Below, one piece after another: positions 1 through 64,000 of a stretch of DNA of 64,000 nucleotides. The stretch lies in IMG/VR virus record IMGVR_UViG_3300030041_000009, positions 186,001 through 250,000 of that record. One strand, 5' to 3'. Under the pieces are notes generated by a model. The model was not told the origin of the DNA. It was given only the letters and a program-made list of their open reading frames with translations, and searched no databases. Both the position numbers and the translations under genes were made by a program. How positions within the stretch are numbered: position 1 is the first letter of the stretch; the number at the start of each line of letters is the position of its first letter.

Positions 1-59
1 GAGATATGATTCAGATGAAGAAGATGATATAAAAAAGTTTTTAAAATCATTTAGAAGGC

Positions 60-305
60 ATGATAGCGTTATATGCTTTGAGTAGCAAAAAAATAATAAG
101 AGTTACGAAGGAAGAACTCAATGTATTAATAGGAGAAAAATTTGAAATTCTTTATGATGATGACGAAATAGTTCATGATCCAACTTTACCAAATGAATGG
201 AGATATGATGATGATGAATATGAAGAAATAACAAGATGGTTAGAATTATATAGAATATTAAAAGATCCTGAACAAGTTAATCAAACAATTAAATTTAACT
301 TATGA
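60..305 (+). CDS. KFNL-tag family protein (probably 5'-truncated by the window edge)
   Basis: Ends QTIKFNL; ATGA overlap with next gene; frame is open to the window start. Confidence 0.7.
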   Translation: MIALYALSSKKIIRVTKEELNVLIGEKFEILYDDDEIVHDPTLPNEWRYDDDEYEEITRWLELYRILKDPEQVNQTIKFNL

Positions 306-799
306 AATATATAAAAAGGTTTGAAAGTTTAGATCAAAATGATGCTGAATTTTATTTAGAAGTTACACCAGAAATTGCACTTAGTTTTTGTAATGGTAAG
401 CCGTTACCTTCTGATGATCCTATACCATTAAATCATCAAATTTTAGAATATGCATTTGGAATGGCTGATGATGTAACAGATAATGATTATATCTCTGCTG
501 CTATAGATGTTTGCGATTGGTTTGATGGTACTCCAAAATCAATAAAAGATGGAGTAAATGCTATCAATCAATATGAATTTGATTATGTAAGTGAAGGACC
601 AGATTTTGTATTAGGAGTCAATTACGATGGTGAATCAGCAGAATTTGGAGATATTCATGTATTTTTAAAAGATTATAGAAAAATTGAAGTAGTTTTTGTT
701 TATGATTGTAAGAAGGAAAAATTTATGACTCCGAAATATTTTAGAAATATTTATAGTATTCCTGGATTATATAATAATATAGATAAATTTAACTTATGA
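302..799 (+). CDS. MKYIK..FE / KFNL tagged acidic protein
   Basis: Starts MKYIKRFE, ends DKFNL. Confidence 0.85.
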   Translation: MKYIKRFESLDQNDAEFYLEVTPEIALSFCNGKPLPSDDPIPLNHQILEYAFGMADDVTDNDYISAAIDVCDWFDGTPKSIKDGVNAINQYEFDYVSEGPDFVLGVNYDGESAEFGDIHVFLKDYRKIEVVFVYDCKKEKFMTPKYFRNIYSIPGLYNNIDKFNL

Positions 800-1047
800 A
801 ATATATAAAAAGATTTGAAAAGAAATTATTTAATCCTAACGATTGTAAAGTTGGTGATTATATAAAATATAGACAAAATAACTATACATTTGATGCTAAA
901 ATAATTAAAAAAGACGAGTCATTTTATTTAGTTCAAAATGAAATATGTAAAATTGGAATTATTAAAGAACAAATTTTAAGATTTTTAACTTCATTAGAAA
1001 TTGAAAATTTTGAATTATTATTAAATACCAATAAATTTAATTTATGA
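796..1047 (+). CDS. MKYIK/KFNL tagged protein, SH3/KOW-like (VGDY) cargo
   Basis: MKYIKRFE...KVGDYIK...NKFNL. Confidence 0.85.
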   Translation: MKYIKRFEKKLFNPNDCKVGDYIKYRQNNYTFDAKIIKKDESFYLVQNEICKIGIIKEQILRFLTSLEIENFELLLNTNKFNL

Positions 1048-1355
1048 AATATATAAAGAAATTTGAAAATAATATTGATTTACCAGAAGTTGGTGATTAT
1101 GTTTTAATGAATAGTTATAGTACTAATAGCGTTATAAATTTTGTAACTAAAAATTTTGGTAGATTAACAGCTGTAGAATTCGATCCAAATTTAAAAAAAT
1201 ATAAATGTAGAGTTAGATATGAAAATATACCAGATAATATAGATTTATTTTTTCATGATGGTACAAGAATTTTTGATATCGAATTATTAGTGGAATATGG
1301 AAAAACAATTGAAGAATTAAAATTGAAATTACAAGCAAATAAATTTAACTTATGA
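1044..1355 (+). CDS. MKYIK/KFNL tagged protein, VGDYV subfamily
   Basis: MKYIKKFE..PEVGDYVLM...ANKFNL. Confidence 0.85.
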   Translation: MKYIKKFENNIDLPEVGDYVLMNSYSTNSVINFVTKNFGRLTAVEFDPNLKKYKCRVRYENIPDNIDLFFHDGTRIFDIELLVEYGKTIEELKLKLQANKFNL

Positions 1356-1687
1356 AATATATAAAGAAATTTGAAAATATTAAAGATGAACCAAAAGTAG
1401 GAGATTATGTATTAATGAAATCTTCCATGCAGAATAAAGAAATGACTGATTTTATTGATAATACTATTGGTAAAATTATAAAAATTGAAATAAAATATCA
1501 TTTCAATACAGTAAGTGTTGAATACGAAGATATACCTATGGAGATTGCAAGTTTATTTGGATATGAGAATTATAATCTTAATCATAATATTGGATTTAGA
1601 GAATTTTTATATAGTAGTATTATTGATTATTCTGAAAATAAAGAAGATTTAGAATATAAAATAAAAGCAAAAAATTTTAATCTATGA
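1352..1687 (+). CDS. MKYIK/KFNL tagged protein, VGDYV subfamily
   Basis: MKYIKKFE..PKVGDYVLM...KNFNL. Confidence 0.85.
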   Translation: MKYIKKFENIKDEPKVGDYVLMKSSMQNKEMTDFIDNTIGKIIKIEIKYHFNTVSVEYEDIPMEIASLFGYENYNLNHNIGFREFLYSSIIDYSENKEDLEYKIKAKNFNL

Positions 1688-2022
1688 AATATATAAATAC
1701 ATTTGAAAAATATGGTGATTGGAAATATGAGGATAAATATTGGCAAGTAACATTATTGCAACCATATTTTAGATTGTCTTTAAAAAAGATAGGAGTACCA
1801 GATGATTTAATTGAAGATTGGTGCCTTTGGTATACTAATGAAAATGTTCTTGTATATATTTATAAAGAAAAAGTTAAACAATATAATAGCTTAACAGATG
1901 ATTATGATGAATATTTTGAATGGATTTTAAAATTAGAACCAGATAATAGAGATCATGCATTATTTATGGGAAAGGTTAAACTTCAAGATTTTGAACTGAC
2001 ATCAGATAAATTCAACTTATAA
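1684..2022 (+). CDS. MKYI/KFNL tagged protein
   Basis: MKYINTFE...DKFNL. Confidence 0.85.
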   Translation: MKYINTFEKYGDWKYEDKYWQVTLLQPYFRLSLKKIGVPDDLIEDWCLWYTNENVLVYIYKEKVKQYNSLTDDYDEYFEWILKLEPDNRDHALFMGKVKLQDFELTSDKFNL

Positions 2023-2085
2023 AAATTAATATATAATAATCATTAACAAAGTATTACAATTAAAAATTAATATTAATATACACTA

Positions 2086-2295
2086 ATGAAAGTTAGAATA
2101 TTAGAGTTATCACAAATAACTAAAGAAATCGTGACATCTAAATTATCTGAAAAAAATTTAGATTTGGATATGATAGATGAATATCTTGATATCTTATCTG
2201 CTATAAATAATAATCAGAGTGTATATAATATATCAACCACTGAAGGTGATTATATATTAATAATAACAGATAATCAATATAAAAAATTATCATAA
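2086..2295 (+). CDS. hypothetical protein
   Basis: ORF downstream of TAATATATA motif at 2027. Confidence 0.6.
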   Translation: MKVRILELSQITKEIVTSKLSEKNLDLDMIDEYLDILSAINNNQSVYNISTTEGDYILIITDNQYKKLS

Positions 2296-2304
2296 ACTAT
2301 TTAT

Positions 2305-2811
2305 ATGAAATATTTAAAAACGTTTGAAAAACAGAAAGAGAGAGAAATTACTTTATATAAGAATAAAGATTTTAATATTACTATAAATAACAGTAACGGA
2401 AATATGACTTATGGTACTAATTATCGGTCATGCTCTCCAATTTATGGTATTATTGAACAAATAATAGAAAAATCTGAATGCTTAAATGATCCTGAATTAA
2501 GAAAAATTATAATAACAGAAAAAGAGAGGGAATCAGCTATGCAATCAATGAATCCAAAATATTCAGTTAATAGAATTAAATATCATACATCACCAATTAA
2601 TGGATTTATAGGAGGTCCATCAAAAATTGAGATTAGGAAAATGCCAGATAACGTATACACTGAATTAACTGAAATATATTCACCTATAATAGAAAATATT
2701 ATTAAAAAATCTAAAACAATGGGTGATATAATTGATGAATTCAAAATTTTATATGATGTTATAACTGAAAATTTACCTCTTCATTTAGCATCTTCAAACT
2801 TTAACTTATAA
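2305..2811 (+). CDS. MKYLK/NFNL tagged protein
   Basis: MKYLKTFE...SSNFNL. Confidence 0.85.
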   Translation: MKYLKTFEKQKEREITLYKNKDFNITINNSNGNMTYGTNYRSCSPIYGIIEQIIEKSECLNDPELRKIIITEKERESAMQSMNPKYSVNRIKYHTSPINGFIGGPSKIEIRKMPDNVYTELTEIYSPIIENIIKKSKTMGDIIDEFKILYDVITENLPLHLASSNFNL

Positions 2812-2843
2812 AAAAGAATCAATTTAATTGATGCTTTTTTTAA

Positions 2844-3533
2844 TTATTTCCATTTTTGTATAAACTTTATTTCTTGACTTCTAAATAAAATATCTAATCT
2901 ATACCCATCACAAGTAAGAATTTTTCCTGCAAAGTATTTAAATTTAATTTTACCATAATGACCTTCTGATTCAAACATTTTTTTAGCACATATTTTTAAT
3001 AATTTCTTATGCTTTCTTGAAAGTCTTTTATGCTCAATCTCCCACATTGAATGATTTGGATTTTTTGGCTTTGTAAAGTGATGTTTTTTACAATAATAAT
3101 TACCTTTATAATCAGTACTATATGCGGTTGGTTTACCACATTTACAACATTTAGTTAAAGGTTCAAATACAGTCGCTGAATATGAGCAATGTTTACAATA
3201 TGCATAACCATCTGTTCTATCTCTACGTTCCATTTCATGATTACAAGTTATAATCTTTTGAAATTTTTTCCAAGCACTTTCTTCAGCTTCTTCAATTGTT
3301 TTACCTTCTCCACGAATAAAGCAATCTGGAGTTTTAGGAAATGCTTCAAAAAATGCGGTAGTATAAGTTTCTTTACTTGATATTCCTTCTGATAATCCTT
3401 CTATTGGATTTCCAGAAAATAATTTATCAAAACTACCTGATGGTAAAACGATTCCAGATTCTCCACCTTGACAAAAACAATTCCAATCATATTTAGAATC
3501 ATAATCATTTTTGCTTGACATTCTTACTTTCAT
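2844..3533 (-). CDS. hypothetical protein with Cys/His (Zn-binding) C-terminal half
   Basis: 229-aa ORF; CxH, CxxC, CxxC, CxxH motifs. Confidence 0.7.
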   Translation of the reverse strand: MKVRMSSKNDYDSKYDWNCFCQGGESGIVLPSGSFDKLFSGNPIEGLSEGISSKETYTTAFFEAFPKTPDCFIRGEGKTIEEAEESAWKKFQKIITCNHEMERRDRTDGYAYCKHCSYSATVFEPLTKCCKCGKPTAYSTDYKGNYYCKKHHFTKPKNPNHSMWEIEHKRLSRKHKKLLKICAKKMFESEGHYGKIKFKYFAGKILTCDGYRLDILFRSQEIKFIQKWK

Positions 3534-3534
3534 A

Positions 3535-3747
3535 TTAAAATATTTTTAATTTTTTTAATTTCATTTTTCTAATTTGATTTTCATCATAAAAATACTCATA
3601 TAACTTTGAATTTTTATCTAACTTAAAATGTATCCATGAGTTACTATCAATGATCATGTTTATAGTATTATCTCTACCTAATTCACTTTCATAATATTCA
3701 CCAAATATAAAATATGATAAATATGTCTTTTTACATAGATATTTCAT
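3535..3747 (-). CDS. MKYLCKK family small protein with RKxKL tail
   Basis: MKYLCKK...YEYF...IRKMKLKKL; TATCTTTG promoter box at 3762-3769. Confidence 0.8.
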   Translation of the reverse strand: MKYLCKKTYLSYFIFGEYYESELGRDNTINMIIDSNSWIHFKLDKNSKLYEYFYDENQIRKMKLKKLKIF

Positions 3748-3910
3748 ATTAATCTTTTTTACAAAGATACAATAAATTTTTAAAAATATGACTTTTTTAT
3801 AAATTATTATTATAAATATTATTACGATGTAAAATATATTAACAAATTCATATTAAATATATAAACAAAATGTTGAAAATATACTAAATAGATAAAAATA
3901 ATTAACATGA

Positions 3911-5356
3911 ATGAATGAAAATGAAATAAGTGAAATAATAAGTGAAATAATAAATGAAAGTAATAATTTTGATTCAAATGATATTGAATTAATAAAAAAA
4001 CAAGGAGTTGTATTTACAAAAAGTATAGTATGTGAACAAATAATTGAATATTTAGAGCCAAAAATAACAGATATTATTTGTGAACCAAGTGTTGGTAAAG
4101 GTTCTTTTGTGTTTAGTCTTTTAGAATATTTTAGAAAACAAAATGTCGAATTAAATGATATGATATTTTTTGTTGAAAATAGATTATATTGTTATGATAT
4201 CGATATTAATTTTATAAATATTTTAAAAGAATTATTAAATAGATATTTTAATGTATTAGGATATAATAATCAATTATTATTAGTAAATATACAAAATAGT
4301 GATTTTTTATTTGTTGACATGAAATTTGATATCATATTTGGAAATCCTCCATATGTAAGAATTCAAAATTTAGAAAATGATTATGTTAATAAATTAAAAG
4401 AATTAAATTTTGAAACTATTAAAAAAGGAAATATAGATTTATATTATGCATTTATTGAAAAATCATTAAAAATTAGTAAGAAAGTAGGATTTATTATACC
4501 TAATTCATTTTTAATAAATAAAACAGGAGAAATATTAAGAGAAATTATAAATAATAGATTATTAAAAATATATGATAATAAAAATAATAAAATTTGGGAT
4601 AATATTTCAGCTTATACATGTATAATAATTTGTAATGATATAATTAATGATACTTTTGAATATGAAACAGAATCAGTTTCACAGATATTAAGTAAGAAAA
4701 ATTGTAATTGGTTTAAACAAGAGACATCAAATAATTTAAAAAATATAATTAAATATGCAAATGGCGGAATAGCAACACTTAGAGATAAAATTTACAAATT
4801 TGATTATTCTGATGATAATTATGTTTATAAAAATGATTCTAATATTAAAATAGAAAAAAATATTTGTAAAAAGGCATATAAATCAACTACTAAAAAAGAT
4901 TATTGGTTCATATATCCTTATATTAATAATAAAATTATAACTAAAGATATTTTAATTGAAGATTTTCCGTTAGCATATAAATATCTATTAGATAATAAAT
5001 ATGAATTAAATAAAAGAGATAATGGTAATATTACTAAATTATCTAAATATGATGCATGGTACGGATACGGTAGAAAACAAGGCTTATTAAAAGAACTGAA
5101 TGAAAATGAGATTCAGATAATATTACCTATTACATTTATAAAGGGCAAAATTCATTATAAAATAATGAAATCTCCTACGTTAATATTATCTGGATTATCT
5201 GTTGTTATGGATAAAAAAAATGTTGACTCATTTATTGAAATTATAGAAAGTGAAGATTTTCATAATTATTTAGAAAAAAATAATAAAGTATTATTTGATA
5301 CTGATAAAGAAAAAATATGGTTGACATTAACTACAACATCATTGATAAATTATTAA
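3911..5356 (+). CDS. Orphan N6-adenine DNA methyltransferase (Eco57I/TaqI-like, gamma class)
   Basis: GVVFT, motif I EPSVGKGSF, motif IV GNPPY, DLYYAFIE, FIIPNSF; no adjacent endonuclease recognised. Confidence 0.88.
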   Translation: MNENEISEIISEIINESNNFDSNDIELIKKQGVVFTKSIVCEQIIEYLEPKITDIICEPSVGKGSFVFSLLEYFRKQNVELNDMIFFVENRLYCYDIDINFINILKELLNRYFNVLGYNNQLLLVNIQNSDFLFVDMKFDIIFGNPPYVRIQNLENDYVNKLKELNFETIKKGNIDLYYAFIEKSLKISKKVGFIIPNSFLINKTGEILREIINNRLLKIYDNKNNKIWDNISAYTCIIICNDIINDTFEYETESVSQILSKKNCNWFKQETSNNLKNIIKYANGGIATLRDKIYKFDYSDDNYVYKNDSNIKIEKNICKKAYKSTTKKDYWFIYPYINNKIITKDILIEDFPLAYKYLLDNKYELNKRDNGNITKLSKYDAWYGYGRKQGLLKELNENEIQIILPITFIKGKIHYKIMKSPTLILSGLSVVMDKKNVDSFIEIIESEDFHNYLEKNNKVLFDTDKEKIWLTLTTTSLINY

Positions 5357-5410
5357 ATAAAAAACCGATTTAAATTTGTATTATATACAAAAAATAAACG
5401 AATGTTTAAA

Positions 5411-5620
5411 TTATTTGAATTCTTGTAATTTTGCTAGCTTTTTTCTTCTAATTTCTGGCATTGTTTCAAAATAGTCATGAATATTTCCTGTTTTAATTTC
5501 AGGAAAGTCAAAAAACATATGTTGATTTATTATTATAAAACCTTCATAATCATAGTTCTCACTATAATAATATTTTCCTACAATAAAATCTGGATATGAT
5601 TTTTTACATAGATATTTCAT
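5411..5620 (-). CDS. MKYLCKK family protein with RKxKL tail
   Basis: MKYLCKK...IRRKKLAKL. Confidence 0.8.
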   Translation of the reverse strand: MKYLCKKSYPDFIVGKYYYSENYDYEGFIIINQHMFFDFPEIKTGNIHDYFETMPEIRRKKLAKLQEFK

Positions 5621-5858
5621 ATAACTTTTTTAATTTAAGTTTTCGTAGTTCTTGAATATTACTAAAATATTCATATAATTTTGGATCTATTATAGTGTTA
5701 TTATCTAAAATAAATTTAGTGCTATTAATTAAAATATATTTATAATTATAGTTAATATTTCTATATGACATATTATCAGAATGAATATTATTATCAGAAT
5801 AATAATACTTTCCTACAATAAAATTTTCATTATATGCTTTTTTACATAGATATTTCAT
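5604..5858 (-). CDS. MKYLCKK family protein with RKxKL tail
   Basis: Near-identical paralog of 5842-6078. Confidence 0.8.
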   Translation of the reverse strand: MKYLCKKAYNENFIVGKYYYSDNNIHSDNMSYRNINYNYKYILINSTKFILDNNTIIDPKLYEYFSNIQELRKLKLKKLYEISM

Positions 5859-6078
5859 CTAATTTTTTTAATTTAAGTTTTCGTAGTTCTTGAATATTAC
5901 TAAAATATTCATATAATTTTGGATCTATTCTAGTGTCATCATCATCTAAAATAAATTTAGTGCTATTAATTAAAATATATTTATAATTATAGTTAATATT
6001 TCTATATGATATATTATCAGAATAATAATATTCTCCTACAATAAAATCAATATAATATTTTTTACATAGATATCTCAT
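5842..6078 (-). CDS. MRYLCKK family protein with RKxKL tail
   Basis: Ends ELRKLKLKKL; promoter box at 6097-6104. Confidence 0.8.
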   Translation of the reverse strand: MRYLCKKYYIDFIVGEYYYSDNISYRNINYNYKYILINSTKFILDDDDTRIDPKLYEYFSNIQELRKLKLKKLDEISM

Positions 6079-6111
6079 AAATTATCTTATTTGAAACAAA
6101 GATACAATAAA

Positions 6112-6327
6112 TTATTTAAATTCTTTCAATTTTTCCAATTTTATTTTTCGTATTTCTGTTTCGGTATAAAAATATTTATAAATTTTTGGCTCTGATAACA
6201 TATTATTATTAGCAACGAAATATAACTCTTCAATTTTAACATAATTTTTAGTAGATGTTAAATAATAATCATAAAAATTTCCAGCTATAATTTCTTTTGA
6301 GTATGTTTTTTTGCATAAATATTTCAT
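6112..6327 (-). CDS. MKYLCKK family protein with RKxKL tail
   Basis: Family start MKYLCKK (third codon of the called ORF); ends IRKIKLEKL. Confidence 0.8.
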   Translation of the reverse strand: MKYLCKKTYSKEIIAGNFYDYYLTSTKNYVKIEELYFVANNNMLSEPKIYKYFYTETEIRKIKLEKLKEFK

Positions 6328-6527
6328 TTGCACTTATTCATTATATTTAATATTTCATATTTATCAGTAATATTATATTTTTTTAAATCTTTCATAATAT
6401 TAAGAGAGAATGTATCTTCAAATAATACTACATCACTTTTAAAATAATTAAAAAAACTTAAATAATCATCTAAATTTGCAATGTTTCTAAGTGAATCTTT
6501 TGATATAAATCTTTTATTGAATCCCAT
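6324..6527 (-). CDS. hypothetical protein
   Basis: 67-aa ORF overlapping the next gene's start. Confidence 0.6.
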   Translation of the reverse strand: MGFNKRFISKDSLRNIANLDDYLSFFNYFKSDVVLFEDTFSLNIMKDLKKYNITDKYEILNIMNKCK

Positions 6528-6679
6528 AATTTTATATTTTTACTTTATATAAATATTAGATTGATATGTTTTATATTTAATAATATTTAACTACAATATA
6601 ATGGTAATAATTGTTATATATTTTTATATATCAGATTTTTGTAGTATCTTTGTGTATCAATAATTTAAAACATAAACAT

Positions 6680-7450
6680 ATGAAACTAATTGGATTTGCA
6701 AATAAATTTTATACTCTTTGGAGTTATTCAGAAGAACCTTTGTATAGAACAATTAACACTGAATCATATCAATATGGTATTAAACAGAATTATAATTATA
6801 TAAAAAATATTTCTTTTGATTTAGATAAAGTAAAAGAACTTTACCCTGACGTGAAAATTGATGAAGAATTAAAAGGAAAAAGTCAAAGTTGGTCAAAAGA
6901 GCCAAAATTTGAATATCCAGATAAATATTTTCATTTTGGTAAATATGAAAGTCAACTTATTAGTGAATGTAAAGATCAATCTTACTTGATATGGTATTTT
7001 GAAACTGGTGTTTATGGTGAACGTTATGAAATAGTTAAAAATAGATTAATTGAATTAGGTTGTTATTTTTATAATGATATATTATTTACATCAAAAGAAT
7101 TACTTGATCAAAATATTGAACATGAAAAAAAAGAATTTGATAATAAAAAAATAATTGCAGAAACTTATGAAAAATATAAAATTTCTGGTATTTTTTCACA
7201 TAATTTTTATCATTCTTTAAATAGTGAAGGAAATTATAGAGACAATTCATTTGAATTCAGATTCAATGAATATTCTCAACAATCTTATTCTGGTTATGAT
7301 TATGGATTACCATTAATGAATGGTAAATCAAAAAGAATAAAAAATAAAGTTCTCGAAATGGAAGTTATTACAGAAGAAGATAAAACTTTTGGAGATAAAT
7401 ATTTTAGAGTTTTAAGCCTTAAATCAGTAAAAAATATAGAAAATGACTAA
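6680..7450 (+). CDS. hypothetical protein (probable start MKLIGF at 6680)
   Basis: TATCTTTG promoter box at 6645-6652 lies inside the longer called ORF, favouring the ATG at 6680. Confidence 0.7.
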   Translation: MKLIGFANKFYTLWSYSEEPLYRTINTESYQYGIKQNYNYIKNISFDLDKVKELYPDVKIDEELKGKSQSWSKEPKFEYPDKYFHFGKYESQLISECKDQSYLIWYFETGVYGERYEIVKNRLIELGCYFYNDILFTSKELLDQNIEHEKKEFDNKKIIAETYEKYKISGIFSHNFYHSLNSEGNYRDNSFEFRFNEYSQQSYSGYDYGLPLMNGKSKRIKNKVLEMEVITEEDKTFGDKYFRVLSLKSVKNIEND

Positions 7451-8249
7451 TCAAGAATTGATACATGTATTTGAAGACACCAAATCACATAGTTCAGAAA
7501 TGCTAAATTCAGAAACTACATTACATTTATTTGACGAACGATTAATGTCAGATATTAGGATTCCTTGTTATGAAAATATACAGGTTATAAATTCTGATAG
7601 TGTATCTGCAGTTACAGAATATAGTAAATTAGGTAAAACTTGCGTTCTTAATATGGCATCATATAAACATCCAGGTGGCGGAGTTGCAAGAGGATCAAAA
7701 GCACAAGAAGAATGCTTATTTAGATGCTCAAATTTAACTCATGTTATTAATACTGATAACTATCCATTAGGAGACGATAAAGCGTTATATACAAAGAATG
7801 CTGTGTTTTTCAAAGATGTAAATTATAATTATATAAATGAAGTTGAGTCAGATGTTGTAACTATTGCAGCATTAAATCTTAATAATGTAGAAGTTGATTT
7901 TAATGATTATTCTGATACAATTACAAAAGATAATATATCATCAATTAATATTAATTCTGAAAAAATAACGAAATGGGATTATGAAGAACTCACCAAAGAA
8001 AAAATAAGATTAATACTATCTCTTGCTATTAAAAATGATGTAGATATTATAATTTTAGGTTCATTTGGATGTGGAGTATTCAAAAATGATCCTGAAGAAA
8101 TGGCTAAAATGTTCAAACATTTATTAGTAAATGAAGGATATTCTAAATATTTTGAAAAAGTTATATTTGCCATTATCAATGATAGAAACTCAGTAGGTAA
8201 TAATTATGAAATTTTCAAAAATGTTTTTAGTAATTACTATTTAATTTAA
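7443..8249 (+). CDS. TIGR02452/DUF2263-like microbial PARG (macro-domain ADP-ribose glycohydrolase)
   Basis: VLNMAS..PGGG..GSKAQEECLFRCSNL signature; ILGSFGCGVFKNDP. Confidence 0.88.
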   Translation: MTNQELIHVFEDTKSHSSEMLNSETTLHLFDERLMSDIRIPCYENIQVINSDSVSAVTEYSKLGKTCVLNMASYKHPGGGVARGSKAQEECLFRCSNLTHVINTDNYPLGDDKALYTKNAVFFKDVNYNYINEVESDVVTIAALNLNNVEVDFNDYSDTITKDNISSININSEKITKWDYEELTKEKIRLILSLAIKNDVDIIILGSFGCGVFKNDPEEMAKMFKHLLVNEGYSKYFEKVIFAIINDRNSVGNNYEIFKNVFSNYYLI

Positions 8250-8253
8250 TAAA

Positions 8254-9012
8254 ATGAAAAACGCGTTAAGTTTATTACGGTCAAAAAAATTAACTGATAC
8301 TATTAATATGTTATATAAAGATGGTGATTTAGATATAATTTTACCAGAATTATGTAATTTACATACAACTACTAATGGTCATAAAAATAATTATTACCAT
8401 ACATTAGGCGTACTTAATAACGTGATTGAATATGATAATGATAACTTAAAAATGAAAATTGTTGCAGTATTACATGATATTGGTAAAATTTCTGTTAGAT
8501 CTAAAAATGATGATGGAAATTGGACATTTCATGATCATGAAAATGTAGGTGCAAAAATGGTAAAAAAAATATTAAAAAGATTTAATATAACTAATAAGAA
8601 AACTATTGATTATGTTTATAGAATGGTCAAATATCATGGTAGAGTAAAGATGCATAGGGATGTAACAGAATCAGCTATAAGAAGGTTAGATTTAGAAGTT
8701 GGACATGATATAGTATTAGAGTTAATTGAGTTCTGTAAGTGTGATATAACCACTAAATATGATGATAAAAGACAACGTATTATATCAGGATTGGATGAAA
8801 TAAAAAATAGAATATTGGAAGTTCGTAAGAAAGATAATGAATCTAAATGGAGATCACCAATAACAGGAACTATTATTATGGGAATGTTAAATATTACTAC
8901 TGGTAGAATGGTTGGTGATATAAAGAAAGTAACTGATGAAAAAATAAAATCAGGAGAATGGACTGAAGAAGATGCCATCAATTATATTAAAACATTTAAA
9001 AATGAAAACTAA
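8254..9012 (+). CDS. HD-domain phosphohydrolase resembling the C-terminal half of CCA-adding enzymes
   Basis: ILPEL, HKNNYYHTL, AVLHDIGK, WTFHDHENVGA, VTESAIRRL, CDITT, SPITG. Confidence 0.85.
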   Translation: MKNALSLLRSKKLTDTINMLYKDGDLDIILPELCNLHTTTNGHKNNYYHTLGVLNNVIEYDNDNLKMKIVAVLHDIGKISVRSKNDDGNWTFHDHENVGAKMVKKILKRFNITNKKTIDYVYRMVKYHGRVKMHRDVTESAIRRLDLEVGHDIVLELIEFCKCDITTKYDDKRQRIISGLDEIKNRILEVRKKDNESKWRSPITGTIIMGMLNITTGRMVGDIKKVTDEKIKSGEWTEEDAINYIKTFKNEN

Positions 9013-9178
9013 AAGTTGCGCTGGCTGCGCATAATAGTGAAGGTGGATTTAGTTGTAATTCACGTATGATTTTTAAAAAAACTGAATATGAAGTACTAGA
9101 TAGAAAATTAGATCAATATGTTAAACAAAAACCTATTGCTGATAATTGCAAAGTTAAAACATTAACAGAAATGATTAA

Positions 9179-9742
<564 letters not shown>

Positions 9743-9871
9743 ATTTTATTAAGGTCATCATGATCAGTTATTGAGTAGATTAAAAATAATATGTAGTGTA
9801 ATTAGCACTTTTGATATCCAAGAAAGAATAACAATTAAGCTCAAAAGGTCCTGTAAAATCAGGCATATTTA

Positions 9872-9903
9872 GAAAAAGATGATATATATGTATCATCTTT
9901 TTT
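9872..9903. terminator. intrinsic terminator
   Basis: AAAAAGATGATA..TATCATCTTTTTT hairpin. Confidence 0.7.
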
Positions 9904-9948
9904 GTTTTTATGACCATATATAATAAATATATAAAAATAAAAATAGGA

Positions 9949-10821
9949 ATGAATAATGTATTAATAACAGGAGGCGCTGGATTTGTAGGAACTAATCTTA
10001 TTAAATATTTAAAGAAAAATTATAAAGATATAAATATAACATCATTAGATAATTATTTCACAGGCAAAAAAGAAAATCATATAGATGGGGTAACATATTA
10101 TGATGGTAATACATGGGATGCTCCTGAAATATTTAAAGATAAAGAATTTGATGTAGTATTTCATTTTGGTGAATATTCAAGAATAGTAAAATCTTTTGAT
10201 GATATTAAATATGTAGAAAAAACTATTTTATATGGAACTCCAATAATAATGGAATTATGTAGAAAATGGAATGCCAAATTAATATATTCTGCATCTTCTT
10301 CTAAATTTGGAAATAACGGAGAAAATGAAAATTTAGCTCCTTATTCATGGATGAAAGCAAAAATAGTTGAACTAATTAAAAATTATAATACTTGGTATAA
10401 TTTACAATATGAAATTTGTTATTTTTTTAATGTGTATGGAGAAGGACAAATAACTACAGGTGATTATGCTACTGTAATTGGTATATTTGAGCAGCAAATT
10501 AAAGAAGGTAATAAATGTACAGTTGTTGAGCCAGGTACTCAGAGTAGAGATTTTACACACATTGAGGACATTGTGAGAGGTGTAGTATTATCATCATTCA
10601 CAAATATGAATCATGAATGGTATTTAAGATCTGGAATAAATACTACGATTATTGATGTTGCTAAAATGTTTGGAGATTTTGAATTTATTCCTAAAAGAAG
10701 AGGTGAAAGATATACTTCAGAAGAATTTGAAACTGATACTGAAAGTGAATTAAAATGGATACCAGAACATAAATTAGAAGATTGGATAAAAATAATAAAA
10801 AACAAAAAGAGAGATATTTAA
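9949..10821 (+). CDS. NAD-dependent nucleotide-sugar epimerase/dehydratase
   Basis: VLITGGAGFVG, SASSS, YSWMK (YxxxK), FNVYG, SRDFTH; probable start MNNVLITGG. Confidence 0.9.
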   Translation: MNNVLITGGAGFVGTNLIKYLKKNYKDINITSLDNYFTGKKENHIDGVTYYDGNTWDAPEIFKDKEFDVVFHFGEYSRIVKSFDDIKYVEKTILYGTPIIMELCRKWNAKLIYSASSSKFGNNGENENLAPYSWMKAKIVELIKNYNTWYNLQYEICYFFNVYGEGQITTGDYATVIGIFEQQIKEGNKCTVVEPGTQSRDFTHIEDIVRGVVLSSFTNMNHEWYLRSGINTTIIDVAKMFGDFEFIPKRRGERYTSEEFETDTESELKWIPEHKLEDWIKIIKNKKRDI

Positions 10822-10833
10822 TATCTCTATTTT

Positions 10834-11142
10834 TTAATAATTTATACCCTTAATAAACCGCATATAATCACAAAATTTTTCACCTCTTGCCATCATAGTA
10901 TTATCTTTTAAATAAAAATCTATTTGTTTTTTACAAATTTTTGATAATTTATTGTCATAAAAATCACAAATCAAATCATCATCATACTCAGATAAATCAT
11001 CAGATTGAATATTGTCTATTTCAATAATATTATTTTTAAAATCTTGATTAGACATATTACTATTATATTTGGATAAAAGATTAAATATAATATTAGTTAT
11101 CTTAATATCATCTACATATAAATTTAAATAGTTATTTTTCAT
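10834..11142 (-). CDS. hypothetical protein
   Basis: 102-aa ORF. Confidence 0.6.
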   Translation of the reverse strand: MKNNYLNLYVDDIKITNIIFNLLSKYNSNMSNQDFKNNIIEIDNIQSDDLSEYDDDLICDFYDNKLSKICKKQIDFYLKDNTMMARGEKFCDYMRFIKGINY

Positions 11143-11151
11143 ACAATTGTA

Positions 11152-11538
11152 TTAATTAATTTCACATATTTTTAATTCTGAATTTACTTTTTCAACAAAA
11201 ATAATTATTTTTTCAACAACTTTTTCCATTGATTTTACTGTACATTTACGGAATTTAGAATTTAATCTTTCTCTTCTTGAAGAACCTTTTTGATGTAATG
11301 AACATTCAAATATTTCTACTTCACCAGATTGCTCAATATTCATTCTTAAATAGTTTGAGTTTTGGATATAACCATAATGCCAATTTTCTTTTTTATCAAA
11401 AGATAATGTCAATATAATAGTATCATTTCCCATGCAAGCATTTGATACTTTAACATATTCAACTTTATCAGTTAATTTATTACTTAAAAATTCAATTGCA
11501 TCTTTTTGTGATAAATTTTCAATATTAAATATTCTCAT
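11152..11538 (-). CDS. hypothetical protein
   Basis: 128-aa ORF behind a full TTTG-N20-TACTTTTG promoter (11572-11603). Confidence 0.7.
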   Translation of the reverse strand: MRIFNIENLSQKDAIEFLSNKLTDKVEYVKVSNACMGNDTIILTLSFDKKENWHYGYIQNSNYLRMNIEQSGEVEIFECSLHQKGSSRRERLNSKFRKCTVKSMEKVVEKIIIFVEKVNSELKICEIN

Positions 11539-11797
11539 AATTATATGATTTTAAATGATTAATTTGTACTACAAAAGTACAACTAATTATTTATTATATC
11601 AAATAAATATCATCTACTTAACATATTTTAATTTTTTTTCATATTCTATTGCATCTTTATCATAATAAAATATTTTACCATCTTCTGTTTCAAACGTATC
11701 TTTGGATATAGATGTTATTGTTTGAATTGTACCATTAATTGGATCTTTAATTATCGCAATAATTTTTTCAGCTTCAGCTTTAATTTTTTTCATATTA

Positions 11798-12121
11798 TTA
11801 TTCTTTTATAATATTACCTAGATTATCTAATTTTGTTTTTCTTACATATTGAACACATTCTTCATAATATCGTTTACAAGCGTTATTGTAATATTTTTCA
11901 AAATTATATTGACCTTTAATATTTGCTTCTTTTACAAGTAATGGTAAACAATCACTACAATAATATCCAAATAAAGTACTAAGTTTAGTATCAGATCCAA
12001 GAAAAACTGAAAACTCTTGATTGTTTTTTTTACATTTATTACATAATGATGATCCAACTGAATTACAAACTATAACAGTAGAGTATAATTTATAATATTG
12101 ATTTCTATCTGGCTTATTCAT
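11798..12121 (-). CDS. Zn-finger-like protein with RKxKL tail
   Basis: CNKC/CSDC; ends YVRKTKLDNL. Confidence 0.7.
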   Translation of the reverse strand: MNKPDRNQYYKLYSTVIVCNSVGSSLCNKCKKNNQEFSVFLGSDTKLSTLFGYYCSDCLPLLVKEANIKGQYNFEKYYNNACKRYYEECVQYVRKTKLDNLGNIIKE

Positions 12122-12408
12122 TTTAATAATTTTAGTTTTTTCTTTCTTAAAAAAGAATTAATATTTTTATCTAAAATTTCTTTAGTTATAAGAATTTGAC
12201 GTTTTCCTTGAGGAAAATCATAATCATTTATCCAAAATTCAAATGTTATGCCATCAGAATCAATATCAGTGTGAGTTATTCTAGAAGTATGTAAAAAATT
12301 ATTAGATTTTTCTAATAATTCTGTAGCAAGTTCTAAATAATTTTCTGTTATAGAATCTGCTTTGATTATTAATTTATCTCTTTTAGCAAATGTTTCATCG
12401 TAATTCAT
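12118..12408 (-). CDS. RKxKL-tail protein
   Basis: Ends FLRKKKLKLLK; probable start MNYDET. Confidence 0.7.
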   Translation of the reverse strand: MNYDETFAKRDKLIIKADSITENYLELATELLEKSNNFLHTSRITHTDIDSDGITFEFWINDYDFPQGKRQILITKEILDKNINSFLRKKKLKLLK

Positions 12409-12740
12409 TAGATTTCTTCTTTTAACCAAGTTATAAAATCTATCTCATTTGAAAATACAAAATTCGAATCTTCATCATATGGGTCATCACACATCACACT
12501 TGAACCAGAGATATTTTTTTCTACTTTTATATCATCTGTTGTGAAATAAATTTTTATTTGTGTAGTTTCTCCTTCTTCATAATCATTCCATCCATATGTA
12601 GCTTCAATAACATTATCATAACTAACATCATATTCTAATATTGGTCCAGTTTCACTACCATTATGATAATAATCTGAATTTACTTTGTCTTCTTTATCAA
12701 ATAAAGAAATAACATTTAACATTACATCTGTTACATTCAT
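12408..12740 (-). CDS. acidic hypothetical protein (probable start MNVTD)
   Basis: Promoter box TATCTTTG at 12763-12770. Confidence 0.65.
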   Translation of the reverse strand: MNVTDVMLNVISLFDKEDKVNSDYYHNGSETGPILEYDVSYDNVIEATYGWNDYEEGETTQIKIYFTTDDIKVEKNISGSSVMCDDPYDEDSNFVFSNEIDFITWLKEEI

Positions 12741-12854
12741 AATATTTATATTATTTAGAATACAAAGATAATAAATATAATTCAATGATTATTATTATTA
12801 ATATAAAATATTCTTATTTTTATTTTTTAATAACTTAATTTAATATATAGTTAC

Positions 12855-13298
12855 ATGAAATATTTAAAAACATTTGAAAATAGGTTTACTAACGTATTTA
12901 AATCTCATGATTTAGATATGTGGAATTCAGCAGTAGAAAATGATTTAATACGAATGGGTATACGAATGGGTTATAATGCCCTGATGCAATCCGCTTATGA
13001 TGGTAATCTTAAAAGATTTATATATTTATTACCTGATTATATTGATAAATTAAATGACATATTAAAATATCAAACAGTTTTATTTTTTGTTATAACAGGT
13101 GAAGGAGATATATATGAAAAAAAGAAAATGATTCAATTATTATTAGATAACGGAATTGATTATAATATAAAATATAAAGGTGAAACATTTTATGATTTAA
13201 TTACAGATGATAAATTGAAAAAATGGCTTGATAAAAAATATCCAGAAATAGTTAAAGAACTTAAACTTAATAAAAATACTGATAAATTTAACATATGA
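12855..13298 (+). CDS. MKYLK/KFNI tagged ankyrin-like protein
   Basis: NALMQSAYDGN, LLLDNGIDYN; TAATATATA at 12841. Confidence 0.8.
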   Translation: MKYLKTFENRFTNVFKSHDLDMWNSAVENDLIRMGIRMGYNALMQSAYDGNLKRFIYLLPDYIDKLNDILKYQTVLFFVITGEGDIYEKKKMIQLLLDNGIDYNIKYKGETFYDLITDDKLKKWLDKKYPEIVKELKLNKNTDKFNI

Positions 13299-13618
13299 AA
13301 TATTTAAAAACATTTGAAAGATTAAATAGAGATATAAAAAAAGGAGATTATGCTATAATTAACTTTGAACCTAGAAACCAAGGGATATCAGTTTTTTTTA
13401 AAAATAATATTTGTAAAATTATTGATATAAGAGGAACCAATCCTATTTGGATTAAGTTTGGATATGAATATGTACCAGATGAACTAATTGAATGTTTTGA
13501 TAAAAAAGGAAAATATTATGTTTATCATATAGAGTTAAATTCAAGTGATGTTGAAAAATATGCTAGAACTAAAGAAGAATTAGAATTAGAATTACAAGCA
13601 AATAAATTTAACTTATGA
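13295..13618 (+). CDS. MKYLK/KFNL tagged protein, GDY subfamily
   Basis: MKYLKTFE..KGDYAI...ANKFNL. Confidence 0.85.
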   Translation: MKYLKTFERLNRDIKKGDYAIINFEPRNQGISVFFKNNICKIIDIRGTNPIWIKFGYEYVPDELIECFDKKGKYYVYHIELNSSDVEKYARTKEELELELQANKFNL

Positions 13619-14187
13619 AATATATAAAACAATTTGAATTAACAAAATTTTATGATGAAAAAGATATATTTAAATATATTTATGAAATTGATTCACCTAA
13701 AATTAAAGAATTGATATCTAAAATCCCAAATATAAATCTTAATATTAAAAATAGTAATGGAGATACTCCTTTAATAATCACTATAAGGTATGGGTTATAT
13801 CAAATATTTAAAATTTTAATTGATTCAGGAGCTGATGTTAATACTACTGATAATTTTGGAAATACTCCATTGATATTAGTAGTACGAAATAAAAAAGAAG
13901 AAATGATTCAAGATTTAATAACAGCAGGAGCAGATATAAATAAAATAAATAATAATAGTGAAACTGCATTAATTGTGAATTCTAATTATAATTATAGAGA
14001 TAAAAAAGCATTAAAAATAACTAAGTTTTTAATTGAAAATGGAGCAGATTGGAATATAACTGATGATATTGACCATACATTTATAGATTATTTACCTCCT
14101 GCATATAGAAAAGAAATTATAGAAGAATATCCAGAAGAATATTCAAATTATTTAATGGTTAAAAATACAAATAAATTTAATATATGA
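13615..14187 (+). CDS. MKYIK/KFNI tagged ankyrin-repeat protein
   Basis: GDTPLI, GADVN, GNTPLI, GADIN, GADWN. Confidence 0.9.
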   Translation: MKYIKQFELTKFYDEKDIFKYIYEIDSPKIKELISKIPNINLNIKNSNGDTPLIITIRYGLYQIFKILIDSGADVNTTDNFGNTPLILVVRNKKEEMIQDLITAGADINKINNNSETALIVNSNYNYRDKKALKITKFLIENGADWNITDDIDHTFIDYLPPAYRKEIIEEYPEEYSNYLMVKNTNKFNI

Positions 14188-14633
14188 AATATATAAAAAC
14201 ATTTGAACATATAATGGATAATGTATTGACATTAAATGATAAAGGATTATTTATAATATCAAATATTCCAGATACAACAACAGAATTATATTGCTATAAT
14301 AATAATTTAAAAGAATTGCCAACATTACCAGAGACATTAGAGATATTATCTTGTTTTAATAATGTTTTGCGTGAGTTACCTACTTTACCGCACTCAATAA
14401 AAAAAATATTTTGCTATTCTAATAATTTAAAAGAATTGCCGACATTACCATATTCATTAAAGACATTAAATTGTAGTAATAATAATTTATCTGAGTTACC
14501 ATTATTACCAGAGACATTAGAAATATTAGTATGTGAAGGTAATAACCTACCTTATAACAATTTAGATGAATATAACAAATGGTTAGAGATAAATCATCCT
14601 GATATATTTAATGCTAAAAAATTTAATATATAG
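14184..14633 (+). CDS. MKYIK/KFNI tagged leucine-rich repeat protein
   Basis: 20-aa LxxLxCxNNxLxELPxLP repeats. Confidence 0.9.
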   Translation: MKYIKTFEHIMDNVLTLNDKGLFIISNIPDTTTELYCYNNNLKELPTLPETLEILSCFNNVLRELPTLPHSIKKIFCYSNNLKELPTLPYSLKTLNCSNNNLSELPLLPETLEILVCEGNNLPYNNLDEYNKWLEINHPDIFNAKKFNI

Positions 14634-14637
14634 TAAT

Positions 14638-14949
14638 ATGAAAATACTAAAATTTAATGAGCATCAATTTACAATGTTAGATGATGATGTTATATTAGCA
14701 GGTAGATCTAAATATCCAGTAGGCACTAAAATCAAATTTAAAGAGGATGATGAGTATTTAACTGGTACTCTTACTCATCCATTTGGTTCCTGTAATGGTG
14801 ATGTTGGAGTGTATCTAGATCAAAAAGGAAAGTACGTGGATGATAGATTATGTTTAAAAAACAGAGAATATATAGTTATTGACGACGAAGTTGAAGAATT
14901 TATGAAAGATTATAAATTAAAACAAGATGCAAACAAATTCAATTTATAA
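14638..14949 (+). CDS. KFNL tagged protein (probable start MKILKFNE)
   Basis: TAATATATA at 14624-14632; ends ANKFNL. Confidence 0.8.
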   Translation: MKILKFNEHQFTMLDDDVILAGRSKYPVGTKIKFKEDDEYLTGTLTHPFGSCNGDVGVYLDQKGKYVDDRLCLKNREYIVIDDEVEEFMKDYKLKQDANKFNL

Positions 14950-14995
14950 GTGAAATAACTTATAAAGTGTATTTATAAGTGAAATAGCTTATAAA
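14943..14995. repeat. two tandem 24-bp palindromes
   Basis: TTTATAAG-TGAAATA(A/G)-CTTATAAA at 14943 and 14972. Confidence 0.7.
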
Positions 14996-14996
14996 T

Positions 14997-15035
14997 AAAA
15001 AATCCTATCTAATTTTTCAATTAGATAGGATTTTT
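14997..15035. terminator. bidirectional intrinsic terminator
   Basis: AAAATCCTATCTAATT..AATTAGATAGGATTTT. Confidence 0.8.
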
Positions 15036-15044
15036 ATTTTATAT

Positions 15045-15920
15045 TGCTTGAGAATACAGCATTATAGAGAAGAACTTTAGAAACTATTATTTTTTCTGCT
15101 TCTTTTCCACCAATCTTTTGAATTGGTACTCCTCCAATGACGGTCAATTAGATTCACCACTCCTTTTGTTGTTAATTACTCTCTTAATAATCATTACTCA
15201 TCTAGAATGCCTTCCAGATTAAATCTTGCGGATTTAGAGAACTTTCTTAAAAATCATGTTGGACTTGGGGTCTTTCACGGCTACGACGAATTGCTTCTCA
15301 TAACTAGTAGTCACCTATCACTAACAACAGTCGAACTCTTTTCCTTTATTTGTTTATTTTAATTTGCATTAAATTTGCAGTTAAAGTTTGTTTTGTGGAT
15401 GATGAAAGTAGTGGTTCGACAACCAGCTTCTCAATCTTTTGAACTGAGCTATACTAAACTACTCTCTGAGATATCCCTACCTCCATATTTTAAGTCAACT
15501 AAGATACTCTCGTAACACTTGGTAATGTTAAGGTAACCTTAATTACAGCACCACCTGTACATTGTATTACAATCTAATTTACCTTTCGGTTTTAAGTCAA
15601 CTTTTATATTGGATAACGCAATTACACAACTGGAAATCGTATTTCTTGCAATAATCCTTCAGGTTATTCTTATTGATGTTCCCATCTCACTCAGACTACC
15701 CACATAGCCTTTGCATTAAACCACTTTCTCTACAGTGTTACCCTCGATAATCAAGGTTTAATGATATCCTGATTGTCTGCTCAAGTATTATTGTTTACAA
15801 TTAATTTTATTTCCGAAAAAATAAAATCAACTGCACATTTAATACCGCAAGTTATAGAAACAACTATAACTCACTTTATACTACTTTCGTAGTTTATTTA
15901 TGACTACAGACAGCCAAATA
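15045..15920 (-). ncRNA. candidate large structured ncRNA (~870 nt)
   Basis: No ORF; markedly higher GC than flanks; many hairpins, including GNRA-capped CTAC-GAAA-GTAG, ACC-GAAA-GGT and AAATC(C)-GCAA-GATTT on the minus strand; boxA-like motif upstream and terminator downstream. Confidence 0.7.
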
Positions 15921-15947
15921 TTTTCAATTTTACAAAGAACGCTTTAA

Positions 15948-16087
15948 AAAAACAACAGAATTAATATAGAAGAATTTTAAATAAGACTTAACAAAAGCGA
16001 TAGAAAGACATTAACTTTCTGCTCATTATTGATCCACTTTCCTGGAATTTCAACCTACATAATTTTATATTAATTCATGTTGTTTTA
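15948..16087 (-). ncRNA. candidate rod-shaped small RNA
   Basis: Ends pair: AAAACAACAGAATTAATATA / TATATTAATTCATGTTGTTTT. Confidence 0.45.
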
Positions 16088-16257
16088 AAAGTTCAAGTAC
16101 TTTTACTTGAAAATGTCACAAATCTATTTCAGTCCTTTGTTCTTCACAGAACTTTATCATTGGAACAATAAACATTTGGTTATGTTCATTATATCTACTC
16201 TTGTAATATAAATCCTTGAATTTTTATTACTTTTGCAATATTTACTTTTGTAATATT

Positions 16258-16583
16258 AATCTCTCCTTTTGCAAGCTTCAAGGTGGCTATTGCCTTTGAT
16301 TATTTTTATTACTTTTTCAATTTCATTAATATCTAAGTGTGTTTAATTGCACTATCTCCTTTTGCAAGCTTCAAGGTGGTTTCTATCCCATTAGATTTTT
16401 TAGTTACTTATACAATATTTAATATCTAAGTGTGTTTAATTGCACTATCTCCTTTTGCAAGCTTCAAGGTGGTTTCTATCCCATTAGATTTTAATTGTTT
16501 CAGCAAGATACTTAATATATAAGTTGTGTTCATTTGCACTATCTCCTTTTGCAAGCTTCAAGGTGGTTTTTGTACCATTATAT
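16258..16583 (-). repeat. tandem structured-RNA repeat A: one partial copy plus three 66-67 bp copies at 93-bp period
   Basis: Cores at 16331-16396, 16424-16489, 16517-16583; partial at 16258-16301. Confidence 0.9.
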
Positions 16584-16973
16584 TTTTATTGCTTCAATCT
16601 GAAATTTGATTTGTTTCATTATTGTAGTCCAAATTTACAAAAAGTTTTTTGTTTTACCAAATATTTTTGAATTTTTATACTTTTTTAAATTAATAATAAT
16701 CTTACTAATCATAAATTGAAGTATCACATGGAAGCAATAAACTAGTTTCAATTAGATGATTATTATTTATTAAGTACAAAATTACAAAAAGTTTTTTGTT
16801 TTACCAAATATTTTTGAATTTTTTCTACATTTTTTTCAAGTACTCTTACTTGAAATGAGTATTAAAAAAAATCTTTTATCAGTTCTTTTAGCTTCTCAGC
16901 TTAGAAAAAATAAATTTTCATTTATCATATTTATTCTTGTAATTTAATAATCTTACGATTATTATCATTATCA

Positions 16974-17041
16974 ATCTAAGAGTGTTTAATTGCACTATCT
17001 TTCCTTTTGCAAGCTTCAAGGTGGTTTTTATCCCATTAGAT
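16974..17041 (-). ncRNA. structured repeat A, copy 5
   Basis: Same 68-bp cloverleaf motif just downstream of promoter at ~17085-17120. Confidence 0.75.
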
Positions 17042-17372
17042 TATCTATTAAATCTGAATTATGATTTTCTTTTTTATTGTAGTTCAAATTTACAAAAAGT
17101 TTTTTGTTTTACCAAATATTTTAATGTTAAAGTTTGAACTATTTTTCAAGTACTCCTACTTGTTTTTATCCAAGGAATTTTGATTAAATAATGTTATTAA
17201 ATCATATTATTTAAATTAACAGCTCTTTTTCAAGAGATTTCAATTAATTAATATACATTTTTTAATATTTATTATTTAACCAAAACTCGCTTGTTGTTGG
17301 TTATGAATATCAATAGTGGAACTTACTTTCAGAACAAGTTCTGATTTTCAGTGTTGAAATCAATATTCATAG

Positions 17373-17464
17373 TGAAGATAGAAGGAATTGAACCTTGTGT
17401 CATTGACACTTGCCCCTTCAAATTAGATTATTCTAATAATGATGCACCCTGTGTGCTTATCTCC
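17373..17464 (-). ncRNA. tRNA-like RNA lacking a canonical anticodon loop
   Basis: Acceptor GGAGATA/TATCTTC, D-like GCAC..GTGC, T-arm AAGG-TTCAATT-CCTT. Confidence 0.55.
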
Positions 17465-18076
17465 AACATTTTATAATTTAATCAATAATCAGTCCTTGTA
17501 GTGGAATGAAAGTAGTTAGTCACGTCTCATCTAACATTAGGATTTTATCATATTCGAAATTTAATTCCAATATTCAATCTCCACGGTGTGGTTGCTTTGT
17601 ATATTTATAACAAGATAAGTTCTACATGTCTTATATATCTGTTTCAATGGACTGTCTATCTTTGATAATATTGATTATTTAAGATTATAATCTTATCATT
17701 GACTCACCACTATGAGCTTCTCATTCATCTGGTTGATATATATTTTCTTATAAATATATACACTCAGAGCGCAAATCTCGCTGATATTTCTTGTTTAAAT
17801 CTGATTTTTTGATTTAAATTATTATAGAATAAATTTACAAAAAGTTTTTTGTTTTACCAAATATTTTTGAAAGTATTTTCTATTTTTTCTCAAGTACGTT
17901 TACAAGAGTAAATAAAAATCAAATCATTTTCAGTCCTTTTTATCTTCACAGATTAGAAACAGTAAGTTTGAACTTACTATATTTACTTTTGTAATATTAA
18001 ATTTATTTTCAAGTTTCACTATAAACTTTTTCAAGATTAAAGTTTGTTTCCTTACTACTAAATTATTATTACATTA

Positions 18077-18144
18077 ATCTAAGTGTGTTCATTTGCACTA
18101 TCTATACTCTCGCAAGCTTTGAGTTGGTTTTTGTACCATTAGAT
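18077..18144 (-). ncRNA. structured repeat A, copy 6 (diverged, compensatory changes)
   Basis: Inner stem ACTC/GAGT replaces CCTT/AAGG. Confidence 0.75.
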
Positions 18145-18850
18145 TTTTTTCAATCTGAAGTTTGATTTGTTTTTTATTGTAGTTCAAAGTTACAAAAAGT
18201 TTTTTGTTTTACCAAATATTTTAATGTTAAAGTTTGAACTTTTTTCAATTGAAATTTAATTTTTTAAAACTATATTTCTTTTTGAATTGTAGTTCAAAGT
18301 TACAAAAAGTTTTTTGTTTTACCAAATATTTTTGAAAGTTTTTTCTACTTTTTTTCAATTAAAATATAATTTTTATAATTACTTTTCTTTTGATGTTGTA
18401 GTTCAAAATTACAAAAAGTTTTTTGTTTTACCAAATATTTAATGTTAAAGTTTTGAACTTTTTTTCTCAAGTACTCTTACTTGATATTTTTTGTTGTAGA
18501 ATAAAATTACAAAAAGTTTTTTGTTTTACCAAATATTTAATGATAAAGTTTTGAAGTTTTTTTTTTTCAATACTATTACTTAAAAATTTTTGTTTTTTTA
18601 TTGTAGAATAAAATTATAAAAATGTTTTCATTTCACCAAATATTTAATGTTAAAGTTTTGAAATTTTTTTCAAGTCCTCTTATTAAATTATCAAATCAAC
18701 TAAGATATTTATTATTTTTCTTAGTTGATTTGATTGTAAATAATTACATTTGTTTTTGTTTGTGATGCAAAATTACTAAAAGTTTTCATATCACCAAATA
18801 TTTTAGTGTTAAATTTTAAAATATTTTTTAAATATTTATATATCAATAAA

Positions 18851-19180
18851 TTAATATTCTATATCGTAATAAAAACATAAATCTTTCATTGAGAAAAATA
18901 CTAATGTATCATTATTAGTTGCAAAATCAACTTCTTTATCTGCTCCGCTTGATTCTCCTGGTAATCTTAATATACAATCACAACTTTTTATCCATTCTAA
19001 ATCTAATTTCAACCAATCTTCATATGGTCTGGGATGATGCATATGTTGAAAATGGAAATATAATGGAACGAATGGCGCAAATCCTTTATTTATTAATTCA
19101 TCTGCCATATCAATTTGAGTTTTGACATTAACTGCAGGATCTCCTTTTGTATAAGGAGATGCAATATAAACTTTAATCAT
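18851..19180 (-). CDS. nucleoside deoxyribosyltransferase-like / DUF4406-type protein
   Basis: VYIASPYT, DLEWIKSCD..LRLPGESSGADKE. Confidence 0.75.
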   Translation of the reverse strand: MIKVYIASPYTKGDPAVNVKTQIDMADELINKGFAPFVPLYFHFQHMHHPRPYEDWLKLDLEWIKSCDCILRLPGESSGADKEVDFATNNDTLVFFSMKDLCFYYDIEY

Positions 19181-19403
19181 ATTATTTATTTTATTTTTAT
19201 ACTAAAAATTCTAATGCAAGAAAAGCTAACACAAGAAGAATAACGCCAATTGTCATAATTATATTATTAGTTCTTTGAGTTTTACATGTACAATTTTTAT
19301 TTTTATGCCCACAAACTTCACATATCATATCGTCATTAATATCTTCTAACCATTTTTTATCGTCCTGCATATTTGATTTTTATTTTTTAATATATATGGT
19401 ATT

Positions 19404-19931
19404 ATGAAAAATATAAAAAGTTTTGATAAATACAATGAAGATGTACTAACTGATGGTTTTACTCCTGAAAATACTAGGTATAACGCAGGAATAAAAGCAA
19501 ATAAATTAATAGAACAACTTAAAAATTTATTATTACCTATTGGTAAATTAACTGAACAAGTAGTTACTAAATCAATAATATCAATAAATTCTCTAAATAG
19601 ACTCATTAATGATGAGATTATTGAAGATGAAGCAATGATAATTCAATTAAAAAAATCAGATCCTACAAATACTATATTTAATGTAATAAAAAACATAGAA
19701 GTTAATCCAAATGGAATAAATAGATCAACAAATAAATATTCTGCTACAATCAATTCTTTATGGTTAGGTGGTAATAAATATAATTTAGCAGTAAAACCTT
19801 TATCATATTGGTTAAATTTAGCTAAAAAGGATAGAGAAACTGAGAATATAATATCTAATCAATTATGCGGTTGGATTAATGCTAATATAAATTTAATAAT
19901 TGAATCTTTAAAAAAAATAACTCACAAATGA
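19404..19931 (+). CDS. hypothetical protein with MKxIKxF..YNE N-terminal motif
   Basis: TAATATATA at 19388. Confidence 0.7.
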   Translation: MKNIKSFDKYNEDVLTDGFTPENTRYNAGIKANKLIEQLKNLLLPIGKLTEQVVTKSIISINSLNRLINDEIIEDEAMIIQLKKSDPTNTIFNVIKNIEVNPNGINRSTNKYSATINSLWLGGNKYNLAVKPLSYWLNLAKKDRETENIISNQLCGWINANINLIIESLKKITHK

Positions 19932-20467
19932 GCAAAATAATAAAAATTGGAATAATAATTTTATCTTTACTAATAGTTACATTTATAATTTATAAATTAT
20001 CTACAGTTAAAGATAAACCATTTGATAAAATTGAATTTTATAAATATCATCATATTTATAATTTAACTAATAAATCATATTTAGATACTATAGTAGAATC
20101 AGGACTAAGATCACTTAAAATTGATACCGTAACTGTTATAATTAAAAATATTCAACAGACATCAGAAGAAATTAATGGAGAAGATATTGAATTAAAAGCA
20201 TATATAGTGGATTCTAATGATATATATTATATTCTTATTGGAAATTATGATAGAAGTCAAAATATTACTATATTATCTCATGAATTAATTCATTTAAAAC
20301 AATATTATGATAAAACATTAATCATTAGCAAAAGTGGTGCATATTTATGGTTGAATGAAGTGGTTGATATATCAGATATGAATTATGATCAACGTCCTTG
20401 GGAAGTAGAAGCGTTTGATGGTCAATCAGATAATGCAAAAAATATGAAAAATATTTTATATAAATAA
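19928..20467 (+). CDS. membrane-anchored zincin metallopeptidase-like protein
   Basis: N-terminal TM helix; HELIHLKQ; YDQRPWEVEA. Confidence 0.75.
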   Translation: MSKIIKIGIIILSLLIVTFIIYKLSTVKDKPFDKIEFYKYHHIYNLTNKSYLDTIVESGLRSLKIDTVTVIIKNIQQTSEEINGEDIELKAYIVDSNDIYYILIGNYDRSQNITILSHELIHLKQYYDKTLIISKSGAYLWLNEVVDISDMNYDQRPWEVEAFDGQSDNAKNMKNILYK

Positions 20468-20468
20468 A

Positions 20469-20861
20469 TTATAAATTAAATTTATTTGCTGATATTAATG
20501 TTTCTAAATCTGATTTATCATCTGATAAATATTTTATATCTTCTCTATTAAAAGTTATTGAATTTTCATATTTTTTATTTATATCAGCTTTATTATATTT
20601 GATTTGGAATCCAGGTCTTAATATTTCTGGAATATAATCAAATTGAACAACATAAATATCACTACGTCTTCTTATATCCAAAATATCTATTATTTGTCCG
20701 ATATTATTCAATGTAAATTCATTAAGTTCAGGAAGTTCAGGAAATGTAAATGATGTTTTACATTCACATATAACATAATCTCCTATTTTATAATCTCTTG
20801 CTAATGCTTTTTTAGTTGGAGATTTTTTTATTATTTCATATAGTTTAAAATTTGTTATCAT
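20469..20861 (-). CDS. KFNL tagged protein, IGDYV subfamily
   Basis: MITNFKLYE...IGDYVIC...ANKFNL. Confidence 0.8.
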   Translation of the reverse strand: MITNFKLYEIIKKSPTKKALARDYKIGDYVICECKTSFTFPELPELNEFTLNNIGQIIDILDIRRRSDIYVVQFDYIPEILRPGFQIKYNKADINKKYENSITFNREDIKYLSDDKSDLETLISANKFNL

Positions 20862-21157
20862 AAGTTAAATTTATTCGTTTGTTTCATTAATTCCAATTTA
20901 TCTTGTAGTACTTTTTTACTTCCTGAGAATTTATAAACATCTTTTTTGTCAATCCAAAACCCATCTTCATGATAATAATCTTTAAAATCAATTTTAAATT
21001 GTGTCTTACTTTTATTTATTATTTGAAAAATATTATTACTGATTTTATTTTTATATTGAATATCATAATTTATTCCTTTAAGAGCAGGAATAACATAATA
21101 TCCTATTGGTAAATCTACTTCTCTGCTAACGAATTCAAAAGTTTTTATATATTTCAT
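20858..21157 (-). CDS. MKYIK/KFNL tagged protein
   Basis: MKYIKTFE...TNKFNL. Confidence 0.85.
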   Translation of the reverse strand: MKYIKTFEFVSREVDLPIGYYVIPALKGINYDIQYKNKISNNIFQIINKSKTQFKIDFKDYYHEDGFWIDKKDVYKFSGSKKVLQDKLELMKQTNKFNL

Positions 21158-21215
21158 ATTTTATAAATTTTATTTTTGATACTTATATATATTAATATAT
21201 AAAATAAAAAATCTT

Positions 21216-21815
21216 ATGAAAAAATTATCAATATTATTAATTTTTATGTTTGCAACATTATTTTCTTTTTCTCAAAGAACTAATGTTATAGTCAAAAACG
21301 ACATTTATACTGTATCATACAATGAGGTATATAAGCAACCTAATTGGGTTATTTATTATATAACTAATGTGACAAAGAATGTTTCAAGAGCAGGAATGGA
21401 TTTTTATGAAGTTCCAGGTATAATTACTTCAACTAATGCGGATTATTTGAATAATGTATGGGATAAAGGACATTTAGCTCCAGCCGCAACTTTTTCTGAT
21501 ACTAAAAATCATTTATATGAAACATTTTCATATTTAAATTGCTCTTTGCAATATTATACATTAAATAGAGTAACATGGGAACATTTAGAAAACTATGAAA
21601 GAACTACTCTATTTACTAAATATAAAAAATTGACAGTTAAAGTTGTATTAGATTTTACTGGAAATTTATTAATTCTAAAATCTGGTGCTCATGTTCCTAA
21701 TGGATTTTACAAACAAATAATATCGCCTACTAATGATACATTAACTTATTATTTTCCAAATAAAAATTTACCAAATGATTTTCAATTTTACAAAATAAAA
21801 AATAGAAAACTATAA
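21216..21815 (+). CDS. secreted DNA/RNA non-specific endonuclease (NucA/EndA-like)
   Basis: Signal peptide; WDKGHLAPAA, TFSYLNCSLQ..LNR..W..LE, VPNGFYK. Confidence 0.88.
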   Translation: MKKLSILLIFMFATLFSFSQRTNVIVKNDIYTVSYNEVYKQPNWVIYYITNVTKNVSRAGMDFYEVPGIITSTNADYLNNVWDKGHLAPAATFSDTKNHLYETFSYLNCSLQYYTLNRVTWEHLENYERTTLFTKYKKLTVKVVLDFTGNLLILKSGAHVPNGFYKQIISPTNDTLTYYFPNKNLPNDFQFYKIKNRKL

Positions 21816-21817
21816 AA

Positions 21818-21852
21818 ACAAAAAAGTTCAAGTAATTTACTTGAACTTTTTT
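21818..21852. terminator. bidirectional intrinsic terminator
   Basis: AAAAAAGTTCAAGTA..TACTTGAACTTTTTT. Confidence 0.8.
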
Positions 21853-21868
21853 AATAAATATTATTTTA

Positions 21869-22315
21869 TTATTCATTAGAGCATTTACCAAATTTGAATG
21901 CTAATCTCATTGCTGTTAATATCATTTTTGATTTATCACCAAATTCATTTTCAAGAATATTTTTAATATTTTCATCAGTCAACCCTGAAATATCATATCC
22001 TAATCCAACGCATAATATAGCTTTAAAATTTGGAGTATTTTTTTCTATATTATCCATTTCTTTTTTATTTTCATCATACATGGTTTCAAGAATATTCATA
22101 ATTCTTTTATCATCAAATAGTATTTTTAAATTTGGATCACTATCCATATTTATGTTTATTGATAATTTATCGTCCATTATATATAATAATAATTCTTTTA
22201 ATTCATCATCATTATATTTCAATAACTCTATTTTTAAATTATTTGAATCAGTGTCATTCAAATTACTAAAGTCTATACTATTAATTTCAAATTTAGTTTT
22301 TTCAATATTTTTCAT
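21869..22315 (-). CDS. hypothetical protein
   Basis: 148-aa ORF behind promoter box at 22399-22406. Confidence 0.65.
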   Translation of the reverse strand: MKNIEKTKFEINSIDFSNLNDTDSNNLKIELLKYNDDELKELLLYIMDDKLSININMDSDPNLKILFDDKRIMNILETMYDENKKEMDNIEKNTPNFKAILCVGLGYDISGLTDENIKNILENEFGDKSKMILTAMRLAFKFGKCSNE

Positions 22316-22495
22316 ATTTTTATTTTTTAATTAATATAAAGTTTAATATAATATTTATGATATTTTTTTATCATAAGCATTAAAAATATTTAAGATTACA
22401 AAGATATAAATAATTATTCATAAATAAAAATAGTTTAATATAAAATAACGATCTTATTTTTTTATATATAATACAAATAAAAATATTAGTGCCTA

Positions 22496-24145
22496 ATGTT
22501 AAACTATAATGATTATAATAAACTAAATGAAGCTTTTTTTCATCGTAGTAAAGATGAATTGGAAAACCTTATTCATTCTTTTAAAAGCTTAATTATAAAT
22601 TTGAAGCAATCTATTGATAAAAAATACACATTAGATTTCTATAAAACTCAAATTAAAGAAGATTTAGAATCATATAAAACATATTTATTAAATAATTATA
22701 ATAAAAATACTATGGGTAAATTTAAAGATTTATTTAAAGATTTTTTAAATAATGTAGATGATGATATAATTAAACAGATGAGATTAGGTAAATTTGCTAA
22801 TGATATTCTAAAAATATATTCTATAACAAATTCATTTGATATTAATATAAAGAATGCAGATAGTGTTTTCAAAGCATATCTTGATAATGTTGATAGATAT
22901 ATAGATAACACTTATGAATTTTTCTACAATAAAATTGAAACTGATAAGTCATATGAACCATATAATAAAATAGATATTAAAATAAATAAAGTACCTTTTG
23001 ATGATTATCAAAAAACAAAATATAAATATCAAATAGAATTATTGAAATTACAAGAGTGGATTGTATATAATAATAAAAAAGTGTTAATTATATTTGAAGG
23101 TAGAGATGCAGCAGGAAAAGGATCTGCAATTAGAAATATAACAAGATTTCTTGATCCTAAGCATTTTAAAGTTCAAACTTTTGGTATTCCTTCAGAAGAA
23201 GAAAGTGATAATTGGTTTGAAAGATATGAAAAAGTGTTACCTAAAAACGGTGAAATTGTGTTCTTTGATAGATCTTGGTATACAAGAGGTTATGTAGAAC
23301 CTGTAATGGGATATTCAAATGAAGATAAATATAATAAATTCATGAAAGAAGTCAATAATTTTGAAGATAAATTAATTGATGATGATATAATACTTATAAA
23401 AATATGGTTTTCTATATCTCAGGATGTACAAAAAATGAGGTTTGAATTAAGAAAATCTAACCCATTAAAATATTGGAAATTTAGTAAGAATGATGAACAA
23501 ACTTTAGATAAATGGGACGAATTTACTAAATATATAAATGAAATTTTCAAAAAAACAAATACTAAAAATGCTCCTTGGATAATAATAGATGCAGATGATG
23601 AAAATTATTCCAGATTAGAATCATTTAATGGTATAATAAAAACTATTGAAAAAGATAAAGAAAAAGAAAAAGATGGAGGAATAAAAGTAATATTTGAAGA
23701 TATTGATGGACCACTTATTCCTTATAATAAAAATTCTGATGTAAATTATCATAAATTTTTTAATGAGCCTGATAAATGGAGTAAAACTGCCATGAGTAAT
23801 TTAAACACAATAATTGAAAAAACAGATGCTAAAGTTGTTTTATCTTCATCATATAGAGATGATAAACCTAAAAGTAAAATAGAAGATATGATGAAAAAAG
23901 CAGGTTTTAAATATAAAATATATGACTGTGTTCCAAATGACAAATCTAAAAAAAGAGGTGCCGATATAAAAGATTGGTTGAAAAATAATAAAATAGTTAG
24001 TAATTTTATAATTATAGATGATAATAAGCATGATTTATATGATGTATTTAATAAAAAACATATTGTTAAAACCACTCATGAATTAGGTATAACAGATGAT
24101 ATTATGAATGAAGCAATTGAAAAGTTAAATAATAATAATAAATAA
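22496..24145 (+). CDS. ppk2: polyphosphate kinase 2 fused to a C-terminal HAD-like domain
   Basis: FEGRDAAGKG Walker A, FFDRSWY, PLKYWKFS, APWIII; C-terminal IFEDIDGPL, VLSSS, RGADI..WL, FIIIDD. Confidence 0.88.
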   Translation: MLNYNDYNKLNEAFFHRSKDELENLIHSFKSLIINLKQSIDKKYTLDFYKTQIKEDLESYKTYLLNNYNKNTMGKFKDLFKDFLNNVDDDIIKQMRLGKFANDILKIYSITNSFDINIKNADSVFKAYLDNVDRYIDNTYEFFYNKIETDKSYEPYNKIDIKINKVPFDDYQKTKYKYQIELLKLQEWIVYNNKKVLIIFEGRDAAGKGSAIRNITRFLDPKHFKVQTFGIPSEEESDNWFERYEKVLPKNGEIVFFDRSWYTRGYVEPVMGYSNEDKYNKFMKEVNNFEDKLIDDDIILIKIWFSISQDVQKMRFELRKSNPLKYWKFSKNDEQTLDKWDEFTKYINEIFKKTNTKNAPWIIIDADDENYSRLESFNGIIKTIEKDKEKEKDGGIKVIFEDIDGPLIPYNKNSDVNYHKFFNEPDKWSKTAMSNLNTIIEKTDAKVVLSSSYRDDKPKSKIEDMMKKAGFKYKIYDCVPNDKSKKRGADIKDWLKNNKIVSNFIIIDDNKHDLYDVFNKKHIVKTTHELGITDDIMNEAIEKLNNNNK

Positions 24146-24163
24146 TAAATAATAAATAATAAT

Positions 24164-24574
24164 ATGAAATATATAAAAACATTTGAGAAATATGATTTAA
24201 CTGATAATAGTGCTTATTTTATGAATTTTTTAGTAAATTTTATATTATCATTAGATTTTAATCTAACTTCAAATTATAATAAAATATATAAATATCATAA
24301 TGAAATATCTTTTTATTCAAAGACACCTTCTTCAACAACATTTGAATTTGCTATAATATTAGGAGAAACTTATTTGAAATTATCAAATATTCATGATGAA
24401 TTTAATATTATTGAAGAATATTTTGAAACTATAGATGGATTAGATTTAGTTAAAAATGAATATAATTGTATATATACATTTAGCATAACAGCTAAACATG
24501 TTGATTATATAATAAATCAAATAAATAAAGATGATTTTGATTTGATAATAAGTTCAAATAAATTTAACATATGA
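24164..24574 (+). CDS. MKYIK/KFNI tagged protein
   Basis: Terminal motifs. Confidence 0.85.
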   Translation: MKYIKTFEKYDLTDNSAYFMNFLVNFILSLDFNLTSNYNKIYKYHNEISFYSKTPSSTTFEFAIILGETYLKLSNIHDEFNIIEEYFETIDGLDLVKNEYNCIYTFSITAKHVDYIINQINKDDFDLIISSNKFNI

Positions 24575-24882
24575 AATATATAAAAACATTTGAAAAAATA
24601 GAATTAAATCTTAATATTGGATCATATTATAGTTTTAATAGTAATTATAATAAAAATAAAAAATATTTAGTTAAATTAATTGATTATAATGGAATCACAT
24701 ATACATTTGCAAAAATAGAAGATTTAGAATATCCACCATTTAGATATTATAATGGATCTAGTGATATTAATAAATTTACTGTTGAAAATTGGATAACTCA
24801 TAATAATTTTAAAGAAGAACCATTTTTTAGAATGTCAACTGATCCAGAACTTTGGAAGAATATAAATAAATTTAACATATGA
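24571..24882 (+). CDS. MKYIK/KFNI tagged protein
   Basis: Terminal motifs. Confidence 0.85.
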   Translation: MKYIKTFEKIELNLNIGSYYSFNSNYNKNKKYLVKLIDYNGITYTFAKIEDLEYPPFRYYNGSSDINKFTVENWITHNNFKEEPFFRMSTDPELWKNINKFNI

Positions 24883-25223
24883 AATATATAAAATTATTTG
24901 AAGATAAAGGCATTGATTTATTTAATGCAATTTTAAAAGGTGATATTAATAGAATTAAACATTTAATTCGTACTGGCACTGATATAAATATTAAAGCTAT
25001 TGATGGTCGTACTCCATTATTTTATGCAGCACAGCATGATTATATGCAGATAGTTAACATTTTAATTGAAGCAGGAGCAGATTGGAATGTTAAAAATAAT
25101 AAAGGTTACTATTTTACATATTTATTGACTGATAAGCAATATGAAAATATTATAAAAAATTATCCAAATGAATATAATAACTATTTAATTAAAAAAGAAG
25201 CAGAAGAAAAATTTAACTTATGA
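24879..25223 (+). CDS. MKYIK/KFNL tagged ankyrin-repeat protein
   Basis: GRTPLFYAA, GADWN. Confidence 0.9.
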   Translation: MKYIKLFEDKGIDLFNAILKGDINRIKHLIRTGTDINIKAIDGRTPLFYAAQHDYMQIVNILIEAGADWNVKNNKGYYFTYLLTDKQYENIIKNYPNEYNNYLIKKEAEEKFNL

Positions 25224-25648
25224 AATATATTAAAATATATGAGAATTATAAAGATAAAATAAAATCAAAAATTCAATTTAATGATTTTATAACTGAATAT
25301 CCTTCAGGATTTTATATGATATATAAATCCGGTAGTTATAATTGGAAATTTAACAAGCAAAATAATTATTTAGCACTATGCAGAATTTTATCTCCAAAAA
25401 TTTTTGATGAATGTATTCAACTGAATGTAGATATTATTTCTTATATATGTGAACTAGATCAACATGAATTAAAAGAAAATGAAAAAATTCATATTGGAAG
25501 GGAAATAATAAACACATATCCTTCTTCATTTGAAAAAATATTTATATCATCATCGTTAAAAGTTTCTCAAGATAAATTTGAAGAATTAAAAGAAACTACA
25601 TATTATCAATGGGAATTAAATAACGCTACAAATAAATTTAACTTATGA
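25220..25648 (+). CDS. MKYIK/KFNL tagged protein
   Basis: Terminal motifs. Confidence 0.85.
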   Translation: MKYIKIYENYKDKIKSKIQFNDFITEYPSGFYMIYKSGSYNWKFNKQNNYLALCRILSPKIFDECIQLNVDIISYICELDQHELKENEKIHIGREIINTYPSSFEKIFISSSLKVSQDKFEELKETTYYQWELNNATNKFNL

Positions 25649-26022
25649 AATATATAAAAGAATATGAAGATAAGAAAATAGATAGAAATGGATATAATAT
25701 AATGTTTAAAACATATTTTGAATATGAAAATGTATATGAAGATCTATATGAGCACATTGATATTTTAGATGAAAATAATATAGATTATGATATATTTTAT
25801 CATAAAAGTTTTATTAAAATTATAGCTTATGCAGCTAATGTACAGGAATATAATATTCTTATGAAAATTGATTTTAAGATAGATAGATATATACAACCTA
25901 ATATTTTATCAAGTATGACACTTGATAAAATTAGAAATATTACAACATTAAATTCAAAATGGAAGTTAACAAGTAAAGAAGCATTACCATATCTTAAAGA
26001 TACAAATAAATTTAACATATGA
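25645..26022 (+). CDS. MKYIK/KFNI tagged protein
   Basis: Terminal motifs. Confidence 0.85.
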   Translation: MKYIKEYEDKKIDRNGYNIMFKTYFEYENVYEDLYEHIDILDENNIDYDIFYHKSFIKIIAYAANVQEYNILMKIDFKIDRYIQPNILSSMTLDKIRNITTLNSKWKLTSKEALPYLKDTNKFNI

Positions 26023-26525
26023 AATATATAAAAAGATTTGAAAATATAATAACAAAACTCAATCTTGCTAATAAAGGTTTAACGTCTTTACCTGAATTAT
26101 CAGATACATTAACATATTTAGATTGTCATCACAATAAATTAAAATCATTACCAGAATTACCAAGTAATTTAGAAGAATTATTTTGTGGTAATAATGAATT
26201 AAAAACGTTGCCAGAATTACCAGATACATTAACAGGATTATATATTCATGAGAATAAATTAAAAACATTGCCTAAATTACCAAAATCATTAATAAATTTA
26301 TCTTGTGGTGGTAATAATTTAGAAGAATTGCCAGAATTACCAAGTAATTTAGAATATTTTTTATGCGAGAATAATAATTTATCTGAATTGCCAGAATTAC
26401 CAGAATCTGTAACACAATTTCAATGTTATAATAATAATTTACCATATAATGATTTGGAAGGTTATTGGAATTGGTTTTATAATAAATATCCAGATAGAAA
26501 ATTAGCAAAACAATTTAACTTATGA
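26019..26525 (+). CDS. MKYIK/QFNL tagged leucine-rich repeat protein
   Basis: Six 20-aa LPELP-type LRRs. Confidence 0.9.
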   Translation: MKYIKRFENIITKLNLANKGLTSLPELSDTLTYLDCHHNKLKSLPELPSNLEELFCGNNELKTLPELPDTLTGLYIHENKLKTLPKLPKSLINLSCGGNNLEELPELPSNLEYFLCENNNLSELPELPESVTQFQCYNNNLPYNDLEGYWNWFYNKYPDRKLAKQFNL

Positions 26526-27040
26526 AATATTTAAAAAAATTTGAGATTTCTATAATGAATTCTGATTTGAATTATATTTTAGAAGATGAAATATATTATG
26601 AATCAGATGCTATAAAATTATTAAAAAAAATAAGAAATGCTATTGATAATGGATGTATTATTGATAATATTGATGTAAATTGGATGAATAGAACTCCGTT
26701 AATTAAATGTTCAATTTTAAGTTGTTATATAAAAAATAATATATCTAAATATTATAATTTATATGCACAAATATCAACAGAACTATTGAATGCTGGCGCC
26801 AATATTGATTATGTTGATTGTGATAATAAAAGTGCATTAATATGGGCTGCAGATAGACATCATTATGATGTTATGGAATTATTAATAGAAGAAGGAGCTG
26901 ATTGGAATATTATTAATAAATATGAATTGGAATTTCTTGATTATTTAACTATAAAACATTCAAAAGAAATTATGAATAAATATCCTACGCAATATGAAAA
27001 ATACAAACTTAAAAAAGAAGCAAATAAATTTAACATATGA
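26522..27040 (+). CDS. MKYLK/KFNI tagged ankyrin-repeat protein
   Basis: RTPLI, GANID, SALIWAA, GADWN. Confidence 0.88.
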   Translation: MKYLKKFEISIMNSDLNYILEDEIYYESDAIKLLKKIRNAIDNGCIIDNIDVNWMNRTPLIKCSILSCYIKNNISKYYNLYAQISTELLNAGANIDYVDCDNKSALIWAADRHHYDVMELLIEEGADWNIINKYELEFLDYLTIKHSKEIMNKYPTQYEKYKLKKEANKFNI

Positions 27041-27528
27041 AACATTTAATAACATATACTCAGAAAGAATTAGATGATGAATTATTAAAATATTCTGAAT
27101 CTAAATCATCTTTACAAAAAGTAAGAGAATTAATAACAGATGGAGCTAATGTTAATTGCTTTGATTCTAGTAAAAGTAGAACTCCATTAATTAAGGCTGT
27201 AATTAAATTAAATTATAGTATCATTAAATTGTTAATTGAGAGTGGAGCAGATGTAAATTTAACAAATAGAGTTAATGAAAATTGCTTATTTCATATTGTA
27301 GATAATAATCAATGGAATTATACCACATATAAATTTAAAATTGATAATATTATTGATTTAATAATGAAATCTGGAATTGATCTTAATACTAAAAATATAA
27401 AAGGATTAGATATTTTTAGTAGAATTAATAGTTCAAATCCAATAATATTACAATATATAATTGATAATTATCCTAAAAAATATGAAGAATATAAACTTAA
27501 AAAAGAAGCAGGTAAATTTAACATATGA
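27037..27528 (+). CDS. KFNI tagged ankyrin-repeat protein
   Basis: GANVN, RTPLIKAV, GADVN. Confidence 0.88.
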   Translation: MKHLITYTQKELDDELLKYSESKSSLQKVRELITDGANVNCFDSSKSRTPLIKAVIKLNYSIIKLLIESGADVNLTNRVNENCLFHIVDNNQWNYTTYKFKIDNIIDLIMKSGIDLNTKNIKGLDIFSRINSSNPIILQYIIDNYPKKYEEYKLKKEAGKFNI

Positions 27529-27977
27529 AATACTTAAAAAAATTTGAAAATAATTATAATAATGATAATCTATATTTTTATATTAGAACTAAAAATATTG
27601 AAGAAATTAAGGAATTGATTGAAAAAACTGATGTTGATATAAACTCCAAAACAATGGAAGGTAATACTCCATTAATAACATCAGTTAATAAAGATTTTTT
27701 AGAAGGAGTTAAAGAATTAATAAAAGCAGGAGCTATTTTAGATTTGACTAATAATTTAAATAGAACAGCTTTATGGTATACTTCATATTATAGTAATATT
27801 CAAATTATGAATGAATTAATAAAAGCAGGTGCAAATTGGAACATAAAAGATAATGTAAATGATGAAGATTTTTTTGATGTTTTAAATTATAAATATAGAA
27901 AAGAAATTATTGACAAATATCCAGAACAATATAAACAATATAAACTAAAAAAAGAAGCAAGTAAATTTAATTTATAA
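27525..27977 (+). CDS. MKYLK/KFNL tagged ankyrin-repeat protein
   Basis: GNTPLI, RTALWY, GANWN. Confidence 0.88.
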   Translation: MKYLKKFENNYNNDNLYFYIRTKNIEEIKELIEKTDVDINSKTMEGNTPLITSVNKDFLEGVKELIKAGAILDLTNNLNRTALWYTSYYSNIQIMNELIKAGANWNIKDNVNDEDFFDVLNYKYRKEIIDKYPEQYKQYKLKKEASKFNL

Positions 27978-27994
27978 ATTTAATATATACAAAT

Positions 27995-28213
27995 ATGAAA
28001 GTTAAAAAATTTAAAGAATTAAACGAAGCTGATACAAATCAGATGCCTGGTACATCATTAGATAAATATTATACTTATTATAAAAGATGGTGTGATGAAA
28101 ACGGAATTGAATATAATTTTGATTCCACATCAGAAGAAGATATAATAAATAAAGGTAAAAAATATGCACATGATAATAATTTACCGAATATGAATTATTA
28201 TCAAGATTATTAA
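27995..28213 (+). CDS. small protein with MKVKKFKELNE N-terminal motif
   Basis: TAATATATA at 27981. Confidence 0.7.
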   Translation: MKVKKFKELNEADTNQMPGTSLDKYYTYYKRWCDENGIEYNFDSTSEEDIINKGKKYAHDNNLPNMNYYQDY

Positions 28214-28447
28214 AATATTTAACAAAAATTAATGAATTATTCAACAATAATTCATTTTTTTATTATATATTTGTAATAAAAAATAAATGAATAAAATGTC
28301 CAAATCATCAGATCGTTTAACTAAAATATTTTTTGTTTTTATGTTGATTTATTTAGGATTGTCTTTATGTGGTTCTATTATTTTATCAATTATAAAAACT
28401 TTTTTTAGAAAAAGATATAAATCAATTAAAAATAAATTTACAAAAAA

Positions 28448-28786
28448 ATGATGAAAACATTACTTTGGCTAGATGACTCTCGTGATCCAATGAAAAATGA
28501 TTGGTTAGTTTTTAGTCCAATAGGAAAAGACGTAAATGTATCCTGGGTAACATCACAACTTGAATTTCAAGATTGGATTATGATCAATGGATTACCTGAT
28601 GCGATATGCTTTGATCATGACTTAGGTACAGGTAATGGGGATGGCTATGAGTGTGCGAAATGGTTATGTAGATACTGTGACATGAAAAAAATAAAACTAC
28701 CTGCATATGCAATGCAATCAGCTAATACAGTGGGTAGAGAAAATATTGATTGTTATTTAAAGAATTACATGAAACATTGTTATTAA
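28448..28786 (+). CDS. cyclic-phosphate-processing receiver-domain protein
   Basis: LWLDD.RDP, FDHDLG, GYECAKWL, QSAN.VG. Confidence 0.75.
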   Translation: MMKTLLWLDDSRDPMKNDWLVFSPIGKDVNVSWVTSQLEFQDWIMINGLPDAICFDHDLGTGNGDGYECAKWLCRYCDMKKIKLPAYAMQSANTVGRENIDCYLKNYMKHCY

Positions 28787-28793
28787 TAATATT

Positions 28794-28994
28794 ATGAAAA
28801 CAGATAAAGAAAAAGAAATAAAGGAATTTGAAAATTGGAGAATAAGAGAAGAATTAAAACTTCAATTTTTAGTTGCAATAAATAGTGCAGTTAAAAATTT
28901 TAAATCCACTACAATTGAAGGTTATAAACCAACAAATAATGATATTAATTATGTTATAAGTGAAATTTTAAATAAACGTTTAAAGAAAAAATAA
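28794..28994 (+). CDS. hypothetical protein
   Basis: 66-aa ORF before terminator. Confidence 0.6.
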   Translation: MKTDKEKEIKEFENWRIREELKLQFLVAINSAVKNFKSTTIEGYKPTNNDINYVISEILNKRLKKK

Positions 28995-29029
28995 AAAAAG
29001 AGTTGTGATTTAAATCACAACTCTTTTTT
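28995..29029. terminator. bidirectional intrinsic terminator
   Basis: AAAAAAGAGTTGTGATT..AATCACAACTCTTTTTT. Confidence 0.8.
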
Positions 29030-29751
29030 TATTTTTGAAATGATGGTTTCAACCACATCTTAGTATGATTAAATACATAATCTCTCAATTCAGGAAATTC
29101 ATTCAACATCAAAATTGTTTTTAATGTATCAAATTTAAAACACTTGGTAAGTTCATCTTGAATTCTTTCATTTGAAACTACTTGCATTTTTGATTCATAA
29201 TCATAATTTTTAATAGCAACTTCAATATCATCAGTCATTCTGAAACCTTTTGTAATACAAAAACGCTCACAACGTAAAATCCGTAATGGATCCTCATCAA
29301 ATGTAAGTTGGCAAGGTCTTGGCGTTCTAAGAATACCCATTTTAAGATCTTTTACTCCATCAAATAAATCAATCAAATTTTCATCTTCATCAAGTGCCAT
29401 AGCATTCAATGTGAAATCACGTCTGATTAAATCATCTTCAAGTGTACCAAGTTCTAAAATTGGACGTCTTGTTCCTTCGTAATAACCAATTTCCTTTCTA
29501 GCCATTACAAAATCTGCAGTTAACCCTTCATGCTTATGTCCTTTTGGAAACTTTGCTTTGATTGTGAAACATCTTGGAGTTGAATTATATACGGTGTAGC
29601 CATTTTTACGTAACCACAAGTCCATTGACATGAATCCAGATTCAACTGATTGATTCTTGTCATCCAATACAAAAGTAAAGTCTATATCTTTACAATCAAC
29701 TCCTAAGATACGGTCACGTACACATCCGCCCACTTCATAAATTTTTGGCAT
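29029..29751 (-). CDS. cca: tRNA nucleotidyltransferase (CCA-adding/poly(A) polymerase class II), catalytic half without HD domain
   Basis: VGGCVRD, KDIDF, DLIRRDFTLNAMA, EDPLRILR, SNERI. Confidence 0.88.
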   Translation of the reverse strand: MPKIYEVGGCVRDRILGVDCKDIDFTFVLDDKNQSVESGFMSMDLWLRKNGYTVYNSTPRCFTIKAKFPKGHKHEGLTADFVMARKEIGYYEGTRRPILELGTLEDDLIRRDFTLNAMALDEDENLIDLFDGVKDLKMGILRTPRPCQLTFDEDPLRILRCERFCITKGFRMTDDIEVAIKNYDYESKMQVVSNERIQDELTKCFKFDTLKTILMLNEFPELRDYVFNHTKMWLKPSFQK

Positions 29752-30021
29752 AATTTTATATTTTATTTTTTTTAGTTTTTAATGTAATATATGAAATAAC
29801 TAATATAGTAATAAATATAATAAAAATTATCAATGAAACTAATCCTAAAACAATATAATTCTAAATACATTTATTTAATGAATAATAATGAATATTATAT
29901 AAATTATATGTAATTTTTATTGCACCAATTGTAAGTGAAAACATATATCCATATACAATCAATAAAATGAAATTATAAAAAATTTTAAAAATTTTAAAAA
30001 GTTTATCTTTCATAATACCAA

Positions 30022-30288
30022 TTATTTGAATACATAACCTTCTGGAAACTTTTTTCTACATTCTGGACCTACACCCATAATCCATGTGTCAGAATAAACT
30101 TCTTTATCATCAGATTTATACATACATCCACCATATATAGAATTGATGAAATATTCTGGATTTTTTAATTCTTTTCCACAGCATGGACAATGTTCTAAAT
30201 TCATATGTTCTGCTCTATCCCTATTTGAATAGAATAAATCAATATTATCAATTGTAGGAATATCAATTATATCTTTCGGCTCTTTCAT
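30022..30288 (-). CDS. small Zn-binding protein
   Basis: CPCCGK...GPEC; promoter box at 30313-30320. Confidence 0.7.
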   Translation of the reverse strand: MKEPKDIIDIPTIDNIDLFYSNRDRAEHMNLEHCPCCGKELKNPEYFINSIYGGCMYKSDDKEVYSDTWIMGVGPECRKKFPEGYVFK

Positions 30289-30378
30289 AAGTAGTTTGTT
30301 TTAATTACAATACAAAAGTATAAAAAAAACCTTGAATATAAAATATTCAAGGTTTAATTTAATGTTTTTTAATATTAA

Positions 30379-31317
30379 TTAGAAGAAATTAGCAGCATCA
30401 ATATATTTGAATCCACATCTTTTAGCAAATGTTTTATCACTTGTTAAATCTCCAACCATTATGCATTGAGATGGATCAAGTTTATATTTTTCAATAAATT
30501 CTATTCCTAGTCCAACTCCTGGTTTTCTACAATAGCAAGTTATTGGAGGAACTGAATGCCCACAATATTTATAATCAATATTAACTCCTAGCATTTCATT
30601 TGTTTTTTCAAAACAAGCTATTGCTGTATCATTAGATAATAATCCTTTTGCTATTCCACTTTGATTTGAAACTCCAAGTAATATATAACCTTGACTTTGT
30701 AATTCTAAAAGTTTTTCTGTTCTACCTGGAATTATTTCAATATCACTAATATCAGTTGGATAATGTTCACCACTTTTAGTTAATCTCAATGTACCATCAT
30801 AATCAAATAAAATTGCTTTATTTTTATATTCTGATGAATAACGTTTAAAATCTATTTTTTCTATATCATCAATACCTTCTGATAATTCAGGTGCTTCAAA
30901 ATTTTTATTAATTTTATAAAGTGCAGCAACAGGAAACATATGTGGATCATTAGAGTTAGAATATTCACTTAATTCTGTGAATAATTTACCATATTTTCTT
31001 ATCATTCTTGTTACCTGATTGAACATACAATCTTCAATTTTTGTAGTAAAATGAATACATAATATATAATAATTATATTTTTTTGCTAATTCAATAACAT
31101 CAGCCCTAGATAATTTAGTTGAATATGTTCCATCTAATACAATATCCACGCCATCTAACATTAATTGTTCAAGTTTTTTATTAAGAGAACTTAATGTATC
31201 TCCTTCAATATCTCTTGATAGTAATGTACATTTATAATCAACATATTTTTCAATGATGCTTGATTTACCTGCTGCTGGTAATCCACAAGATATGACTAAT
31301 TTTTTATCTTTTTTCAT
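30379..31317 (-). CDS. polynucleotide kinase / HAD phosphatase (PNKP-like)
   Basis: GLPAAGKS P-loop, VLDGT; HAD FDYDGTL, SNQSG, CRKP, MVGD. Confidence 0.85.
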   Translation of the reverse strand: MKKDKKLVISCGLPAAGKSSIIEKYVDYKCTLLSRDIEGDTLSSLNKKLEQLMLDGVDIVLDGTYSTKLSRADVIELAKKYNYYILCIHFTTKIEDCMFNQVTRMIRKYGKLFTELSEYSNSNDPHMFPVAALYKINKNFEAPELSEGIDDIEKIDFKRYSSEYKNKAILFDYDGTLRLTKSGEHYPTDISDIEIIPGRTEKLLELQSQGYILLGVSNQSGIAKGLLSNDTAIACFEKTNEMLGVNIDYKYCGHSVPPITCYCRKPGVGLGIEFIEKYKLDPSQCIMVGDLTSDKTFAKRCGFKYIDAANFF

Positions 31318-31345
31318 TTTTTAATATCTATAACTATTCCATTTA

Positions 31346-32005
31346 TCATTTTATAAATCCTAATTTATCAATTAAAATATCTTCATTACCTTTAATTAAA
31401 TCCATTATAATTTTGTTAACACTATAATATTCATTTTCAATATGTTCTTTTTCAAGCAATAAAGGTAAAATTTCTAATTTAGTACCAGACCAGAAATTTC
31501 TTGTTTCTATAACATAATAAGGTTCTTTTTTATCTGGAAATTGAATAAAATTAGATATAGATAATCTTAAGAATCTAATTTTTTGATCCCATGAAGTTTC
31601 ACCGTAATTATTATAAGTAACTTTTTTCCATTCATTACCACAATCATTACATTTATTAATTTCATACGTATCCATGCTTCCATGAATTGATCCTGAAGAA
31701 TATCCTGATCCAAATGACATTGATCCAAATGATGTTCCATTTATCTCTCCTTTCAATTGACTTATTTTATCAACAACTTTATTAGAAGAACATTTTGGAC
31801 AAATTTCATTCAATTTTTTTATTCTGTCTTTTTCTTTTTTTCTAAATTTGATACATGCATTAGATATCTTATCATTTAGTCGTTTGCTTTCTATATTATA
31901 TAGCGCATCCAATCTTTCAGCTTCAAGCTTAATTTTTTCAGATTCAAATTTAATTTTTTCAGCGTCAAGTTTTTTACGAGCATTACTTTTTAAAATATTC
32001 CACAT
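31346..32005 (-). CDS. coiled-coil / Zn-ribbon protein
   Basis: CPKC...CNDC. Confidence 0.65.
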   Translation of the reverse strand: MWNILKSNARKKLDAEKIKFESEKIKLEAERLDALYNIESKRLNDKISNACIKFRKKEKDRIKKLNEICPKCSSNKVVDKISQLKGEINGTSFGSMSFGSGYSSGSIHGSMDTYEINKCNDCGNEWKKVTYNNYGETSWDQKIRFLRLSISNFIQFPDKKEPYYVIETRNFWSGTKLEILPLLLEKEHIENEYYSVNKIIMDLIKGNEDILIDKLGFIK

Positions 32006-32024
32006 ATTTATTTATTTATTTTAT

Positions 32025-32654
32025 TTAATCATAAAAACTATTTATATGAGTATTATTGATTAAAAAATTATCAATTTTTTTCATATTTTCAATTGGATAA
32101 ATTATTACATTATATTCAACATTAATAATATTATTAGTTTTACCTATTTTATTTCTTTTATATGAAATTTCAAGTTCTGTCATTTCTTTTTCTAAATCTT
32201 CTAATGAATATTCAGAAAATATAAAATGTATAATATATAATTTAGAATGATGAAAAGTATCAAACAATTTCTCAAACTTAAATAGTACAATCATAACTAG
32301 CATAACTACTAATAAAACAAAGAAAGATAGTGCGTAATTTTGAAACCCAATACACATACCTATTGCTGATGCCATCCAAATGATAGCTGCAGAAGTTATA
32401 CCACGAACATTTCCACCTTCTTTAAATACAACTCCAGCACCAATAAATCCTATTCCTGTAACTATATTTGATGCTATACGATCACCACTAACTAAATTAA
32501 CTGATAGTATAGTGAATAAACATGAACTAACGCAAATCAATATCATAGTTTTAAAACCTGCAGGCTTACCATGAAATCCACGTTCTAATCCCAATATAGA
32601 GCCAGCGGCTAATGATGCTAAGATTTGAATAATGTGCTCGTATTCTGGTTGCAT
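32025..32654 (-). CDS. mgtC: MgtC/SapB family membrane protein
   Basis: GLER...KPAGFKT, RIASNIVTGIGFIGAG, GITSAA.IW. Confidence 0.9.
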   Translation of the reverse strand: MQPEYEHIIQILASLAAGSILGLERGFHGKPAGFKTMILICVSSCLFTILSVNLVSGDRIASNIVTGIGFIGAGVVFKEGGNVRGITSAAIIWMASAIGMCIGFQNYALSFFVLLVVMLVMIVLFKFEKLFDTFHHSKLYIIHFIFSEYSLEDLEKEMTELEISYKRNKIGKTNNIINVEYNVIIYPIENMKKIDNFLINNTHINSFYD

Positions 32655-32740
32655 ATTTTAATTTTTAATTACATTACAAAATTATCACATTTTTTATTAT
32701 ATACCAAAAAATTAAATAATTTTTATATTTTTTTAACAAT

Positions 32741-33265
32741 TCAATTATATTTATTGATAGTAGTTTCAGAAATATAATCATAAATATGCCCAATATTCTT
32801 TAATTTATATTGCCATTGATATCCATCAAAGTATATTTTTTCAATTGTAACATTTTTTTTATCATAATTAAATTTAATTTCATTATTATATTTAGGATAT
32901 GTAGTTGGTTTATTTGGTTTAACTACTTCAAATTTAGATTTAATAATTTCATCGGTCAAATTATCACCATATTCTCTAAATTCAATATTTACTATATTAT
33001 AGTAAGGTTCTTTACATTTATCATAAAAATCTTTATTTATATCAAATTTATCACCAACAAATACAGTTTTTAATAAATAATGATTCTCACTAAATGAACC
33101 TATTTCATCAGAATATCCAGAATATTTTTTTTCAATCATTCCTTCAAAATCGTTAGCCCAATTTTTATTTTTTAATGCATAATCATATTTGATAGCATTC
33201 TCACGATATTGTTCACGTGTGGTATGAATTTTATATATCTTATAATCTACTACTTTTAGTTCCAT
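32741..33265 (-). CDS. hypothetical protein
   Basis: 174-aa ORF; TATTTTTG box at 33289-33296. Confidence 0.65.
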   Translation of the reverse strand: MELKVVDYKIYKIHTTREQYRENAIKYDYALKNKNWANDFEGMIEKKYSGYSDEIGSFSENHYLLKTVFVGDKFDINKDFYDKCKEPYYNIVNIEFREYGDNLTDEIIKSKFEVVKPNKPTTYPKYNNEIKFNYDKKNVTIEKIYFDGYQWQYKLKNIGHIYDYISETTINKYN

Positions 33266-33349
33266 ATATTTATATTTAATATTATGTACAAAAATACTAT
33301 AATTATTTCAATTGAGGAATTTAATTATATTTTTTTAATATATAATAAT

Positions 33350-33673
33350 ATGAAATACTTAAAATTATTTGAAAATACTACTAATAAGCCTGAAGTAGGA
33401 GATTATGTTTCAATAAATAGTAGATATGAAGATTATAAAGATTTTTTTCTTAATTATCCAGGTAAAATAATTAAATTTTATAGTATTGGAAATAATATAC
33501 ATAGCGTTGAGGTATCATATGGTAAAAATATACCTGATAATATGAAAGAATTATTAGGATATATTGAAAAATATGGATATTTTAAAAATTTTCAATATAA
33601 CGAAATATATGCATTTTCTAAAACCAAAGAGGATTTGAAACTTAAAATTGCAGCAAATAAATTTAATTTATGA
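33350..33673 (+). CDS. MKYLK/KFNL tagged protein, VGDYV subfamily
   Basis: Family start at 33350; TAATATATA at 33336. Confidence 0.85.
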   Translation: MKYLKLFENTTNKPEVGDYVSINSRYEDYKDFFLNYPGKIIKFYSIGNNIHSVEVSYGKNIPDNMKELLGYIEKYGYFKNFQYNEIYAFSKTKEDLKLKIAANKFNL

Positions 33674-34020
33674 AATACATAAAAACATTTGAAGAAATAA
33701 ATAATACTGATAAACTTGAAGTAGGAAATTACGTCATATGTGAATGGTATGAAGGTCATAATAATGAAAAATATAAAATATTTAATGATTTTATTAATAA
33801 TAATATAGGTAAACTTGTTGAAATTACTGGTAAATTATTTCCTGGAACTACACATTATATTATACAATATGATAATATTCCATTTGAATTAAATAATTTT
33901 AAAATATTTCTATCAAATAATGAATATGGATTTTCTATGAAAGCAATAGATATTATAAAATATTCTAAAAATAAAGAAGAATTAAAAGCTATATTACAAG
34001 CAAATAAATTTAACATATGA
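33670..34020 (+). CDS. MKYIK/KFNI tagged protein, VGxYV subfamily
   Basis: Terminal motifs. Confidence 0.85.
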   Translation: MKYIKTFEEINNTDKLEVGNYVICEWYEGHNNEKYKIFNDFINNNIGKLVEITGKLFPGTTHYIIQYDNIPFELNNFKIFLSNNEYGFSMKAIDIIKYSKNKEELKAILQANKFNI

Positions 34021-34385
34021 AATATATAAAAACATTTGAAAATACTACTAATAAGCCTGAAGTAGGAGATTATGTTTCAATAATAAGTAAAAAATATATT
34101 AATCATTTAAAAAGATACTATGATGAAAAAGAACTTGATAATTTAAAAGATTATCTTCTTAATCATCCTGGACAAATATATACATTTTTTAATGATGATA
34201 GAATAATTGTAACATATGGATTTAAAATTCCAGAAAATGTATTAAAGTTTTTTCCATATGATAAACCTTATGGAGGTTATAATAAAATATTTAATTTAGA
34301 GGATATAAATGCAATTGGAAAAACAAAAGAAGAATTAAAACAACGAATAGAAATTAAAAAAAATGCAAATAAATTTAACATATGA
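34017..34385 (+). CDS. MKYIK/KFNI tagged protein, VGDYV subfamily
   Basis: Terminal motifs. Confidence 0.85.
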   Translation: MKYIKTFENTTNKPEVGDYVSIISKKYINHLKRYYDEKELDNLKDYLLNHPGQIYTFFNDDRIIVTYGFKIPENVLKFFPYDKPYGGYNKIFNLEDINAIGKTKEELKQRIEIKKNANKFNI

Positions 34386-34693
34386 AATACTTAAAAAGAT
34401 TTGAAGAAATAAATAATACTGATAAACCTGAAGTAGGAGATTATGTTATTCTTGATGTGAATAATATAAGTTTTTCAAATTCAGAATTAAAAAAATATTA
34501 TTTGAAAAAATTAACAAATAAAATTTTTAAAATAATTGATTATGAAACTGGAACTATGGCATCATATACAATTAATTTTTATGATTTTAGTCATACTAAA
34601 GGATGGATCATTTATCCAGATGCTATATTAATATTTGATAAAGATAAAGAAATAATTAAACTAAAAAATGCTGCAACTAATTTTAACTTATAG
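34382..34693 (+). CDS. MKYLK/NFNL tagged protein, VGDYV subfamily
   Basis: Terminal motifs; ends with TAG. Confidence 0.85.
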   Translation: MKYLKRFEEINNTDKPEVGDYVILDVNNISFSNSELKKYYLKKLTNKIFKIIDYETGTMASYTINFYDFSHTKGWIIYPDAILIFDKDKEIIKLKNAATNFNL

Positions 34694-34708
34694 TTCTTTC
34701 AGAATTTT

Positions 34709-35434
34709 TTAATTCCAATAATTATTATCTTTTCTGAAATAATCTATATTATTTTGATATAATAATCCATTTGATAATAATTTTATCATTTTGAAATATC
34801 CAAATCTTTTAAATCTTCTATTATCTTGTCCTACTTTATATTTACCTATTTTAAATTTATTTCTATTATATTTTTTAGATAATAGATAATCTTCTGAATG
34901 TATAACAGATTCATCAAAGCCACCTAATTTTTTAATAATATCAGTTTTTGTCATAAAAAACAATCCAATTGCAAACGGTTGAATATTAGATAATATTTTA
35001 TTTAAAGCGTTAAAAGATTTGAACATTATTTTTGCATATTTATCATTTACAATACAATATAATGGAGAAGTCATTAAATATAAATCATTATTTATCATAC
35101 AATTTAAATATTCATTTATTTGATTATCATTTTCTAATGTTGTATCAGCGTCCATAAATAAAACATAAGGAGTATCAACTAATTTCAATCCATTATTTCT
35201 ACCTACAGATACTCTACCACCTTCAATTATTTTAATTTTTAAATTATTTTTTAAATTATTTTCAAAACTACTAATTATATCTAATGTGTTATCTGTTGAT
35301 CCTGCATCAGAAATATAAACAATTATTCCTTTAACATTATTTTGATTATTAATATTAGTTAAAGTGCTTTCTATATATTTTTCTTCATTTTTACAAGGAA
35401 TAATAATTGTCAATAAATCTTTTATATTAATCAT
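34709..35434 (-). CDS. glycosyltransferase family 2
   Basis: IIIPCKNEE, DAGSTDNT, GRNNG, FMDAD, GGFDE, SED. Confidence 0.9.
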   Translation of the reverse strand: MINIKDLLTIIIPCKNEEKYIESTLTNINNQNNVKGIIVYISDAGSTDNTLDIISSFENNLKNNLKIKIIEGGRVSVGRNNGLKLVDTPYVLFMDADTTLENDNQINEYLNCMINNDLYLMTSPLYCIVNDKYAKIMFKSFNALNKILSNIQPFAIGLFFMTKTDIIKKLGGFDESVIHSEDYLLSKKYNRNKFKIGKYKVGQDNRRFKRFGYFKMIKLLSNGLLYQNNIDYFRKDNNYWN

Positions 35435-36131
35435 AATATTTTAAAGTGAATTTATTTTTATCATATATAATATATGAACAATTTTCAATCCAATCACCAG
35501 TATTTAAATATCTTACATTATTTATAATTTTATCATCAGGAGTGTGAACATGACCGCAAATTACAGTATCACAACCTTTTTTTATTGTATCTGTTATTAA
35601 AATTTCTTCAAATTTGTATATAAAATTGATAGCTTCTTTTACATTATTTTTTAACCATTTACTGAAAGATTTTTTATCTAAACCAAATAATTTTCTAATA
35701 TTACTAATATATTTATTTAAATAAAGAGCGATATCATAACCAATACTACCCAAATGAGCAATCCATTTATTATTCATAACTACAGTATCATATTTATCTC
35801 CATGAGTAATTAAACAATTATTCCATATCATTTCAGATATTATATGAATATTACCAAAATCAAATATATAATGTTTTAAAAAATCATCATGATTTCCTGA
35901 TATGTAATATATTTCTGTTCCATTTTTTGAATATGATAAAATTTTTCTAATTACATTTGTTTGTTCTTGATTCCAGTAATGCTTCTTTTTTAACGCCCAT
36001 CCATCAATGATATCTCCTATTAAAAATAATTTTTTTGGCTTATAATATTTTAATATTTCTAATAATTCAGTAGCTTTTGTATATTTTGTACCAAGATGCA
36101 CATCTGATATAAAAAGTGCTTCTATTTCCAT
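35427..36131 (-). CDS. UDP-2,3-diacylglucosamine diphosphatase-like metallophosphoesterase
   Basis: ISDVHLG, GDIIDGW, GNHD, HGD, CGHVH, NTGDW; probable start MEIEA. Confidence 0.85.
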   Translation of the reverse strand: MEIEALFISDVHLGTKYTKATELLEILKYYKPKKLFLIGDIIDGWALKKKHYWNQEQTNVIRKILSYSKNGTEIYYISGNHDDFLKHYIFDFGNIHIISEMIWNNCLITHGDKYDTVVMNNKWIAHLGSIGYDIALYLNKYISNIRKLFGLDKKSFSKWLKNNVKEAINFIYKFEEILITDTIKKGCDTVICGHVHTPDDKIINNVRYLNTGDWIENCSYIIYDKNKFTLKYYD

Positions 36132-36226
36132 ATTTTTTATTATTATATATTTAATATTCACTATATTATTAGATGATTTACTATTAAAATTATATTAAAT
36201 TTATGTTATATAACTATTATATACGC

Positions 36227-36258
36227 AAAAAAAGTGAATGATTAATCATTCACTTTTT
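36227..36258. terminator. intrinsic terminator
   Basis: AAAAAAGTGAATGATT/AATCATTCACTTTTT. Confidence 0.75.
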
Positions 36259-36267
36259 ATAAATTAT

Positions 36268-36436
36268 TACAGGTATTTATTTCTACTATGGCATAGTTCA
36301 GTTCTTTCTTGGATCCCTCTCTAACTTAGACCTTGTAATCTTTTTAGTCCTGCGCCGAACTTACTAACTTTTTTCAATGGCATCTTAGTTCCACTTCGGT
36401 TTACAAATATTATTTCATAACCTCACCAAACCTGTT
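36268..36436 (-). ncRNA. candidate ~170-nt structured RNA
   Basis: GC-rich, ORF-free, ends pair (ACAGGT/ACCTGT), followed by terminator. Confidence 0.45.
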
Positions 36437-36499
36437 TATCTCTTGTTGTTATTTCACTAAATGAATAACATGAAGTTATAATAAAAATACTCTAATAAT

Positions 36500-36703
36500 T
36501 TATTTTTTAATATAATACTCTAATTTAGAATTATTACATTTTACATGATCAGAATATTCATGCATAAAAATCATGCTAGCACAAAAGAATAAGCATCCAA
36601 TAATATACATCATTAATCTATTTGATTTACCAAGAAATGCAAATCCAAAAAAAATAACAGAAATAATTCCTAAAAATACTGATAATATTAACATTGTACT
36701 CAT
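36500..36703 (-). CDS. small two-TM membrane protein
   Basis: Two hydrophobic helices; promoter box at 36739-36746. Confidence 0.7.
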   Translation of the reverse strand: MSTMLILSVFLGIISVIFFGFAFLGKSNRLMMYIIGCLFFCASMIFMHEYSDHVKCNNSKLEYYIKK

Positions 36704-36793
36704 AATAATATGATTTAATTGTTTAAAAATTTCAAATACAAAGATACCACATATATTTGGTATATGTAGTATCTTAAAAGTTAAATAATAATA

Positions 36794-37192
36794 TTAATAA
36801 CTAATATGTATTAAAATGCTATTGTGCACAATTGATTTTTTAAGAATATCAATGAAATGAGTTTCATCTTTATCTGTCCAGTGCTTATTTTTTATAACTT
36901 CTTTAATATTTAATATATCACTTTCTTTAATTTTAACAATGCAATCATTAAGCTCATTATTTTTAAAATATGATTTTTTATCATTTTTTATTTGACCATA
37001 TTCACTAATTAAATAAGTTAGTAATTGGTAATTATTTCTAAGATAATAAATTTCTATTACCTTTTTTTCAAAATCTTCAAATATTATTGAATTTTTTGCT
37101 TCATCTTCTGTATAATCATTATCTTTATATATAACTGGAGTTATCTCATTATATATATCTTTTGTTTTATAAAATGTTAAATCAAGGCCCAT
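36794..37192 (-). CDS. MGLD-start phage hypothetical protein
   Basis: MGLD...YYLRNNY. Confidence 0.65.
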   Translation of the reverse strand: MGLDLTFYKTKDIYNEITPVIYKDNDYTEDEAKNSIIFEDFEKKVIEIYYLRNNYQLLTYLISEYGQIKNDKKSYFKNNELNDCIVKIKESDILNIKEVIKNKHWTDKDETHFIDILKKSIVHNSILIHISY

Positions 37193-37468
37193 AATTATTA
37201 TTTTTATATTTTTCTAACCATTAATCCAGTTCCATCTGGTGAATCTACGTTATATATAAGTACAAGATTATGAGATGCTAAATATATAATTAAGTCATCA
37301 TAATCTTTTTTTGGTACAGAGTAATGTTTTTGTGGATTCGATTTTGTTCCGTCAATAAACCCTTTCTCATATCCAAATTGCCTACCTTTCTCATATGAAT
37401 CAGTATCAATTTTATATTTTTTAAGAATTAATTCTATTTTTTGCTTATGTATTTTTTCGAATATATAA

Positions 37469-37705
37469 TCAATAAATTTCTTTATTTGAGATTTCATTTA
37501 ATTCATTTAATTTAAGTTTTCTATATTCAGATAATTTTATAAAAATATGATAATTACTGGTGTATGCAACATTTTCAAATTCTTCAAATTCAAAAAAATG
37601 ATCATCATTTGTTGTTAGTTTAACATGTAAAGGTTTGAAAAGTTCAATTTTACTTGAACCTTCTTTATTATGAGTACAAATTAATATATCACCAGGTTTT
37701 ATCAT
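37469..37705 (-). CDS. KPGD family protein with RKxKL tail
   Basis: MIKPGDILIC...YRKLKLNEL. Confidence 0.8.
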   Translation of the reverse strand: MIKPGDILICTHNKEGSSKIELFKPLHVKLTTNDDHFFEFEEFENVAYTSNYHIFIKLSEYRKLKLNELNEISNKEIY

Positions 37706-37922
37706 TTAATTTATTTAATTTAAGTTTTCTATAATCAGATAATTTTATGAAAGTGTGATATTCAGATATATAAGTTTTACCTGGATATTCATAAAATTCA
37801 AATGTATCTCCATATTTTAAATGTTTAACATGCAATGGAGTAAAAAGTTTTAAGTTAGTGTTAGTGAACCCAAAACTTGAATTATGCTGAGTACAAATTA
37901 ATATATCGCCAGATTTAATTAT
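37689..37922 (-). pseudogene. KPGD/RKxKL paralog with ATA in place of ATG
   Basis: IIKSGDILICTQH...DYRKLKLNKL, paralogous to 37469-37705. Confidence 0.65.
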
Positions 37923-38118
37923 TTAATTTATTTAATTTAAGTTTTCTATATTCAGATGGTGTAATAAATATATGACGGTTTTTATAATATAACCTATTTT
38001 TATATTCTTTAAATTCAATTCTAAATTGATCATTAGATACTACATGCAAAGGCTTAAATAATGGCAAATTACGAGTGAACGCATCAATTGAATTAATATT
38101 TTCAATGCAAATTATTAT
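37915..38118 (-). pseudogene. 5'-truncated KPGD/RKxKL paralog
   Basis: IICIEN...LFKPLHV...EYRKLKLNKL with no start codon. Confidence 0.6.
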
Positions 38119-38522
38119 TCAAATGGTTCTATAATTTTTTTAATATATTTAACTGGTATATCTACTTCACAGCATAAATGATTTCTATTTGATGATTGAT
38201 CTTGATTTGAGAAATTATCATCATAAAAAATAATACCATCTTTAATCAATTTTTGTACATCAAGTGCTACAATATACGATTTATCATAATATCTAAATAA
38301 ATCTTGAGTATTATGTAGTATAGGATAAGAAAAGAACAACATCCCTGTCTCAACAAGTGATTTATACTGAGGCTGGTTAATTTTCAGTCCATCATTTTTA
38401 ATATTTTCTATTCTATCTTCAGTTGTTACATGATACAAAACATCATATTTACTAATATCATGTTGAATAAATTCTTTTTCAAAAGACTCCTCATTAAAAG
38501 GTGATATAAATTGTTTTTTCAT
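38115..38522 (-). CDS. ADP-ribosyltransferase-fold (Tpt1/KptA-like) protein
   Basis: LYHVT...I...GLK, final IPVKYI motif. Confidence 0.5.
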   Translation of the reverse strand: MKKQFISPFNEESFEKEFIQHDISKYDVLYHVTTEDRIENIKNDGLKINQPQYKSLVETGMLFFSYPILHNTQDLFRYYDKSYIVALDVQKLIKDGIIFYDDNFSNQDQSSNRNHLCCEVDIPVKYIKKIIEPFE

Positions 38523-40459
38523 ATTATTTATTTTCAATTAATTCTACTGTATGTATTCCAATATTTTCAACAGAATAATAAAAAAATGTCCAGTTTTTCA
38601 TTGCGTATCCTATGTTAAATGGTTCTATATCACCAAAATCCTTTATACATGATGGAATGAAAAGTTTTTTTAATTTATCTTTAAAATCTTCTCTATTTGT
38701 AACAATTTCAGTAGCATTCATATTATTTCATCATTGTTCTAGCATTGGTTAATTGTTTGATTATATTATCCATAAGATTTATATCGTTAATAGAAATTTT
38801 ATTAATTTTTTCACGTGCGTCAATCATTATATTATTAAAATTTTCAGATTGATCACTGAAAACATGAGTAGGTAACCATTTGCTTAGTATATCTTCTAAT
38901 ATATCAGAACTTTCATCATCTTCAAAAGGTTCTTCTAATCCTATTATAATATTACCTTCTTCATCAATAGCAATAATATTATCAGATATAGGTTGTAATG
39001 TACCGTTACTACCCCAATTATTATAACGGGACATAAATCTCAATTCATATCTGTCATTGAAAATTCTTTGACTTTCAAATGTAAGTGGAAATCCTAGTGA
39101 GCAATCATCAAGATCATCATTATCTTCATATGATTTGTTAATGAAATCTATAATTTCATTTCCGTTAATTTTTTTTAAATTAATCATTATCTTCGATATA
39201 ATAATCTAAATCTAATCCGATATTATCGCAATAGTCACTAAATTTTTCTAAATATTCATCTGATAATATATCACAGCATCCATAATATCCTACTACATCT
39301 CCTTTATATTCAAATGATACTACATACAAATTTTTACATTGTATATTATTTTCTTTTGAGAATTTATCAAAAAAATTAAGAACAATATTTACTGACTCTA
39401 TACTATTTTTGATATGCTTTTTATAAAATATATCAAGAACATCAATTATCATAAATAATTTTTTTGCTTCGAATTCTTCTGTCGTAATAACTGGGTATTC
39501 TTTAATTTTTTCTTTCATTTTAATTTTTATTTATTGTTTATTATAATTTTCTTTATTTATTTTTTAATGAATCCTTAGCAATTATATTTATTGCAACAGT
39601 TATTGATGTTGCTAGCCACTCTAATCCAAATTCAGTTTCATTTTTAATTTCATTAGCCAACTCTCGTCTGGAGTATACTTTCATTCCAACATGAAGATAT
39701 TCTACATCTAAATTTCTTGGAGATGTCATTAAATCATTAATCAATTCATTCTTTAATTTTAAAGATAATTCGTTTATATTTTCCATATATTTATATCAAT
39801 TTTATTGTAAAAATTTTCAATATATTTAAATTCTATAGTATCTAGAATATAATATCCAAAACATCTATTATCATTACTATTTAAAGATGAATCTAAATAT
39901 TCTATTTTTTTTATTCTTAAATAAAATTTAATAACTTTAATACTTATGCCGTTAAGTTTTTCTTTTATTTTGAACAATTTAACTTTAAGATCAACAAGCT
40001 TATTTGAAATTTCATCACAATCATCATTAGCTATGTTCCAATATAATTCTCCTCCCATCATATCTCGAATTTCAACCGCTTTATTCAAATTTTTTTGACC
40101 TTCTTCTAATGTATTAAAATTTAACAGTTCACTGAAATTATGCATATTTTATTAATTAGATAAACATTTAAATTCTAATTTTAATCCATTTAATTTTTCA
40201 AAAATGAATTTATCTTTATTCCATAAACGTAAAAACTTTTTCCATTTTTTAGATAAATTATTATATTGTGTTTTTGTTAAATGTTTATGAAAAAGTTCAA
40301 AATCCATTATATTTAACCAATATTTATTTATAATAATATTCATCTCTATTGATTTTTCAGTAATAAAAATTTTATAAAGTTCTTCAACATTATCTACATT
40401 TACATCCCATACATTTTCAATATGGGTATAATCATCGGAATAAGTAGTTGTTACATAAA

Positions 40460-41080
40460 TCATATTTTGTATAGATTATGTTGATGAATATATTTATTTA
40501 CTGTTTCTGGTACAAAGATACTAATATCTTCTGAATTTGCAACACTATTTCTTATTTTTGTTGAAGATAATGATGATATTTTAAAATCTTTCAAAAAAAC
40601 AGTATCTTTATTTATAATTACATTACTATTGAGTAATTCAGTTTTCTTATAAATAAAACATTTTTCATTTGTTTCTATATCAAAATCTCTTGGTAAAACT
40701 AAAAAAGGGTATTTTTCACATATAACCTTATAACTTTTCCATTTATCTATATCTAAAAAAATATCTAACCCCATTATCATATAATATTTAGTATCAGGAT
40801 TTAATTTACTTAACTCATTTAATGCATTAATGGTAAATGATGGTAAAGGTAAATAACGTTCGATATGATTTACTGTGATATTAGCATAATTTTCTACAGA
40901 TAACTCACACATATTAAATCTATCATTATAATCAGCTAAATCATGCTTAAATGGATTTTGTGGCGAAACTACTAATTGCACTTCATCAATATAATCTAAC
41001 TTAGATACACATTCAGCTACCTTAATATGTGTATTATGACAAGGATTATAGCTACCAAAAAAAAGTGCGATATTTTTCAT
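40460..41080 (-). CDS. nadD: nicotinate-nucleotide adenylyltransferase
   Basis: FFGSYNPCHNTH, SPQNPFK, PSFT, MGLD..WK, SSTKIR. Confidence 0.88.
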   Translation of the reverse strand: MKNIALFFGSYNPCHNTHIKVAECVSKLDYIDEVQLVVSPQNPFKHDLADYNDRFNMCELSVENYANITVNHIERYLPLPSFTINALNELSKLNPDTKYYMIMGLDIFLDIDKWKSYKVICEKYPFLVLPRDFDIETNEKCFIYKKTELLNSNVIINKDTVFLKDFKISSLSSTKIRNSVANSEDISIFVPETVNKYIHQHNLYKI

Positions 41081-41928
41081 TTTAATATGTTATTATATTT
41101 TAAATATTCATCAAAGGCTCCAATCCAAGCTAGTACATCTTCTTCATATGATGTGTCTGGATCATAATAATCTAATTTAACTTTTGATGACATATCATCA
41201 GAAAAAATCAAATCATATTTAACATTCCAACTTAAATTGGAATTTATAATTTCATGAGCTTCTGAGTTTAAATCTATTAATTCTCCTATTTTCATATTAT
41301 TTATATCTATGATTTGATAATAAAGTTATAAATAAAATTATAAATGAAATAATTCCTAATACAAAACAAAATGATGAAATCGCTAAATGTAAAAAACTAA
41401 AAGGTGATTTACTGCACGTTGCTAATAAAAAGAAAAACAACCATGTAGTCAATATACTATATTTGACTTCCCAAATAATTGCAAAATATGACATTAAAAA
41501 TTTTTTCATAATTTAATTTATTTCTTCAATAGTTATTTTAACTTTTTTGCCTATAAATTGATCAAAATTTTTATGCTCTAAATTTTCATCCCAAGAACAA
41601 AGTTTGATATACATACCATTATCTTCACCTTCAGTTAAATCAATATGAAAGCATTTAAATTGGTTTCCATCTTCTATTTCAAGATCTTTAATGTTTAAGT
41701 TATCTTCAAATGATAAAAATGCTTTTTTTATTTTTATTTCATCTATAACTTCTAAATTACTTTCGAATACTGCGATATTTGAATAATGATAAATTTCACT
41801 AATTACTTTTTCATCTGGTTCAACTATATATAATCTACCAGTTAAAGGCATATCATTTGTTACCACTCCAACAATTTTACCTGTTCCAATAAGTAATTGC
41901 TCATGATATTTTACTCTTGTGCCTTGTT

Positions 41929-42342
41929 TTAATTCTTCCATTTTTTATTTAATTTATAAATTATTTCAATTTGATTAAAGTCATCTAAAATATAAAAATA
42001 TGTATCATTATTATACATATAAATAGATAGCGTATAAACATCATTCGTATAAAAACAATCAAAATTTATATTATTACTATATCTTTCAAGTTTTTCATTC
42101 ATATAAATGTATACTTTAGGCATATTTAATGCTAAAGTTATTCTTTTATTATCTTTATCTATATACAATTGACCATTGACTTTTTGCCAAGATTGCCATT
42201 CATATAGAGTATAACAATTTTCATATTTTACATTATTTACTCTTATTTTTACGCTATCAATAGAATATTTATCAATAGAATATGAATTTGAAAATATTCC
42301 AAATCCAAGTATAAGAAGAATTATAATTTTTTTCATATTCAT
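41929..42342 (-). CDS. secreted hypothetical protein
   Basis: MKKIIILLILGFGIFSNSYS signal peptide. Confidence 0.65.
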   Translation of the reverse strand: MNMKKIIILLILGFGIFSNSYSIDKYSIDSVKIRVNNVKYENCYTLYEWQSWQKVNGQLYIDKDNKRITLALNMPKVYIYMNEKLERYSNNINFDCFYTNDVYTLSIYMYNNDTYFYILDDFNQIEIIYKLNKKWKN

Positions 42343-43571
42343 ATTCTATAATTTTATTTTACATCATTAATTAATCCATCTGTTTCATTATAAGATTCAT
42401 TAATATCAACATCAGGCGTTAACACTGTTGATTCATCTACATCGTTTTCAGGAATTTCATGTTCTACATATGAATTAATTCCTACTTCATTTACTCCTAT
42501 ACAATAAGTTGCTTTTTCCATTTTTATTTTAAATTTAATATTTTTAATTTTTTTAATCTAATTTCTTTATTATATTTTTTCATATAATTTTCAATATTAT
42601 TAAATTCTTTTTTAGTAAGATAAATATCAATTTTATTTTTATTACTATTAATATTTGTAACATGATAACTAAGCTCATTATTTTTAAATGATCCACCTCC
42701 ATCACAAACTAATCCTAATGGCTTTAAAATTTTATCATCTATACTTCCACTATCAACTCCCCACACCATATTTATCATATTTAATTTATCATATTTAAAA
42801 AATCCAGGACATATAATTATATCATCATCAGGATTATCATTCTTATATCCACAATTTGTACATTTAGTACCATCGTAGAATCTATATGAACCACATTTTG
42901 GACATTTTGAATCTGATTCCATAATTTAATTTTATATTATATAATATTAATTACTATTAGAAATTTATAATCATATATTTCTATTTCATTCATATTAAAT
43001 TTTAATTTGTTCTTTTCTTTTTAATGCTATTAATTTTCATCTTAACGTCTAATGCAGTTGATAAAGAAGCTAAAAAAAGAATTGCAGTAGGAATAAATAT
43101 TACTGGTAATAATATTGTATGATAACATAATGCAGCAATTATAATACTATAAATAATATCAAATATAATAATTCTTTTCCAATCGTTATGATTTTTCCAT
43201 AATTGAAAAAATGTAAGATCAGAATAATCTTGATAAAAAATTTCTTCTTTCAATTCTTTTTCTTTTTCTTCAATTATATTCAATTGCTCTTGCAATTCTT
43301 CCTTTGATAATTTAGTTTCCATATTTATTTATGTTTAATTTTTTATTTGGTTTATATTTTTATTTAGTTATTGTTTCACTTTTTTTGTTTTTATTTTTAA
43401 TAGTATTTTTCAAAAGATAAATCCAATATATTATAGCAATTGTATCAAATATAAAATACTTAATATTAATTTCAGCGCCTATTAAATAATATGATACAAG
43501 ATCAATTAAATAAAATGACATTAATAATATCACGAAAAAACATAAGAATATTTTTAATTTTTTACCTTTTT

Positions 43572-43979
43572 TCATTTTATATATTTTTGTAATAAATTAT
43601 TGCAGTTAACTTTCCAATCTATCATTTTATCATTTAATATACATATAACATTTGTTTCCGCATTAATAAAACTCATAGCAATATCATCATCATCAAGATG
43701 CCAAATAAAATCTGAATTATCTAAAAAAAATTTATGTTTATCTGTCATATTAAGGAAATGAATATTATTTTTATTAATTCCTAATTTTTCAACTACTTCA
43801 AACAAATAATCATTTGTGTATGCGCATTTAGTTGTATTTTCAAATCTATCAGTTACAATATGAACTTCTATTCCTTTTTCGATCAATAATTTTGCATAAT
43901 CCTGAATATTAGTTTTTGATAATGTACTATCAAAATCGAATGAAACTTTTTTATTTTTATGTTTGTTCATCAGTATCAT
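43572..43979 (-). CDS. HAD-superfamily hydrolase
   Basis: SFDFDSTL, IVT, K, HLDD. Confidence 0.75.
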   Translation of the reverse strand: MILMNKHKNKKVSFDFDSTLSKTNIQDYAKLLIEKGIEVHIVTDRFENTTKCAYTNDYLFEVVEKLGINKNNIHFLNMTDKHKFFLDNSDFIWHLDDDDIAMSFINAETNVICILNDKMIDWKVNCNNLLQKYIK

Positions 43980-44145
43980 TATTTGATTTGACTAATGCAA
44001 TTATAAGATATGGTAATAAACTATAACTAAAAAATATCAAAAATAATACTCTTATTAATAATTTATCAATATCAAAATAATTTGACAATCCAGCACACAC
44101 TCCACAAAAAATACCATGCTCCCTATCTAAATTAAATTTTTTCAT
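43957..44145 (-). CDS. pspC: PspC-domain membrane protein
   Basis: GVCAGLSNYFDID..LIRVLF...Y. Confidence 0.8.
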   Translation of the reverse strand: MKKFNLDREHGIFCGVCAGLSNYFDIDKLLIRVLFLIFFSYSLLPYLIIALVKSNNDTDEQT

Positions 44146-44378
44146 ATTATACATTTATTTATTTTATTTAACTTATTTTTTCTATTTTCAGATTGAGTTA
44201 TAAAATCTTTTTCTGTATATGAATATTGTGGATGCTCATCAAGACATATAAAATTTGCAGAAAATCCTACCATATGATAATCTTTTACTGTATATGTTTT
44301 ACCTACATATAATCTTGGACTCCCCATAAAGGCTCCTCTTGTGTTACATATACAAACTACTTTATCCCCTTGTTTCAT
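44142..44378 (-). CDS. GDKVVC family protein with RKxKL tail
   Basis: MKQGDKVVCI...NRKNKLNKI; full promoter at 44411-44442. Confidence 0.8.
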   Translation of the reverse strand: MKQGDKVVCICNTRGAFMGSPRLYVGKTYTVKDYHMVGFSANFICLDEHPQYSYTEKDFITQSENRKNKLNKINKCII

Positions 44379-44566
44379 AATATAAATTAATAAATCCATA
44401 ATATAGCTTACAAAGATACAACTATATTATGGATTAACCAAATAAAAAATTCAATATTTTATTATTATTTCAAAAATTCAAAAAAAGTTTTTTCATCATC
44501 ACAAACTTTTCAGTTAAATAAAAAATTATTTTTTTGAGTATGTGATTTCATATTTTTAAATTTTTG

Positions 44567-44659
44567 AAAGAAAGGTTGGATTCGAACCAACATAAATGAA
44601 TATTTTTTATATAAACGCTTTTTTGGCTTTACTAGTCTGACCTTTTGACTTACTTTCTT
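44567..44659 (-). ncRNA. tRNA-like RNA / pseudo-tRNA
   Basis: Acceptor AAGAAAG/CTTTCTT, D-arm AGTC..GACT, T-arm GTTGG-TTCGAAT-CCAAC; no canonical anticodon arm. Confidence 0.6.
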
Positions 44660-44675
44660 TAATTAATATTATTTA

Positions 44676-44737
44676 GTGAAAATGTGGGAGTTGAACCCAC
44701 ATACTAATGCTTTTTTGGCTTAGATCCGTCTTTTCAT
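44676..44737 (-). ncRNA. truncated tRNA-like RNA
   Basis: T-arm GTGGG-TTCAACT-CCCAC; acceptor TGAAAA/TTTTCA. Confidence 0.5.
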
Positions 44738-44746
44738 TTTTAAATG

Positions 44747-44844
44747 TAGTTAGGATAGGACTCGAACCTATATAAGAAATAATCTTTGAGCTACCTCACT
44801 AATGGGACTTTTACCCAAACGTCTAACCTTTCCGCCACCTAGCT
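44747..44844 (-). ncRNA. tRNA-like RNA (class II-like D arm, aberrant anticodon region)
   Basis: TGGCGGAAAGGTTAGACG D region; T-arm ATAGG-TTCGAGT-CCTAT. Confidence 0.6.
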
Positions 44845-45589
44845 ATCTCCACCTGAGAATACAATGAATAGATGTAACCAATGTTTTTTTACTTTGAAAA
44901 AAACAACTTAATCGTCTTACTGAATTAAAAAAAGTCACCTAAAATGGGGGAATTGGTTATTCCTTATCCATTTAGCACTATTAAACTATAGCACAATCAG
45001 TATCATTTTTTACGTAAATAATAAATCGTTAAGCTTCTCTAACTTAATTAATTGATAGTTAAATTAATAACTCACAATCATAAACTATATATAAAATTTT
45101 TAAATTTGCAATTTGCAAATTGCAAATATTATTTATAATTTATTCATCCTCAATAATTTAATTCCTCTTTTTCTATTAAATATTCAATGATATCGTCGTT
45201 CAAATATTCAGTAGATTCAAATGTATCGCCTGCATCTGAATGTTTTTTTCCTAATAAATATGATTTTTTTAGATTTTCTTTATTTGGTACATCACAAAAA
45301 TCTATTTCATTTTTGAATCCTAATATATAAAACTCAAGTAATCTATTTTTTAATTTATCTGTTTTCATAATTCATTAATTTTTTCAAGTTTTGTTTTTCT
45401 TAATTCTTTTTTTTCGTAATATAAAAAGGTATATATTAAATATTCTTTAGTATTTGATTGTGTGAATTGTTTAATTTCAGGTTTATCATATTCTATCCAA
45501 TGATTCAATTCATACTCAAGTTTAGTAATAGTATCAGCATATGCAAGTCTGGTACCGAAATAGTAATTAAATATTTTAATTTTCATAAT

Positions 45590-46291
45590 TTATATATTTA
45601 AAATGTAACAATATTCTGGCAAGGAGTCAATATATGTAACAGATGAATTTATATTTGGTATTTCATGATGAACTATTTTATCTGTGTGGGTATGACCGCA
45701 AATTTGATGACAATTCTTTAATGGTTTAGTCCATGATTCAGTTTTATCAGCCCACAATGGACCGCTAACTTTATTATATCCACCACGTACATATCCGCAA
45801 TCAAGTAAGCATTCTAACTCAAATTCAAATGCTAAATTTAATTTATCTGATATAGTACCTTCAAAATCAGAAACTTTTTTAAATTCTATTAAAAAATGGT
45901 CATACCATCCACGATGAATTCCTGCATGGGTCCAAATATAATTTTCGTATTGATAAGATAATTGAAATAATTTTAAATTATTATGAAATATTTCATATAA
46001 ATCAAAATGCATTTCTGCTCTATATCCAGAGCAATGTCCTAAAATATTCATACTAGGTGGTCGTATAGCATATTGATAATCATGATTACCTAATAATAAA
46101 ATAACTTTATCTGGATATTTTTTCTTAAATTCAATGATATCTAATAAATTATTTAATATTGTAATATTACTTAGATGATATTCATCAACATAATCTCCTA
46201 CAAATATTATTTTATCATATTGAGAAATATCATCTACAAATTTTTTCCATGAATCAAATCCGTGAATATCCCCTATGTTTAAAATTTTCAT
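45590..46291 (-). CDS. calcineurin-like metallophosphoesterase
   Basis: GDIHG, GDYVD, GNHD, THAG, GHT. Confidence 0.9.
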   Translation of the reverse strand: MKILNIGDIHGFDSWKKFVDDISQYDKIIFVGDYVDEYHLSNITILNNLLDIIEFKKKYPDKVILLLGNHDYQYAIRPPSMNILGHCSGYRAEMHFDLYEIFHNNLKLFQLSYQYENYIWTHAGIHRGWYDHFLIEFKKVSDFEGTISDKLNLAFEFELECLLDCGYVRGGYNKVSGPLWADKTESWTKPLKNCHQICGHTHTDKIVHHEIPNINSSVTYIDSLPEYCYILNI

Positions 46292-47382
46292 TTTTTTAAA
46301 AAATTAGAATAATTTCTATTCGTTATGTTACATGCTATAATATTGGCATCTTCATCTATATCAAATTCACCAATTTCAATTGTATTAACAACTGTTTCTA
46401 TATTCTGATTATCTTCAACATCAATAATCATTTTAACATTAAATTCGACTTCTATTCTTTTCATTATATTAATATAAAATGATCATTTAAATAATCTTCA
46501 GAATATGCACCTAATGATGTTTCAATTTCATTTACATCAAATATAATATAATCATTCATTTTAACTGATTCACTCATTGTACCATATTCTCCATTATGAG
46601 TTATTATTAAAATTTTATCGTCATTATCAACATCTTTACTTGCATTTAAAGTATCTTGATGTTCTTTATTAAATGATTTTACTGCATTATTAATTTCATC
46701 AATAATTGAAAAATCACCAGTCCAATGAAACACTAAAATATCTTCTAATCTTCTATATCTTTTCATATTTAAATTGTTATTTCTTTTATTATCACTTTAG
46801 TATTACTATTCATAGTATTCATTCGTTCAGAAAATGATATATCATGCTCCATGGAATGCTCTAAATGATTAATATTTCTATGTCCAGTATCTTCTAAATC
46901 TACTTCAAATCCAAATTCTTTAAGAGCTTTTACTATTGCTAGTGTAACAGCGGATTTGCCGATTGCAGTTGCTCCCTCCACTTTGACTGTAATATTATTT
47001 TTATTCATTTTTATTCATTTAATTAATTAATTTTTCTTGATTTTTCATCTACATATATAAATATTCCTAAATATATAAAAAATGCTATTATTGATAATCC
47101 AATATGTAATTTATCATTTGGCTGATAATATATTAAATAACAAAATAAACCAGTTAGAGACATTAGCATAAACAACATAAAATATAATAGTATTCTCATT
47201 ATTTTTTAATTTTTCTTTATTTTTTATTTTTATATAAAAAAAAAGTTAAATATGATAAAAATAATACTGATATAACTATAGTTTGAAATTTGAGATCAAA
47301 TGGATAAGATATTAGATACCCTAAAATACCACATAATATTATCAGAATAAATACATTAATATATTCTAATTTTTTCATATTT

Positions 47383-47871
47383 TTAATTATTTATATAATT
47401 TAATTTGAATTCATATTCAGGTTTATATTCAGGTATATTTTCATTAAATATAGGAAACTCAATATTAAATTTAGTACTATCTGATTTCAATAATTCACAT
47501 CCTATTATAAAATAAGATTCATTTTCACTAATAGTATCATTACTATTTATTGTACTATCAGAGTTGCTTTGAACATATAAAATATAATCATTTTTAATTC
47601 CTATAATTTTTTTCTTAATTTGAATTGTATCTTCAAATGGATTATCTTTATTAAGAATATAAATCCAAGTTTGCCCAACTTCAATATTTGGGTCAACAGG
47701 ATTCATTACATTTAAATAATAATTCAATTCTGTATTTTGACCAATTTTAGTTCCAAATTGGAATGCCATAAATGCTAAAAATGCTACACCAATAACAATT
47801 AATGCATGTTTAAATGATGATAATGATCTATTTTGTTTATATTCATAATAATCTTCTTTTTTTATTTTCAT
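47383..47871 (-). CDS. membrane-anchored hypothetical protein
   Basis: Single TM helix near N-terminus. Confidence 0.6.
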   Translation of the reverse strand: MKIKKEDYYEYKQNRSLSSFKHALIVIGVAFLAFMAFQFGTKIGQNTELNYYLNVMNPVDPNIEVGQTWIYILNKDNPFEDTIQIKKKIIGIKNDYILYVQSNSDSTINSNDTISENESYFIIGCELLKSDSTKFNIEFPIFNENIPEYKPEYEFKLNYINN

Positions 47872-48471
47872 TTTAATTTATTTTTTTTATTTGATAAAAT
47901 ATTAAAATCTAATATTTGATAATCCATATTTTTCAAGTAAATTATAAAAACCTATCCATGTAAGGAAATATTCATCTTTATCTTTACATGATTCATAACA
48001 AACACATATTTCTTTATCACTATCTAATATTGGCTTAGTAATACGAATACATGGTTTGGAACTACTATATGTCATAACAAAAATTTCAGTTGGAGACTTT
48101 TCAATCATAAGTTTTTTTATCTCATGATATGTTAAATCAATTTCGATCTCTCTTGTAACTAACTCAGTTCTTACTAATCTATTATCTTTCATTTTTAATT
48201 ATATCTTTATATATAAAATATTATTTATTTTTTAATTCATATTGGTAAAGAATACGGTGAGTATGTATAAATATTTACATCAATATCTATTATACCACCA
48301 TGTTTAGTTTCAAAATAATTAAATATTGACATCTCAGCTTCAAAGAATGAATCATATTGATATTTAAAATTATTGTAAATAATATTTGCTGGAGTCCAAC
48401 CAATAAAATTCTTTTTATATACAACAAAATTAGTAATATTATTTTGATATGTGTGAACTTGTTTAATTATT

Positions 48472-48988
48472 TTAAATTTTTCCATTTTTATTTATTTCTT
48501 CTAATTTTTCTTTTCTTAAATTCATTGGATCAATAGTACATAATTTATCTAATTCTAATAAAACTTTATCTCTTTCTTCTTCTGTATCAAATTCGACTTC
48601 TAATTCTGTAATACCATCTGGTACGTCACGTTCAATTACAATAAACCAACGATCATTTTCTTCAACTGTAGTAGGATAATATGCAAATATACTATCAATT
48701 TTTAATCTATAATCACCTATTTTAATTTTATCTCGTTCTATTATCATTTAGTTCTTCTATTTTTAATTTTCTTATATAATTATGAGCATTTAAAACTAAT
48801 AATGAATCTAATTCAGCTAATGATTTTTCACATTCTATATTATTATCAAAATCTATTTCAATATCATTTATATCATCTAGTGATCTTTGAATTATAATAG
48901 TTTTATCACCTCTACCAATATAATAGCATAAAATAGTATCTATATTAATTCTCATATATCCTATTTTAATTATATTTCTATTTACCAT
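48472..48988 (-). CDS. two paralogous RKxK(L/I)-tail proteins (48472-48747, 48728-48988)
   Basis: Shared IKIG..R..ID.I..Y...IxR...E.EFD; tails LRKEKLEEI and IRKLKIEEL. Confidence 0.75.
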
Positions 48989-49320
48989 AAATCTTCAGAT
49001 GTTAATACACTACCTATTAAATCTTGTTTTAACTGATCATTTGATTTAACTAATTCTAAAGCTTCTTCTCTATTAAGAAATCTATTTTTTGTAGTTAAAA
49101 ATCCTTCAACAGTCAACATTCCATATTTTTCAGCAGGATAAATTTTATTTGTTTGCTCATATATGCAAGGATGCCGTACGCTATTATAGCAAATTCCTTT
49201 ATCTATATTATATGGCTTATAAAGATAATCTATTCCATCATCTATCCAATTAGAAGCGCACATAACATATTCTATTTTACCATTATTAAGGTGTTCTTTT
49301 AATCTTTTTTTATCAATCAT
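48982..49320 (-). CDS. phage-type hypothetical protein
   Basis: RH..., EGFLT...RFLNREEA, LTSEDLW. Confidence 0.7.
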   Translation of the reverse strand: MIDKKRLKEHLNNGKIEYVMCASNWIDDGIDYLYKPYNIDKGICYNSVRHPCIYEQTNKIYPAEKYGMLTVEGFLTTKNRFLNREEALELVKSNDQLKQDLIGSVLTSEDLW

Positions 49321-49625
49321 TTTAATTATAATTAGGATATATTATTGATTCAAAATAATCAGTTAATTTTTCTTTTATATTTTCAATAGCTTCATCTAAT
49401 GTAATAACGCTAAATAAAGTATTTGAAAAATATTTTTTAAAATGCTCATCATATTGTTCATCAGACATATCTTTAAAAAAATGAGTTAACTCACGATTTT
49501 TAATATAACAATCTTTAATATTTATATCACAAAGTTCAATTGCTTTATTTTTATCTGAAAATACTTCAACTATTTCAGACATACACATATCATATAATAC
49601 CCAAGTTTCATTTAATTTCATAATA

Positions 49626-50753
49626 TTATTTTAACCAATAATTACTTTTTTTAATTCCTTTAACATTCATCATTTCTAAAAATTCATTTGGAAATTCTGT
49701 ACCCCATGCAAATGCAACATCACAATGAGAATCTTCAGAAAAATTAGTTATACTATAAGATGTAGAAAATAATAAAGGATCTTCTCTTCTTGCTAATGCT
49801 TGTTGGACTTCAAGGTTTAATGTTTTAATTTGTTCAGCTTGCTGAATAGCTAGTTGTTGCTGACGAATTTGTTCTTTTGATATTTTTTCAAGTTCTGACT
49901 GAATTCTACAAATATTTTGTTCTATTCCTTTTACTTGCTCTTTTAAAACTTTTGTTGAATTTTCAAGTGCATCTACTCTATTACCAAGATTTACCATAGT
50001 TTCATACATACTTCTGAATAATGGTAAATTCATACCAACATTCATACTAACCATTGATAATGAACTAGGAAAATAAACATCATAGTATTTTTGAGATTTT
50101 ACATGTTTTTCAAAATCATAAAATCCAATTGGACATAAAATGTAAAAATATCTTTCTGAATTTGCAAATTTATAATTGTTAATTGCAGATTCAATATCTA
50201 CAGATTTTCTTTTTGGATCACAAGTTAAAATTGAATTTTTTGCTAATTCTAATGGAATTATCATAAATCCAAATGTTTCTGCTATTTCTACGATAGAACT
50301 AAGTTTTGAATTTAATCTTGAATTTAGATATTTATTATAATTTTCATCTGTTTTAATTAAAATTTGATTATATTTTTCACTTGATGATCCATTATATCTA
50401 CAACCAGATTTAATTTCTTCAACTTCTAAATCATATTTAATTAAATTATCTGGTACTTTAATATTAAAGTTTTTTAATTCTCTTAATATACTATTATAAT
50501 TATTTACTTTATCCGTGATTTCATATCCTAAATGTTTGAAAATTTCTTGTTTAGTAGAAAAATTAGTTTTAGAATTATCAGAATAATAGTGACTATGGGT
50601 ATCAATAATTTTAACTTTTTCTAATACTCTCAATGTTAATATAAAATCCTTTATGTCAGATTCTATTACATTAAGTTTATTTAATAATCCAAGTTTATCA
50701 ACTTTTTTTGTTGATGATACTGTTGTTGTTGGTGTTACATTTAATAAATTCAT
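49626..50753 (-). CDS. coiled-coil hypothetical protein
   Basis: 375 aa; heptad Q/E/K-rich segment; promoter at 50806-50836. Confidence 0.75.
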   Translation of the reverse strand: MNLLNVTPTTTVSSTKKVDKLGLLNKLNVIESDIKDFILTLRVLEKVKIIDTHSHYYSDNSKTNFSTKQEIFKHLGYEITDKVNNYNSILRELKNFNIKVPDNLIKYDLEVEEIKSGCRYNGSSSEKYNQILIKTDENYNKYLNSRLNSKLSSIVEIAETFGFMIIPLELAKNSILTCDPKRKSVDIESAINNYKFANSERYFYILCPIGFYDFEKHVKSQKYYDVYFPSSLSMVSMNVGMNLPLFRSMYETMVNLGNRVDALENSTKVLKEQVKGIEQNICRIQSELEKISKEQIRQQQLAIQQAEQIKTLNLEVQQALARREDPLLFSTSYSITNFSEDSHCDVAFAWGTEFPNEFLEMMNVKGIKKSNYWLK

Positions 50754-51162
50754 ATTATTATTATTTTAATTAAACATGAAAACAATTTTTTATTGATTTC
50801 AAATACAAAGATAATAAAAAAATTCAAATACACAAATTATTCTCAACTATTTTAAATATTAATTTTATTACAATAATGATAATATTTTGATAATTGTTTT
50901 AACTTATCTTTTCTAATATCAATTTTAGCATTATATTCTATTGCATTTTTATATTTATTTTCATATTCATTTAATGATTTCATAATATTAACATAATTAT
51001 TACAATCATTAACCGATTTTATATGTACTGTTTTAATATTATTTTCAATTGTAATATGCTCCTTTTCAAATTCAGTTAACTTATTTTTATAATAGTTAAT
51101 CTCGGATAATATAATATTTACTTTAATCATAACTTTTTTATTTTTATACCATATAATATAGA

Positions 51163-51651
51163 ATGGAAATATTAGATATTAAATTTAGAACTGATGGTTT
51201 AGAAAAAAAACTATCAAATTTATATCCTTATCAATTCGAGATTGACGGTATATCTGTGGCTTCATATGAAGGCTTTGTACAGTCTTTAAGGACTCCAGAT
51301 ATACAAATTAAAGAGAATATATGGAAACTATCAGGGTTTGAAGCATGGAAAGCTGGTCAATATTTAAATTGGGTAGATAAGCAAAAATTATATTGGATAT
51401 CTACTCCAATTGATAGACAATCCGAAGAATATGATAATTTAATAACAAGATCTTATGATTGCTTATTTGAAAAAAATGAATATTTTAGAAATAGTTTAAA
51501 AGAATCAATACCTTATAAATTAGAACATTCTATTGGAAAATCTGGAAAAACTAATACATTAATAACAAAAAGTGAATTCTTAATTCAATTAAATAGATTA
51601 AGGTCCAAATTCACAGAAAGAACATATTTTAATTTACTTGATTTGTTCTGA
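51163..51651 (+). CDS. NADAR-like (T4 gp30.3-like) protein
   Basis: LSNLYPYQFEIDG..ASYEGFVQSL, LYW, L.HSIGK. Confidence 0.65.
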   Translation: MEILDIKFRTDGLEKKLSNLYPYQFEIDGISVASYEGFVQSLRTPDIQIKENIWKLSGFEAWKAGQYLNWVDKQKLYWISTPIDRQSEEYDNLITRSYDCLFEKNEYFRNSLKESIPYKLEHSIGKSGKTNTLITKSEFLIQLNRLRSKFTERTYFNLLDLF

Positions 51652-52181
51652 TTTATAAAAATTTCTAAATCTTTTAAATTTTCATAAGAAATAACCTTTA
51701 AATTCTTGTCGTAATAAACTGCGGTATAATCCATAATTTATTTTTTAGAATTTAAGTTTTTATTTGATATTGGTGGTTTAAATCCACCAATTCCACTATT
51801 TCTGTTTTTACCAAAAATAGTAGATATTGCTAAAAATATAAAAAATATCGCAAGCGGAATGCATATGCATAATATTGTTATATCATCCATGATTTAATTA
51901 TTTAAATTTAATTGTTTGTAATTTTTATTCATTAATCCATAATAAATTAAATAATCAATAAGTCAATAAATATTTAAATCATGACTATCAATATATTCAT
52001 CATATTCCAAATTTTCTTTATCATTATTCATAATTCTATAATAAGGATTATCTACATTAGTAACTATAATAACATCGCATTTTTTATTGTGATAATTATA
52101 AAATTATAAATATTTCTATAATTTTATATATTTTTTACAACTCTGTAAATAATTTCTTTATTTTGTTCCATAATATATTAT

Positions 52182-52469
52182 TTATCTAATTGTATCTCCA
52201 ATATCTTTTGTTTTTGCTATAATATCAATTAATTCTGATTGTGAATCATATTCTTTAATTATATTATTGGCATCTTTAACTACAATAGAATATATAGTAT
52301 CACTAGAATAAAATTTAGATCTAATATTAGTAATTACTACTGGAGATTTCAACTGATTAATGGAATATTCTACATATTGATCATAATTATCAAACTCTTG
52401 TCCATCATAATGTATTTTATTATTACAGCTAAATAATAAAATGCAACTAAATAATATTAATTTTTTCAT
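52182..52469 (-). CDS. putative lipoprotein
   Basis: MKKLILFSCILLFSC lipobox-like signal. Confidence 0.7.
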   Translation of the reverse strand: MKKLILFSCILLFSCNNKIHYDGQEFDNYDQYVEYSINQLKSPVVITNIRSKFYSSDTIYSIVVKDANNIIKEYDSQSELIDIIAKTKDIGDTIR

Positions 52470-52494
52470 ATTTATAATTTTTTAATTTAATTTA

Positions 52495-52941
52495 TTATAA
52501 TGTTATTGGTATTAATTTTTCTGGAATATATTTTTCTGGAATATTTATAATATAATATAGGAAGTTATAGTTAGAAAATGGATCTGGACATTCTCCTATA
52601 GAAAGTAAAGAGTTAATATTTAATTCGTAATTACTATAATAAACAAATTGTAATGTTGGAGTAATTATATTGTTATTGATCTTTATTCTAACGCTCTTCA
52701 TTGGCAACTCAATTAATCTATACATACCATCTACGTTTCCTAAACATCTAACCATCAATTCGGTTTTTTCTTTAGAGTTATAAATCCCATAAACCAATAA
52801 AAAACTACCACTTGCTGATTTATTTGATACTTCAGTTTTAACCATTTGTCTTAAAACAACTGGTTTTGTCACATATGTTTTATATTTTTGACAAGACAAA
52901 AATAATACACTAAACAATGCACATAAAAATAATTTTTTCAT
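52495..52941 (-). CDS. putative lipoprotein
   Basis: MKKLFLCALFSVLFLSC lipobox-like signal. Confidence 0.7.
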   Translation of the reverse strand: MKKLFLCALFSVLFLSCQKYKTYVTKPVVLRQMVKTEVSNKSASGSFLLVYGIYNSKEKTELMVRCLGNVDGMYRLIELPMKSVRIKINNNIITPTLQFVYYSNYELNINSLLSIGECPDPFSNYNFLYYIINIPEKYIPEKLIPITL

Positions 52942-53421
52942 ATATTTATTTCTTTAATGTAATTTTTCCATTTATATTCAATAGTTCTCCAATTTTTCCT
53001 TTCATAACTATCATCTGAATATTCATAATATTTCTTACTATTAACATATTCTTCATAATCATTTACAATTCCTACCTTTCCTTCTACTACTGTTTTTCTT
53101 TTATATTCTTTTCTTTCAAAAATATAATCAGGTTTTATTTTTTCGATTTTTTCGATTTTTTTATTAACTGTATAAGTTTTTTCAATAATCTCATTGCCTA
53201 CAATAGTATATTCTGTATTAAATTTATTAAGATATGATAAGTGAGGATTAGAAAATAACACAACATATATCATTAACTGTGTGTGCGTTTCATCATCTAA
53301 TTTATCACAATTAATAATTTCTATTTCTTTCATCAAACTAAATGCTTGAATTCTTTTTATTTGTTTTTGTTCTTCATCAGAATAACTATAAAACTCTTTT
53401 TTCATATATTTATTTAATTAA

Positions 53422-53838
53422 TTAAAACCAAGATCTATGTGTTTCTTCTATTGATTCATGTCCATCATCTTCTTCTCTAATATACCATTCAACATCATCT
53501 GGAATTTCAACAATTTTTATTTCGTCAGGTTTTATTTCTTCCACTGCTTTAACTAAATTTACATCATCTCTTAAAATTTCCATTTGATCAAAATAATTTT
53601 CTTTATCAAAAATGTTATTTTCATTTGTTAATTCTTTTCCTAAATCATTAAATGAAGTATAAAAATAATCATCAGCATCTTCAATTTTTTTATATTTAGT
53701 GATATTTAAATAACTATAATCTCTGATATAAAAATATGGTTTACCCAAATTTGAAAGTTCGAAATATCTACGTATAACTTTTGTTGATAATGAAAAAGTA
53801 CAACCATTATTACTATTTACTATTACTATTTTTTGCAT
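53422..53838 (-). CDS. phage-type hypothetical protein
   Basis: RDD..LV..VEE, IVEIPDDVEWYI..DDG.E...E.HRSW. Confidence 0.7.
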   Translation of the reverse strand: MQKIVIVNSNNGCTFSLSTKVIRRYFELSNLGKPYFYIRDYSYLNITKYKKIEDADDYFYTSFNDLGKELTNENNIFDKENYFDQMEILRDDVNLVKAVEEIKPDEIKIVEIPDDVEWYIREEDDGHESIEETHRSWF

Positions 53839-53843
53839 ATTTT

Positions 53844-54188
53844 TTATAATTTTTCTAATTTTTTTAATTTTTCTTTTCTAATAACGCTAACAAGTATTTT
53901 TTTACCAAAATCAGATAATATATATTTATCAGTATATTCTGAAAAATATTTATCAACTAATGAATATTTTATTAACTCTGGTATTAAATAAAGTGTACCG
54001 TCACAATTTCTTATTTTAAATTCTTCAACAAGATTCAAATATAATGAATTGCCTATAAAATCAGAGATAGATTGATATTGTGGATCTTTATATTCAGCAC
54101 TACCATTCTCATAAATATAAATTAATAATTTATGAGCATCATGACTAATATTATTAATAATATTTCTGCTATTTATTATATTTTGCAT
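53844..54188 (-). CDS. RKxKL-tail protein (winged-helix-like)
   Basis: LIKYSLV...YILSDFGKK; IRKEKLKKL. Confidence 0.7.
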   Translation of the reverse strand: MQNIINSRNIINNISHDAHKLLIYIYENGSAEYKDPQYQSISDFIGNSLYLNLVEEFKIRNCDGTLYLIPELIKYSLVDKYFSEYTDKYILSDFGKKILVSVIRKEKLKKLEKL

Positions 54189-54397
54189 ATTTTTTTCAAT
54201 TTTTCTATTCTTTGATATTTTATATCTAATTTAAATTTTTCTTCTTCTATATAAAAACCAGGCGGATACTGTAATATTACATAATATTTTTTTCTATTTT
54301 TCACATATCCAGTACGTTCAATAATATAAGAATTATTTATTACAATTAAATTATCATATGTTTCTAATGCAATTACTACATCACCATGTTTAAACAT
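54176..54397 (-). CDS. FKxGD family protein with basic tail
   Basis: MFKHGDVV...QRIEKLKKI. Confidence 0.75.
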   Translation of the reverse strand: MFKHGDVVIALETYDNLIVINNSYIIERTGYVKNRKKYYVILQYPPGFYIEEEKFKLDIKYQRIEKLKKICKI

Positions 54398-54399
54398 TT

Positions 54400-54724
54400 T
54401 TTTATATTTTATTTAAATTTTCTAATTTAATTCTTCTACAATTATTTTCTAACATTTTTTTACCTATTTCAGTTAATATAAATGTAGGATGCCATGCAAA
54501 ATTATTACTACAAACTAAATTATGTATCTCAAGTCGATTAAATAATAAGTTCCATTACAATTTCTATGTTTAAATTGTTCAACTGTAATAAATTCATTAT
54601 TAGATTTTATAAATTTATCTATATTTTCAAATTCATAATCACGATATTCTGCTTGTTTATGCTCTTTAATGTACATCAATAAATTAAATGCTTCATCACT
54701 AATTTTAAATTTAAATTCTACCAT
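54400..54724 (-). pseudogene. frameshifted paralog of 53844-54188
   Basis: After RNCNGTYYLID the homologous tail (..FILTEIGKK..RRIKLENL) continues in another frame near 54530. Confidence 0.65.
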
Positions 54725-54817
54725 TGTAATTCACTAATATTAAATGTATTATAAAAAAGATGCAAGATCATGATATATAATATAAATATATAATATCTTC
54801 CCGTAATTTGTTGATTA

Positions 54818-55840
54818 TCAATTAATTAAATATTCATTGTTAATGACCTTAAAACTTATTGATGAATCAATTGATTTAAATACACTTCCCTCCCTTTTTG
54901 ATGAATTTGTTAATACAGATTTGCCTTCAACATGTTTTAATATTTCATCAATAGTGCCAGGTAATTTATAATAACTACAAATTAAAGGAACCGTGTCAGC
55001 ATTTAATACATTAGTTACAATATCAACGAATGTATTATAATCTTCCAATTTATATTCATCTATATTAAAAACTCTAAAATATTTTATTGTTTTATGGCTT
55101 AATTTATAGTTATTGCCTTCTATTCCTGAACCAATTAATTCACCTTGAACAGCAATATTTTTACCATATATTCTTAATTTCTCTTCAATATTATTTTCAA
55201 TTGCAAATTTCCAAAATAAATTATTTGGATTTCTTTTAAATTCCCAGTTTCTACCACACACGCCAAATACTCCATTATGTAAATACATAGTGGTAGATTG
55301 ACCATCAAGTTTCTCTGTTTCATAGAATATTACATTATCTTTTTTCCATTCATCGAAATCATCAGATAAATTTTGTGCGCGTTCTTCATTTGTCTTCAAT
55401 ATGAATGAAGGAATAGGACCAACAACATCAGCTTTAAGTTCATCAGGTATTGGAACTTCAAATTTTACAACATTTAGATAATCAGATACATCATCACCTT
55501 CTGTCAATTTAAATATATGACAAGGTGTATCATTTAAAATATCTAATGACATTATTAGTCCACATGAAAATTGTTTGCGTAATTTGACCGTTCTCAAGAG
55601 GAAACCTTCTTGTTCATCAGTTTTTCTATATGAACTATTTCTAAGAAATTCAAATTCTTCTCTAATAGGTAATAGTGAATCAATTTCAAAATAAACAACT
55701 TTGTCACCTACTTTAAATTCGTCTTTTTTAACTACTACTTTCCAACCTTTTATGCGTGCAACCTCTATTCTATCTGCTCCTTTAATTGGTAATATGTCTT
55801 TAATTACCTGAATTGTTGCTAATTTTCTATCTATATTCAT
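54818..55840 (-). CDS. ATP-dependent RNA ligase, DRB0094 family
   Basis: N-terminal LATIQ..I.PI.GADRIE; TEKLDG (motif I), QGELIG, EGSVFK, SFKVIN. Confidence 0.9.
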   Translation of the reverse strand: MNIDRKLATIQVIKDILPIKGADRIEVARIKGWKVVVKKDEFKVGDKVVYFEIDSLLPIREEFEFLRNSSYRKTDEQEGFLLRTVKLRKQFSCGLIMSLDILNDTPCHIFKLTEGDDVSDYLNVVKFEVPIPDELKADVVGPIPSFILKTNEERAQNLSDDFDEWKKDNVIFYETEKLDGQSTTMYLHNGVFGVCGRNWEFKRNPNNLFWKFAIENNIEEKLRIYGKNIAVQGELIGSGIEGNNYKLSHKTIKYFRVFNIDEYKLEDYNTFVDIVTNVLNADTVPLICSYYKLPGTIDEILKHVEGKSVLTNSSKREGSVFKSIDSSISFKVINNEYLIN

Positions 55841-56650
55841 AATTTGCTTCTATTATATATTCTTTTATTTGGTTATAAAGTAATCTATCTGGTTCATATA
55901 ATTTTGATTCTATATCATTAGAATCATTTATTTTTATGAAATCTTTATTAATTTCTTTTATTATAATAATACTTTGATGATCATATCTACCAGATTTTGC
56001 TTGAATTATATACAATAATCTTGCTTTATTACCTATTGCTTTCTTTTTATATAATATTAAACCACATTGTTCAATAACAGCATTATAATTAATATCATTA
56101 TTGTGATTGTGCTCTTTCATATCTCTATTTTAATTGTGAAATATAAGAGCAACCGTTATCTAATCTATATGTTAGTTTAGTATCATATTTTTTTTCATAT
56201 GCTGAAATATATCTTTCTAATTCTTCTATATTATTATGTAGATAAATAATTTCCTCAAATGGTTTTGTATAGTATATTCCAAGAAATTGATCATTCCAAG
56301 ATTCAATGCACGTTTCCATCCACATTTTTTTAAATTCTTTATCAAAATAATCTTTTGCCATAATAATTATTATTTAAAATAAATTCTTTTGTATTCATTA
56401 TTAAAATCAAAATATAGAAATTCACTTATATTACCATTTAGTTCACTATCTTTATATAAAAAATCAAATTTATCTGAATTTTTTGGAAATCCAATTCCAA
56501 GTTCTTTCTCCCATTCTTTTGATAATTCAATAAAATCTTTCCATATCATAACGCTAGTGTCTCCTTGCCCATCATAAAAAACAAATACTAATCTATTTAA
56601 TTGTTCTTCTGTGAAATTATCAAGTTCATCTTTTGTTATATAAATATTTT

Positions 56651-57202
56651 TCATTCTTTATTTAATTCAATAAATGATTTAATCGTATTTCTGTTATTAT
56701 AGACTGATTTTGGAACCATGTTTTTTAGCTCAGGAGAATTGCTCAGTATAGCTTTTCTAACTTCGGTAGCAGATACACCATCTTCAACAGTTCCTCTTGC
56801 TAATAGCACCAGAGATACATTATTTTTGAACATAAATCCTGGAAACCATTTAGTGATGATTTCAAATCCATCTGAATAATACATAGTGAAACAACTATCT
56901 TTAATTTGATCTACTATTTTAGTATAAAGATAAAAACCCCATTCAATAGAATTATCACTTTCTGAAGTTAAATCATCTAATGGTATTATTAAACATTTAT
57001 CAATCAACTTAGCTTCTTTTAATGCATCTTTTAGCATTTCAATTCTAATGCTAACTGGAATTGGATTTCTTGAGTCAACTTTATCCGCACTTCCAACTAA
57101 AAATACTACATTTTCATTTTCATCATATGCCTTTTTAATTAATGCCATATGACCATTATGTACTGGCTGAACTCTTGCTAATATTACTCCGAATTTATTC
57201 AT
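56651..57202 (-). CDS. NMN adenylyltransferase-like (NadM) nucleotidyltransferase
   Basis: ARVQPVHNGH, VGSA...RNP...R, VSATEVR. Confidence 0.82.
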   Translation of the reverse strand: MNKFGVILARVQPVHNGHMALIKKAYDENENVVFLVGSADKVDSRNPIPVSIRIEMLKDALKEAKLIDKCLIIPLDDLTSESDNSIEWGFYLYTKIVDQIKDSCFTMYYSDGFEIITKWFPGFMFKNNVSLVLLARGTVEDGVSATEVRKAILSNSPELKNMVPKSVYNNRNTIKSFIELNKE

Positions 57203-57419
57203 ATATTTTTAATTTTTTTAATTTTTTTTTTCTAATTTCTGATACTGTTATTAAATTTTTTGGTTCAAAATAATACATTGGAAGTTCATATAAAGAAATA
57301 ATGGTGAAATTATCGCTAAAATAATCTTTGATTGTAAAAATATTATATCTATTATCTGTTATATATTTATGATGTTCATAAAAATAATCAGTAAATAAAA
57401 CTTTATCTCCTATTTTCAT
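57195..57419 (-). CDS. KIGD family protein with RKxKL tail
   Basis: MKIGDKV...IRKKKLKKL. Confidence 0.8.
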   Translation of the reverse strand: MKIGDKVLFTDYFYEHHKYITDNRYNIFTIKDYFSDNFTIISLYELPMYYFEPKNLITVSEIRKKKLKKLKIYE

Positions 57420-57526
57420 TTATTTTTAATAATTTTCTTTTTCTTAATTTACTTCCAACTAAATCTTTTTTTATGATAACTTTCATATCATGATTAATCC
57501 ACATGGTTGATATATTAATAGGTATA

Positions 57527-57820
57527 CCGTCAACTTAAACTTATACAAATTTGTACTTGCTGTGACGTTTGAATTTCGTTTGATGAAATTCTTTATCCGA
57601 ACACACTATTCTTTAATAATTTAAAGAAATCGTAGTCGCTTTTAATTATTTAAACTACATAACGAACAACCATTTTTAAGACTTATTATAGTCCGTTGTT
57701 AAGATGTATTTAAAAGTGTATTAATCGTTCTATGTTTACTGTAATCAATATTATTGATATGTATAACGATTAAAAGTTTCAGTTTGATTTTTAATCAAAC
57801 TTATTACTTTTATCATGACA
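57527..57820 (-). ncRNA. candidate ~290-nt structured RNA
   Basis: ORF-free; dense hairpins (GTTTGATT/AATCAAAC, TTAATCGTT/AACGATTAA, GAATTTC/GAAATTC, TTCTTTAA/TTAAAGAA); boxA-like AGTTCTTTGA upstream. Confidence 0.5.
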
Positions 57821-58237
57821 TCAAAGAACTATTTGTTTAATTATATTTAATAGTATAATATTTTAAAAAAGTTTATTTTATTTACACTTTTTTATATTTT
57901 TATTTAATTTTTTTGTAACGGAATCTTTACCTTTTGGTGCTTTATATTTTATAAGAAATCTTTTAACTGATTTTAAAGAATAATAATTACTAGTATATTC
58001 ATATTTATAAAAATTGAAGTCATCTTCTTTTTCCCATCTTAATAATTCACAATTCCACCAATAACCATTTATATTAATTGAAAATGGTCTTTTGAATGAA
58101 TATTTAATTCTCGCCCCTTTTTGCTTAGTATATGTTATTTTCATGAGTATTTTAAATAATTATTATAATGATGACAAAGATATAAAATATAAATGATTTA
58201 GATATTAATATATTATTTATTTTATTGATTTTTAACT

Positions 58238-60286
58238 TTAAATATTAAAATCTTTATATAATTTTTTAAGTTTTTCTTTTCTACATTCTTTAATAGATAA
58301 ATATTTATTAATTCTATGATAATTTTCTGCATCTTCATTGATTGATATTAAACCATTTTCATAATCATAATCATTCACTATCATATCATTATAATTTGAT
58401 GAATATGATATAGTTTTTATATAATCACAGAATGTGAAAATTTTGTTAGTTGATATTTCTAATAACTTATCTCCTGGTTTGAACATAATTTTAATAGTTT
58501 TTGTTTTCTATATTCTTTTAATGTTATAAATCTATTTTCATGATATTCAAAATCATTTTCTAATATAATATAATTAAAATGATCTGATTGATATGTAAAG
58601 CATAGTTTAATTATATAAATATGGTTTAATAATAATTTTCTCATACTATTATCATCTAAATAAGAATTATCAATACAAATTACTTTATCTCCTGGTTTTA
58701 ACATAATTTTAATATTTTTTGTTTTCTATATTCTTTTAATGATATAAATCTATTAGAATTAAATTCAAAATTATATTTTTCTAATATCATACCAATATAA
58801 TTATTTTCTGTATCATAACTAAAAATATCTTCAATTATATAAATATTATTTAATTGTAATAGATTTATATCATATAAATAAGAATTATCAATGCAAACTA
58901 CTCTATCTCTTATCTTGAACATTCTTCTAATTTTTTTAGTTTTTCTTTTCTCATTAAAATTTCTATATTTTTACCAGTTTTTTTATAATAAATATCTTTT
59001 AATTTTTCAATATTAATTATGAAAATATACAGGTTCGAATTCATTTTTTTATCTATGAAAAAAACATTAGTAGATGATTCAATGCATATTATATAATTAT
59101 TATCAATTATATAGTTAGTATCAAAACATTCATGGGTTTTTCTAAGATTTAGATTTTCTATATAATTAACAAGACTTGATTCACTTATCATTTTTATTTA
59201 ATTTTAATAATTTTAATTTACGATATTCTTTTAATAGCATAAAACAATTATAATTATATCCATATTTTATATCTTTGAAACAAATAATAAAATTTTCACT
59301 AAATAATTTTTTATATCTTATATCTTTATATTCTGTAACTTCTAATATTGTATTAGGTAAATTGTATTTTTTTCTATATTGTTGATCAATGCAAACTACT
59401 TTATCTCCTGGTTTGAACATAATTCTATTTGTTTGAGTTTTTGTTTTCTATATTCTTTTAATAATATAAATCTCTCTGAATAAAATGTCTCATTACAACA
59501 TTCTTTTATTTCAACTCTTGATCTACCAAAACTTGATCTATCAAAAACTGAAAAATCTATATTAATTGTATAAATATTATATTTAATTAGGTTTACATTA
59601 TAATTATTATTATTATATTTTTTAACATCAATACAAACTACTTTATCTCCTACTTTGAACATATTTCTAATAATTTTTGTTTTCTATATTCTTTTAATGA
59701 TATGAATCTGTGTGAAAAATACATACGTTTACATTCATATAATACAACTCTATCTGTATTGCTACCTGAAATTTCTGCAATTCTATTTATTGTATAAATA
59801 TTATATTTAATCATTTCTATTATAGATTTATCATTATAAAAATATTTATCATTAATACACACTACTTTATCTCCTGGTTTGAACATAATTCTATTTGTTT
59901 GAGTTTTTCTTTTCTATATTCTTTTAATAATATAAATCTAGTATTATAATATAAACTATTTTCATGATATTCTAATATTATTCTATTATTGGTATATTCA
60001 TGTAACTCTTTTACAATATAAATATTATATTTAATTAGATTTATATTTGGATCACAATTATTTTCATCATTTATGCAAACTACTCTATCTCCTGGTTTAA
60101 ACATATTTCTTTAAGTTTTTGTTTTCTATAATATTTAATAAAATCAAAATCTGTTAATATAATATCACATTCATTGGCTGCATAATATGGATATATAAAA
60201 ACATCATTTATGTTTATATAATCATTTACTTGATATTGAATATGAATTTTATAATTACAATTAAGATAATTTAAATTATCCATCAT
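58238..60286 (-). CDS. tandem array of nine small RKxKL-tail genes, mostly MFKPGDKVVCI family
   Basis: ORFs 58238, 58459, 58698, 58910, 59181, 59396, 59650, 59862, 60080; overlapping junctions ATGTTCAAACCAGGAGATA. Confidence 0.85.
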
Positions 60287-60403
60287 TTTACGACTAAAAA
60301 CAACAGCAACTCCATAATCATTAAAATTTTTAGATATTTCTTTATATAATAATTCGTAAAAATCCTAGTAGTTTTTAATATATAATTATCAAATATTTCA
60401 ACA

Positions 60404-62854
60404 TTAAATTTTACTATTTTCATTATAATAATTATTTATTTTTTCTATTTTTAATTTTCTATTATATTGTTTAAAATCTATTTTATTATTAGATAAATAA
60501 AAATCCCCTTCTTGTAAATCTGTGTTTATATAAAGATAACAGTCATATAATATTCCGATATAAGGTTTTGATGATTTGTAAGAAATAAGATGAAATTTAT
60601 CGGAATATAAAATAAAATCAAAACAATCCTTACCTACATAAATATGAGGATTATTTTTATATATCATTATATAATTATTTATATAATTTTTAATAATATT
60701 ATATATTCTATTTGAATCTATTTCTTCAGATTGATAATTTATTGAAAAATCTATATTATAATATTCTACTATCATAATTTTGATAATTTTTGAAGTTTAA
60801 TCATTCTAAAATATTTTTTAATATATTTATCATCATTAATCATCATATTAAATTGATGTAAAGTTATTCCTTTAATATCTTCTATATCTTGATTTATAAA
60901 ATGATACCATCCATTAAACACATCTATTTTATTATCAAGCACATCAAATCTATATTGAAAAATTCTAAAAAAATCTTCTAATTCCAATTCATCTACATGT
61001 TTCATTTCAACTAGCATTATACCTATTAAACTACGAATAGAAGCAAAATAAACATCTCTATTTTTATACTCTATTAATTTATTTATTATTACATCAAATA
61101 AATGAGATATAGAATTATATTTATCATTAGGAATACAGACTTCAATAAACAAATTATGTTTAGTAAATAATTCTTTATTATATAACTTTACGTTTATCAT
61201 AATATTATTTTAGATAATTTAAATTTTCTTATATATTTTACGTATTCTAAAATATAAATATAATAATTAAATTGTTTATATTTATTATCAGCTATTAAAT
61301 ATGTAATATCAATATTAATTTCATTATTGATATATGATATTTTATATCGTCAATAGTATATTTTTTATTAAGAATAAATTCTTCATCATGATTCAATATA
61401 TAAATCATCATATCCTTTTTTGTTATTTTCATCTATTTTCATTTTCTTAAATTTTATTCTTCTAGTTTCTCTAATATAATCTCTAATATTAACATTTACT
61501 GTAATACTTGTACATAATTCAGAATCAACTTTAATTAAATATCGTACAGTTATACATAATGTATTTCTAATTATATTATATGATATACGATCTATAACAT
61601 ATCCTTCTGATATATAAAAACGTTCAACGTTATTTATAACATAAATCAATAATTCAAAATTAGATATTTTCATTTAATTTTTCTAATTTAATTTTTCTAA
61701 GATAATTATTAAATGAATTAAATGATATTTCTTTTTCATCTGAAAACATAGTATCTACATTTATAATATAATATGACAATTTAACTTTTATGCTAAATTC
61801 ATAAGTTGTTAATTTCATATATGAATAAAATTCATATTTTTCATTATCTTTTTTAATAATATAATCAAAAAATAATGGTAATTCATTTTTTCTTTCTATC
61901 CATTTATTTATCCAATCATTCATATTTTGATAATTTTTCAATTTTTGTTTTTCTTATAAAATTATTATATTCATTAGCAGATAATGTTATATTTGAAAAA
62001 AAAACTTGTCTTGATATATTACTATCATAGTATATTATTCTAAAATTAGTATATTTATCAAAAGATGTACCCATTTTATAAGATTTAAGATTATAATTTT
62101 TATTATCTTTTTTTATATAGTTATCAATACAATAAAATGTTGAATTATGTTTTTTTACCCAAGCTTGCATATATTTGATAATTTTTTTAGTTTTTCTTTT
62201 CTATAATCTTTCAATGATAAAAATTGTTCTGAATAATAATCATCAACAATTATAGCTTCTTTTATTCTAATTACAGTAGTAACTCCTCCTATTACAATAT
62301 TATTACGGCAATCAAATATATGTAAGATTGTTAATTCTTTATTTGATGGTAAATCTATATTGTATCATAAAGATTTAATAAAATAAATTTTGTCTCCAAC
62401 GTTAAGCATCTATCATTATTTTTTCAAGTTTTTTCTTTCTAATATATGTTCGTAATTTCTGAAATGAATTATCAGGATTATTATCAATTATGTGAGTTAA
62501 TTCTAATAAAGTTAAACCTTTTATTGAATATATTTCATCACTTATAGATATAGTATTTGTGCCAATTATTATACCAATCATTCTCAACATATCAGTAAAA
62601 TCTTTACATTCTTTTAATTGACATATTTCATACATACGAATTTCTTTAACGAACCATAATAGTCCACCTAAATTTATATTATTTATTTTCATTGATATAG
62701 TAATATCAAGCATCTTATTAAAATCTAATATTTTAATAGAATCATTATTATTATAAAAAATATTATAATCAGTATTTAATGATATATATGAACTACTCAT
62801 TACATAATTTACAATATTTACAATCATTTTTATAAGTTTTAAAATAAGATACAA
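60404..62854 (-). CDS. array of diverse RKxK(L/I)-tail genes, some disrupted
   Basis: ORFs 60404, 60772, 61386, 61660, 61916, 62402 with tails such as NRKLKIEKI, LRKIKLEKL, IRKKKLEKI. Confidence 0.75.
62155..62409 (-). pseudogene. VGDK/RKxKL paralog with in-frame TGA
   Basis: MLNVGDKIYFIKSL*YNID...DYRKEKLKKL; TGA at 62365-62367. Confidence 0.65.
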
Positions 62855-62894
62855 ATATAACTATTAAATTTTGAATGTGCAAATTTTTATACAT

Positions 62895-62927
62895 AAAAAA
62901 AGGATTGAAATGAATTTCAATCCTTTT
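62895..62927. terminator. intrinsic terminator after the tRNA
   Basis: AAAAGGATTGAAAT..ATTTCAATCCTTTT. Confidence 0.75.
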
Positions 62928-62960
62928 AAAAATAAATATACCTTATGAAAAATATATTTG

Positions 62961-63031
62961 TGCTCACTATCGGATTCAAACCGATGTAGGTAGTTTTAGA
63001 GGCTACCGCCCTATCACTGGACTAAATGAGC
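62961..63031 (-). tRNA. tRNA with CUA anticodon (amber suppressor), no encoded CCA
   Basis: Acceptor GCTCATT/AGTGAGC+A, D-stem GTCC/GGGC, anticodon arm GTAGC-CTCTAAA-ACTAC, T-arm ATCGG-TTTGAAT-CCGAT; 71 nt. Confidence 0.85.
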
Positions 63032-63053
63032 ATTTTTATTAAAATCGGGGTGC

Positions 63054-63380
63054 TTATAAAGCACCCCAAAGTTTTAAATTACGAAATAGAGAATCATTGC
63101 CATGTACTGCTAATGCAGTTGGTTTATTATCTAAATCAGGTTCATAGAACACTGTGAAATCTATATTTTTAAGAGTTAACTTAAATATCCATTTTTCAAG
63201 TTCTGCAGATAGAAAAATTAAGTATTGATTATTCCAGGTTTGCACCTATTTATGATCAAGTAACCATTGGCATGAAGCGTGAGCACCTTGAACTCCTCCA
63301 TAAGTAACATCAAGCTTGTTGTCAATTAATATAAATAATTTATCTTTTTCTAAATCATCTTTGACGTTTTTCATTATCAT
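63054..63380 (-). CDS. peptidyl-tRNA hydrolase 2 (Pth2)-like protein with in-frame TAG at codon 45
   Basis: KLFILID..L...GVQGAHA..QWLLDHK*VQTWNN..LIFL...FYEPDL..KPTALA; same frame on both sides of TAG (63246-63248). Confidence 0.72.
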
Positions 63381-63381
63381 A

Positions 63382-63705
63382 TTAAATAGATGCTAATGAT
63401 TCATCTTTAATTTCTTCTATCACATTATATTTTTCAACTAATTTATCAATTGAATTTTTGTAATATGATAAAGGCAATTTATCTGGTTTATTTTTAGGTT
63501 CAATTTCTTCAAATATTTTACCTTTTAATACTGCATAAGCTGCATATAACATTCTTAATTCATGTCTGTTTTCAGAATGTAAATAATCTGCTTTCCATGA
63601 TTCCATTACTCTTTCACCTTTAATGTGAATAGTTTTTCTTTGATTTCTGAGATTTGATTGATTCTCCGCCAGTTTTTTTATATCATTTTTTATTGTAGTT
63701 TTCAT
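63382..63705 (-). CDS. phage-type hypothetical protein
   Basis: 107-aa ORF directly upstream of the Pth2-like gene. Confidence 0.7.
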   Translation of the reverse strand: MKTTIKNDIKKLAENQSNLRNQRKTIHIKGERVMESWKADYLHSENRHELRMLYAAYAVLKGKIFEEIEPKNKPDKLPLSYYKNSIDKLVEKYNVIEEIKDESLASI

Positions 63706-64000
63706 ATTTTTATTATTTTTTTATTAAATTATTAATTTTTTTAAATACTAATTGATTAAAAATAATAAAAGGTGAACCTCTATCAAATGATAAAACCTAA
63801 TGTTGATGTTTCATAATTTTCTTTTTTTTTTGTTAAGCATAACAATATTGTCATGTTTGGGTTTATATAATGATTATTTTTTTAATTGTTTAATTTTTAA
63901 ATATCTAAGTATTTTATTATAAGTTTTAATATTATAATTTATTGCATTACAATCATCATATATAGAATATTTAGTTAAAAAATCAAGTGATTTTTTATAT

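Follow-up and report, generated by a model that had tools for sequence, protein, structure and literature searches.

In Bacteroidota, promoters of the primary sigma factor, sigma-A, have their transcription start 4-5 nt downstream of the -7 box. In T4, late promoters consist of TATAAATA near -10 with no -35 element; they are read by gp55 together with gp33 and the gp45 clamp, and transcription starts about 6 nt after the box. Poxvirus late promoters are composed of a T-run, a spacer and a TAAAT(G) initiator that overlaps the ATG. The sigma-A consensus of Bacteroidetes has been reported as -33 TTTG and -7 TAnnTTTG (TAHHTTTG), with a weak -33 element in Flavobacterium johnsoniae (PMC6847099). 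The late promoters of jumbo phages of the phiKZ/AR9 type have short AT-rich motifs (PMC5312081, PMC9209446) and are read by phage multisubunit RNA polymerases.

The window analyzed here, a stretch of 64,000 nucleotides, is part of a 214.5-kb fragment of an uncultured huge phage from peat (22% GC, about 30% complete). With its T4-like family B polymerase, it matches the 'group 2' jumbo phages (T4-like family B polymerase, no own RNA polymerase detected; PMC7824862). Comparison of the DNA polymerase identified 634-735-kb 'uncultured phage' genomes as the nearest GenBank relatives; one of these, LR756501 (complete, 735 kb, 32% GC), served as an independent genome for motif tests. Metagenomes are the only source of the largest known phage genomes (634-735 kb) and their relatives, most of whose genes lack an assigned function, and the predicted hosts of the largest relatives are Bacteroidetes (PMC7162821). 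The sole RNA run with related sequence yielded a few short contigs. Judging from promoter-like sequences, this huge phage probably has a Bacteroidota host and runs a two-class transcription programme, in which host-type class B promoters would act early and phage-specific class A promoters later.

Motif discovery by expectation-maximisation on 148 upstream regions recovered both the A and the B motif. The B-type promoter, (TTTG-N19-20-)TA(T/C)(C/T)TTTG(T/C)A, includes TATCTTTG(T/C)A, a form of the TAnnTTTG element, and had 29 intergenic matches of at least 10 bits versus 8.0 +/- 2.6 in dinucleotide shuffles. The word TATCTTTG was seen 18 times in the intergenic DNA of this genome (1.6 expected) and 23 times in that of LR756501 (3.1 expected), and the 'TC' form accounts for 18 of 67 intergenic boxes versus 21 of 400 coding boxes. 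Both the consensus fit and this intergenic excess of TATCTTTG bear out a preliminary description of the window, in which the TAnnTTTG boxes were considered host-type promoters. Like promoters of Bacteroidota sigma-A (sigma-A Bfr), the phage boxes fit TAHHTTTG. A subset has TTTG 19-20 nt upstream, and this candidate -33 element is weak, as in Flavobacterium johnsoniae; the phage version, TATCTTTG(T/C)A, is unusually uniform. These host-type boxes support the assignment of the phage to a Bacteroidota host.

All five boxes listed previously (3762, 6097, 12763, 44411 and 62852) were found again on the minus strand, where each immediately precedes a unit with genes of the RKxKL family. Four of them read TATCTTTG and the one at 62852 reads TATATTTG; together with eight more boxes in the window, all five fit TAnnTTTG with no G at n. 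B boxes stand 11-52 nt before start codons. The box TATCTTTGTA at 3760-3769 (-; 14.0 bits) heads 3535-3747 (-), which encodes MKYLCKK...RKMKLKKL, while TATCTTTGTT at 6095-6104 (-) heads three RKxKL genes at 5411-6078 (-) and TATCTTTGTA at 12761-12770 (-) heads a minus-strand unit containing 12118-12429 (-). A full promoter, TTTG-N20-TATCTTTGTA, was found at 44409-44442 (-) at the head of a long minus-strand unit from 44399, and TTTG-N20-TATATTTG at 62852-62883 (-) heads the unit from 62854 to 58238, which includes an 8-gene RKxKL array. A terminator hairpin and a tRNA immediately precede this last promoter. Further minus-strand boxes are TTTG-N19-TATCTTTGTA at 50804-50813, heading 49626-50753 (-) and downstream genes; TATCTTTGTC at 58173-58182, heading 57878-58144 (-) and a unit with the RKxKL gene 57195-57419 (-); TATCTTTGTA at 36737-36746, heading 36500-36703 (-), and again at 22397-22406, heading 21869-22315 (-) back to back with the A box at 22458; and TTTG-N20-TACTTTTGTA at 11570-11601, heading 11152-11538 (-). 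On the plus strand, TATCTTTGTG at 6645-6654 heads a unit with PARG-like and HD genes (about 6680-9012). A TTTG 19-21 nt upstream accompanies the boxes at 44411, 62852, 50804 and 11570 and, overall, 16 of the 67 intergenic boxes. Of the five listed boxes, some of which had been described with TTTG 20 nt upstream, those at 44411 and 62852 have it at this distance; at 3762 and 6097 none occurs within 17-23 nt and there is just a TTG 22 nt upstream; at 12763, where TTTG was counted as absent, the box is inside a called ORF and outside the set of intergenic boxes.

The A-type motif reads, genome-wide, TTT(A/T)ATATATA followed by a 5-nt spacer and a conserved A(AA), and the exact 9-mer TAATATATA is one variant of it. 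The raw count of TAATATATA is not over-represented (18 observed versus 19.3 +/- 4.1 in shuffles); its position is non-random, with an ORF start 3-30 nt downstream in 7 of 18 copies versus 7.8% across all 512 A/T-only 9-mers (binomial p = 2.6e-4). In a genome-wide ranking of 510 A/T-only 9-mers by such placement, TTATATATA was first and TAATATATA second. The full motif had 38 intergenic matches of at least 10 bits versus 3.3 +/- 1.8 in dinucleotide shuffles, and plain word counts in intergenic DNA gave 13 copies of TTTTTTATATATA (0.37 expected) and 11 of TTTAATATATA (2.0 expected). Intergenic enrichment in the window alone, with a model trained outside it, was modest (9 versus 4.2 +/- 2.3). Because the genome has 22% GC and the motif consists of A and T alone and is almost a palindrome, its orientation calls and weak sites are uncertain. 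Roughly half of all units have neither motif.

In an alignment of 200 A sites, the box was directly preceded by a short T-run, and weak A-tracts were centred about 12 and 18 nt from its first base on the upstream side; no -35-like partner was found in this alignment. At leader-bearing sites, the frequency of A at +6/+7/+8 after the box is 0.89/0.84/0.76 in this genome and 0.88/0.91/0.82 in LR756501. The spacing between box and ATG is bimodal in both genomes: in LR756501, 25 sites are exactly 5 nt from the ATG and a broad peak covers 14-26 nt, with 9-12 nt almost empty. LR756502 has the same bimodal spacing, with the ATG 4-5 nt after the box at 6 sites. In this genome, seven scored sites and three further sites in the window have the ATG exactly 5 nt after the box, so that the A of the ATG is the conserved A at +6; such leaderless-type placement concerns a fifth of A sites. 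Moreover, an A box located 17-23 nt before the start codon is kept in orthologues of an 827-aa gene (38-80% protein identity), in which the flanks of the box diverge. Together, these sequence features indicate that the A box is a conserved promoter-like element of the phage lineage.

Within the window, all seven TAATATATA sites of the preliminary description are present. Those at 12841, 14624, 27981 and 33336 are each exactly 5 nt before an ATG, and the respective genes start with MKYLKTFE, MKILKFNE, MKVKKFKE and MKYLKLFE. The box TTTAATATATA(G) at 12839-12849 (+), with the ATG at 12855, heads the MKYIK/KFNL array 12855-14949 and has the TAATATATAG-N4-ATG geometry of the 25 LR756501 sites. The array-internal box at 14622-14632 (+; ATG at 14638) is formed by the codons F-N-I-stop with which the preceding gene ends (TTT AAT ATA TAG, 14622-14633), as had been claimed. 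The box TTTAATATATA at 27979-27989 (+) precedes a 72-aa gene at 27995, and TTTTTTTAATATATA at 33330-33344 (+; 12.0 bits) heads the array 33350-34693. At 19388, the box TTTTTTAATATATA (19383-19396, +), which scores 11.5 with the model trained outside the window, is followed after 7 nt by an ATG (19404; MKNIKSFD). Overlapping, near-palindromic boxes at 21186-21201, a 21186(-)/21193(+) pair, lie between the divergent MKYIK array 20469-21157 (-), whose ATG is 28 nt away, and the gene 21216-21815 (+), 14 nt away. A T variant, TTTTTTATATATAATA, at 22458-22473 (+; 12.5 bits) lies 22 nt before the ATG of a PPK2-HAD gene at 22496, which is followed by nine MKYIK/KFNL genes. The array 60-2811 has its head just beyond the window edge, where TTTTATATATAG is found 20 nt before the first ATG. 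The weakest of the listed sites is 2027 (2027-2035, +), a doubtful one of 5.8 bits without the T-run, 50 nt upstream of a non-family ORF.

In the independent genome LR756501, TAATATATA has 126 intergenic copies versus 5.9 expected, and an ORF follows 127 of 169 copies. About 170 ORFs are A-headed and about 470 lie in A units; A-headed ORFs are longer (median 247 aa versus 152 overall) and include the terminase large subunit, portal, baseplate wedge and two tail-fibre genes. Of the 14 large annotated ORFs of LR756501 whose units are B-type or motif-free, none is structural (Fisher p = 0.004). With structural genes A-headed and none among those 14 outside A units, 'late' is the best reading of the A box. 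In the present genome, an A-like box accompanies four of the five genes that resemble tail fibres; the short gap between g92873 and the fifth such gene, g92472, immediately downstream of it, shows no box. The box also precedes PPK2, a thymidylate synthase (thyA)/methyltransferase unit, homing endonucleases and a resolvase. The proposal that TAATATATA is a late promoter thus agrees with its conservation and its position before virion genes in LR756501, but the box precedes non-structural genes as well and may drive everything after the early phase.

The two tag families were found to sort by transcription unit (Mann-Whitney on score difference, p = 2e-6; Fisher p = 6e-4). Genome-wide, MKYIK/KFNL units are 16 A-type, 0 B-type and 7 unassigned, and RKxKL units are 5 B-type, 2 A-type and 10 unassigned, so that the previously noted correspondence of two families with two promoter types stands except for two RKxKL genes in A-type units. 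The largest MKYIK/KFNL array in the window (24164-27977, +) comprises nine genes with overlapping stop/start ATGA, and the largest RKxKL array (58238-60286, -; M.K.GDKV...YRKxKL) belongs to a 43-member blastp cluster. Several MKYIK/KFNL arrays are predicted to be co-transcribed with large virion-like genes.

From the observed motifs, their enrichment, orientation, spacing and conservation, the gene content and the family sorting, we infer promoter function, start point, early or late timing and reader. The uniform phage version of the host primary-sigma -33/-7 promoter would be recognized by unmodified host RNA polymerase as infection begins; class B heads long same-strand runs of small genes, the RKxKL family among them. 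Class A would follow later, with transcription starting most likely at the conserved A 6 nt after the box; sites with the ATG exactly 5 nt after the box would give leaderless mRNA and other sites a leader of about 9-22 nt. Virion and packaging genes, most other non-early genes and the MKYIK/KFNL arrays would be driven by class A.

It is very unlikely that the TATATA box instead acts after transcription or in translation, for example as an RNA processing site or as an AT-rich initiation enhancer for a host without Shine-Dalgarno sequences. While the box does lie near start codons (5-28 nt) and Bacteroidetes initiation regions are A-rich and unstructured instead of using a Shine-Dalgarno sequence (PMC6847099), a ribosome-positioning element should have a single fixed distance, not a bimodal one with a gap at 9-12 nt. 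The conserved A(AA) is also fixed 6 nt after the box whatever the distance to the ATG, many divergent gene pairs have A boxes at their heads, one in each direction, and most array-internal genes have no box. The link between MKYIK/KFNL genes and the box could also be a by-product of tandem duplication, with the box riding in the cassette without temporal meaning, since the junction of FN(I/L)-stop and MKY already resembles a box. The family members are clustered, the 14624 box is formed by the family's own C-terminal codons and array-internal junctions read TTTAAT(A/T)TATGAAATAT, one mismatch from the A box; nevertheless, this explanation is very unlikely, as many non-family genes here are box-headed, single-copy orthologues retain the box upstream, most array-internal family genes have no box of their own, and LR756501 has about 170 A-headed ORFs versus two ORFs with the tag patterns, neither A-headed.

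The A box could also be a genuine promoter that is not late, read throughout infection or in a middle phase by host polymerase that carries a sigma-70-family factor of either host or phage origin, in which case the families would differ in reader and not in timing. Sigma-70-family proteins are encoded by relatives, no separate third late motif was seen, and the box here precedes nucleotide-metabolism, methyltransferase, helicase-adjacent and homing-endonuclease genes. In LR756501, however, A units contain the terminase, portal, baseplate and fibre genes but not those for DNA polymerase, RNR, ligase, SbcC and PRPP synthase, and the largest, virion-like ORFs are A-headed; we consider a promoter without late timing unlikely.

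The preferred reading, a later phage-specific promoter, resembles T4 late promoters in that the A box is short, AT-only, without a -35 element and located before head, tail and packaging genes, with a predicted start about 6 nt after the box. It differs from them in its consensus, TTT(A/T)ATATATA in place of TATAAATA, and in that a fifth of sites are leaderless-type. TATAAATA was not enriched in LR756501 intergenic DNA (38 versus 23.4 expected), where the enriched word is T(A/T)ATATATA. The gp55-type PHROGs 234 and 12791 had no match at E <= 1 in five related records (G000-G004), nor did PHROG 234 in the complete 735-kb LR756501. The T4-like late promoter of the preliminary description is therefore retained as a functional analogy only, although a very divergent gp55 homologue is conceivable. 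Neither an RNA polymerase beta nor a T7-type polymerase was found in the five related records to which this search was confined. That no gp55-like sigma was detected in these records and LR756501, and no phage polymerase in the five records, points to another late-transcription factor, and the likeliest reader of the A box is host polymerase redirected by a phage factor. A short AT-rich late motif in a very large phage is also a feature of the phiKZ/AR9 type, from which the present phage differs in its consensus and in the lack of beta or T7-type polymerase genes in the five records. Poxvirus late promoters also combine a T-run with a downstream AT core and initiate at the start codon or beside it, as predicted here, but this is an analogy only, since virus, polymerase and host are all unrelated.

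By its sequence, the phage-specific TTT(A/T)ATATATA box is common to this phage and the largest known phages. The promoter pair would allow hundreds of genes without assigned function to be sorted, from sequence alone, into early and later classes, including the A-headed ORFs and A units of the 735-kb genome and both tagged families here, and it predicts a leaderless late mRNA class in a phylum without Shine-Dalgarno sequences. An unlikely extension is that the leaderless A-promoter subclass specifically expresses M-x-K-x-(F/Y)-x-x-(F/Y)-x-E-tagged proteins, that a new type of late factor, neither gp55-like nor a phage polymerase, reads TTT(A/T)ATATATA-N5-A, and that the flexible N-terminal tag serves in targeting or processing, for instance in capsid packaging like the T4 internal-protein leader. 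If the tag were a capsid-packaging signal, the virion would contain dozens of small, diversified SH3-like proteins. Tag-like N-termini are found in the MKYIK family here, and similar ones occur in LR756501 and LR756502.

Expectation-maximisation over 148 non-coding upstream regions of the 214,510-bp record (22.2% GC), whose positions 3980-67979, reverse-complemented, give the window, yielded two motifs. Motif A consists of a T-run, (A/T)TATATA and then A-rich sequence, while motif B reads (TTTG-N19-)TATCTTTGTA. Enrichment in intergenic DNA was strong for both, with 38 A and 29 B matches of at least 10 bits, compared to 3.3 +/- 1.8 and 8.0 +/- 2.6, respectively, expected from shuffles. Among single words, TTTTTTATATATA was found 13 times in intergenic DNA (0.37 expected), TTTAATATATA 11 times (2.0 expected) and TATCTTTG 18 times (1.6 expected); the coding count of TATCTTTG was 21 vs 20 expected. 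An A model trained outside the window recovered the same consensus, but its enrichment inside the window was modest. Trained in the same way, the B model shifted towards a T-rich pattern and was dropped, and plain word counts replaced it. As had been proposed in the preliminary description, the B box fits the Bacteroidetes sigma-A -7 consensus, TAnnTTTG/TAHHTTTG. In Flavobacterium johnsoniae, sigma-A promoters have a weak -33 element beside this -7 element (PMC6847099), and the phage B boxes likewise carry a weak -33 element. The 65 units lacking both A and B gave no sign of a third (middle) motif.

The preliminary description had named an exact 9-mer, TAATATATA, as a phage late promoter. Raw over-representation of this word within the window was rejected, as its count was at chance (18 vs 19.3 in shuffles), which is unsurprising because the genome has 22% GC. 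Its placement in the window is non-random, however; an ORF starts 3-30 nt after 7 of the 18 copies, compared to 7.8% over A/T-only 9-mers as a whole (p = 2.6e-4), and when 510 A/T-only words were ranked by ORF starts over the whole record, TTATATATA (31/80) and TAATATATA (20/63) were the top two. Going by the intergenic word counts, the 9-mer is the less common form that TTT(A/T)ATATATA takes in this genome. At every coordinate named, the sequence had the content described. The sites at window 12841, 14624, 27981 and 33336 are each exactly 5 nt before an ATG, the site at 19388 is 7 nt ahead of one, paired sites at 21186-21201 serve a divergent gene pair, and the box at 14622-14633 is spelled by F-N-I-stop codons; the site at 2027 is present but doubtful as a box. 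All five TAnnTTTG boxes (3762, 6097, 12763, 44411 and 62852) are real, four of them reading TATCTTTG, and those at 44411 and 62852 have a TTTG 20 nt upstream. The TAATATATA copy at window 16513 falls within a direct repeat and has no gene downstream. In some A-like boxes the T-run is at the same time the U-tract of a terminator hairpin lying upstream (genome 79770-79810; window 62890-62935, minus strand), and such a U-tract gave a false A-type match at window 62885-62900, beside a true B-type promoter.

The two tagged gene families sort with the two promoter types, as had been claimed (Mann-Whitney p = 2e-6; Fisher p = 6e-4). The RKxKL family is a blastp cluster of 43 proteins with the N-terminus M.K.GDK..C and the C-terminus YRKxKLxKL, and MK(Y/H)(I/L)KxFE or KFN(L/I) termini were found on 71 ORFs. 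When units were assigned by the nearest upstream gap of at least 25 nt, 16 of 23 MKYIK/KFNL units were A-type and none B-type, with seven assigned to neither, while the 17 RKxKL units comprised two A-type, five B-type and ten assigned to neither. Most cases left by this rule resolve in the same direction when the gaps are read by eye. The box at 33336 had fallen within a mis-called 5' extension, the array at window 60-2811 has TTTTATATATAG 20 nt ahead of its first ATG, just beyond the window edge, and the RKxKL arrays at 58238-62170 would be read from the promoter at 62852. Against this trend, two RKxKL-like genes (genome 79495 and 87754) lie in A-headed units, and the unit at genome 135-137 kb is mixed. 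Several MKYIK genes share transcription units with very large genes, one of them of 1061 aa, for which the language model gives only a weak lead to a tail-tip family. One MKYIK/KFNL protein (window 1044-1355, plus strand; 19 paralogues in alignment A2) was predicted with high confidence as an SH3/Tudor-like small barrel (pLDDT 89.5), in which the KFNL tail ends the C-terminal helix and the MKYIK head, modelled with low confidence, is probably flexible; structural matches were weak and generic. A G-D-x-V strand motif is common to the cores of both families, but a common origin was rejected, as profile comparison was not significant (probability 2%).

The box-to-ATG distance is bimodal in this genome, in the complete 735-kb relative LR756501 and in the 642-kb relative LR756502. 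A sharp class with the box 5 nt before the ATG comprises 25 sites in LR756501 and seven scored plus three further window sites here, and six sites in LR756502 have the ATG 4-5 nt after the box; a broad class lies at about 14-28 nt, and 9-12 nt is almost empty in all three genomes. At leader-bearing sites, A is found at bases 6, 7 and 8 after the box with frequencies of 0.88, 0.91 and 0.82 in LR756501 and 0.89, 0.84 and 0.76 here, and the A of the ATG in the 5-nt class coincides with the conserved A at position +6. This A(AA), fixed at +6 whatever the ATG distance, looks like an initiating nucleotide; the 5-nt class would then yield leaderless mRNAs and the remaining sites leaders of about 9-22 nt. 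An alignment of 200 box sites contained no -35-like element. A metatranscriptome run with 5% of the words of window 19000-25000 yielded only a few contigs of 150-300 nt, none of them showing a transcription start. The N-termini of 5-nt-class genes in LR756501 and LR756502 resemble the MKYIK head (M-x-K-x-(F/Y)-x-x-(F/Y)), and therefore the head tag travels with the predicted leaderless promoter class. The tag could be either a protein signal for packaging or processing or a 5'-end constraint of leaderless mRNAs.

In IMG/VR the 214,510-bp record is entered as a linear viral fragment of about 30% completeness, and several peat metagenomes contain near-identical DNA. The record encodes phage replication functions (a family B DNA polymerase and helicases), RNA-repair enzymes, methyltransferases, homing endonucleases and virion parts, namely a collagen-like tail fibre, a 2152-aa tail-spike-like protein and a TIG-domain fibre; no match in it came from models of Gp23, Terminase_6N or sheath. 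The closest matches to its DNA polymerase were five "uncultured phage" records, led by LR756501/3 (735 kb) at 54.6% identity and followed by those of 642, 636 and 634 kb. Bacteroidetes are the predicted hosts for the largest phage genomes of Al-Shayeb et al. 2020 (PMC7162821). Ten members of a paralogous cluster lie at genome 145734-212544, outside the window, several of them surrounding the DNA polymerase gene (a 494-aa polymerase ORF is followed by a 533-aa member); members scanned against PHROGs match homing/HNH endonucleases, and one member is an 823-aa glycosyltransferase-like ORF instead.

The A box is conserved among relatives. A perfect A box precedes an 827-aa gene (genome 176114-178597), and orthologues on IMG/VR contigs, at 38-80% protein identity, retain it 17-23 nt before the start codon although the surrounding spacer has diverged; the divergent neighbours have their own box. 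The 827-aa product had no match in Pfam, PHROG or PDB and its AlphaFold model has a pLDDT of 43.6; a very high language-model score for a T4 neck protein is a lead only. In LR756501, examined whole (735 kb, 32% GC), 126 of the 169 TAATATATA copies are intergenic (5.9 expected), and intergenic counts of TTTAATATATA (78 vs 1.1 expected), TTTTATATATA (43 vs 1.1) and TATCTTTG (23 vs 3.1) were also raised, whereas TATAAATA of phage T4 was without enrichment (38 vs 23). A 41-kb sample of LR756502 contained 17 box copies compared to 4.4 expected, 16 of them followed by an ORF. Samples of LR756500 (462 kb) and Prevotella phage Lak-B1 showed no enrichment of the box, so Mahaphage-type genomes do not all share the motif; it is therefore confined to one sub-lineage of these huge phages.

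In LR756501, where 170 of 1015 ORFs have a box within 70 nt, A-headed ORFs have a median length of 247 aa (all ORFs, 152; B-headed ORFs, 136), and the nine largest of them span 1014-3487 aa. PHROGs annotated 9 of 20 A-headed ORFs of 497-901 aa, and five of the nine are virion or packaging genes (terminase large subunit, portal, baseplate wedge and two tail fibres). By comparison, 14 of 20 large ORFs in B or motif-free units were annotated and none was structural (Fisher p = 0.004); those in B units encode a protease, ABC transporter, peptidase, DNA ligase, PRPP synthase and efflux protein, and those in motif-free units RNR, glycosyltransferases, an elongation factor and SbcC. The LR756501 DNA polymerase is in a unit without either motif. 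In the record containing the window, four of five tail-fibre-like genes have an A-type box; the fifth, g92472, lies directly downstream of g92873, with no box in the short gap before it. A boxes also precede a PPK2-HAD gene, a thyA/methyltransferase unit, homing endonucleases and a resolvase. Since virion genes are A-headed and the box also precedes non-structural genes, we read class A, from gene content, as the probable phage-specific post-early class that includes late genes, and class B as the probable host-read early class. The PPK2 (polyphosphate kinase 2)-HAD fusion, with a HAD of the "Swiss Army Knife" RNA-repair type (window 22496-24145, plus strand), opens an A-headed unit in which nine MKYIK/KFNL genes come next.

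As to what reads the A box, searches of five related records detected neither a phage RNA polymerase (beta, T7-type) nor a gp55-type late sigma (gp55 PHROGs), and the latter was not detected in LR756501 either. Searches that included Sigma70_r2/r4 found sigma-70-family proteins in relatives, a 163-aa ECF-like one in a 501-kb relative (L034:1471-1962) and a 289-aa one in LR756501 (491201-492070, minus strand), but no such gene in the 214-kb fragment itself; these proteins were set aside as readers, as no evidence connects them with the box. In jumbo phages whose replication genes are T4-like, the host polymerase is usually redirected by small sigma-like factors (PMC7824862), and the favoured model is that the host polymerase would be redirected to the A box by an unrecognised phage factor. 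Both kinds of promoter are already known in principle, and no paper in the searched literature connects TAATATATA with these phages. As far as that literature shows, there is no earlier description of the TTT(A/T)ATATATA-N5-A consensus, its predicted leaderless subclass, its restriction to a single lineage among the largest phages or the absence of any recognisable reader. A third conserved element, TTATATCATGAT(C/T)TTGCATGA, has two copies here (genome 13208, i.e., window about 54760, minus strand, and genome 157412) and three in LR756501 (492143, 387710 and 200360), one of them immediately upstream of the 289-aa sigma-70-family gene; the element could serve as a further regulatory site.

Several other elements were noted. 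A full-length GOLLD RNA (Rfam RF02032; window 15045-15466, minus strand; 278.9 bits, E 1e-79) sits in an ORF-free 3.9-kb stretch (14950-18850). Direct-repeat arrays with units of about 93 nt and 107-113 nt occupy window 16233-18864, and the minus strand of several of the ~110-nt repeats carries a perfect host-type promoter, TTTG-N20-TAA(C/T)TTTG, pointing to a series of small RNA genes. A tRNA with the anticodon CTA (amber suppressor type; "Pyl" in ARAGORN) lies at window 62960-63031, minus strand; downstream of it come a terminator hairpin and, beyond that, the B-type promoter at 62852. Of the stop codons, TAG ends the fewest ORFs of the record (20 of 380); recoding was not assumed, and no alternative genetic code was used. 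At genome about 120.7-125.4 kb, a gene encoding a Cas3-like HD and DEAD-helicase protein (L007:686-2983, minus strand) adjoins at least 33 repeats with a 66-nt period (L007:3168-5400), a phage-borne CRISPR-like array, after which come genes of 234, 299 and 357 aa, all three without annotation and headed by a B-type box.

What the first reader, a model, noticed from the sequence alone, without database searches (positions are those of the whole stretch)
15045..15920. Large (~870 nt) structured RNA in the GOLLD/ROOL size class
Seen: GC-enriched, ORF-free, multiple GNRA-capped hairpins on the minus strand, bounded by a boxA-like motif and a terminator. I do not recognise rRNA, tmRNA, RNase P or intron signatures in it. 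Established: phages encode large ornate RNAs (GOLLD, ROOL), often near tRNAs. Family identity cannot be assigned by eye.
Basis: partly seen in the sequence, partly recalled or inferred. Interest (0 to 1): 0.7.

Follow-up and report, generated by a model that had tools for sequence, protein, structure and literature searches.

The report
GOLLD RNA in a peat megaphage
The flagged stretch is a roughly 870-nt GOLLD RNA gene, a known giant phage RNA that builds RNA-only cages; it sits in a huge peat-soil phage, is abundantly transcribed, and lies at the end of an unusual protein-free island of other small RNAs.

Summary
Window 15045-15466 (minus strand) matches the whole Rfam GOLLD model (RF02032) at 278.9 bits, against a gathering score of 150. 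The 5' half (15467 to about 15915) aligns with 15 distinct GOLLD loci from other viral contigs. It shows 99 predicted pairs, 64 of them with compensatory changes. Four peat and permafrost metatranscriptomes hold contigs over about 15046-15900 at word depths of 69-451, while the adjacent protein genes sit at essentially zero depth. A 17-bp terminator hairpin follows the gene. The family is therefore known, and this is a new member carried by an AT-rich (22% GC) megaphage fragment. The surroundings are less ordinary. GOLLD ends a 3.8 kb ORF-free, transcribed island. The island holds eight identical Bacteroidota-type promoter repeats, arrays of an undescribed 66-76-nt cloverleaf-like RNA, and a roughly 450-nt RNA with a tRNA-like 3' end. 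In relatives, ordinary tRNA arrays occupy this position.

The parts
15045..15920 (-). Complete GOLLD RNA gene, about 871-876 nt. The structured core spans 15915-15045.
   Evidence: Rfam match; alignment and covariation of the 5' domain; RNA contigs over 15046/15052/15074/15142 to 15898/15900 at depths of 69-451; MFE z -5.09.
15045..15466 (-). GOLLD 3' domain, the universally conserved half covered by Rfam RF02032, including its AU-rich linker and long-range helix.
   Evidence: 278.9 bits against a gathering score of 150, model positions 1-416 of 416, not truncated.
15467..15915 (-). GOLLD 5' domain, the less conserved half. It carries a clade-specific insertion of about 80 nt near 15790-15870.
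   Evidence: Alignment A2 with 15 distinct homologues has 99 pairs, 64 of them compensatory. 94.8% of cells are paired, against 36-42% with slid partners.
15917..15940 (-). boxA-like leader motif (GTTCTTTG-TAAAATTGAAAATATT), just upstream of the structured core.
   Evidence: It is conserved 37-112 nt upstream of the GOLLD core in about 14 of 15 distinct loci and is unique in the 214 kb record. The core GTTCTTTGAAAA lies 26-210 nt upstream of 16S or 23S rRNA, on the same strand, in 10 of 20 bacterial loci tested.
14998..15035 (.). Bidirectional intrinsic-terminator hairpin with a 17-bp stem. It is shared with the convergent protein gene at 14611-14949.
   Evidence: RNA contigs stop before it, at 15046-15074.
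16630..18798 (-). Context: promoter-like repeats of the Bacteroidota type (TTTGG-N19-TAAnTTTG). There are eight exact 27-mers at 16635-61, 16782-808, 17090-116, 17835-61, 18190-216, 18300-26, 18409-35 and 18507-33, plus a diverged copy at 18768-98.
   Evidence: (0 expected by chance). They occur only here in the 214 kb record. A similar unit precedes GOLLD in L018, and promoters of the same TTTG-N20-TAnnTTTG type precede the tRNAs in LR745206.1.
16235..16588 (-). Context: tandem array of the 66-76-nt cloverleaf-like RNA. Full copies are at 16326-16401, 16419-16494 and 16512-16588, with a 3'-chimeric copy at 16235-16306.
   Evidence: 90-100 bits with model R1. RNA depth is 63-160.
16969..17046 (-). 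Context: solitary copy of the cloverleaf-like RNA, behind its own promoter repeat and leader.
   Evidence: 90.8 bits.
18002..18149 (-). Context: cloverleaf-like RNA copy at 18072-18149 and a degenerate copy at 18002-18068.
   Evidence: 89.6 and 28.1 bits.
17372..17830 (-). Context: RNA of about 450 nt with no family assignment. Its 3' end (17463-17372) folds as a tRNA-like element with an acceptor stem, a D-arm, an extra arm and a GGUUCAAUUCC T-arm.
   Evidence: RNA contigs run from 17380/17414/17416/17453 to 17860 at depths of 10-90, and a sequencing adapter is joined at 17416 in run X8. MFE z is -2.35. It is about 80% conserved in L003 and L033. There is no Rfam or ARAGORN call.

Best explanation
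Window 15045-15920 (minus strand) is a GOLLD RNA gene carried by an AT-rich megaphage from peat or permafrost.

Shown here:
- It matches the whole GOLLD covariance model.
- Its 5' domain shares a covarying fold with other GOLLDs.
- It accumulates as a very abundant RNA of about 855-870 nt in environmental metatranscriptomes, while neighbouring protein genes are undetectable.

Inferred:
- Transcription starts upstream of 15940, either from a promoter of its own or by read-through from the repeated Bacteroidota-type promoters of the island.
- It passes a conserved rrn-type boxA element. That element probably recruits Nus factors and shields this long untranslated transcript from Rho (about 0.5).
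- It stops at the hairpin at 14998-15035, and both ends are then trimmed.

By homology with the GOLLD env-38 cryo-EM structure, the RNA should fold into separate 5' and 3' domains and self-assemble into a hollow homo-14-mer cage (about 0.7 for this member).

The biological role of GOLLD cages is unsolved. My committed guess (about 0.3) is a role in the phage's takeover of translation and tRNA metabolism late in infection, acting on tRNA-shaped RNAs or ribosomes. In this phage it is co-expressed with tRNA-like RNAs and sits in a window that encodes RNA-repair enzymes.
For: Identity: RF02032 scores 278.9 bits against a gathering score of 150, covers the full model, and has E about 1e-79. All 14 related loci tested also carry GOLLD at 236-323 bits, as does LR745206.1 at 287 bits.

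Structure: the 5' domain has 99 pairs, 64 of them compensatory. 94.8% of cells are paired, against 36-42% for slid partners, and the shuffle maximum is 48 compensatory pairs. The strand-specific MFE z-score is -5.09.

Expression: in four RNA runs, contigs cover about 15046-15900 at word depths of 451, 272, 265 and 69. Depth is essentially zero (0 in every bin but one, 0.41 in one bin of one run) over 14000-14959 and 0 over 18480-18790.

Terminator.

boxA: conservation is shown, uniqueness in the record, and the same core upstream of rRNA genes.

Phage context: the window is part of an IMG/VR virus record of 214.5 kb rated about 30% complete. It encodes RNA ligase, a Pnkp-like enzyme and a PPK2-HAD protein, and the RNA ligase has relatives in phages, including 735 kb phages.

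Cage, tRNA and ribosome links for the family come from bioRxiv 10.1101/2024.12.08.627333.
Against: - No canonical tRNA lies next to this GOLLD. The nearest is about 29 kb away, so the usual tRNA-island association holds only in a modified form.
- The Logan contigs are unstranded and their depth is a contig-wide mean. Strand and exact ends are therefore inferred, not read directly.
- Oligomerisation, Nus binding and any function are untested for this member.
- The window's boxA differs from the consensus at one position (T for A).
- The leader at 15920-16050 has little or no coverage in two of the four RNA runs. If boxA is transcribed, it is removed afterwards.
Confidence: 0.93

Rival explanations
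1. It is a new family of large ornate RNA that only resembles GOLLD in size. This is the novelty the first reader left open.
For: The 5' domain is not covered by the Rfam model and carries a clade-specific insertion.
Against: The full 416-position GOLLD model matches at 278.9 bits. The 5' domain is homologous to the 5' domains of 15 other loci that all carry Rfam-positive GOLLD 3' domains.
Confidence: 0.01
2. The interval is protein-coding under an alternative genetic code, or is a decayed gene. The nearby TAG-suppressor tRNA suggests recoding.
For: A tRNA with anticodon CTA lies at 62960-63031. ORF coverage rises slightly under TAG read-through in two 10-kb bins of the record.
Against: No frame opens across 15045-18850 under TAG=Q or table 4. 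Covariation preserves base pairs, not codons. The rest of the window is densely coding under table 11.
Confidence: 0.01
3. The RNA-run signal is contaminating phage DNA, not transcription.
For: Logan contigs from RNA libraries can contain DNA, and the tool itself warns of this.
Against: Depth is essentially zero (0.41 in one bin of one run, otherwise 0) over the flanking protein genes at 14000-14959 and 0 over 18480-18790 in all four runs, but 69-451 over GOLLD. The same pattern repeats in four separate samples. At least 12 metatranscriptomes hold the stretch.
Confidence: 0.02
4. It is GOLLD, but it acts as a monomeric or protein-bound RNA, for example a ribozyme, a ribosome-binding regulator or a decoy for host nucleases. 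On this view the cage seen in vitro is not the functional form.
For: The function of GOLLD is unknown and ribosome pull-down has been reported (the paper read). The window encodes RNA repair enzymes, which suggests an RNA-damage arms race.
Against: For env-38 the 14-mer persists at nanomolar concentrations, and the intermolecular contacts covary or are conserved across the family (paper). No catalytic activity has been reported.
Confidence: 0.2
5. The conserved GTTCTTTGAAAA element upstream of GOLLD is not an antitermination boxA. It could instead be a promoter or operator element, a processing site, or a 5' extension of the GOLLD fold.
For: Its distance to the core varies from 37 to 112 nt. 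The leader is poorly covered in two RNA runs. The promoters point to a Bacteroidota host, and I did not see this motif beside rRNA genes in the two Bacteroidota loci tested.
Against: The 12-nt core is identical to the element found 26-210 nt upstream of 16S or 23S rRNA on the same strand in 10 of 20 loci. It always lies on the GOLLD strand, between any upstream tRNAs and the GOLLD core. A long untranslated RNA is the kind of transcript that needs protection from Rho (general knowledge).
Confidence: 0.4

Closest known systems
GOLLD RNA (Rfam RF02032; Weinberg et al. 2009; cryo-EM 14-mer of env-38, Kretsch et al., bioRxiv 10.1101/2024.12.08.627333)
   Same: It matches the full 3'-domain covariance model. 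It has the two-domain architecture with an AU-rich linker and a length of about 870 nt. It has a covarying 5' domain, lies in a phage, and is strongly expressed.
   Different: It is carried by a 22% GC megaphage fragment from peat with Bacteroidota-type promoters. No canonical tRNAs are adjacent. The 5' domain has a clade-specific insertion. A conserved rrn-type boxA leader is documented here; I did not find it described for GOLLD in the papers searched.
ROOL RNA (Rfam RF03087)
   Same: It is a large ornate phage or prophage RNA, often beside tRNA islands, that forms an RNA-only cage (an octamer).
   Different: There is no Rfam match to ROOL anywhere in the window. Sequence and fold are unrelated, and ROOL averages about 580 nt.
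rRNA operon leader and spacer boxA (NusB/NusE antitermination site)
   Same: The 12-nt core GTTCTTTGAAAA is identical to the element found upstream of 16S and 23S rRNA in Bacillales, Lactobacillales and a Mycoplasmopsis. It lies in the leader of a long, structured, untranslated RNA.
   Different: It sits in front of a phage RNA rather than rRNA. The window copy has one substitution. Nus-factor binding was not tested. The naming of the rrn element as boxA rests on my own knowledge, not on a paper retrieved here.
Phage tRNA arrays next to GOLLD (for example loci L007, L011, L013 and LR745206.1)
   Same: The position and orientation relative to GOLLD are the same, and in LR745206.1 the same TTTG-N20-TAnnTTTG promoter type precedes the individual RNA genes.
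   Different: In the window's clade the array members are not tRNAs. They are 66-76-nt cloverleaf-like RNAs with an 11-nt invariant loop and no tRNA D- or T-loop signatures. Both ARAGORN and the Rfam tRNA model are negative.

Membership tests
GOLLD (RF02032) | Score at or above Rfam's gathering threshold over the conserved 3' domain | tested here: met
   278.9 bits against 150, model positions 1-416 of 416, no truncation.
GOLLD (RF02032) | The long-range helix or pseudoknot and the multi-stem junctions of the 3' domain are kept | tested here: met
   The cmscan alignment shows the bracketed long-range helix without flagged non-canonical pairs, and only six isolated non-canonical pairs elsewhere.
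GOLLD (RF02032) | Giant size (about 800 nt or more), with a less conserved 5' domain joined to the 3' domain | tested here: met
   The core is 871 nt (15915-15045). RNA contigs of 757-827 nt cover it, and longer ones run on upstream.
GOLLD (RF02032) | The 5' domain is structured and supported by covariation among homologues | tested here: met
   64 of 99 pairs carry compensatory changes in 16 distinct sequences, well above the shuffled and slid controls.
GOLLD (RF02032) | Encoded by a phage or prophage | tested here: met
   The window is part of an IMG/VR virus record. It carries phage-type RNA ligase and Pnkp genes. This 5'-domain subtype is absent from about 186,000 species genomes and present on 25 viral contigs.
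GOLLD (RF02032) | Frequently adjacent to tRNA genes (a common association, not a defining feature) | tested here: not met
   There is no tRNA within about 29 kb in the window, and only 5-6 in the 214 kb record. None was found in the clade relatives L003 and L018. tRNA-like RNAs take their place.
GOLLD (RF02032) | Accumulates as an abundant RNA | tested here: met
   Depth is 69-451 in four metatranscriptomes, against essentially 0 on the flanking genes.
GOLLD (RF02032) | Self-assembles into a D7 homo-14-mer cage | not testable with these tools
   This is known only for env-38 (paper). The bridge loops could not be mapped without the paper's figures or alignment.
ROOL (RF03087) | Match to the ROOL covariance model | tested here: not met
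   There is no hit at the gathering threshold in the window, and none at E<=1 in 14900-19200.
tRNA (RF00005), tested for the 66-76-nt repeat and for the 3' end of the ~450-nt RNA | Match to the tRNA models, a 7-nt anticodon loop and a T-loop consensus | tested here: not met
   ARAGORN finds none. Rfam gives no tRNA hit at these elements even at E<=10. The repeat's central loop is 11 nt.
rrn-type boxA antitermination element | Conserved boxA core in the transcribed leader of a long untranslated RNA, and NusB/NusE binding | tested here: inconclusive
   Core sequence and position are met. Factor binding and antitermination cannot be tested here.

The most novel reading that the evidence does not exclude
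In this megaphage clade GOLLD is the terminal gene of a dedicated 3.8 kb non-coding RNA island that is heavily transcribed and free of protein genes. The tRNA arrays that accompany GOLLD in other phages have been replaced here by two things. One is an array of an undescribed cloverleaf-like RNA with an invariant palindrome-bearing loop (AAGCUU), which could form kissing contacts. The other is a roughly 450-nt RNA with a tRNA-like end. On this reading these tRNA-shaped RNAs are the partners or cargo of the GOLLD cage, or decoys in a tRNA-targeted defence conflict. The whole GOLLD family would also use an rRNA-type boxA antitermination leader.
Probability: 0.15. Interest if true: 0.7.

Novelty: new member of a known kind. 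Interest (0 to 1): 0.35.

Why it matters
GOLLD has been one of the few giant bacterial and phage RNAs of unknown function since 2009. Recent cryo-EM work showed that it forms a 14-mer RNA cage, but what the cage does is still open. This instance adds no new class. It does add three usable facts.

- GOLLD is among the most abundant transcripts of a peat/permafrost megaphage in situ.
- A conserved rRNA-type boxA leader precedes GOLLD across diverse phages. That points to Nus-dependent antitermination and gives a direct handle for expression studies.
- In one clade the neighbouring tRNAs are replaced by non-tRNA cloverleaf RNAs. This is a natural experiment for testing whether GOLLD's link to tRNAs concerns tRNA shape rather than decoding.

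Tried and rejected
- Alternative codes (TAG=Q, table 4) over 14900-19300 opened no long frame.
- Permissive Rfam scans of the island (E<=1 and E<=10) gave only noise.
- ARAGORN found no tRNA or tmRNA in the island or in L003 and L018.
- I considered whether the ~450-nt RNA is a tmRNA. Its acceptor stem is local, neither ARAGORN nor Rfam calls a tmRNA there, and I looked for no tag reading frame, so I rejected the idea.
- I considered whether the cloverleaf repeat is a known small ribozyme or a divergent tRNA. There is no Rfam support, the loop is 11 nt, and I rejected the idea.
- Literature searches for the boxA sequence gave nothing useful.
- A scan of about 186,000 species genomes for the GOLLD 5'-domain motif found nothing, so no host could be named that way.
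- A pattern scan and a covariance-model search found the cloverleaf RNA only in the window's own low-GC clade. Two hits on GC-richer contigs were chance matches.
- The strain variants seen in the RNA contigs fall mostly in unpaired or variable columns and tell nothing about structure.
- Complementarity between the repeat's loop and GOLLD was judged by eye only. The single 7-mer match lies in a paired region and is within chance, so I did not pursue it.

Full report
**What is at the coordinates**

A scan of the whole window against Rfam 15 gives one strong non-tRNA hit. GOLLD (RF02032) matches window 15045-15466 on the minus strand at 278.9 bits, against a gathering score of 150. All 416 model positions are matched, and E is about 1e-78. 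The hit was repeated and on the parent record. The Rfam model covers only the universally conserved 3' half of GOLLD, so the rest of the flagged interval had to be tested separately.

The interval is GC-enriched, at 0.31-0.35 against about 0.22 for the record. It has no ORF above 51 aa under table 11, and none of 60 aa or more lying wholly inside it under TAG=Q or table 4. It folds far better than shuffles on the minus strand (z = -5.09) but not on the plus strand (z = -1.29).

**The 5' half**

A 25-nt motif from the 5' half pulled 25 viral contigs from IMG/VR. All 14 of those tested carry a full GOLLD 3' domain at 236-323 bits, as does the 635 kb uncultured phage LR745206.1. Six loci are identical to the window over 1040 nt, so the same phage occurs in several samples. 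L003 and L017 are about 85-88% identical to the window, L018 about 71%, and the rest 56-69%.

I aligned the 5' region of the window with 15 other distinct sequences. RNAalifold gives 99 pairs, of which 64 have compensatory double changes. My own control on the same alignment shows 94.8% of cells paired, against 36-42% when partners are slid by 1-3 columns. It shows 64 compensatory pairs, against a maximum of 48 in 300 column shuffles.

The first covarying pair starts at window 15915. The window and L003 carry an extra hairpin insertion of about 80 nt.

**Expression**

The stretch is held almost completely by five peat metagenome DNA runs, and in part (55-73% of sampled words) by at least twelve peat, permafrost or bioreactor metatranscriptomes. 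I laid four RNA runs on 14000-18790.

- The convergent protein genes at 14000-14959 have essentially no depth in all four runs (0 in every bin but one, 0.41 in one bin of one run). This serves as an internal control against DNA carry-over.
- GOLLD is covered by contigs from 15046, 15052, 15074 or 15142 up to 15898 or 15900 in two runs. In the other two runs the contigs continue to 16355. Word depths are 451, 272, 265 and 69.
- In the two runs with separate contigs, the leader at 15920-16050 is empty or nearly so. The mature 5' end therefore lies close to the structured core.
- The contigs stop short of the terminator hairpin at 14998-15035, which suggests 3' trimming.

These are unstranded assembler contigs with contig-wide depths. 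Strand and exact ends remain inferences.

**The boxA-like motif**

GTTCTTTGTAAA at 15940-15929 is the only match to GTTCTTTG[AT]AAA in the 214 kb record.

In the GOLLD-oriented upstream 500 nt of the distinct homologous loci, GTTCTTTG (most often as GTTCTTTGAAAATATT) lies 37-112 nt before the conserved start of the core in about 14 of 15 loci with enough sequence. The surrounding sequence has diverged. This holds whether tRNA arrays lie upstream of GOLLD (L013, LR745206.1) or downstream of it (L007, L011).

To test the boxA reading without relying on memory, I scanned bacterial genomes for TGTTCTTTGAAAAC and ran Rfam on 20 of the hits.

- In 10 loci the motif lies 26-210 nt upstream of a 16S or 23S rRNA gene on the same strand. 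These are Neobacillus, Bacillus, Paenibacillus, Lactiplantibacillus and Mycoplasmopsis, the last with both a leader copy and a spacer copy.
- In five more loci the motif sits at the end of the fetched locus, in most cases at or near a contig end, as expected where rRNA operons break assemblies.

The core is therefore a genuine rRNA leader and spacer element. Calling it boxA (the NusB/NusE site) rests on my own knowledge of rrn antitermination, because two literature searches returned nothing useful. The inference that GOLLD transcription uses Nus-type antitermination is plausible for a long untranslated RNA, but it is untested.

**Genomic setting**

The window is part of an IMG/VR virus record of 214.5 kb, which CheckV rates about 30% complete. 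It is 22.2% GC and appears to be a megaphage fragment.

The window encodes an RNA ligase, a Pnkp-like kinase/phosphatase, a PPK2 fused to an 'RNA repair' HAD domain, a PARG-like protein, a methylase and an epimerase. The RNA ligase's relatives are in phages, including 735 kb phages.

The motif TTTG-N18-21-TAnnTTTG, which I know as the Bacteroidota sigma-A promoter consensus, occurs 15 times against 4.6 expected. This suggests a Bacteroidota host. The 5'-domain subtype is absent from about 186,000 species genomes.

**The island upstream of GOLLD**

From 14950 to 18850 there is no ORF of 60 aa or more under table 11. The part from 15046 to about 18330 is present in the RNA runs at depths of about 10-160. 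It contains three kinds of element.

1. *Promoter repeats.* There are eight identical 27-mers of the promoter type, all on the GOLLD strand, with 0 expected by chance. They occur nowhere else in the record. In L018 a similar unit sits directly upstream of GOLLD, and in LR745206.1 promoters of the same TTTG-N20-TAnnTTTG type precede the individual tRNAs.

2. *A cloverleaf-like RNA of 66-76 nt.* The window has five full copies, one chimeric copy and one degenerate copy. The related phages have eight or more copies.
 - Five of the six copies found as direct repeats were folded; the four full ones fold as the same four-way junction, and the chimeric one does not.
 - On 16 distinct copies, 90.9% of cells pair, against 29-50% for slid partners. 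Five pairs show compensatory changes, against 1.5 in shuffles (1 of 500 reached the observed value).
 - The 11-nt loop R-AAGCUUGC-RA is constant apart from its two R positions.
 - It is not a tRNA by ARAGORN or Rfam.
 - It is confined to this low-GC clade.

3. *An RNA of about 450 nt (17372-17830).* It is about 80% conserved in two sister phages and ends in a tRNA-like element.

In the GC-richer relatives the same neighbourhood holds ordinary tRNA arrays, with up to about 30 genes. The record that contains the window has only five or six tRNAs, none of them near GOLLD.

**Mechanism and comparison**

The family-level facts come from the cryo-EM study.

- GOLLD env-38 forms a hollow D7 14-mer.
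- The 5' domains form the caps and the 3' domains form the rings.
- The linker faces the interior.
- tRNAs sometimes sit in the linker.
- Ribosomes have been pulled down with GOLLD.
- Expression rises at lysis.

By homology I expect this member to behave in the same way, but no tool here can test assembly. Membership in GOLLD is met on every defining feature I could test. The common association with tRNAs, which is not a defining feature, is not met in its canonical form.

**Verdict**

The finding is real and correctly delimited. It is a GOLLD RNA, which is a known family, and this is a new member. The parts worth carrying forward are the in-situ abundance, the family-wide rrn-type boxA leader, and the replacement of tRNA arrays by tRNA-shaped but non-tRNA RNAs in this clade.

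Noticed in passing
window 16235-16588, 16969-17046, 18002-18149 (minus); also L003 3720-5510, L029, L031 and L033: An undescribed 66-76-nt cloverleaf-like RNA occurs in tandem arrays about 93 nt apart. Its stems covary and its 11-nt loop carries the invariant core AAGCUUGC, which includes the palindrome AAGCUU. It is transcribed at depths of 63-160. It has no Rfam or tRNA assignment and is confined to this low-GC peat megaphage clade.
   Followed up: partly
window 17372-17860 (minus): An RNA of about 450 nt with no family assignment is present in four metatranscriptomes and is about 80% conserved in two sister phages. Its 3' end forms a tRNA-like element. In run X8 a sequencing adapter is joined at 17416, inside that element, which suggests a discrete RNA end or cleavage there.
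   Followed up: partly
window 18150-18800 (minus): Five or six promoter-like repeats stand only 98-158 nt apart in 16-17% GC sequence, each followed by a short hairpin. RNA depth falls to zero beyond about 18480. It is unclear whether these make tiny transcripts, act as a promoter or sigma-factor sink, or serve another role such as an origin.
   Followed up: no
window 16119-16259 and 17920-18000 (minus): A second repeated element (families D10 and D13) follows the last cloverleaf unit of two arrays and ends in a CAAGTA-NNNN-TACTTG hairpin. The Rfam tRNA model gives a weak hit (16.3 bits) at 17954-18051, overlapping the upstream copy.
   Followed up: no
window 62960-63031 (minus): A tRNA with anticodon CTA, which would read TAG. 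ORF coverage under TAG read-through rises only in two 10-kb bins of the 214 kb record (0.43 to 0.63 and 0.57 to 0.70). Recoding, if it happens, is local. The window itself reads well under table 11.
   Followed up: partly
window 44567-44659 (minus) and about 44747-44844 (minus): There are two neighbouring tRNA-model hits of 93 and 98 nt (41.4 and 28.8 bits). The first has a 27-nt insert at the anticodon loop. ARAGORN misses both. They may be intron-containing or otherwise unusual tRNAs.
   Followed up: no
window 54818-55840 (-), 30379-31317 (-), 22496-24145 (+), 7443-8249 (+): An RNA-repair and damage-response gene set lies in the same window as the RNA island. It comprises an RNA ligase (with a PHA02142 OB domain), a Pnkp-like kinase/phosphatase, a PPK2 fused to a HAD_SAK_2 'RNA repair' domain, and a microbial PARG-like protein.
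   Followed up: partly
L002 (LR745206.1) 2293-2384: An 88-92-nt tRNA-shaped gene lies upstream of that phage's GOLLD. ARAGORN calls it with a two-base anticodon, and Rfam scores it weakly as tmRNA (22.8 bits). It resembles the tRNA-like end of the window's ~450-nt RNA in size.
   Followed up: no
window 15293, 15496, 15544, 15614-15615: Three of the four RNA runs carry the same five substitutions relative to the window, which is a strain variant. The four that lie in the 5'-domain alignment fall mostly in unpaired or variable columns, and 15544 restores the family-consensus U; 15293 lies in the 3' domain and was not mapped.
   Followed up: yes

What the first reader, a model, noticed from the sequence alone, without database searches (positions are those of the whole stretch)
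16258..18144. Six copies of a ~67-nt cloverleaf RNA with compensatory mutations and an invariant palindromic loop
Seen (minus strand): AUCUAA-UGG[GAUAGAAA]CCA-CCUU[GAAGCUUGCAA]AAGG-AGAUA-GUG[CAAUUAAA]CAC-AC-UUAGAU. Covariation: the outer stem becomes AUAUAA/UUAUAU in the 16517 copy; the middle stem becomes ACUC/GAGU in the 18077 copy; the first arm becomes GGC/GCC in the partial copy. The two side loops change together (UA..UA to CA..UG), suggesting a D/T-like loop-loop contact, although only two haplotypes support this. The middle loop keeps self-complementary AAGCUU in all six copies and includes CUUGC(A/G)A, like a tRNA-Ala(UGC) anticodon loop. Three copies are tandem at 93 bp with unique linkers. 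Inference: a tRNA-mimic decoy, an antitoxin-mimic array (as for ToxI mimics) or a kissing-loop multimerising RNA.
Basis: partly seen in the sequence, partly recalled or inferred. Interest (0 to 1): 0.87.

Follow-up and report, generated by a model that had tools for sequence, protein, structure and literature searches.

The report
Cloverleaf RNA modules beside phage GOLLD
A huge phage from peat carries several copies of a new 66-68-nt four-armed RNA module, each showing the same 11-nt loop, in the position next to the giant GOLLD RNA where related phages carry tRNA genes; the module is real and conserved, and it is found in RNA libraries, but its function is unknown.

Summary
The window has five full copies, one half copy and one decayed copy of a 66-68-nt unit on the minus strand. 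Only three related peat/permafrost huge-phage lineages carry it, giving 15 distinct full units. The four-way junction is the minimum-free-energy fold and the RNAalifold consensus. 98.7% of pair cells are paired, and three pairs show double compensatory changes. G-U pairs place the RNA on the minus strand. The proposed contact between the two side loops is not supported.

The units are not tRNAs and match no Rfam family. They are domains of three paralogous small-RNA genes. Each gene has a Bacteroidota-type promoter (TTTG-N20-TAnnTTTG), a leader, one to five units, a GNRA hairpin and a predicted closing helix. These genes lie with a roughly 650-nt RNA carrying a degenerate tRNA-like domain, directly upstream of a GOLLD RNA and on the same strand. 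Related phages have promoter-driven tRNA-Met genes in this position. Contigs from at least 20 metatranscriptome runs hold about half to three quarters of the array's sampled 31-mers.

The function is inferred, not shown. I favour a multicopy trans-acting decoy or sponge that acts through the invariant loop RAAGCUUGCRA. The main rivals are kissing-loop assembly, possibly with GOLLD, and a cis role for the GOLLD transcript. It is a new RNA family of moderate to high interest.

The parts
16331..16396 (-). Cloverleaf unit in the tandem array of gene T4; identical to the next copy
   Evidence: Model R1, 97.9 bits; fold
16424..16489 (-). Cloverleaf unit in the T4 array
   Evidence: Model R1, 97.9 bits
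16517..16583 (-). Cloverleaf unit, first in the T4 array; outer stem AUAUAA/UUAUAU
   Evidence: Model R1, 89 bits; pair 3-68 is A-U
16265..16294 (-). Half unit ending the array: arm 2 (GGC/GCC) plus arm 3 with the invariant loop. It is kept in all three lineages; there the stem is ACUU/AAGU.
16974..17041 (-). Single cloverleaf unit of gene T3
   Evidence: Model R1, 93.2 bits
18077..18144 (-). Single cloverleaf unit of gene T1; middle stem ACUC/GAGU
   Evidence: Model R1, 88.8 bits
18005..18063 (-). Decayed second unit of T1; the loop palindrome is lost, and the copy is absent in lineage L013
   Evidence: Model R1, 27.7 bits; alignment A7
16630..16661 (-). Bacteroidota-type promoter (TTTG-N20-TAnnTTTG) of the array gene T4
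   Evidence: consensus from PMC7366714
17085..17116 (-). Promoter of T3
18185..18216 (-). Promoter of T1
17830..17861 (-). Promoter of T2, the large RNA with a tRNA-like domain
18295..18798 (-). Five more promoter copies (18295-18326, 18404-18435, 18502-18533, 18609-18640, 18768-18798), each followed by about 60 nt or less. A sixth copy lies at 16777-16808.
16596..16612 (-). Leader motif AAAUCA..UUCAGAUU of T4, the 5' strand of the predicted closing helix. Equivalents lie at 18152-18168 (T1) and 17051-17067 (T3).
16119..16151 (-). 3' module of T4: hairpin UUCU-GUGA-AGAA, then GGACUGAAA and GAUUUG, the 3' strand of the closing helix. Equivalents lie at about 17920-17953 (T1) and 16870-16901 (T3). 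The hairpin stem covaries (AUCU/AGAU, AGCU/AGCU, UUCU/AGAA).
16094..16109 (-). Terminal hairpin CAAGUA-N-UACUUG that closes each gene. Other copies lie at 16837-16852, 17147-17162, 17889-17908 and 18468-18483.
   Evidence: (family D9)
17163..17829 (-). T2: an RNA of about 650 nt conserved in all three lineages (about 510 nt in L002), with no Rfam match. It contains a degenerate tRNA-like domain at 17370-17464 with a 7-bp acceptor stem, a D arm, a long variable arm and the loop UUCAAUU.
15045..15466 (-). GOLLD RNA, the part covered by the Rfam model
   Evidence: RF02032, 278.9 bits, E 1.6e-78
15467..15915 (-). GOLLD 5' domain, conserved with L002, L013 and the 634-kb phage LR745206
14998..15035 (.). 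17-bp bidirectional terminator that ends the RNA island

Best explanation
What is shown. The 66-68-nt unit is a folded four-way-junction domain of a new family of phage small RNAs. Each genome has three paralogous genes (T1, T3, T4). Each gene has its own strong Bacteroidota-type promoter and carries one to five units, placed between a conserved leader and a conserved 3' module. These genes lie directly upstream of GOLLD and on the same strand, where related phages carry promoter-driven tRNA genes. Sequence from the array is present in many metatranscriptomes.

What is inferred. The variable stems only hold up a constant 11-nt loop, RAAGCUUGCRA, and a constant junction. The loop is present 6-8 times per genome, and the half copy that keeps only arms 2 and 3 is itself conserved. 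I therefore read the module as a display scaffold, and the RNAs as trans-acting multicopy decoys or sponges that bind and titrate a sequence-specific partner through that loop.

The most likely partner is a protein that normally handles tRNA-like RNA, for example a host tRNA-directed nuclease. Three observations point that way: the units occupy a tRNA-island position; the 3' part of the loop, CUUGCRA, fits the anticodon-loop pattern Y-U-NNN-R-N; and the same window encodes a tRNA-repair set (polynucleotide kinase-phosphatase, RNA ligase, a CCA-adding-type nucleotidyltransferase, and PPK2 fused to a HAD_SAK_2 domain, which Pfam describes as the HAD domain of 'Swiss Army Knife' RNA repair proteins). 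The partner has not been identified.
For: Structure: one search gives 98.7% of cells paired, three pairs with double changes and no shuffle out of 500 reaching the covariation score; one search gives the same cloverleaf from RNAalifold; the half copy adds a further C-G to A-U change in arm 3.

Strand: U-G and G-U pairs occur only on the minus strand, which is also the strand of the promoters and of GOLLD.

Selection: between the paralogs T1 and T3 the unit is 88% identical, against 34-63% in the leader, middle and tail and 80% in the 3' module. The loop AAGCUUGC is invariant.

Promoters: eight perfect copies of a 26-mer occur only in this island. They fit TTTG-N20-TAnnTTTG, and the same motif sits upstream of ORFs at about 50836 and 11603.

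Context: all three lineages have the same order T1, T2, T3, T4, GOLLD. LR745206 and L264 have repeated promoters of the same type driving tRNA-Met and other small RNAs before GOLLD.

Expression: contigs of at least 20 metatranscriptome runs hold 48-73% of the sampled 31-mers of the array, and 47-64% of those of the whole island.

Repair genes.
Against: No partner is known and nothing here tests binding.

The unit shows no detectable homology to tRNA. Its arm lengths (6/3 and 3-5/4 bp) and its connectors differ from those of tRNA.

The whole transcript is predicted to close on itself. The units may therefore work as parts of a larger RNA rather than as free tRNA-sized decoys.

Only three closely related lineages exist, so the covariation rests on few events, and the two 3-bp arms are unsupported.

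The RNA-run evidence consists of contigs, not reads. It gives no ends, no strand and no comparison with the flanking genes, and DNA carry-over is not excluded.
Confidence: 0.4

Rival explanations
1. Kissing-loop assembly RNA. The self-complementary AAGCUU in each loop pairs with the same loop on other units or other molecules. Multi-unit transcripts would then form networks, possibly attached to or packed within the GOLLD cage made from the neighbouring gene.
For: The 6-nt palindrome is invariant and predicted to be unpaired. The computed loop duplex is -6.7 kcal/mol, and an extended dimer is 8.9 kcal/mol more stable than two monomers. Several loops per transcript give multivalency. GOLLD forms a hollow 14-mer cage, and tRNAs linked to it have been suggested as cargo (bioRxiv 10.1101/2024.12.08.627333). 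No full consensus promoter lies between the array and GOLLD.
Against: Invariance extends beyond the palindrome (AAGCUUGC plus its flanks). No unit shows a compensated change inside the palindrome, so the constraint looks like recognition of a sequence rather than pairing alone. The only complementary site in GOLLD (UUGCAAG, 15645-15651) is predicted to be base-paired inside GOLLD. A -7 box, TAGATTTG, at about 16126 could give GOLLD its own promoter. Four of the six pairs are A-U, so the contact would be weak.
Confidence: 0.2
2. Cis-acting elements of the GOLLD operon. The units would act on their own transcript, as processing sites, stabilisers, or elements that modify RNA polymerase and so ensure synthesis of the long GOLLD RNA.
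For: The array lies directly upstream of GOLLD on the same strand, and the hairpin between them lacks a U-tract.
Against: T1 and T3 carry the same unit but are separate genes, each ending in its own hairpin, 0.8-2 kb from GOLLD and with other promoters in between. A cis role does not explain the conservation of stand-alone single-unit genes.
Confidence: 0.1
3. Mimic of a type III antitoxin (ToxI-like). A repetitive RNA would bind and neutralise a host ToxN/AbiQ-type endoribonuclease.
For: It is a repetitive phage RNA array without an adjacent ORF; phage pseudo-ToxI escape is a known precedent (from my own knowledge, not checked here).
Against: The units are 66-68 nt, separated by 17-100-nt linkers that are conserved between orthologous arrays, and are often solitary. 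ToxI-type repeats are 34-45 nt and directly head to tail (from my own knowledge). The repeats diverge with compensatory changes. No ToxN gene was found in the 214 kb, although the control for that search found nothing anywhere.
Confidence: 0.04
4. Non-functional remnants: decaying tRNA pseudogenes, or DNA-level repeats such as iterons, protein-binding palindromes or mobile-element ends.
For: The island shows duplication and decay: empty promoter units, the decayed copy at 18005-18063 and the degenerate tRNA-like domain in T2. The fold z-scores are near zero.
Against: Compensatory changes keep the pairing. The G-U pairs would be A.C on the other strand. The loop is invariant, and paralog identity is 88% in the unit against 34% in the middle segment that follows it. 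Each gene has a dedicated promoter, and the sequence is present in many RNA libraries.
Confidence: 0.05

Closest known systems
tRNA genes and tRNA islands next to GOLLD in phages
   Same: Same genomic position and layout: small RNA genes on the same strand, each behind a repeated Bacteroidota-type promoter, directly upstream of GOLLD. The literature notes GOLLD near tRNA islands. The unit has a four-arm cloverleaf topology and is of similar size.
   Different: No match to tRNA models. The loop has 11 nt instead of a 7-nt anticodon loop. There is no UUCRANY T-loop and no GG in the D-loop. The acceptor and T stems are 6 and 3 bp instead of 7 and 5. The connectors sit at different positions, and there is no CCA. 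The units are predicted to be embedded in a larger closed transcript.
Phage RNA decoys of defence proteins (pseudo-ToxI; RNA anti-CRISPRs that mimic CRISPR repeats)
   Same: A multicopy, strongly promoted, non-coding phage RNA with a constant element repeated several times. The proposed logic of titrating a host RNA-binding protein is the same.
   Different: No similarity to ToxI or to CRISPR repeats. The best CRISPR-DR hit scores 16 bits at E = 7 and lies on the opposite strand. The repeats diverge, and the linkers are inherited rather than acquired.
Kissing-loop dimerisation hairpins (HIV-1 DIS type)
   Same: A 6-nt self-complementary sequence flanked by purines in a large hairpin loop.
   Different: The loop has 11 nt rather than 9, the palindrome is A-U-rich, the hairpin sits in a four-way junction, and there are several per transcript. 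Dimerisation has not been tested.
Bacterial Y RNAs (YrlA) with a tRNA-like domain
   Same: A non-decoding, tRNA-like small RNA found in a genome that also encodes RNA-repair genes.
   Different: No Ro/TROVE gene in the 214 kb. No Rfam YrlA hit. No canonical T-loop.

Membership tests
tRNA (RF00005) | Scores against tRNA covariance models or tRNA finders | tested here: not met
   Rfam found no tRNA hit in 13000-20000 at E up to 10, nor in 16320-16600. ARAGORN makes no call at standard settings. Only at the very relaxed -ps70 setting does it call 'tRNA-Lys', and on the opposite strand.
tRNA (RF00005) | 7-nt anticodon loop on a 5-bp stem; T-loop UUCRANY; G18 G19 in the D-loop; 12-bp acceptor/T stack | tested here: not met
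   The unit has an 11-nt loop on a 4-bp stem, side loops CAAUUAAA/CAAAUGAA and AUAGAA, and stems of 6 and 3 bp.
GOLLD-linked small-RNA (tRNA) island | Small RNA genes on the same strand directly upstream of a GOLLD RNA | tested here: met
   GOLLD lies at 15045-15466 on the minus strand with 279 bits, and the units lie 0.9-2.7 kb upstream on the same strand. All three lineages have the same order. The analogous tRNA layout is seen in L254 and L264.
GOLLD-linked small-RNA (tRNA) island | The small RNAs are decoding tRNAs | tested here: not met
   See the tRNA rows above. ARAGORN finds no tRNA within 3.5 kb upstream of the GOLLD motif in L002 or L013, and none in the window's island.
Type III toxin-antitoxin antitoxin RNA (ToxI-like) | Short (34-45 nt) direct head-to-tail repeats without linkers | tested here: not met
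   The units are 66-68 nt and the linkers 17-100 nt; T1 and T3 each carry a single full unit.
Type III toxin-antitoxin antitoxin RNA (ToxI-like) | Adjacent ToxN/AbiQ-family endoribonuclease gene | tested here: inconclusive
   No ORF of 50 aa or more lies between the array and GOLLD. PF13958 was not found in the 214 kb, but the control genomes also gave no hit. For a phage mimic the toxin would be in the host, which is unknown.
CRISPR array or RNA anti-CRISPR repeat mimic | Near-identical repeats separated by unrelated acquired spacers; similarity to a CRISPR repeat family | tested here: not met
   The repeats diverge with compensatory changes. The first and last linkers are orthologous between lineages. 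The best CRISPR-DR match scores 16.3 bits at E = 7 on the plus strand. cas genes were not searched for.
Bacterial Y RNA (YrlA) | Ro60/TROVE partner gene; match to the YrlA model | tested here: not met
   PF05731 is absent from the 214-kb record, and the controls did respond. There is no Rfam hit. The record is estimated to be only about 30% of the genome.
Kissing-loop dimerisation element | Self-complementary hexamer exposed in a hairpin loop | tested here: met
   AAGCUU is invariant, with an unpaired probability of about 0.8-0.9.
Kissing-loop dimerisation element | Loop-dependent dimer or multimer formation | not testable with these tools
   Only computed energies are available.

The most novel reading that the evidence does not exclude
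The cloverleaf modules are the natural partner or cargo of the GOLLD cage. In this phage clade the tRNAs that usually precede GOLLD have been replaced by non-decoding four-arm RNAs, possibly co-transcribed with GOLLD. That would mean GOLLD acts on a compact tRNA-sized folded RNA rather than on decoding as such. It would also provide a defined RNA pair for reconstitution.
Probability: 0.12. Interest if true: 0.85.

Novelty: new variant of a known kind. Interest (0 to 1): 0.62.

Why it matters
The function of GOLLD is an open question: it forms a hollow 14-mer cage and usually sits beside tRNA genes. This clade keeps the island layout but replaces the tRNAs with a conserved cloverleaf that does not decode and has a constant loop. 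This makes it possible to test what the neighbouring RNAs of GOLLD are for: decoding, acting as decoys, or serving as cargo. Independently of GOLLD, this is a new structured RNA family from uncultured huge phages that probably infect Bacteroidota. It is found in many peat and permafrost metatranscriptomes and is a candidate RNA-based counter-defence element.

Tried and rejected
1. Read-level expression. The single read-laying run failed on a filter at 18809-18845 and was counted. No transcript ends, strand or depth could be obtained.

2. Wider family search. A loose pattern in viral contigs returned 117 loci. Cmsearch over the 76 newly listed ones gave no hit, so those are chance matches. The metagenome scan added only further contigs of the same three lineages. 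L009 and L014 are chance matches inside a coding sequence. A scan with the promoter motif found the same contigs. The scan of prokaryotic genomes found nothing.

3. tRNA ancestry. Rejected by Rfam and ARAGORN.

4. Contact between the two side loops. Rejected with 15 units.

5. Docking of the unit loop on GOLLD. The one complementary site (15645-15651) is predicted to be paired inside GOLLD, with covariation.

6. My first reading of the 3' motif CUGUGAAG as the partner of the leader was wrong. It is a local GNRA hairpin with a covarying stem. The leader pairs instead with CUGAA and UGAUUUG further downstream.

7. Alternative registers for arm 3 (UUG/CAA with a 7-nt loop, or CUU-GCRA-RAG). They are less well supported than CCUU/AAGG, whose outer pair takes three forms.

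8. Resemblance of the outer stem to the Cas12a repeat handle. Rejected because the stem covaries at a position that is fixed in that handle (the Cas12a side is from memory only).

9. Coding potential. There is no ORF of 50 aa or more across the array, and TAA stops occur in all frames even if TAG is read as sense.

10. Classifying GOLLD loci with a second sequence motif. My regular expression was too strict, so I did not use the result.
Full report
**What is there.** The window is part of a 214.5-kb viral record with 22% G+C, estimated to be about 30% complete. Between 14998 and about 18800 there is no ORF of 50 aa or more apart from two short ORFs that are probably chance. On the minus strand this stretch holds a GOLLD RNA at 15045-15466 (RF02032, 278.9 bits). 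The GOLLD 5' domain extends to at least 15915, and a 17-bp bidirectional terminator lies at 14998-15035.

**Check of the observation.**
- Five full units (16331-16396, 16424-16489, 16517-16583, 16974-17041, 18077-18144), a half unit (16265-16294) and a decayed copy (18005-18063) are present.
- A 19-nt core occurs five times against none expected.
- The cloverleaf is the minimum-free-energy fold of each unit, but it is no more stable than shuffled sequence (z between 0.1 and -0.5). The case for structure is therefore comparative.

**Relatives.** Pattern scans of IMG/VR and JGI metagenomes, followed by a covariance model (R1), found the unit in only three related lineages. These are the window type, L002/L011/L201/L238, and L008/L013/L146. 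All come from peat or permafrost samples. Single matches elsewhere are chance, and 185,579 prokaryotic species genomes hold none.

**Structure across the 15 distinct full units.**
- 98.7% of pair cells are standard pairs.
- Pair 3-68 is C-G, A-U or G-C. Pair 22-40 is C-G, A-U or U-A. Pair 25-37 is U-A, C-G or U-G.
- No shuffle out of 500 reaches the covariation score, and structures with partners slid by 1-3 columns pair at 54% or less.
- RNAalifold predicts the same four helices without guidance.
- The half copy adds another C-G to A-U change in arm 3 (CCUU/AAGG in the window, ACUU/AAGU in the other lineages).
- An inserted U turns UGGU..ACCA into UGGUA..UACCA in two units, which supports arm 2.
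- The two 3-bp side arms otherwise never vary.
- The U-G and G-U pairs would be mismatches on the plus strand, so the RNA is on the minus strand.

**The unit is a domain of larger genes.**
- A 26-nt sequence occurs eight times without a mismatch, and only in this island. With two diverged copies there are ten.
- It reads TTTG-N20-TAnnTTTG, the consensus of the primary sigma factor of Bacteroidota (PMC7366714). Looser copies of the motif sit in front of ORFs elsewhere in the window. I read these copies as promoters and the host as probably a member of Bacteroidota.
- All three lineages have the same order: promoter-T1 (one unit plus a decaying one), promoter-T2 (an RNA of roughly 650 nt in the window and 510 nt in L002), promoter-T3 (one unit), promoter-T4 (three to five units plus the half unit), then GOLLD.
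- T1, T3 and T4 share four features. These are a leader (AAAUCA..UUCAGAUU), a small hairpin with a GNRA loop and a covarying stem, the motif GGACUGAAA..GAUUUG, and a terminal hairpin.
- RNAalifold pairs the leader with the 3' motif, so each transcript is predicted to close on itself around its units. These helices are A-U-rich and rest on one covarying pair, so I treat this as a prediction.
- Between the paralogs T1 and T3 the unit is 88% identical, the 3' module 80%, and the other segments 34-63%.
- No full consensus promoter lies between T4 and GOLLD. A lone -7 box (TAGATTTG, about 16126) is conserved there, so co-transcription is possible but open.

**Comparison with other GOLLD loci.**
- In the 634-kb phage LR745206 and in IMG/VR locus L264, repeated promoters of the same type drive tRNA-Met and other small RNAs just before GOLLD.
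- Of 99 viral loci that hold a conserved GOLLD 16-mer and have enough upstream sequence, 50 have a tRNA on the same strand upstream. In 40 of these the nearest is tRNA-Met. Some of the 16-mer hits may be chance.
- The lineages studied here stand out for repeated sequence upstream of GOLLD.
- The literature also places GOLLD near tRNA islands and suggests tRNAs as possible cargo of its 14-mer cage.
- The cloverleaf genes therefore occupy the place of tRNA genes.

**What it is not.**
- It is not a tRNA: there is no Rfam or ARAGORN call, the loop has 11 nt, there are no T- or D-loop signatures, and the stems are 6 and 3 bp.
- It matches no Rfam family.
- It does not resemble a ToxI array or a CRISPR array.
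- The record holds no Ro/TROVE gene.

**Expression.** Contigs from at least 20 metatranscriptome runs hold 48-73% of the sampled 31-mers of the array, and 47-64% of those of the whole island. This supports transcription but is not proof. I could not obtain read-level data.

**Mechanism.** The variable stems, the invariant loop RAAGCUUGCRA, the invariant junction, the 6-8 loops per genome, the strong promoters and the conserved half unit point to a scaffold that displays the loop to a partner.
- I favour a trans-acting decoy or sponge (0.4). The most likely partner is a factor that acts on tRNA-like RNA. The reasons are the tRNA-island position, the anticodon-loop-like CUUGCRA, and a repair gene set in the window. 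That set comprises PPK2 fused to HAD_SAK_2 at 22496-24145, a kinase-phosphatase at 30379-31317, an RNA ligase at 54818-55840 and a CCA-adding-type enzyme near 29326-29739.
- Kissing-loop assembly through AAGCUU is the main rival (0.2). The one complementary site in GOLLD is predicted to be paired internally.
- A cis role for GOLLD (0.1), a ToxI mimic (0.04) and non-functional remnants (0.05) are less likely.

**Verdict.** This is a real, conserved and probably well-expressed new RNA family of unknown function. Its main value is as a natural variant of the GOLLD-tRNA association.

Noticed in passing
window 15045-15915 (-): A complete GOLLD RNA (Rfam part 15045-15466, 279 bits) with a conserved 5' domain. 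It ends at a 17-bp bidirectional terminator at 14998-15035.
   Followed up: yes
window 17163-17829 (-), tRNA-like part 17370-17464: A promoter-driven RNA of roughly 650 nt (about 510 nt in L002), conserved in all three lineages and without an Rfam match. It contains a degenerate tRNA-like domain: a 7-bp acceptor stem GGAGAUA/UAUCUUC, a D arm, a hairpin with a tetraloop in place of the anticodon arm, a long variable arm and the loop UUCAAUU. The T stem is not maintained in L002 or L013.
   Followed up: partly
window 16630-18798 (-): Ten copies of a Bacteroidota-type promoter (TTTG-N20-TAnnTTTG), eight of them with an identical 26-nt core found nowhere else in the 214 kb. Five tandem copies at 18295-18798 are followed by only about 60 nt or less.
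   Followed up: partly
window 18152-18168, 17798-17815, 17051-17067, 16596-16612; L254 about 6660; L264 about 6975: The motif UUCAGAU(U) recurs shortly after the promoters of GOLLD-linked small-RNA genes in three unrelated phage contigs. Its meaning is unknown.
   Followed up: no
window 22496-24145 (+), 29326-29739 (-), 30379-31317 (-), 54818-55840 (-), 8254-9012 (+): A set of RNA-repair-type genes: PPK2 fused to a HAD_SAK_2 domain, a PolyA_pol/CCA-adding-type nucleotidyltransferase, a polynucleotide kinase-phosphatase, an RNA ligase with a PHA02142 OB fold, and an HD-domain protein.
   Followed up: partly
window 62960-63031 (-), 44567-44659 (-); genome 108773-108936: A suppressor-type tRNA with anticodon CUA (ARAGORN labels it tRNA-Pyl), a 93-nt tRNA hit that may contain an intron, and two tRNA-Gln genes elsewhere in the record. 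This could indicate TAG recoding. Treating TAG as sense raises coverage by long open frames only from 82% to 88%.
   Followed up: partly
window 12855-14633 (+): Ankyrin-repeat and leucine-rich-repeat proteins are encoded next to the RNA island, which is unusual for a phage.
   Followed up: no
window 3911-5356 (+), 7443-8249 (+), 21216-21815 (+): An Eco57I-type N6 DNA methylase, a microbial-type PARG domain protein and a non-specific DNA/RNA endonuclease.
   Followed up: no

What the first reader, a model, noticed from the sequence alone, without database searches (positions are those of the whole stretch)
18177..18804. Six promoters stacked at ~100-160 bp with nothing encoded between them
Seen: near-identical 45-bp units, several accompanied by a CAAGTA-N4-TACTTG palindrome (also at 16094, 16837, 17147); some have a TTTA instead of TTTG -7 box. 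Inference: an RNA polymerase sink or loading zone, an expression amplifier for the ncRNAs, or iteron-like origin repeats.
Basis: partly seen in the sequence, partly recalled or inferred. Interest (0 to 1): 0.6.

Follow-up and report, generated by a model that had tools for sequence, protein, structure and literature searches.

The report
Stacked host-type promoters heading phage RNA operon
The six repeats are same-direction copies of a Bacteroidota ribosomal-RNA-type promoter, read on the minus strand, stacked at the head of a huge phage's non-coding RNA operon that ends in the giant GOLLD RNA; this looks like an enlarged version of the tandem promoters bacteria put before rRNA genes.

Summary
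Window 18165-18804 holds six co-oriented promoter-like units, 98-158 bp apart, with no credible gene or known RNA between them. The array is 100% identical in eight other assemblies.

Read on the minus strand, each unit is TTTG-N20-TAnnTTTG, the Bacteroidota sigma-A promoter. Four more copies lie downstream (16630-17861), so ten sit in a 3.8-kb ORF-free island. That island carries cloverleaf-like small RNAs, a ~650-nt unknown RNA, a boxA-like element, GOLLD RNA and a single strong terminator.

The same promoter class (TTTGGTGnAATGAAAA-N8-TAnnTTTG) sits in front of tRNA and rRNA genes in Bacteroidota genomes. Tandem pairs to quadruples of such promoters, about 90 bp apart, recur in 83 viral stretches against 2 for a reversed-pattern control. 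Twenty-five of the 72 pairs outside this phage group lead straight into boxA-like + GOLLD.

Sister lineages carry three stacked units, and one contig carries at least ten. I read the stack as an amplified rrn-style tandem promoter array that loads host RNA polymerase into the phage ncRNA operon.

An origin or iteron reading is not supported.

The parts
18768..18798 (-). Promoter unit P10 (variant): TTTG-N19-TAATTTTG; predicted start about 18763. Its -33 region (TTTGGTGATATGAAAAC) resembles the host stable-RNA promoter class.
   Evidence: class comparison
18691..18733 (-). Strong 16-bp hairpin between P10 and P9 (-25.7 kcal/mol, z -7.2), with no U-tract after it. Function unknown.
18609..18640 (-). 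Promoter unit P9 (variant): TTTGGTGAAATGAAAAC...TAATTTTA, with A instead of G at -5. Predicted start about 18604. A degenerate palindrome remnant (~18568-18583) lies in the interval downstream of it; the ~18671-18686 remnant lies upstream.
18502..18533 (-). Promoter unit P8: exact 27-mer core, -7 box TAATTTTA (A at -5). Predicted start about 18497.
18468..18483 (.). Perfect palindrome CAAGTA-N4-TACTTG between P8 and P7. As RNA it is a 7-9 bp hairpin followed by an A-run, so it is not a canonical terminator on either strand.
18404..18435 (-). Promoter unit P7: exact core, TAATTTTG. Predicted start about 18399. Followed by an AU-rich three-tier hairpin.
18295..18326 (-). Promoter unit P6: exact core, TAACTTTG. 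Predicted start about 18290. Followed by an AU-rich hairpin (z -4.6).
18185..18216 (-). Promoter unit P5: exact core, TAACTTTG. Predicted start 18180. It is the last unit of the stack and leads into the first cloverleaf-like RNA.
18077..18144 (-). Cloverleaf-like small RNA ('D3'), divergent copy.
17830..17861 (-). Promoter unit P4: exact core, TAAATTTA. A degenerate palindrome lies at 17891-17906 upstream.
17165..17825 (-). About 650 nt of ORF-free sequence, 82% mean column identity across three lineages, with no Rfam match. Candidate unknown ncRNA.
17085..17116 (-). Promoter unit P3, with the perfect palindrome 17147-17162 upstream. Followed by D3 copy 16974-17041.
16777..16808 (-). Promoter unit P2, with the perfect palindrome 16837-16852 upstream.
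16630..16661 (-). Promoter unit P1, leading into the tandem D3 array.
16255..16583 (-). Tandem array of cloverleaf-like D3 RNAs, period 93: three full copies (16517-16583, 16424-16489, 16331-16396) and one truncated copy.
16094..16109 (.). Perfect palindrome at the end of the D3 cassette, upstream of GOLLD. No canonical promoter lies between it and GOLLD.
15930..15940 (-). boxA-like GTTCTTTGTAA at the 5' edge of GOLLD. It is conserved in position in lineages B and C and in the distant phage L022.
15045..15945 (-). GOLLD RNA. The Rfam model covers 15045-15466 (279 bits). The 5' domain is inferred by similarity to other GOLLD loci.
14998..15035 (.). The only canonical intrinsic terminator of the island: a 17-bp stem flanked by T-runs, usable in both directions.

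Best explanation
The six units are tandem, co-directional promoters for the host (Bacteroidota) primary-sigma RNA polymerase. They belong to the promoter class that Bacteroidota use for rRNA and tRNA genes. They head a roughly 3.8-kb non-coding operon on the minus strand, laid out as follows:
- the stack
- a cloverleaf-like RNA
- promoter and a ~650-nt RNA
- promoter and a cloverleaf-like RNA
- two promoters and a cloverleaf array
- a boxA-like element and GOLLD
- a terminator

Each unit can hold its own polymerase, because the 98-110 bp spacing exceeds the roughly 75-bp footprint of an open complex. Initiations would then add up, and everything downstream, GOLLD most of all, would be made at very high level. 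This is what rrn P1-P2 does in bacteria and what A1-A2-A3 does in phage T7.

The 'empty' units arose by tandem duplication or unequal crossing-over of promoter-plus-hairpin modules. The ancestral state was about three units, and this lineage has five to six.

Shown: the sequence anatomy, the class membership by sequence, the recurrence in relatives and other phages, and the copy-number variation. Inferred: that each unit fires, that transcription reads through the palindromes, and that output is additive.
For: 1. Geometry. Nine units are TTTG-N20-TA(A)nTTT(G/A) and one has N19. This matches the -33 TTTG / -7 TAnnTTTG consensus with T-12, A-11, T-8, T-7, T-6 and G-5 (PMC6847099; PMC7366714).

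2. Use elsewhere in this phage. TTTG-N20-TAnnTTTG occurs 19 times in the record against 4.4 +/- 2.0 expected. Copies outside the island lie 20-45 nt before ATG starts.

3. Host class. TTTGGTGnAATGAAAA-N8-TAnnTTTG, which units P9 and P10 resemble, gave at least 119 stretches in prokaryote genomes, nearly all Bacteroidota. Of 97 assessable sites, 30 are followed by a tRNA within 200 nt and 15 by 16S rRNA within 1.2 kb.

4. Conservation. The majority fraction is 0.95 over the core (-36 to -5) against about 0.6 in the flanks, across 21 units from three lineages that are only about 80% identical overall.

5. Stacks elsewhere. Tandem pairs 87-117 bp apart occur in 83 viral stretches against 2 for the reversed-pattern control. 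Chains comprise 53 pairs, 12 triples and 1 quadruple.

6. Link to GOLLD. Of the 72 pairs outside this phage group, 25 are followed by GTTCTTTGAAA plus the GOLLD 5' motif. Fourteen of 16 loci checked carry Rfam GOLLD.

7. Host analogue. A Capnocytophaga gingivalis rRNA operon has three such promoters about 90 bp apart.

8. Relatives. A distant 634-kb phage has the same promoter class before tRNAs and GOLLD, including a 91-bp 'empty' pair.

9. One exit. The only canonical terminator follows GOLLD, and no canonical promoter lies between the last palindrome and GOLLD.

10. Copy number. Sister lineages have three stacked units and contig L279 has at least ten.

11. Expression hint. Nine metatranscriptome runs from different studies hold 43-55% of the island's 31-mers.
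Against: - There is no transcription start, coverage or occupancy evidence.
- Three of the ten units (two of them in the stack) have A at the nearly invariant G-5 and may be weak or dead.
- Sister lineages manage with three units, so the extra copies may be neutral.
- Perfect identity of the cores could reflect recent duplication or gene conversion rather than selection.
- Closely stacked promoters can occlude one another, so output need not be additive.
- The palindromes and hairpins between units are unexplained. They could be partial terminators or regulator sites that uncouple the cassettes.
- The 214-kb record is only about 30% of the genome, so a phage sigma factor or polymerase elsewhere cannot be excluded.
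Confidence: 0.6

Rival explanations
1. Neutral by-product. The units are promoter copies, but the extra ones in the stack are selectively neutral debris of unequal recombination between repeated promoter-plus-hairpin modules. Some are already decaying, and they add nothing useful to expression.
For: Copy number differs between close lineages: 3, 3, 5-6 and at least 10. Two stack units carry the G-5 to A change, which is absent from lineages B and C. Short shared runs such as TTGAAAAAAA flank the modules and could drive unequal crossing-over. Intervals are poorly conserved, with a majority fraction of about 0.6.
Against: At least three stacked units are retained in every lineage despite about 20% divergence. 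Stacks of two to four recur in dozens of unrelated phage contigs and in a host rRNA operon. Promoter cores stay 95-100% identical while the flanks drift. The array is invariant across at least six samples.
Confidence: 0.2
2. Decoy or sponge. The array mainly titrates host RNA polymerase sigma-A holoenzyme, or regulators of rRNA promoters, away from host stable-RNA operons. It would contribute to host takeover, and the transcripts themselves would be secondary.
For: The units mimic the host rRNA/tRNA promoter class. Ten copies per genome would be multiplied by phage genome copy number. 'Empty' units yield no obvious product.
Against: In 25 other phage loci the stacks sit directly in front of GOLLD, which points to a productive role. 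Nothing here measures titration. It is also not exclusive with the main explanation.
Confidence: 0.08
3. Regulated switch region. The palindromes (CAAGTA-N4-TACTTG) and the inverted repeat inside the promoter spacer (ACAAAAA-AC-TTTTTGT) are operators for a phage or host dimeric regulator. The stack would then be a cooperative binding platform that times ncRNA expression.
For: The perfect palindromes occur only in this island. They lie 28-32 bp upstream of the -33 element of four units. The spacer is conserved far beyond what sigma recognition needs.
Against: Palindrome-to-promoter distance is not fixed. Several stack units lack an intact palindrome. No DNA-binding protein gene was found next to the island. 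Part of the spacer conservation is explained by the extended -33 motif shared with host promoters.
Confidence: 0.1
4. Short functional RNAs. Each stacked unit makes a roughly 100-nt RNA whose hairpin is the product.
For: Every interval folds into a hairpin 10-50 nt after the predicted start, with z from -1.8 to -4.6 (-7.2 for the P10-P9 interval). The only exception is the P9-P8 interval, at z -0.5. The AU hairpin is kept with different inner-stem sequences in lineages W, B and C.
Against: The hairpins are weak and AT-rich, and none is followed by a terminator. Two different hairpin types are interchangeable. No Rfam match. Other phages' intervals are unrelated in sequence.
Confidence: 0.07
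5. Replication origin with iteron-like repeats.
For: Direct repeats in an AT-rich, gene-free region.
Against: The period is 98-158 bp, not about 20. Each unit is a complete promoter that is also used before RNA genes. There is no initiator gene nearby. The cumulative GC-skew extreme lies at window ~30 kb, not 18 kb. The same stacks precede GOLLD or ordinary genes in other phages.
Confidence: 0.02

Closest known systems
Tandem rRNA operon promoters with a boxA leader (E. coli rrn P1-P2; here also the Capnocytophaga gingivalis rrn with three promoters)
   Same: Several complete primary-sigma promoters point the same way about 90-120 bp apart, with nothing encoded between them. They feed one untranslated stable-RNA operon that carries a GTTCTTTGAAA-type element in its leader, then tRNA(-like) units and a large structured RNA. 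The E. coli details are from my own knowledge.
   Different: There are six units in the stack and ten in the island rather than two or three. The operon belongs to a phage. The products are GOLLD, cloverleaf-like RNAs and an unknown RNA, not rRNA. Extra promoters are scattered inside the operon.
Phage T7 early promoters A1, A2, A3
   Same: Strong host-polymerase promoters are stacked about 125 bp apart at the head of one phage transcription unit, with no genes between them (my own knowledge).
   Different: T7 has three, and they drive early protein genes. Here there are five or six and they drive non-coding RNAs. The timing of expression is unknown.
Bacteroidota primary-sigma (sigma-ABfr) promoter, -33 TTTG / -7 TAnnTTTG
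   Same: Both elements, their spacing and the A/T-rich upstream region match.
   Different: Three units have A at -5. The extended -33 region is a derived variant (TTTGGTAAAACAAAAA) of the host stable-RNA form (TTTGGTGGAATGAAAA).
GOLLD RNA loci in phages near tRNA islands
   Same: GOLLD is present (279 bits) in a phage, next to tRNA-like elements, as reported for GOLLD generally.
   Different: No promoter architecture for GOLLD turned up in the searchable literature. Here true tRNAs are replaced by a 66-nt cloverleaf-like RNA.
Iteron arrays of plasmid and phage origins
   Same: Direct repeats in an AT-rich non-coding stretch.
   Different: Unit length, spacing, content (a full promoter) and context all differ. 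There is no initiator gene and no skew shift.

Membership tests
Bacteroidota sigma-ABfr promoter | -7 element TAnnTTTG (T-12, A-11, T-8, T-7, T-6, G-5) | tested here: met
   Seven of ten units match fully, four of them in the stack. Three have A at -5. Consensus from PMC6847099.
Bacteroidota sigma-ABfr promoter | -33 element TTTG at the right distance from the -7 element | tested here: met
   The G of TTTG falls at -33 with a 20-nt spacer in nine units and a 19-nt spacer in one. N20 is the only enriched spacing genome-wide: 19 observed against 4.4 expected.
Bacteroidota sigma-ABfr promoter | Occurs in front of transcribed genes of Bacteroidota or their phages | tested here: met
   The host class precedes tRNA at 30 sites and 16S at 15 of 97 assessable sites. 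In this phage it precedes ORFs and structured RNAs.
Bacteroidota sigma-ABfr promoter | Transcription starts about 5 nt after G-5 and depends on the holoenzyme | not testable with these tools
Tandem (rrn/T7-type) promoter array | Two or more complete promoters, same orientation, about 150 bp or less apart, no gene between | tested here: met
   Six units 98-158 bp apart, with no ORF or Rfam hit between them.
Tandem (rrn/T7-type) promoter array | All feed one downstream transcription unit | tested here: inconclusive
   Orientation is the same and the single canonical terminator lies after GOLLD. Read-through of the palindromic hairpins is not shown.
Tandem (rrn/T7-type) promoter array | Each promoter is active | not testable with these tools
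   No 5'-end data.
rRNA-type antitermination leader (boxA) | boxA sequence in the leader, as in host rRNA operons | tested here: met
   GTTCTTTGTAA at 15930-15940. GTTCTTTGAAA occurs in 13/14 host 16S leaders against 0/73 other host loci, and in 25/25 phage GOLLD leaders against 0/47 other tandem-promoter loci. The window match alone is not above chance.
rRNA-type antitermination leader (boxA) | Binds NusB/NusE and confers antitermination | not testable with these tools
   Needs biochemistry or genetics.
Iteron origin | Short (about 17-22 bp) repeats at roughly helical spacing next to an initiator gene | tested here: not met
   The period is 98-158 bp. Neighbours are deoxyribosyltransferase-like, ankyrin, LRR and nuclease genes.
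Iteron origin | Strand-composition switch at the site | tested here: not met
   The cumulative GC-skew maximum is at G000 38 kb (window ~30 kb). The record is only about 30% complete.
GOLLD RNA (RF02032) | Match to the curated covariance model above the gathering score | tested here: met
   278.9 bits against a cut-off of 150, full model length.

The most novel reading that the evidence does not exclude
Bacteroidota phages build an 'rRNA-operon mimic': amplified arrays of the host's stable-RNA promoter plus a boxA leader. This would make the host's rRNA-synthesis machinery (high-initiation promoters and Nus-type antitermination) mass-produce GOLLD nanocage RNA and tRNA-like RNAs. At the same time it would compete with host rRNA promoters for polymerase. 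Promoter copy number (2 to at least 10) would be an evolvable dial for that output.
Probability: 0.3. Interest if true: 0.75.

Novelty: new variant of a known kind. Interest (0 to 1): 0.55.

Why it matters
GOLLD has been known since 2009 and was recently shown to form a 14-mer RNA cage, but its function and the way phages express it are still open.

This locus, and at least 25 others, suggest a concrete and testable expression logic: stacked host rRNA/tRNA-type promoters, a boxA-like leader, tRNA-like elements and one terminator.

That gives experimenters a promoter cassette for making GOLLD in Bacteroidota hosts. It gives a prediction of Nus-dependent antitermination. It also offers a natural series of 2, 3, 4, 6 and 10 stacked promoters for studying how tandem promoters add up or interfere.

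The extended -33 motif TTTGGTGGAATGAAAA, shared by host stable-RNA genes and phages, may also be useful for promoter annotation and engineering in Bacteroidota.

Tried and rejected
- Sigma-70 scan. The number of -35/-10 matches (41 against 33.8 +/- 5.1) is not meaningful, and none coincides with the units.
- Rfam at E<=5 on 14800-19200 found only GOLLD.
- Phage GenBank blastn found only one distant GOLLD hit.
- Exact and degenerate promoter scans of viral and metagenome contigs found the extended unit only in this phage group, lineages A-D.
- ORFs with TAG read as Gln (the window has a CTA-anticodon tRNA) gave nothing credible in the island.
- RNAalifold on a first D3 alignment missed the outer stem because of misregister. 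A re-cut alignment and explicit pair counting resolved it.
- A tRNA-like T-arm inside the ~650-nt RNA was considered and dropped, because the pairing is not kept in lineages B and C.
- Sigma factor and RNA polymerase beta searches in the 214-kb record were negative but inconclusive, since the record is about 30% complete.
- Literature searches for the motif, and for GOLLD with tandem promoters or boxA, found nothing relevant. PMC3177189 did not contain the boxA string in its text, so the general boxA consensus rests on my own knowledge plus the host rRNA leaders.

Full report
**Setting.** The window is the reverse strand of bases 3980-67979 of a 214,510-bp IMG/VR virus record. CheckV rates the record about 30% complete, so it is a fragment of a huge phage. 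It is about 22% G+C. It carries a tRNA with a CTA anticodon and a full-length match to GOLLD RNA on the minus strand at 15045-15466 (279 bits). The same DNA occurs in peat and permafrost metagenomes.

- The region 15,500-18,850 has no credible ORF under table 11 or with TAG read as Gln.
- Within it, 18165-18669 is a tandem array of period ~109, 4.8 copies.
- A 19-nt core occurs 9 times in the window against 0.8 expected.
- The exact 27-mer TTTGGTAAAACAAAAAACTTTTTGTAA occurs 8 times in the 214-kb record, all here and all on one strand.
Four more lie at 17861, 17116, 16808 and 16661.
- The stretch 18160-18808 is 100% identical in eight other assemblies, so it is not an assembly artefact.

**Strand and identity of the units.**
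- Read on the minus strand, the same strand as GOLLD, each unit is TTTG, 20 nt, TA(A)nTTT(G/A).
- This is the Bacteroidota primary-sigma promoter: -33 TTTG and -7 TAnnTTTG, with T-12, A-11, T-8, T-7, T-6 and G-5 nearly invariant (PMC6847099; PMC7366714).
- With a 20-nt spacer, the G of TTTG falls exactly at -33.
- Predicted starts, 5 nt after G-5, fall on the A of a conserved CTACAA at 18763, 18604, 18497, 18399, 18290 and 18180.
- Three units (18640, 18533, 17861) have A at -5. The equivalent units in sister lineages all have G, so these are derived and possibly weaker.
- The phage uses the same geometry elsewhere. TTTG-N20-TAnnTTTG occurs 19 times against 4.4 +/- 2.0 expected, no other spacing is enriched to that degree (N16 comes next, 8 against 3.4 +/- 2.4), and copies outside the island sit 20-45 nt before ATG codons.

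**The promoter class is the host's stable-RNA class.**
- A distant 634-kb phage (LR745206.1) has GOLLD preceded by tRNAs. Each tRNA is behind TTTGGTG(A/G)AATGAAAAAGTCACCGTATATTTG, and that locus includes one 91-bp pair with nothing between.
- The two 'degenerate' units of the stack (TTTGGTGAAATGAAAAC and TTTGGTGATATGAAAAC) resemble that form.
- Scanning for TTTGGTGnAATGAAAA-N8-TAnnTTT(G) gave 66 viral stretches.
- It gave at least 119 stretches in prokaryote genomes, almost all Bacteroidota: Prevotella/Segatella, Bacteroides, Muribaculaceae, Paludibacteraceae, Alistipes, Capnocytophaga and Chitinophagales.
- Of 97 assessable host sites, 30 are followed by a tRNA within 200 nt and 15 by 16S rRNA within 1.2 kb.
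- The eight exact copies in the window are therefore a derived variant (TTTGGTAAAACAAAAA) of a promoter type that hosts use for rRNA and tRNA.
- The A/T pattern upstream of -36 also matches the host profile.
- No sigma factor or polymerase beta subunit was found in the 214-kb fragment. This is weak support for host polymerase use.

**Architecture of the island, minus strand.**
1. Protein genes, 19606 to 18851.
2. The stack, 18798 to 18185.
3. A cloverleaf-like RNA, 18144-18077, plus a tail.
4. A degenerate palindrome, then P4 and about 650 nt of conserved ORF-free sequence (17825-17165; 82% mean column identity across three lineages).
5. A palindrome, then P3 and a cloverleaf RNA.
6. A palindrome, then P2 and P1.
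7. Three full cloverleaf copies and one truncated copy, period 93.
8. A palindrome at 16109-16094.
9. About 150 nt with no canonical promoter.
10. GTTCTTTGTAA at 15940-15930.
11. GOLLD, down to 15045.
12. A 17-bp-stem terminator at 15035-14998, the only canonical terminator in the island.

The palindromes form only 7-9 bp A/U-rich hairpins followed by A-runs. They do not look like terminators on either strand. GOLLD in this lineage therefore appears to depend on promoters at least 700 nt upstream, which fits a single multi-promoter operon.

**Comparative evidence on the stack.**
- Two sister lineages, about 80% identical over the island, each carry three stacked units: 101 and 110 bp apart in L017, and 102 and 114 bp apart in L020.
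- Their modules are of the same two types as in the window: promoter plus palindrome, and promoter plus AU hairpin.
- The window lineage has one extra copy of each module, plus P10.
- A 1376-bp metagenome contig (L279) carries at least ten stacked units of period ~99, and they run into a payload unrelated to this island.
- Across 21 units of the three lineages, the core (-36 to -5) has a majority fraction of 0.95 against about 0.6 in the flanks.

**Stacks are general in Bacteroidota phages.**
- A generic pattern for two TTTGGT-N18-TAnnTTTG promoters 87-117 bp apart hit 83 viral stretches. The same pattern read backwards hit 2.
- Outside this phage group there are 53 pairs, 12 triples and one quadruple, most often 90-92 bp apart.
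- Of 72 pairs, 25 are followed within 200 nt by GTTCTTTGAAA and then by a GOLLD 5' motif. Twenty-five are followed by an ORF and 4 by a tRNA.
- Fourteen of 16 of these loci checked carry Rfam GOLLD at 250-327 bits.
- GTTCTTTGAAA is found in 25/25 GOLLD leaders and 0/47 other tandem-promoter loci. In host genomes it is found in 13/14 16S leaders, about 46 nt after the promoter, and in 0/73 other loci.
- It matches what I recall as the Gram-positive/Mollicutes boxA (GTTCTTTGAAAACT). That part is memory, not a test.
- A Capnocytophaga gingivalis rRNA operon has three of these promoters about 90 bp apart.
- The stack in the window is thus an enlarged case of a recurring design: tandem stable-RNA promoters, a boxA-like leader and a large structured RNA. 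In other words, it mimics an rRNA operon.

**Mechanism proposed.**
- Several polymerases can be loaded at once on units that are 98-110 bp apart (inferred from the known footprint of roughly 75 bp).
- Initiations add up along a common transcription unit.
- The boxA-like element may protect the long untranslated transcript from premature termination.
- The cloverleaf units may act as processing marks. In the distant phage, GOLLD is flanked by two 98%-identical tRNA-like repeats.
- The extra units probably arose by unequal crossing-over between modules.
- None of these activity steps is shown. All that is known is that nine metatranscriptome runs hold 43-55% of the island's 31-mers.

**Rivals.**
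- Neutral duplication debris remains plausible for the extra copies.
- A polymerase or regulator sponge, and an operator platform, are neither excluded nor supported.
- Short hairpin RNAs are weakly suggested by folding.
- An iteron origin is rejected on spacing, content, neighbours and skew.

**Novelty.** Tandem promoters are a known kind (rrn P1-P2, T7 A1-A3). What looks new is a six-to-ten-fold array of the Bacteroidota stable-RNA promoter in a phage, and its regular pairing with a boxA-like leader and GOLLD. I found no description of this in the searchable literature.

Noticed in passing
window 16331-16583, 16974-17041, 18077-18144 (minus strand): A 66-nt repeated RNA folds as a miniature cloverleaf with arms of 6, 3, 4 and 3 bp. 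96% of cells are paired, five pairs show compensatory changes, and 0 of 500 shuffles reach that (for example C-G, A-U and G-C at one outer-stem pair). ARAGORN and Rfam do not call it a tRNA. One loop carries the self-complementary AAGCUU. In a distant relative, true tRNAs occupy the same positions.
   Followed up: partly
window 15930-15940 (minus strand); L022, L017/L009, L020 and 25 other phage loci: GTTCTTTG(A/T)AA sits immediately 5' of GOLLD in every Bacteroidota-phage GOLLD locus examined. The same 11-mer marks host 16S rRNA leaders (13/14) and is absent from other promoter-proximal regions. This suggests GOLLD is transcribed under rRNA-type antitermination.
   Followed up: partly
window 17165-17825 (minus strand): About 650 nt downstream of promoter P4 is ORF-free, has blocks of perfect conservation across three lineages (82% mean column identity overall) and matches no Rfam family. 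It is a candidate new large ncRNA.
   Followed up: partly
prokaryote loci L156-L274; viral loci L096-L155: An extended -33 motif, TTTGGTGGAATGAAAA, followed by N8 and TAnnTTTG, is shared by many Bacteroidota genera and their phages. It is strongly enriched before tRNA and rRNA genes. I found no mention of it in the searchable literature.
   Followed up: partly
L279 (Ga0302321_100474615), 421-1376: A short peat metagenome contig consists mostly of at least ten stacked promoter units of two subtypes, period ~99. They run into about 420 nt of sequence unrelated to this island. The array is cut by the contig end.
   Followed up: partly
L022 5279-5381 and 6474-6576: In the 634-kb phage LR745206.1, GOLLD is bracketed by two 98%-identical copies of a roughly 100-nt tRNA-like element with a long extra arm. 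This may be tRNA-style punctuation for processing.
   Followed up: no
window 62960-63031 (minus strand): A tRNA with anticodon CTA (reads TAG), which hints at stop-codon reassignment or suppression in part of this phage. Not examined further.
   Followed up: no
window 22496-24145 (+), 29029-29751 (-), 30379-31317 (-): RNA-repair or tRNA-maturation-type genes lie near the island: PPK2 fused to a 'Swiss Army Knife RNA repair' HAD domain, a poly(A) polymerase/CCA-adding head domain protein, and a polynucleotide kinase-phosphatase-like protein.
   Followed up: no
L290, L292, L302, L308, L321, L326, L335, L339, L342, L346, L348: Many of the other phage contigs with tandem promoters and GOLLD also carry a tmRNA gene within about 1-4 kb of GOLLD, on the opposite strand.
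   Followed up: no
window 18691-18733: A perfect 16-bp hairpin (-25.7 kcal/mol, z -7.2) lies between units P10 and P9 with no U-tract after it. In lineage B the equivalent place holds a roughly 110-aa ORF driven by the same promoter type.
   Followed up: partly
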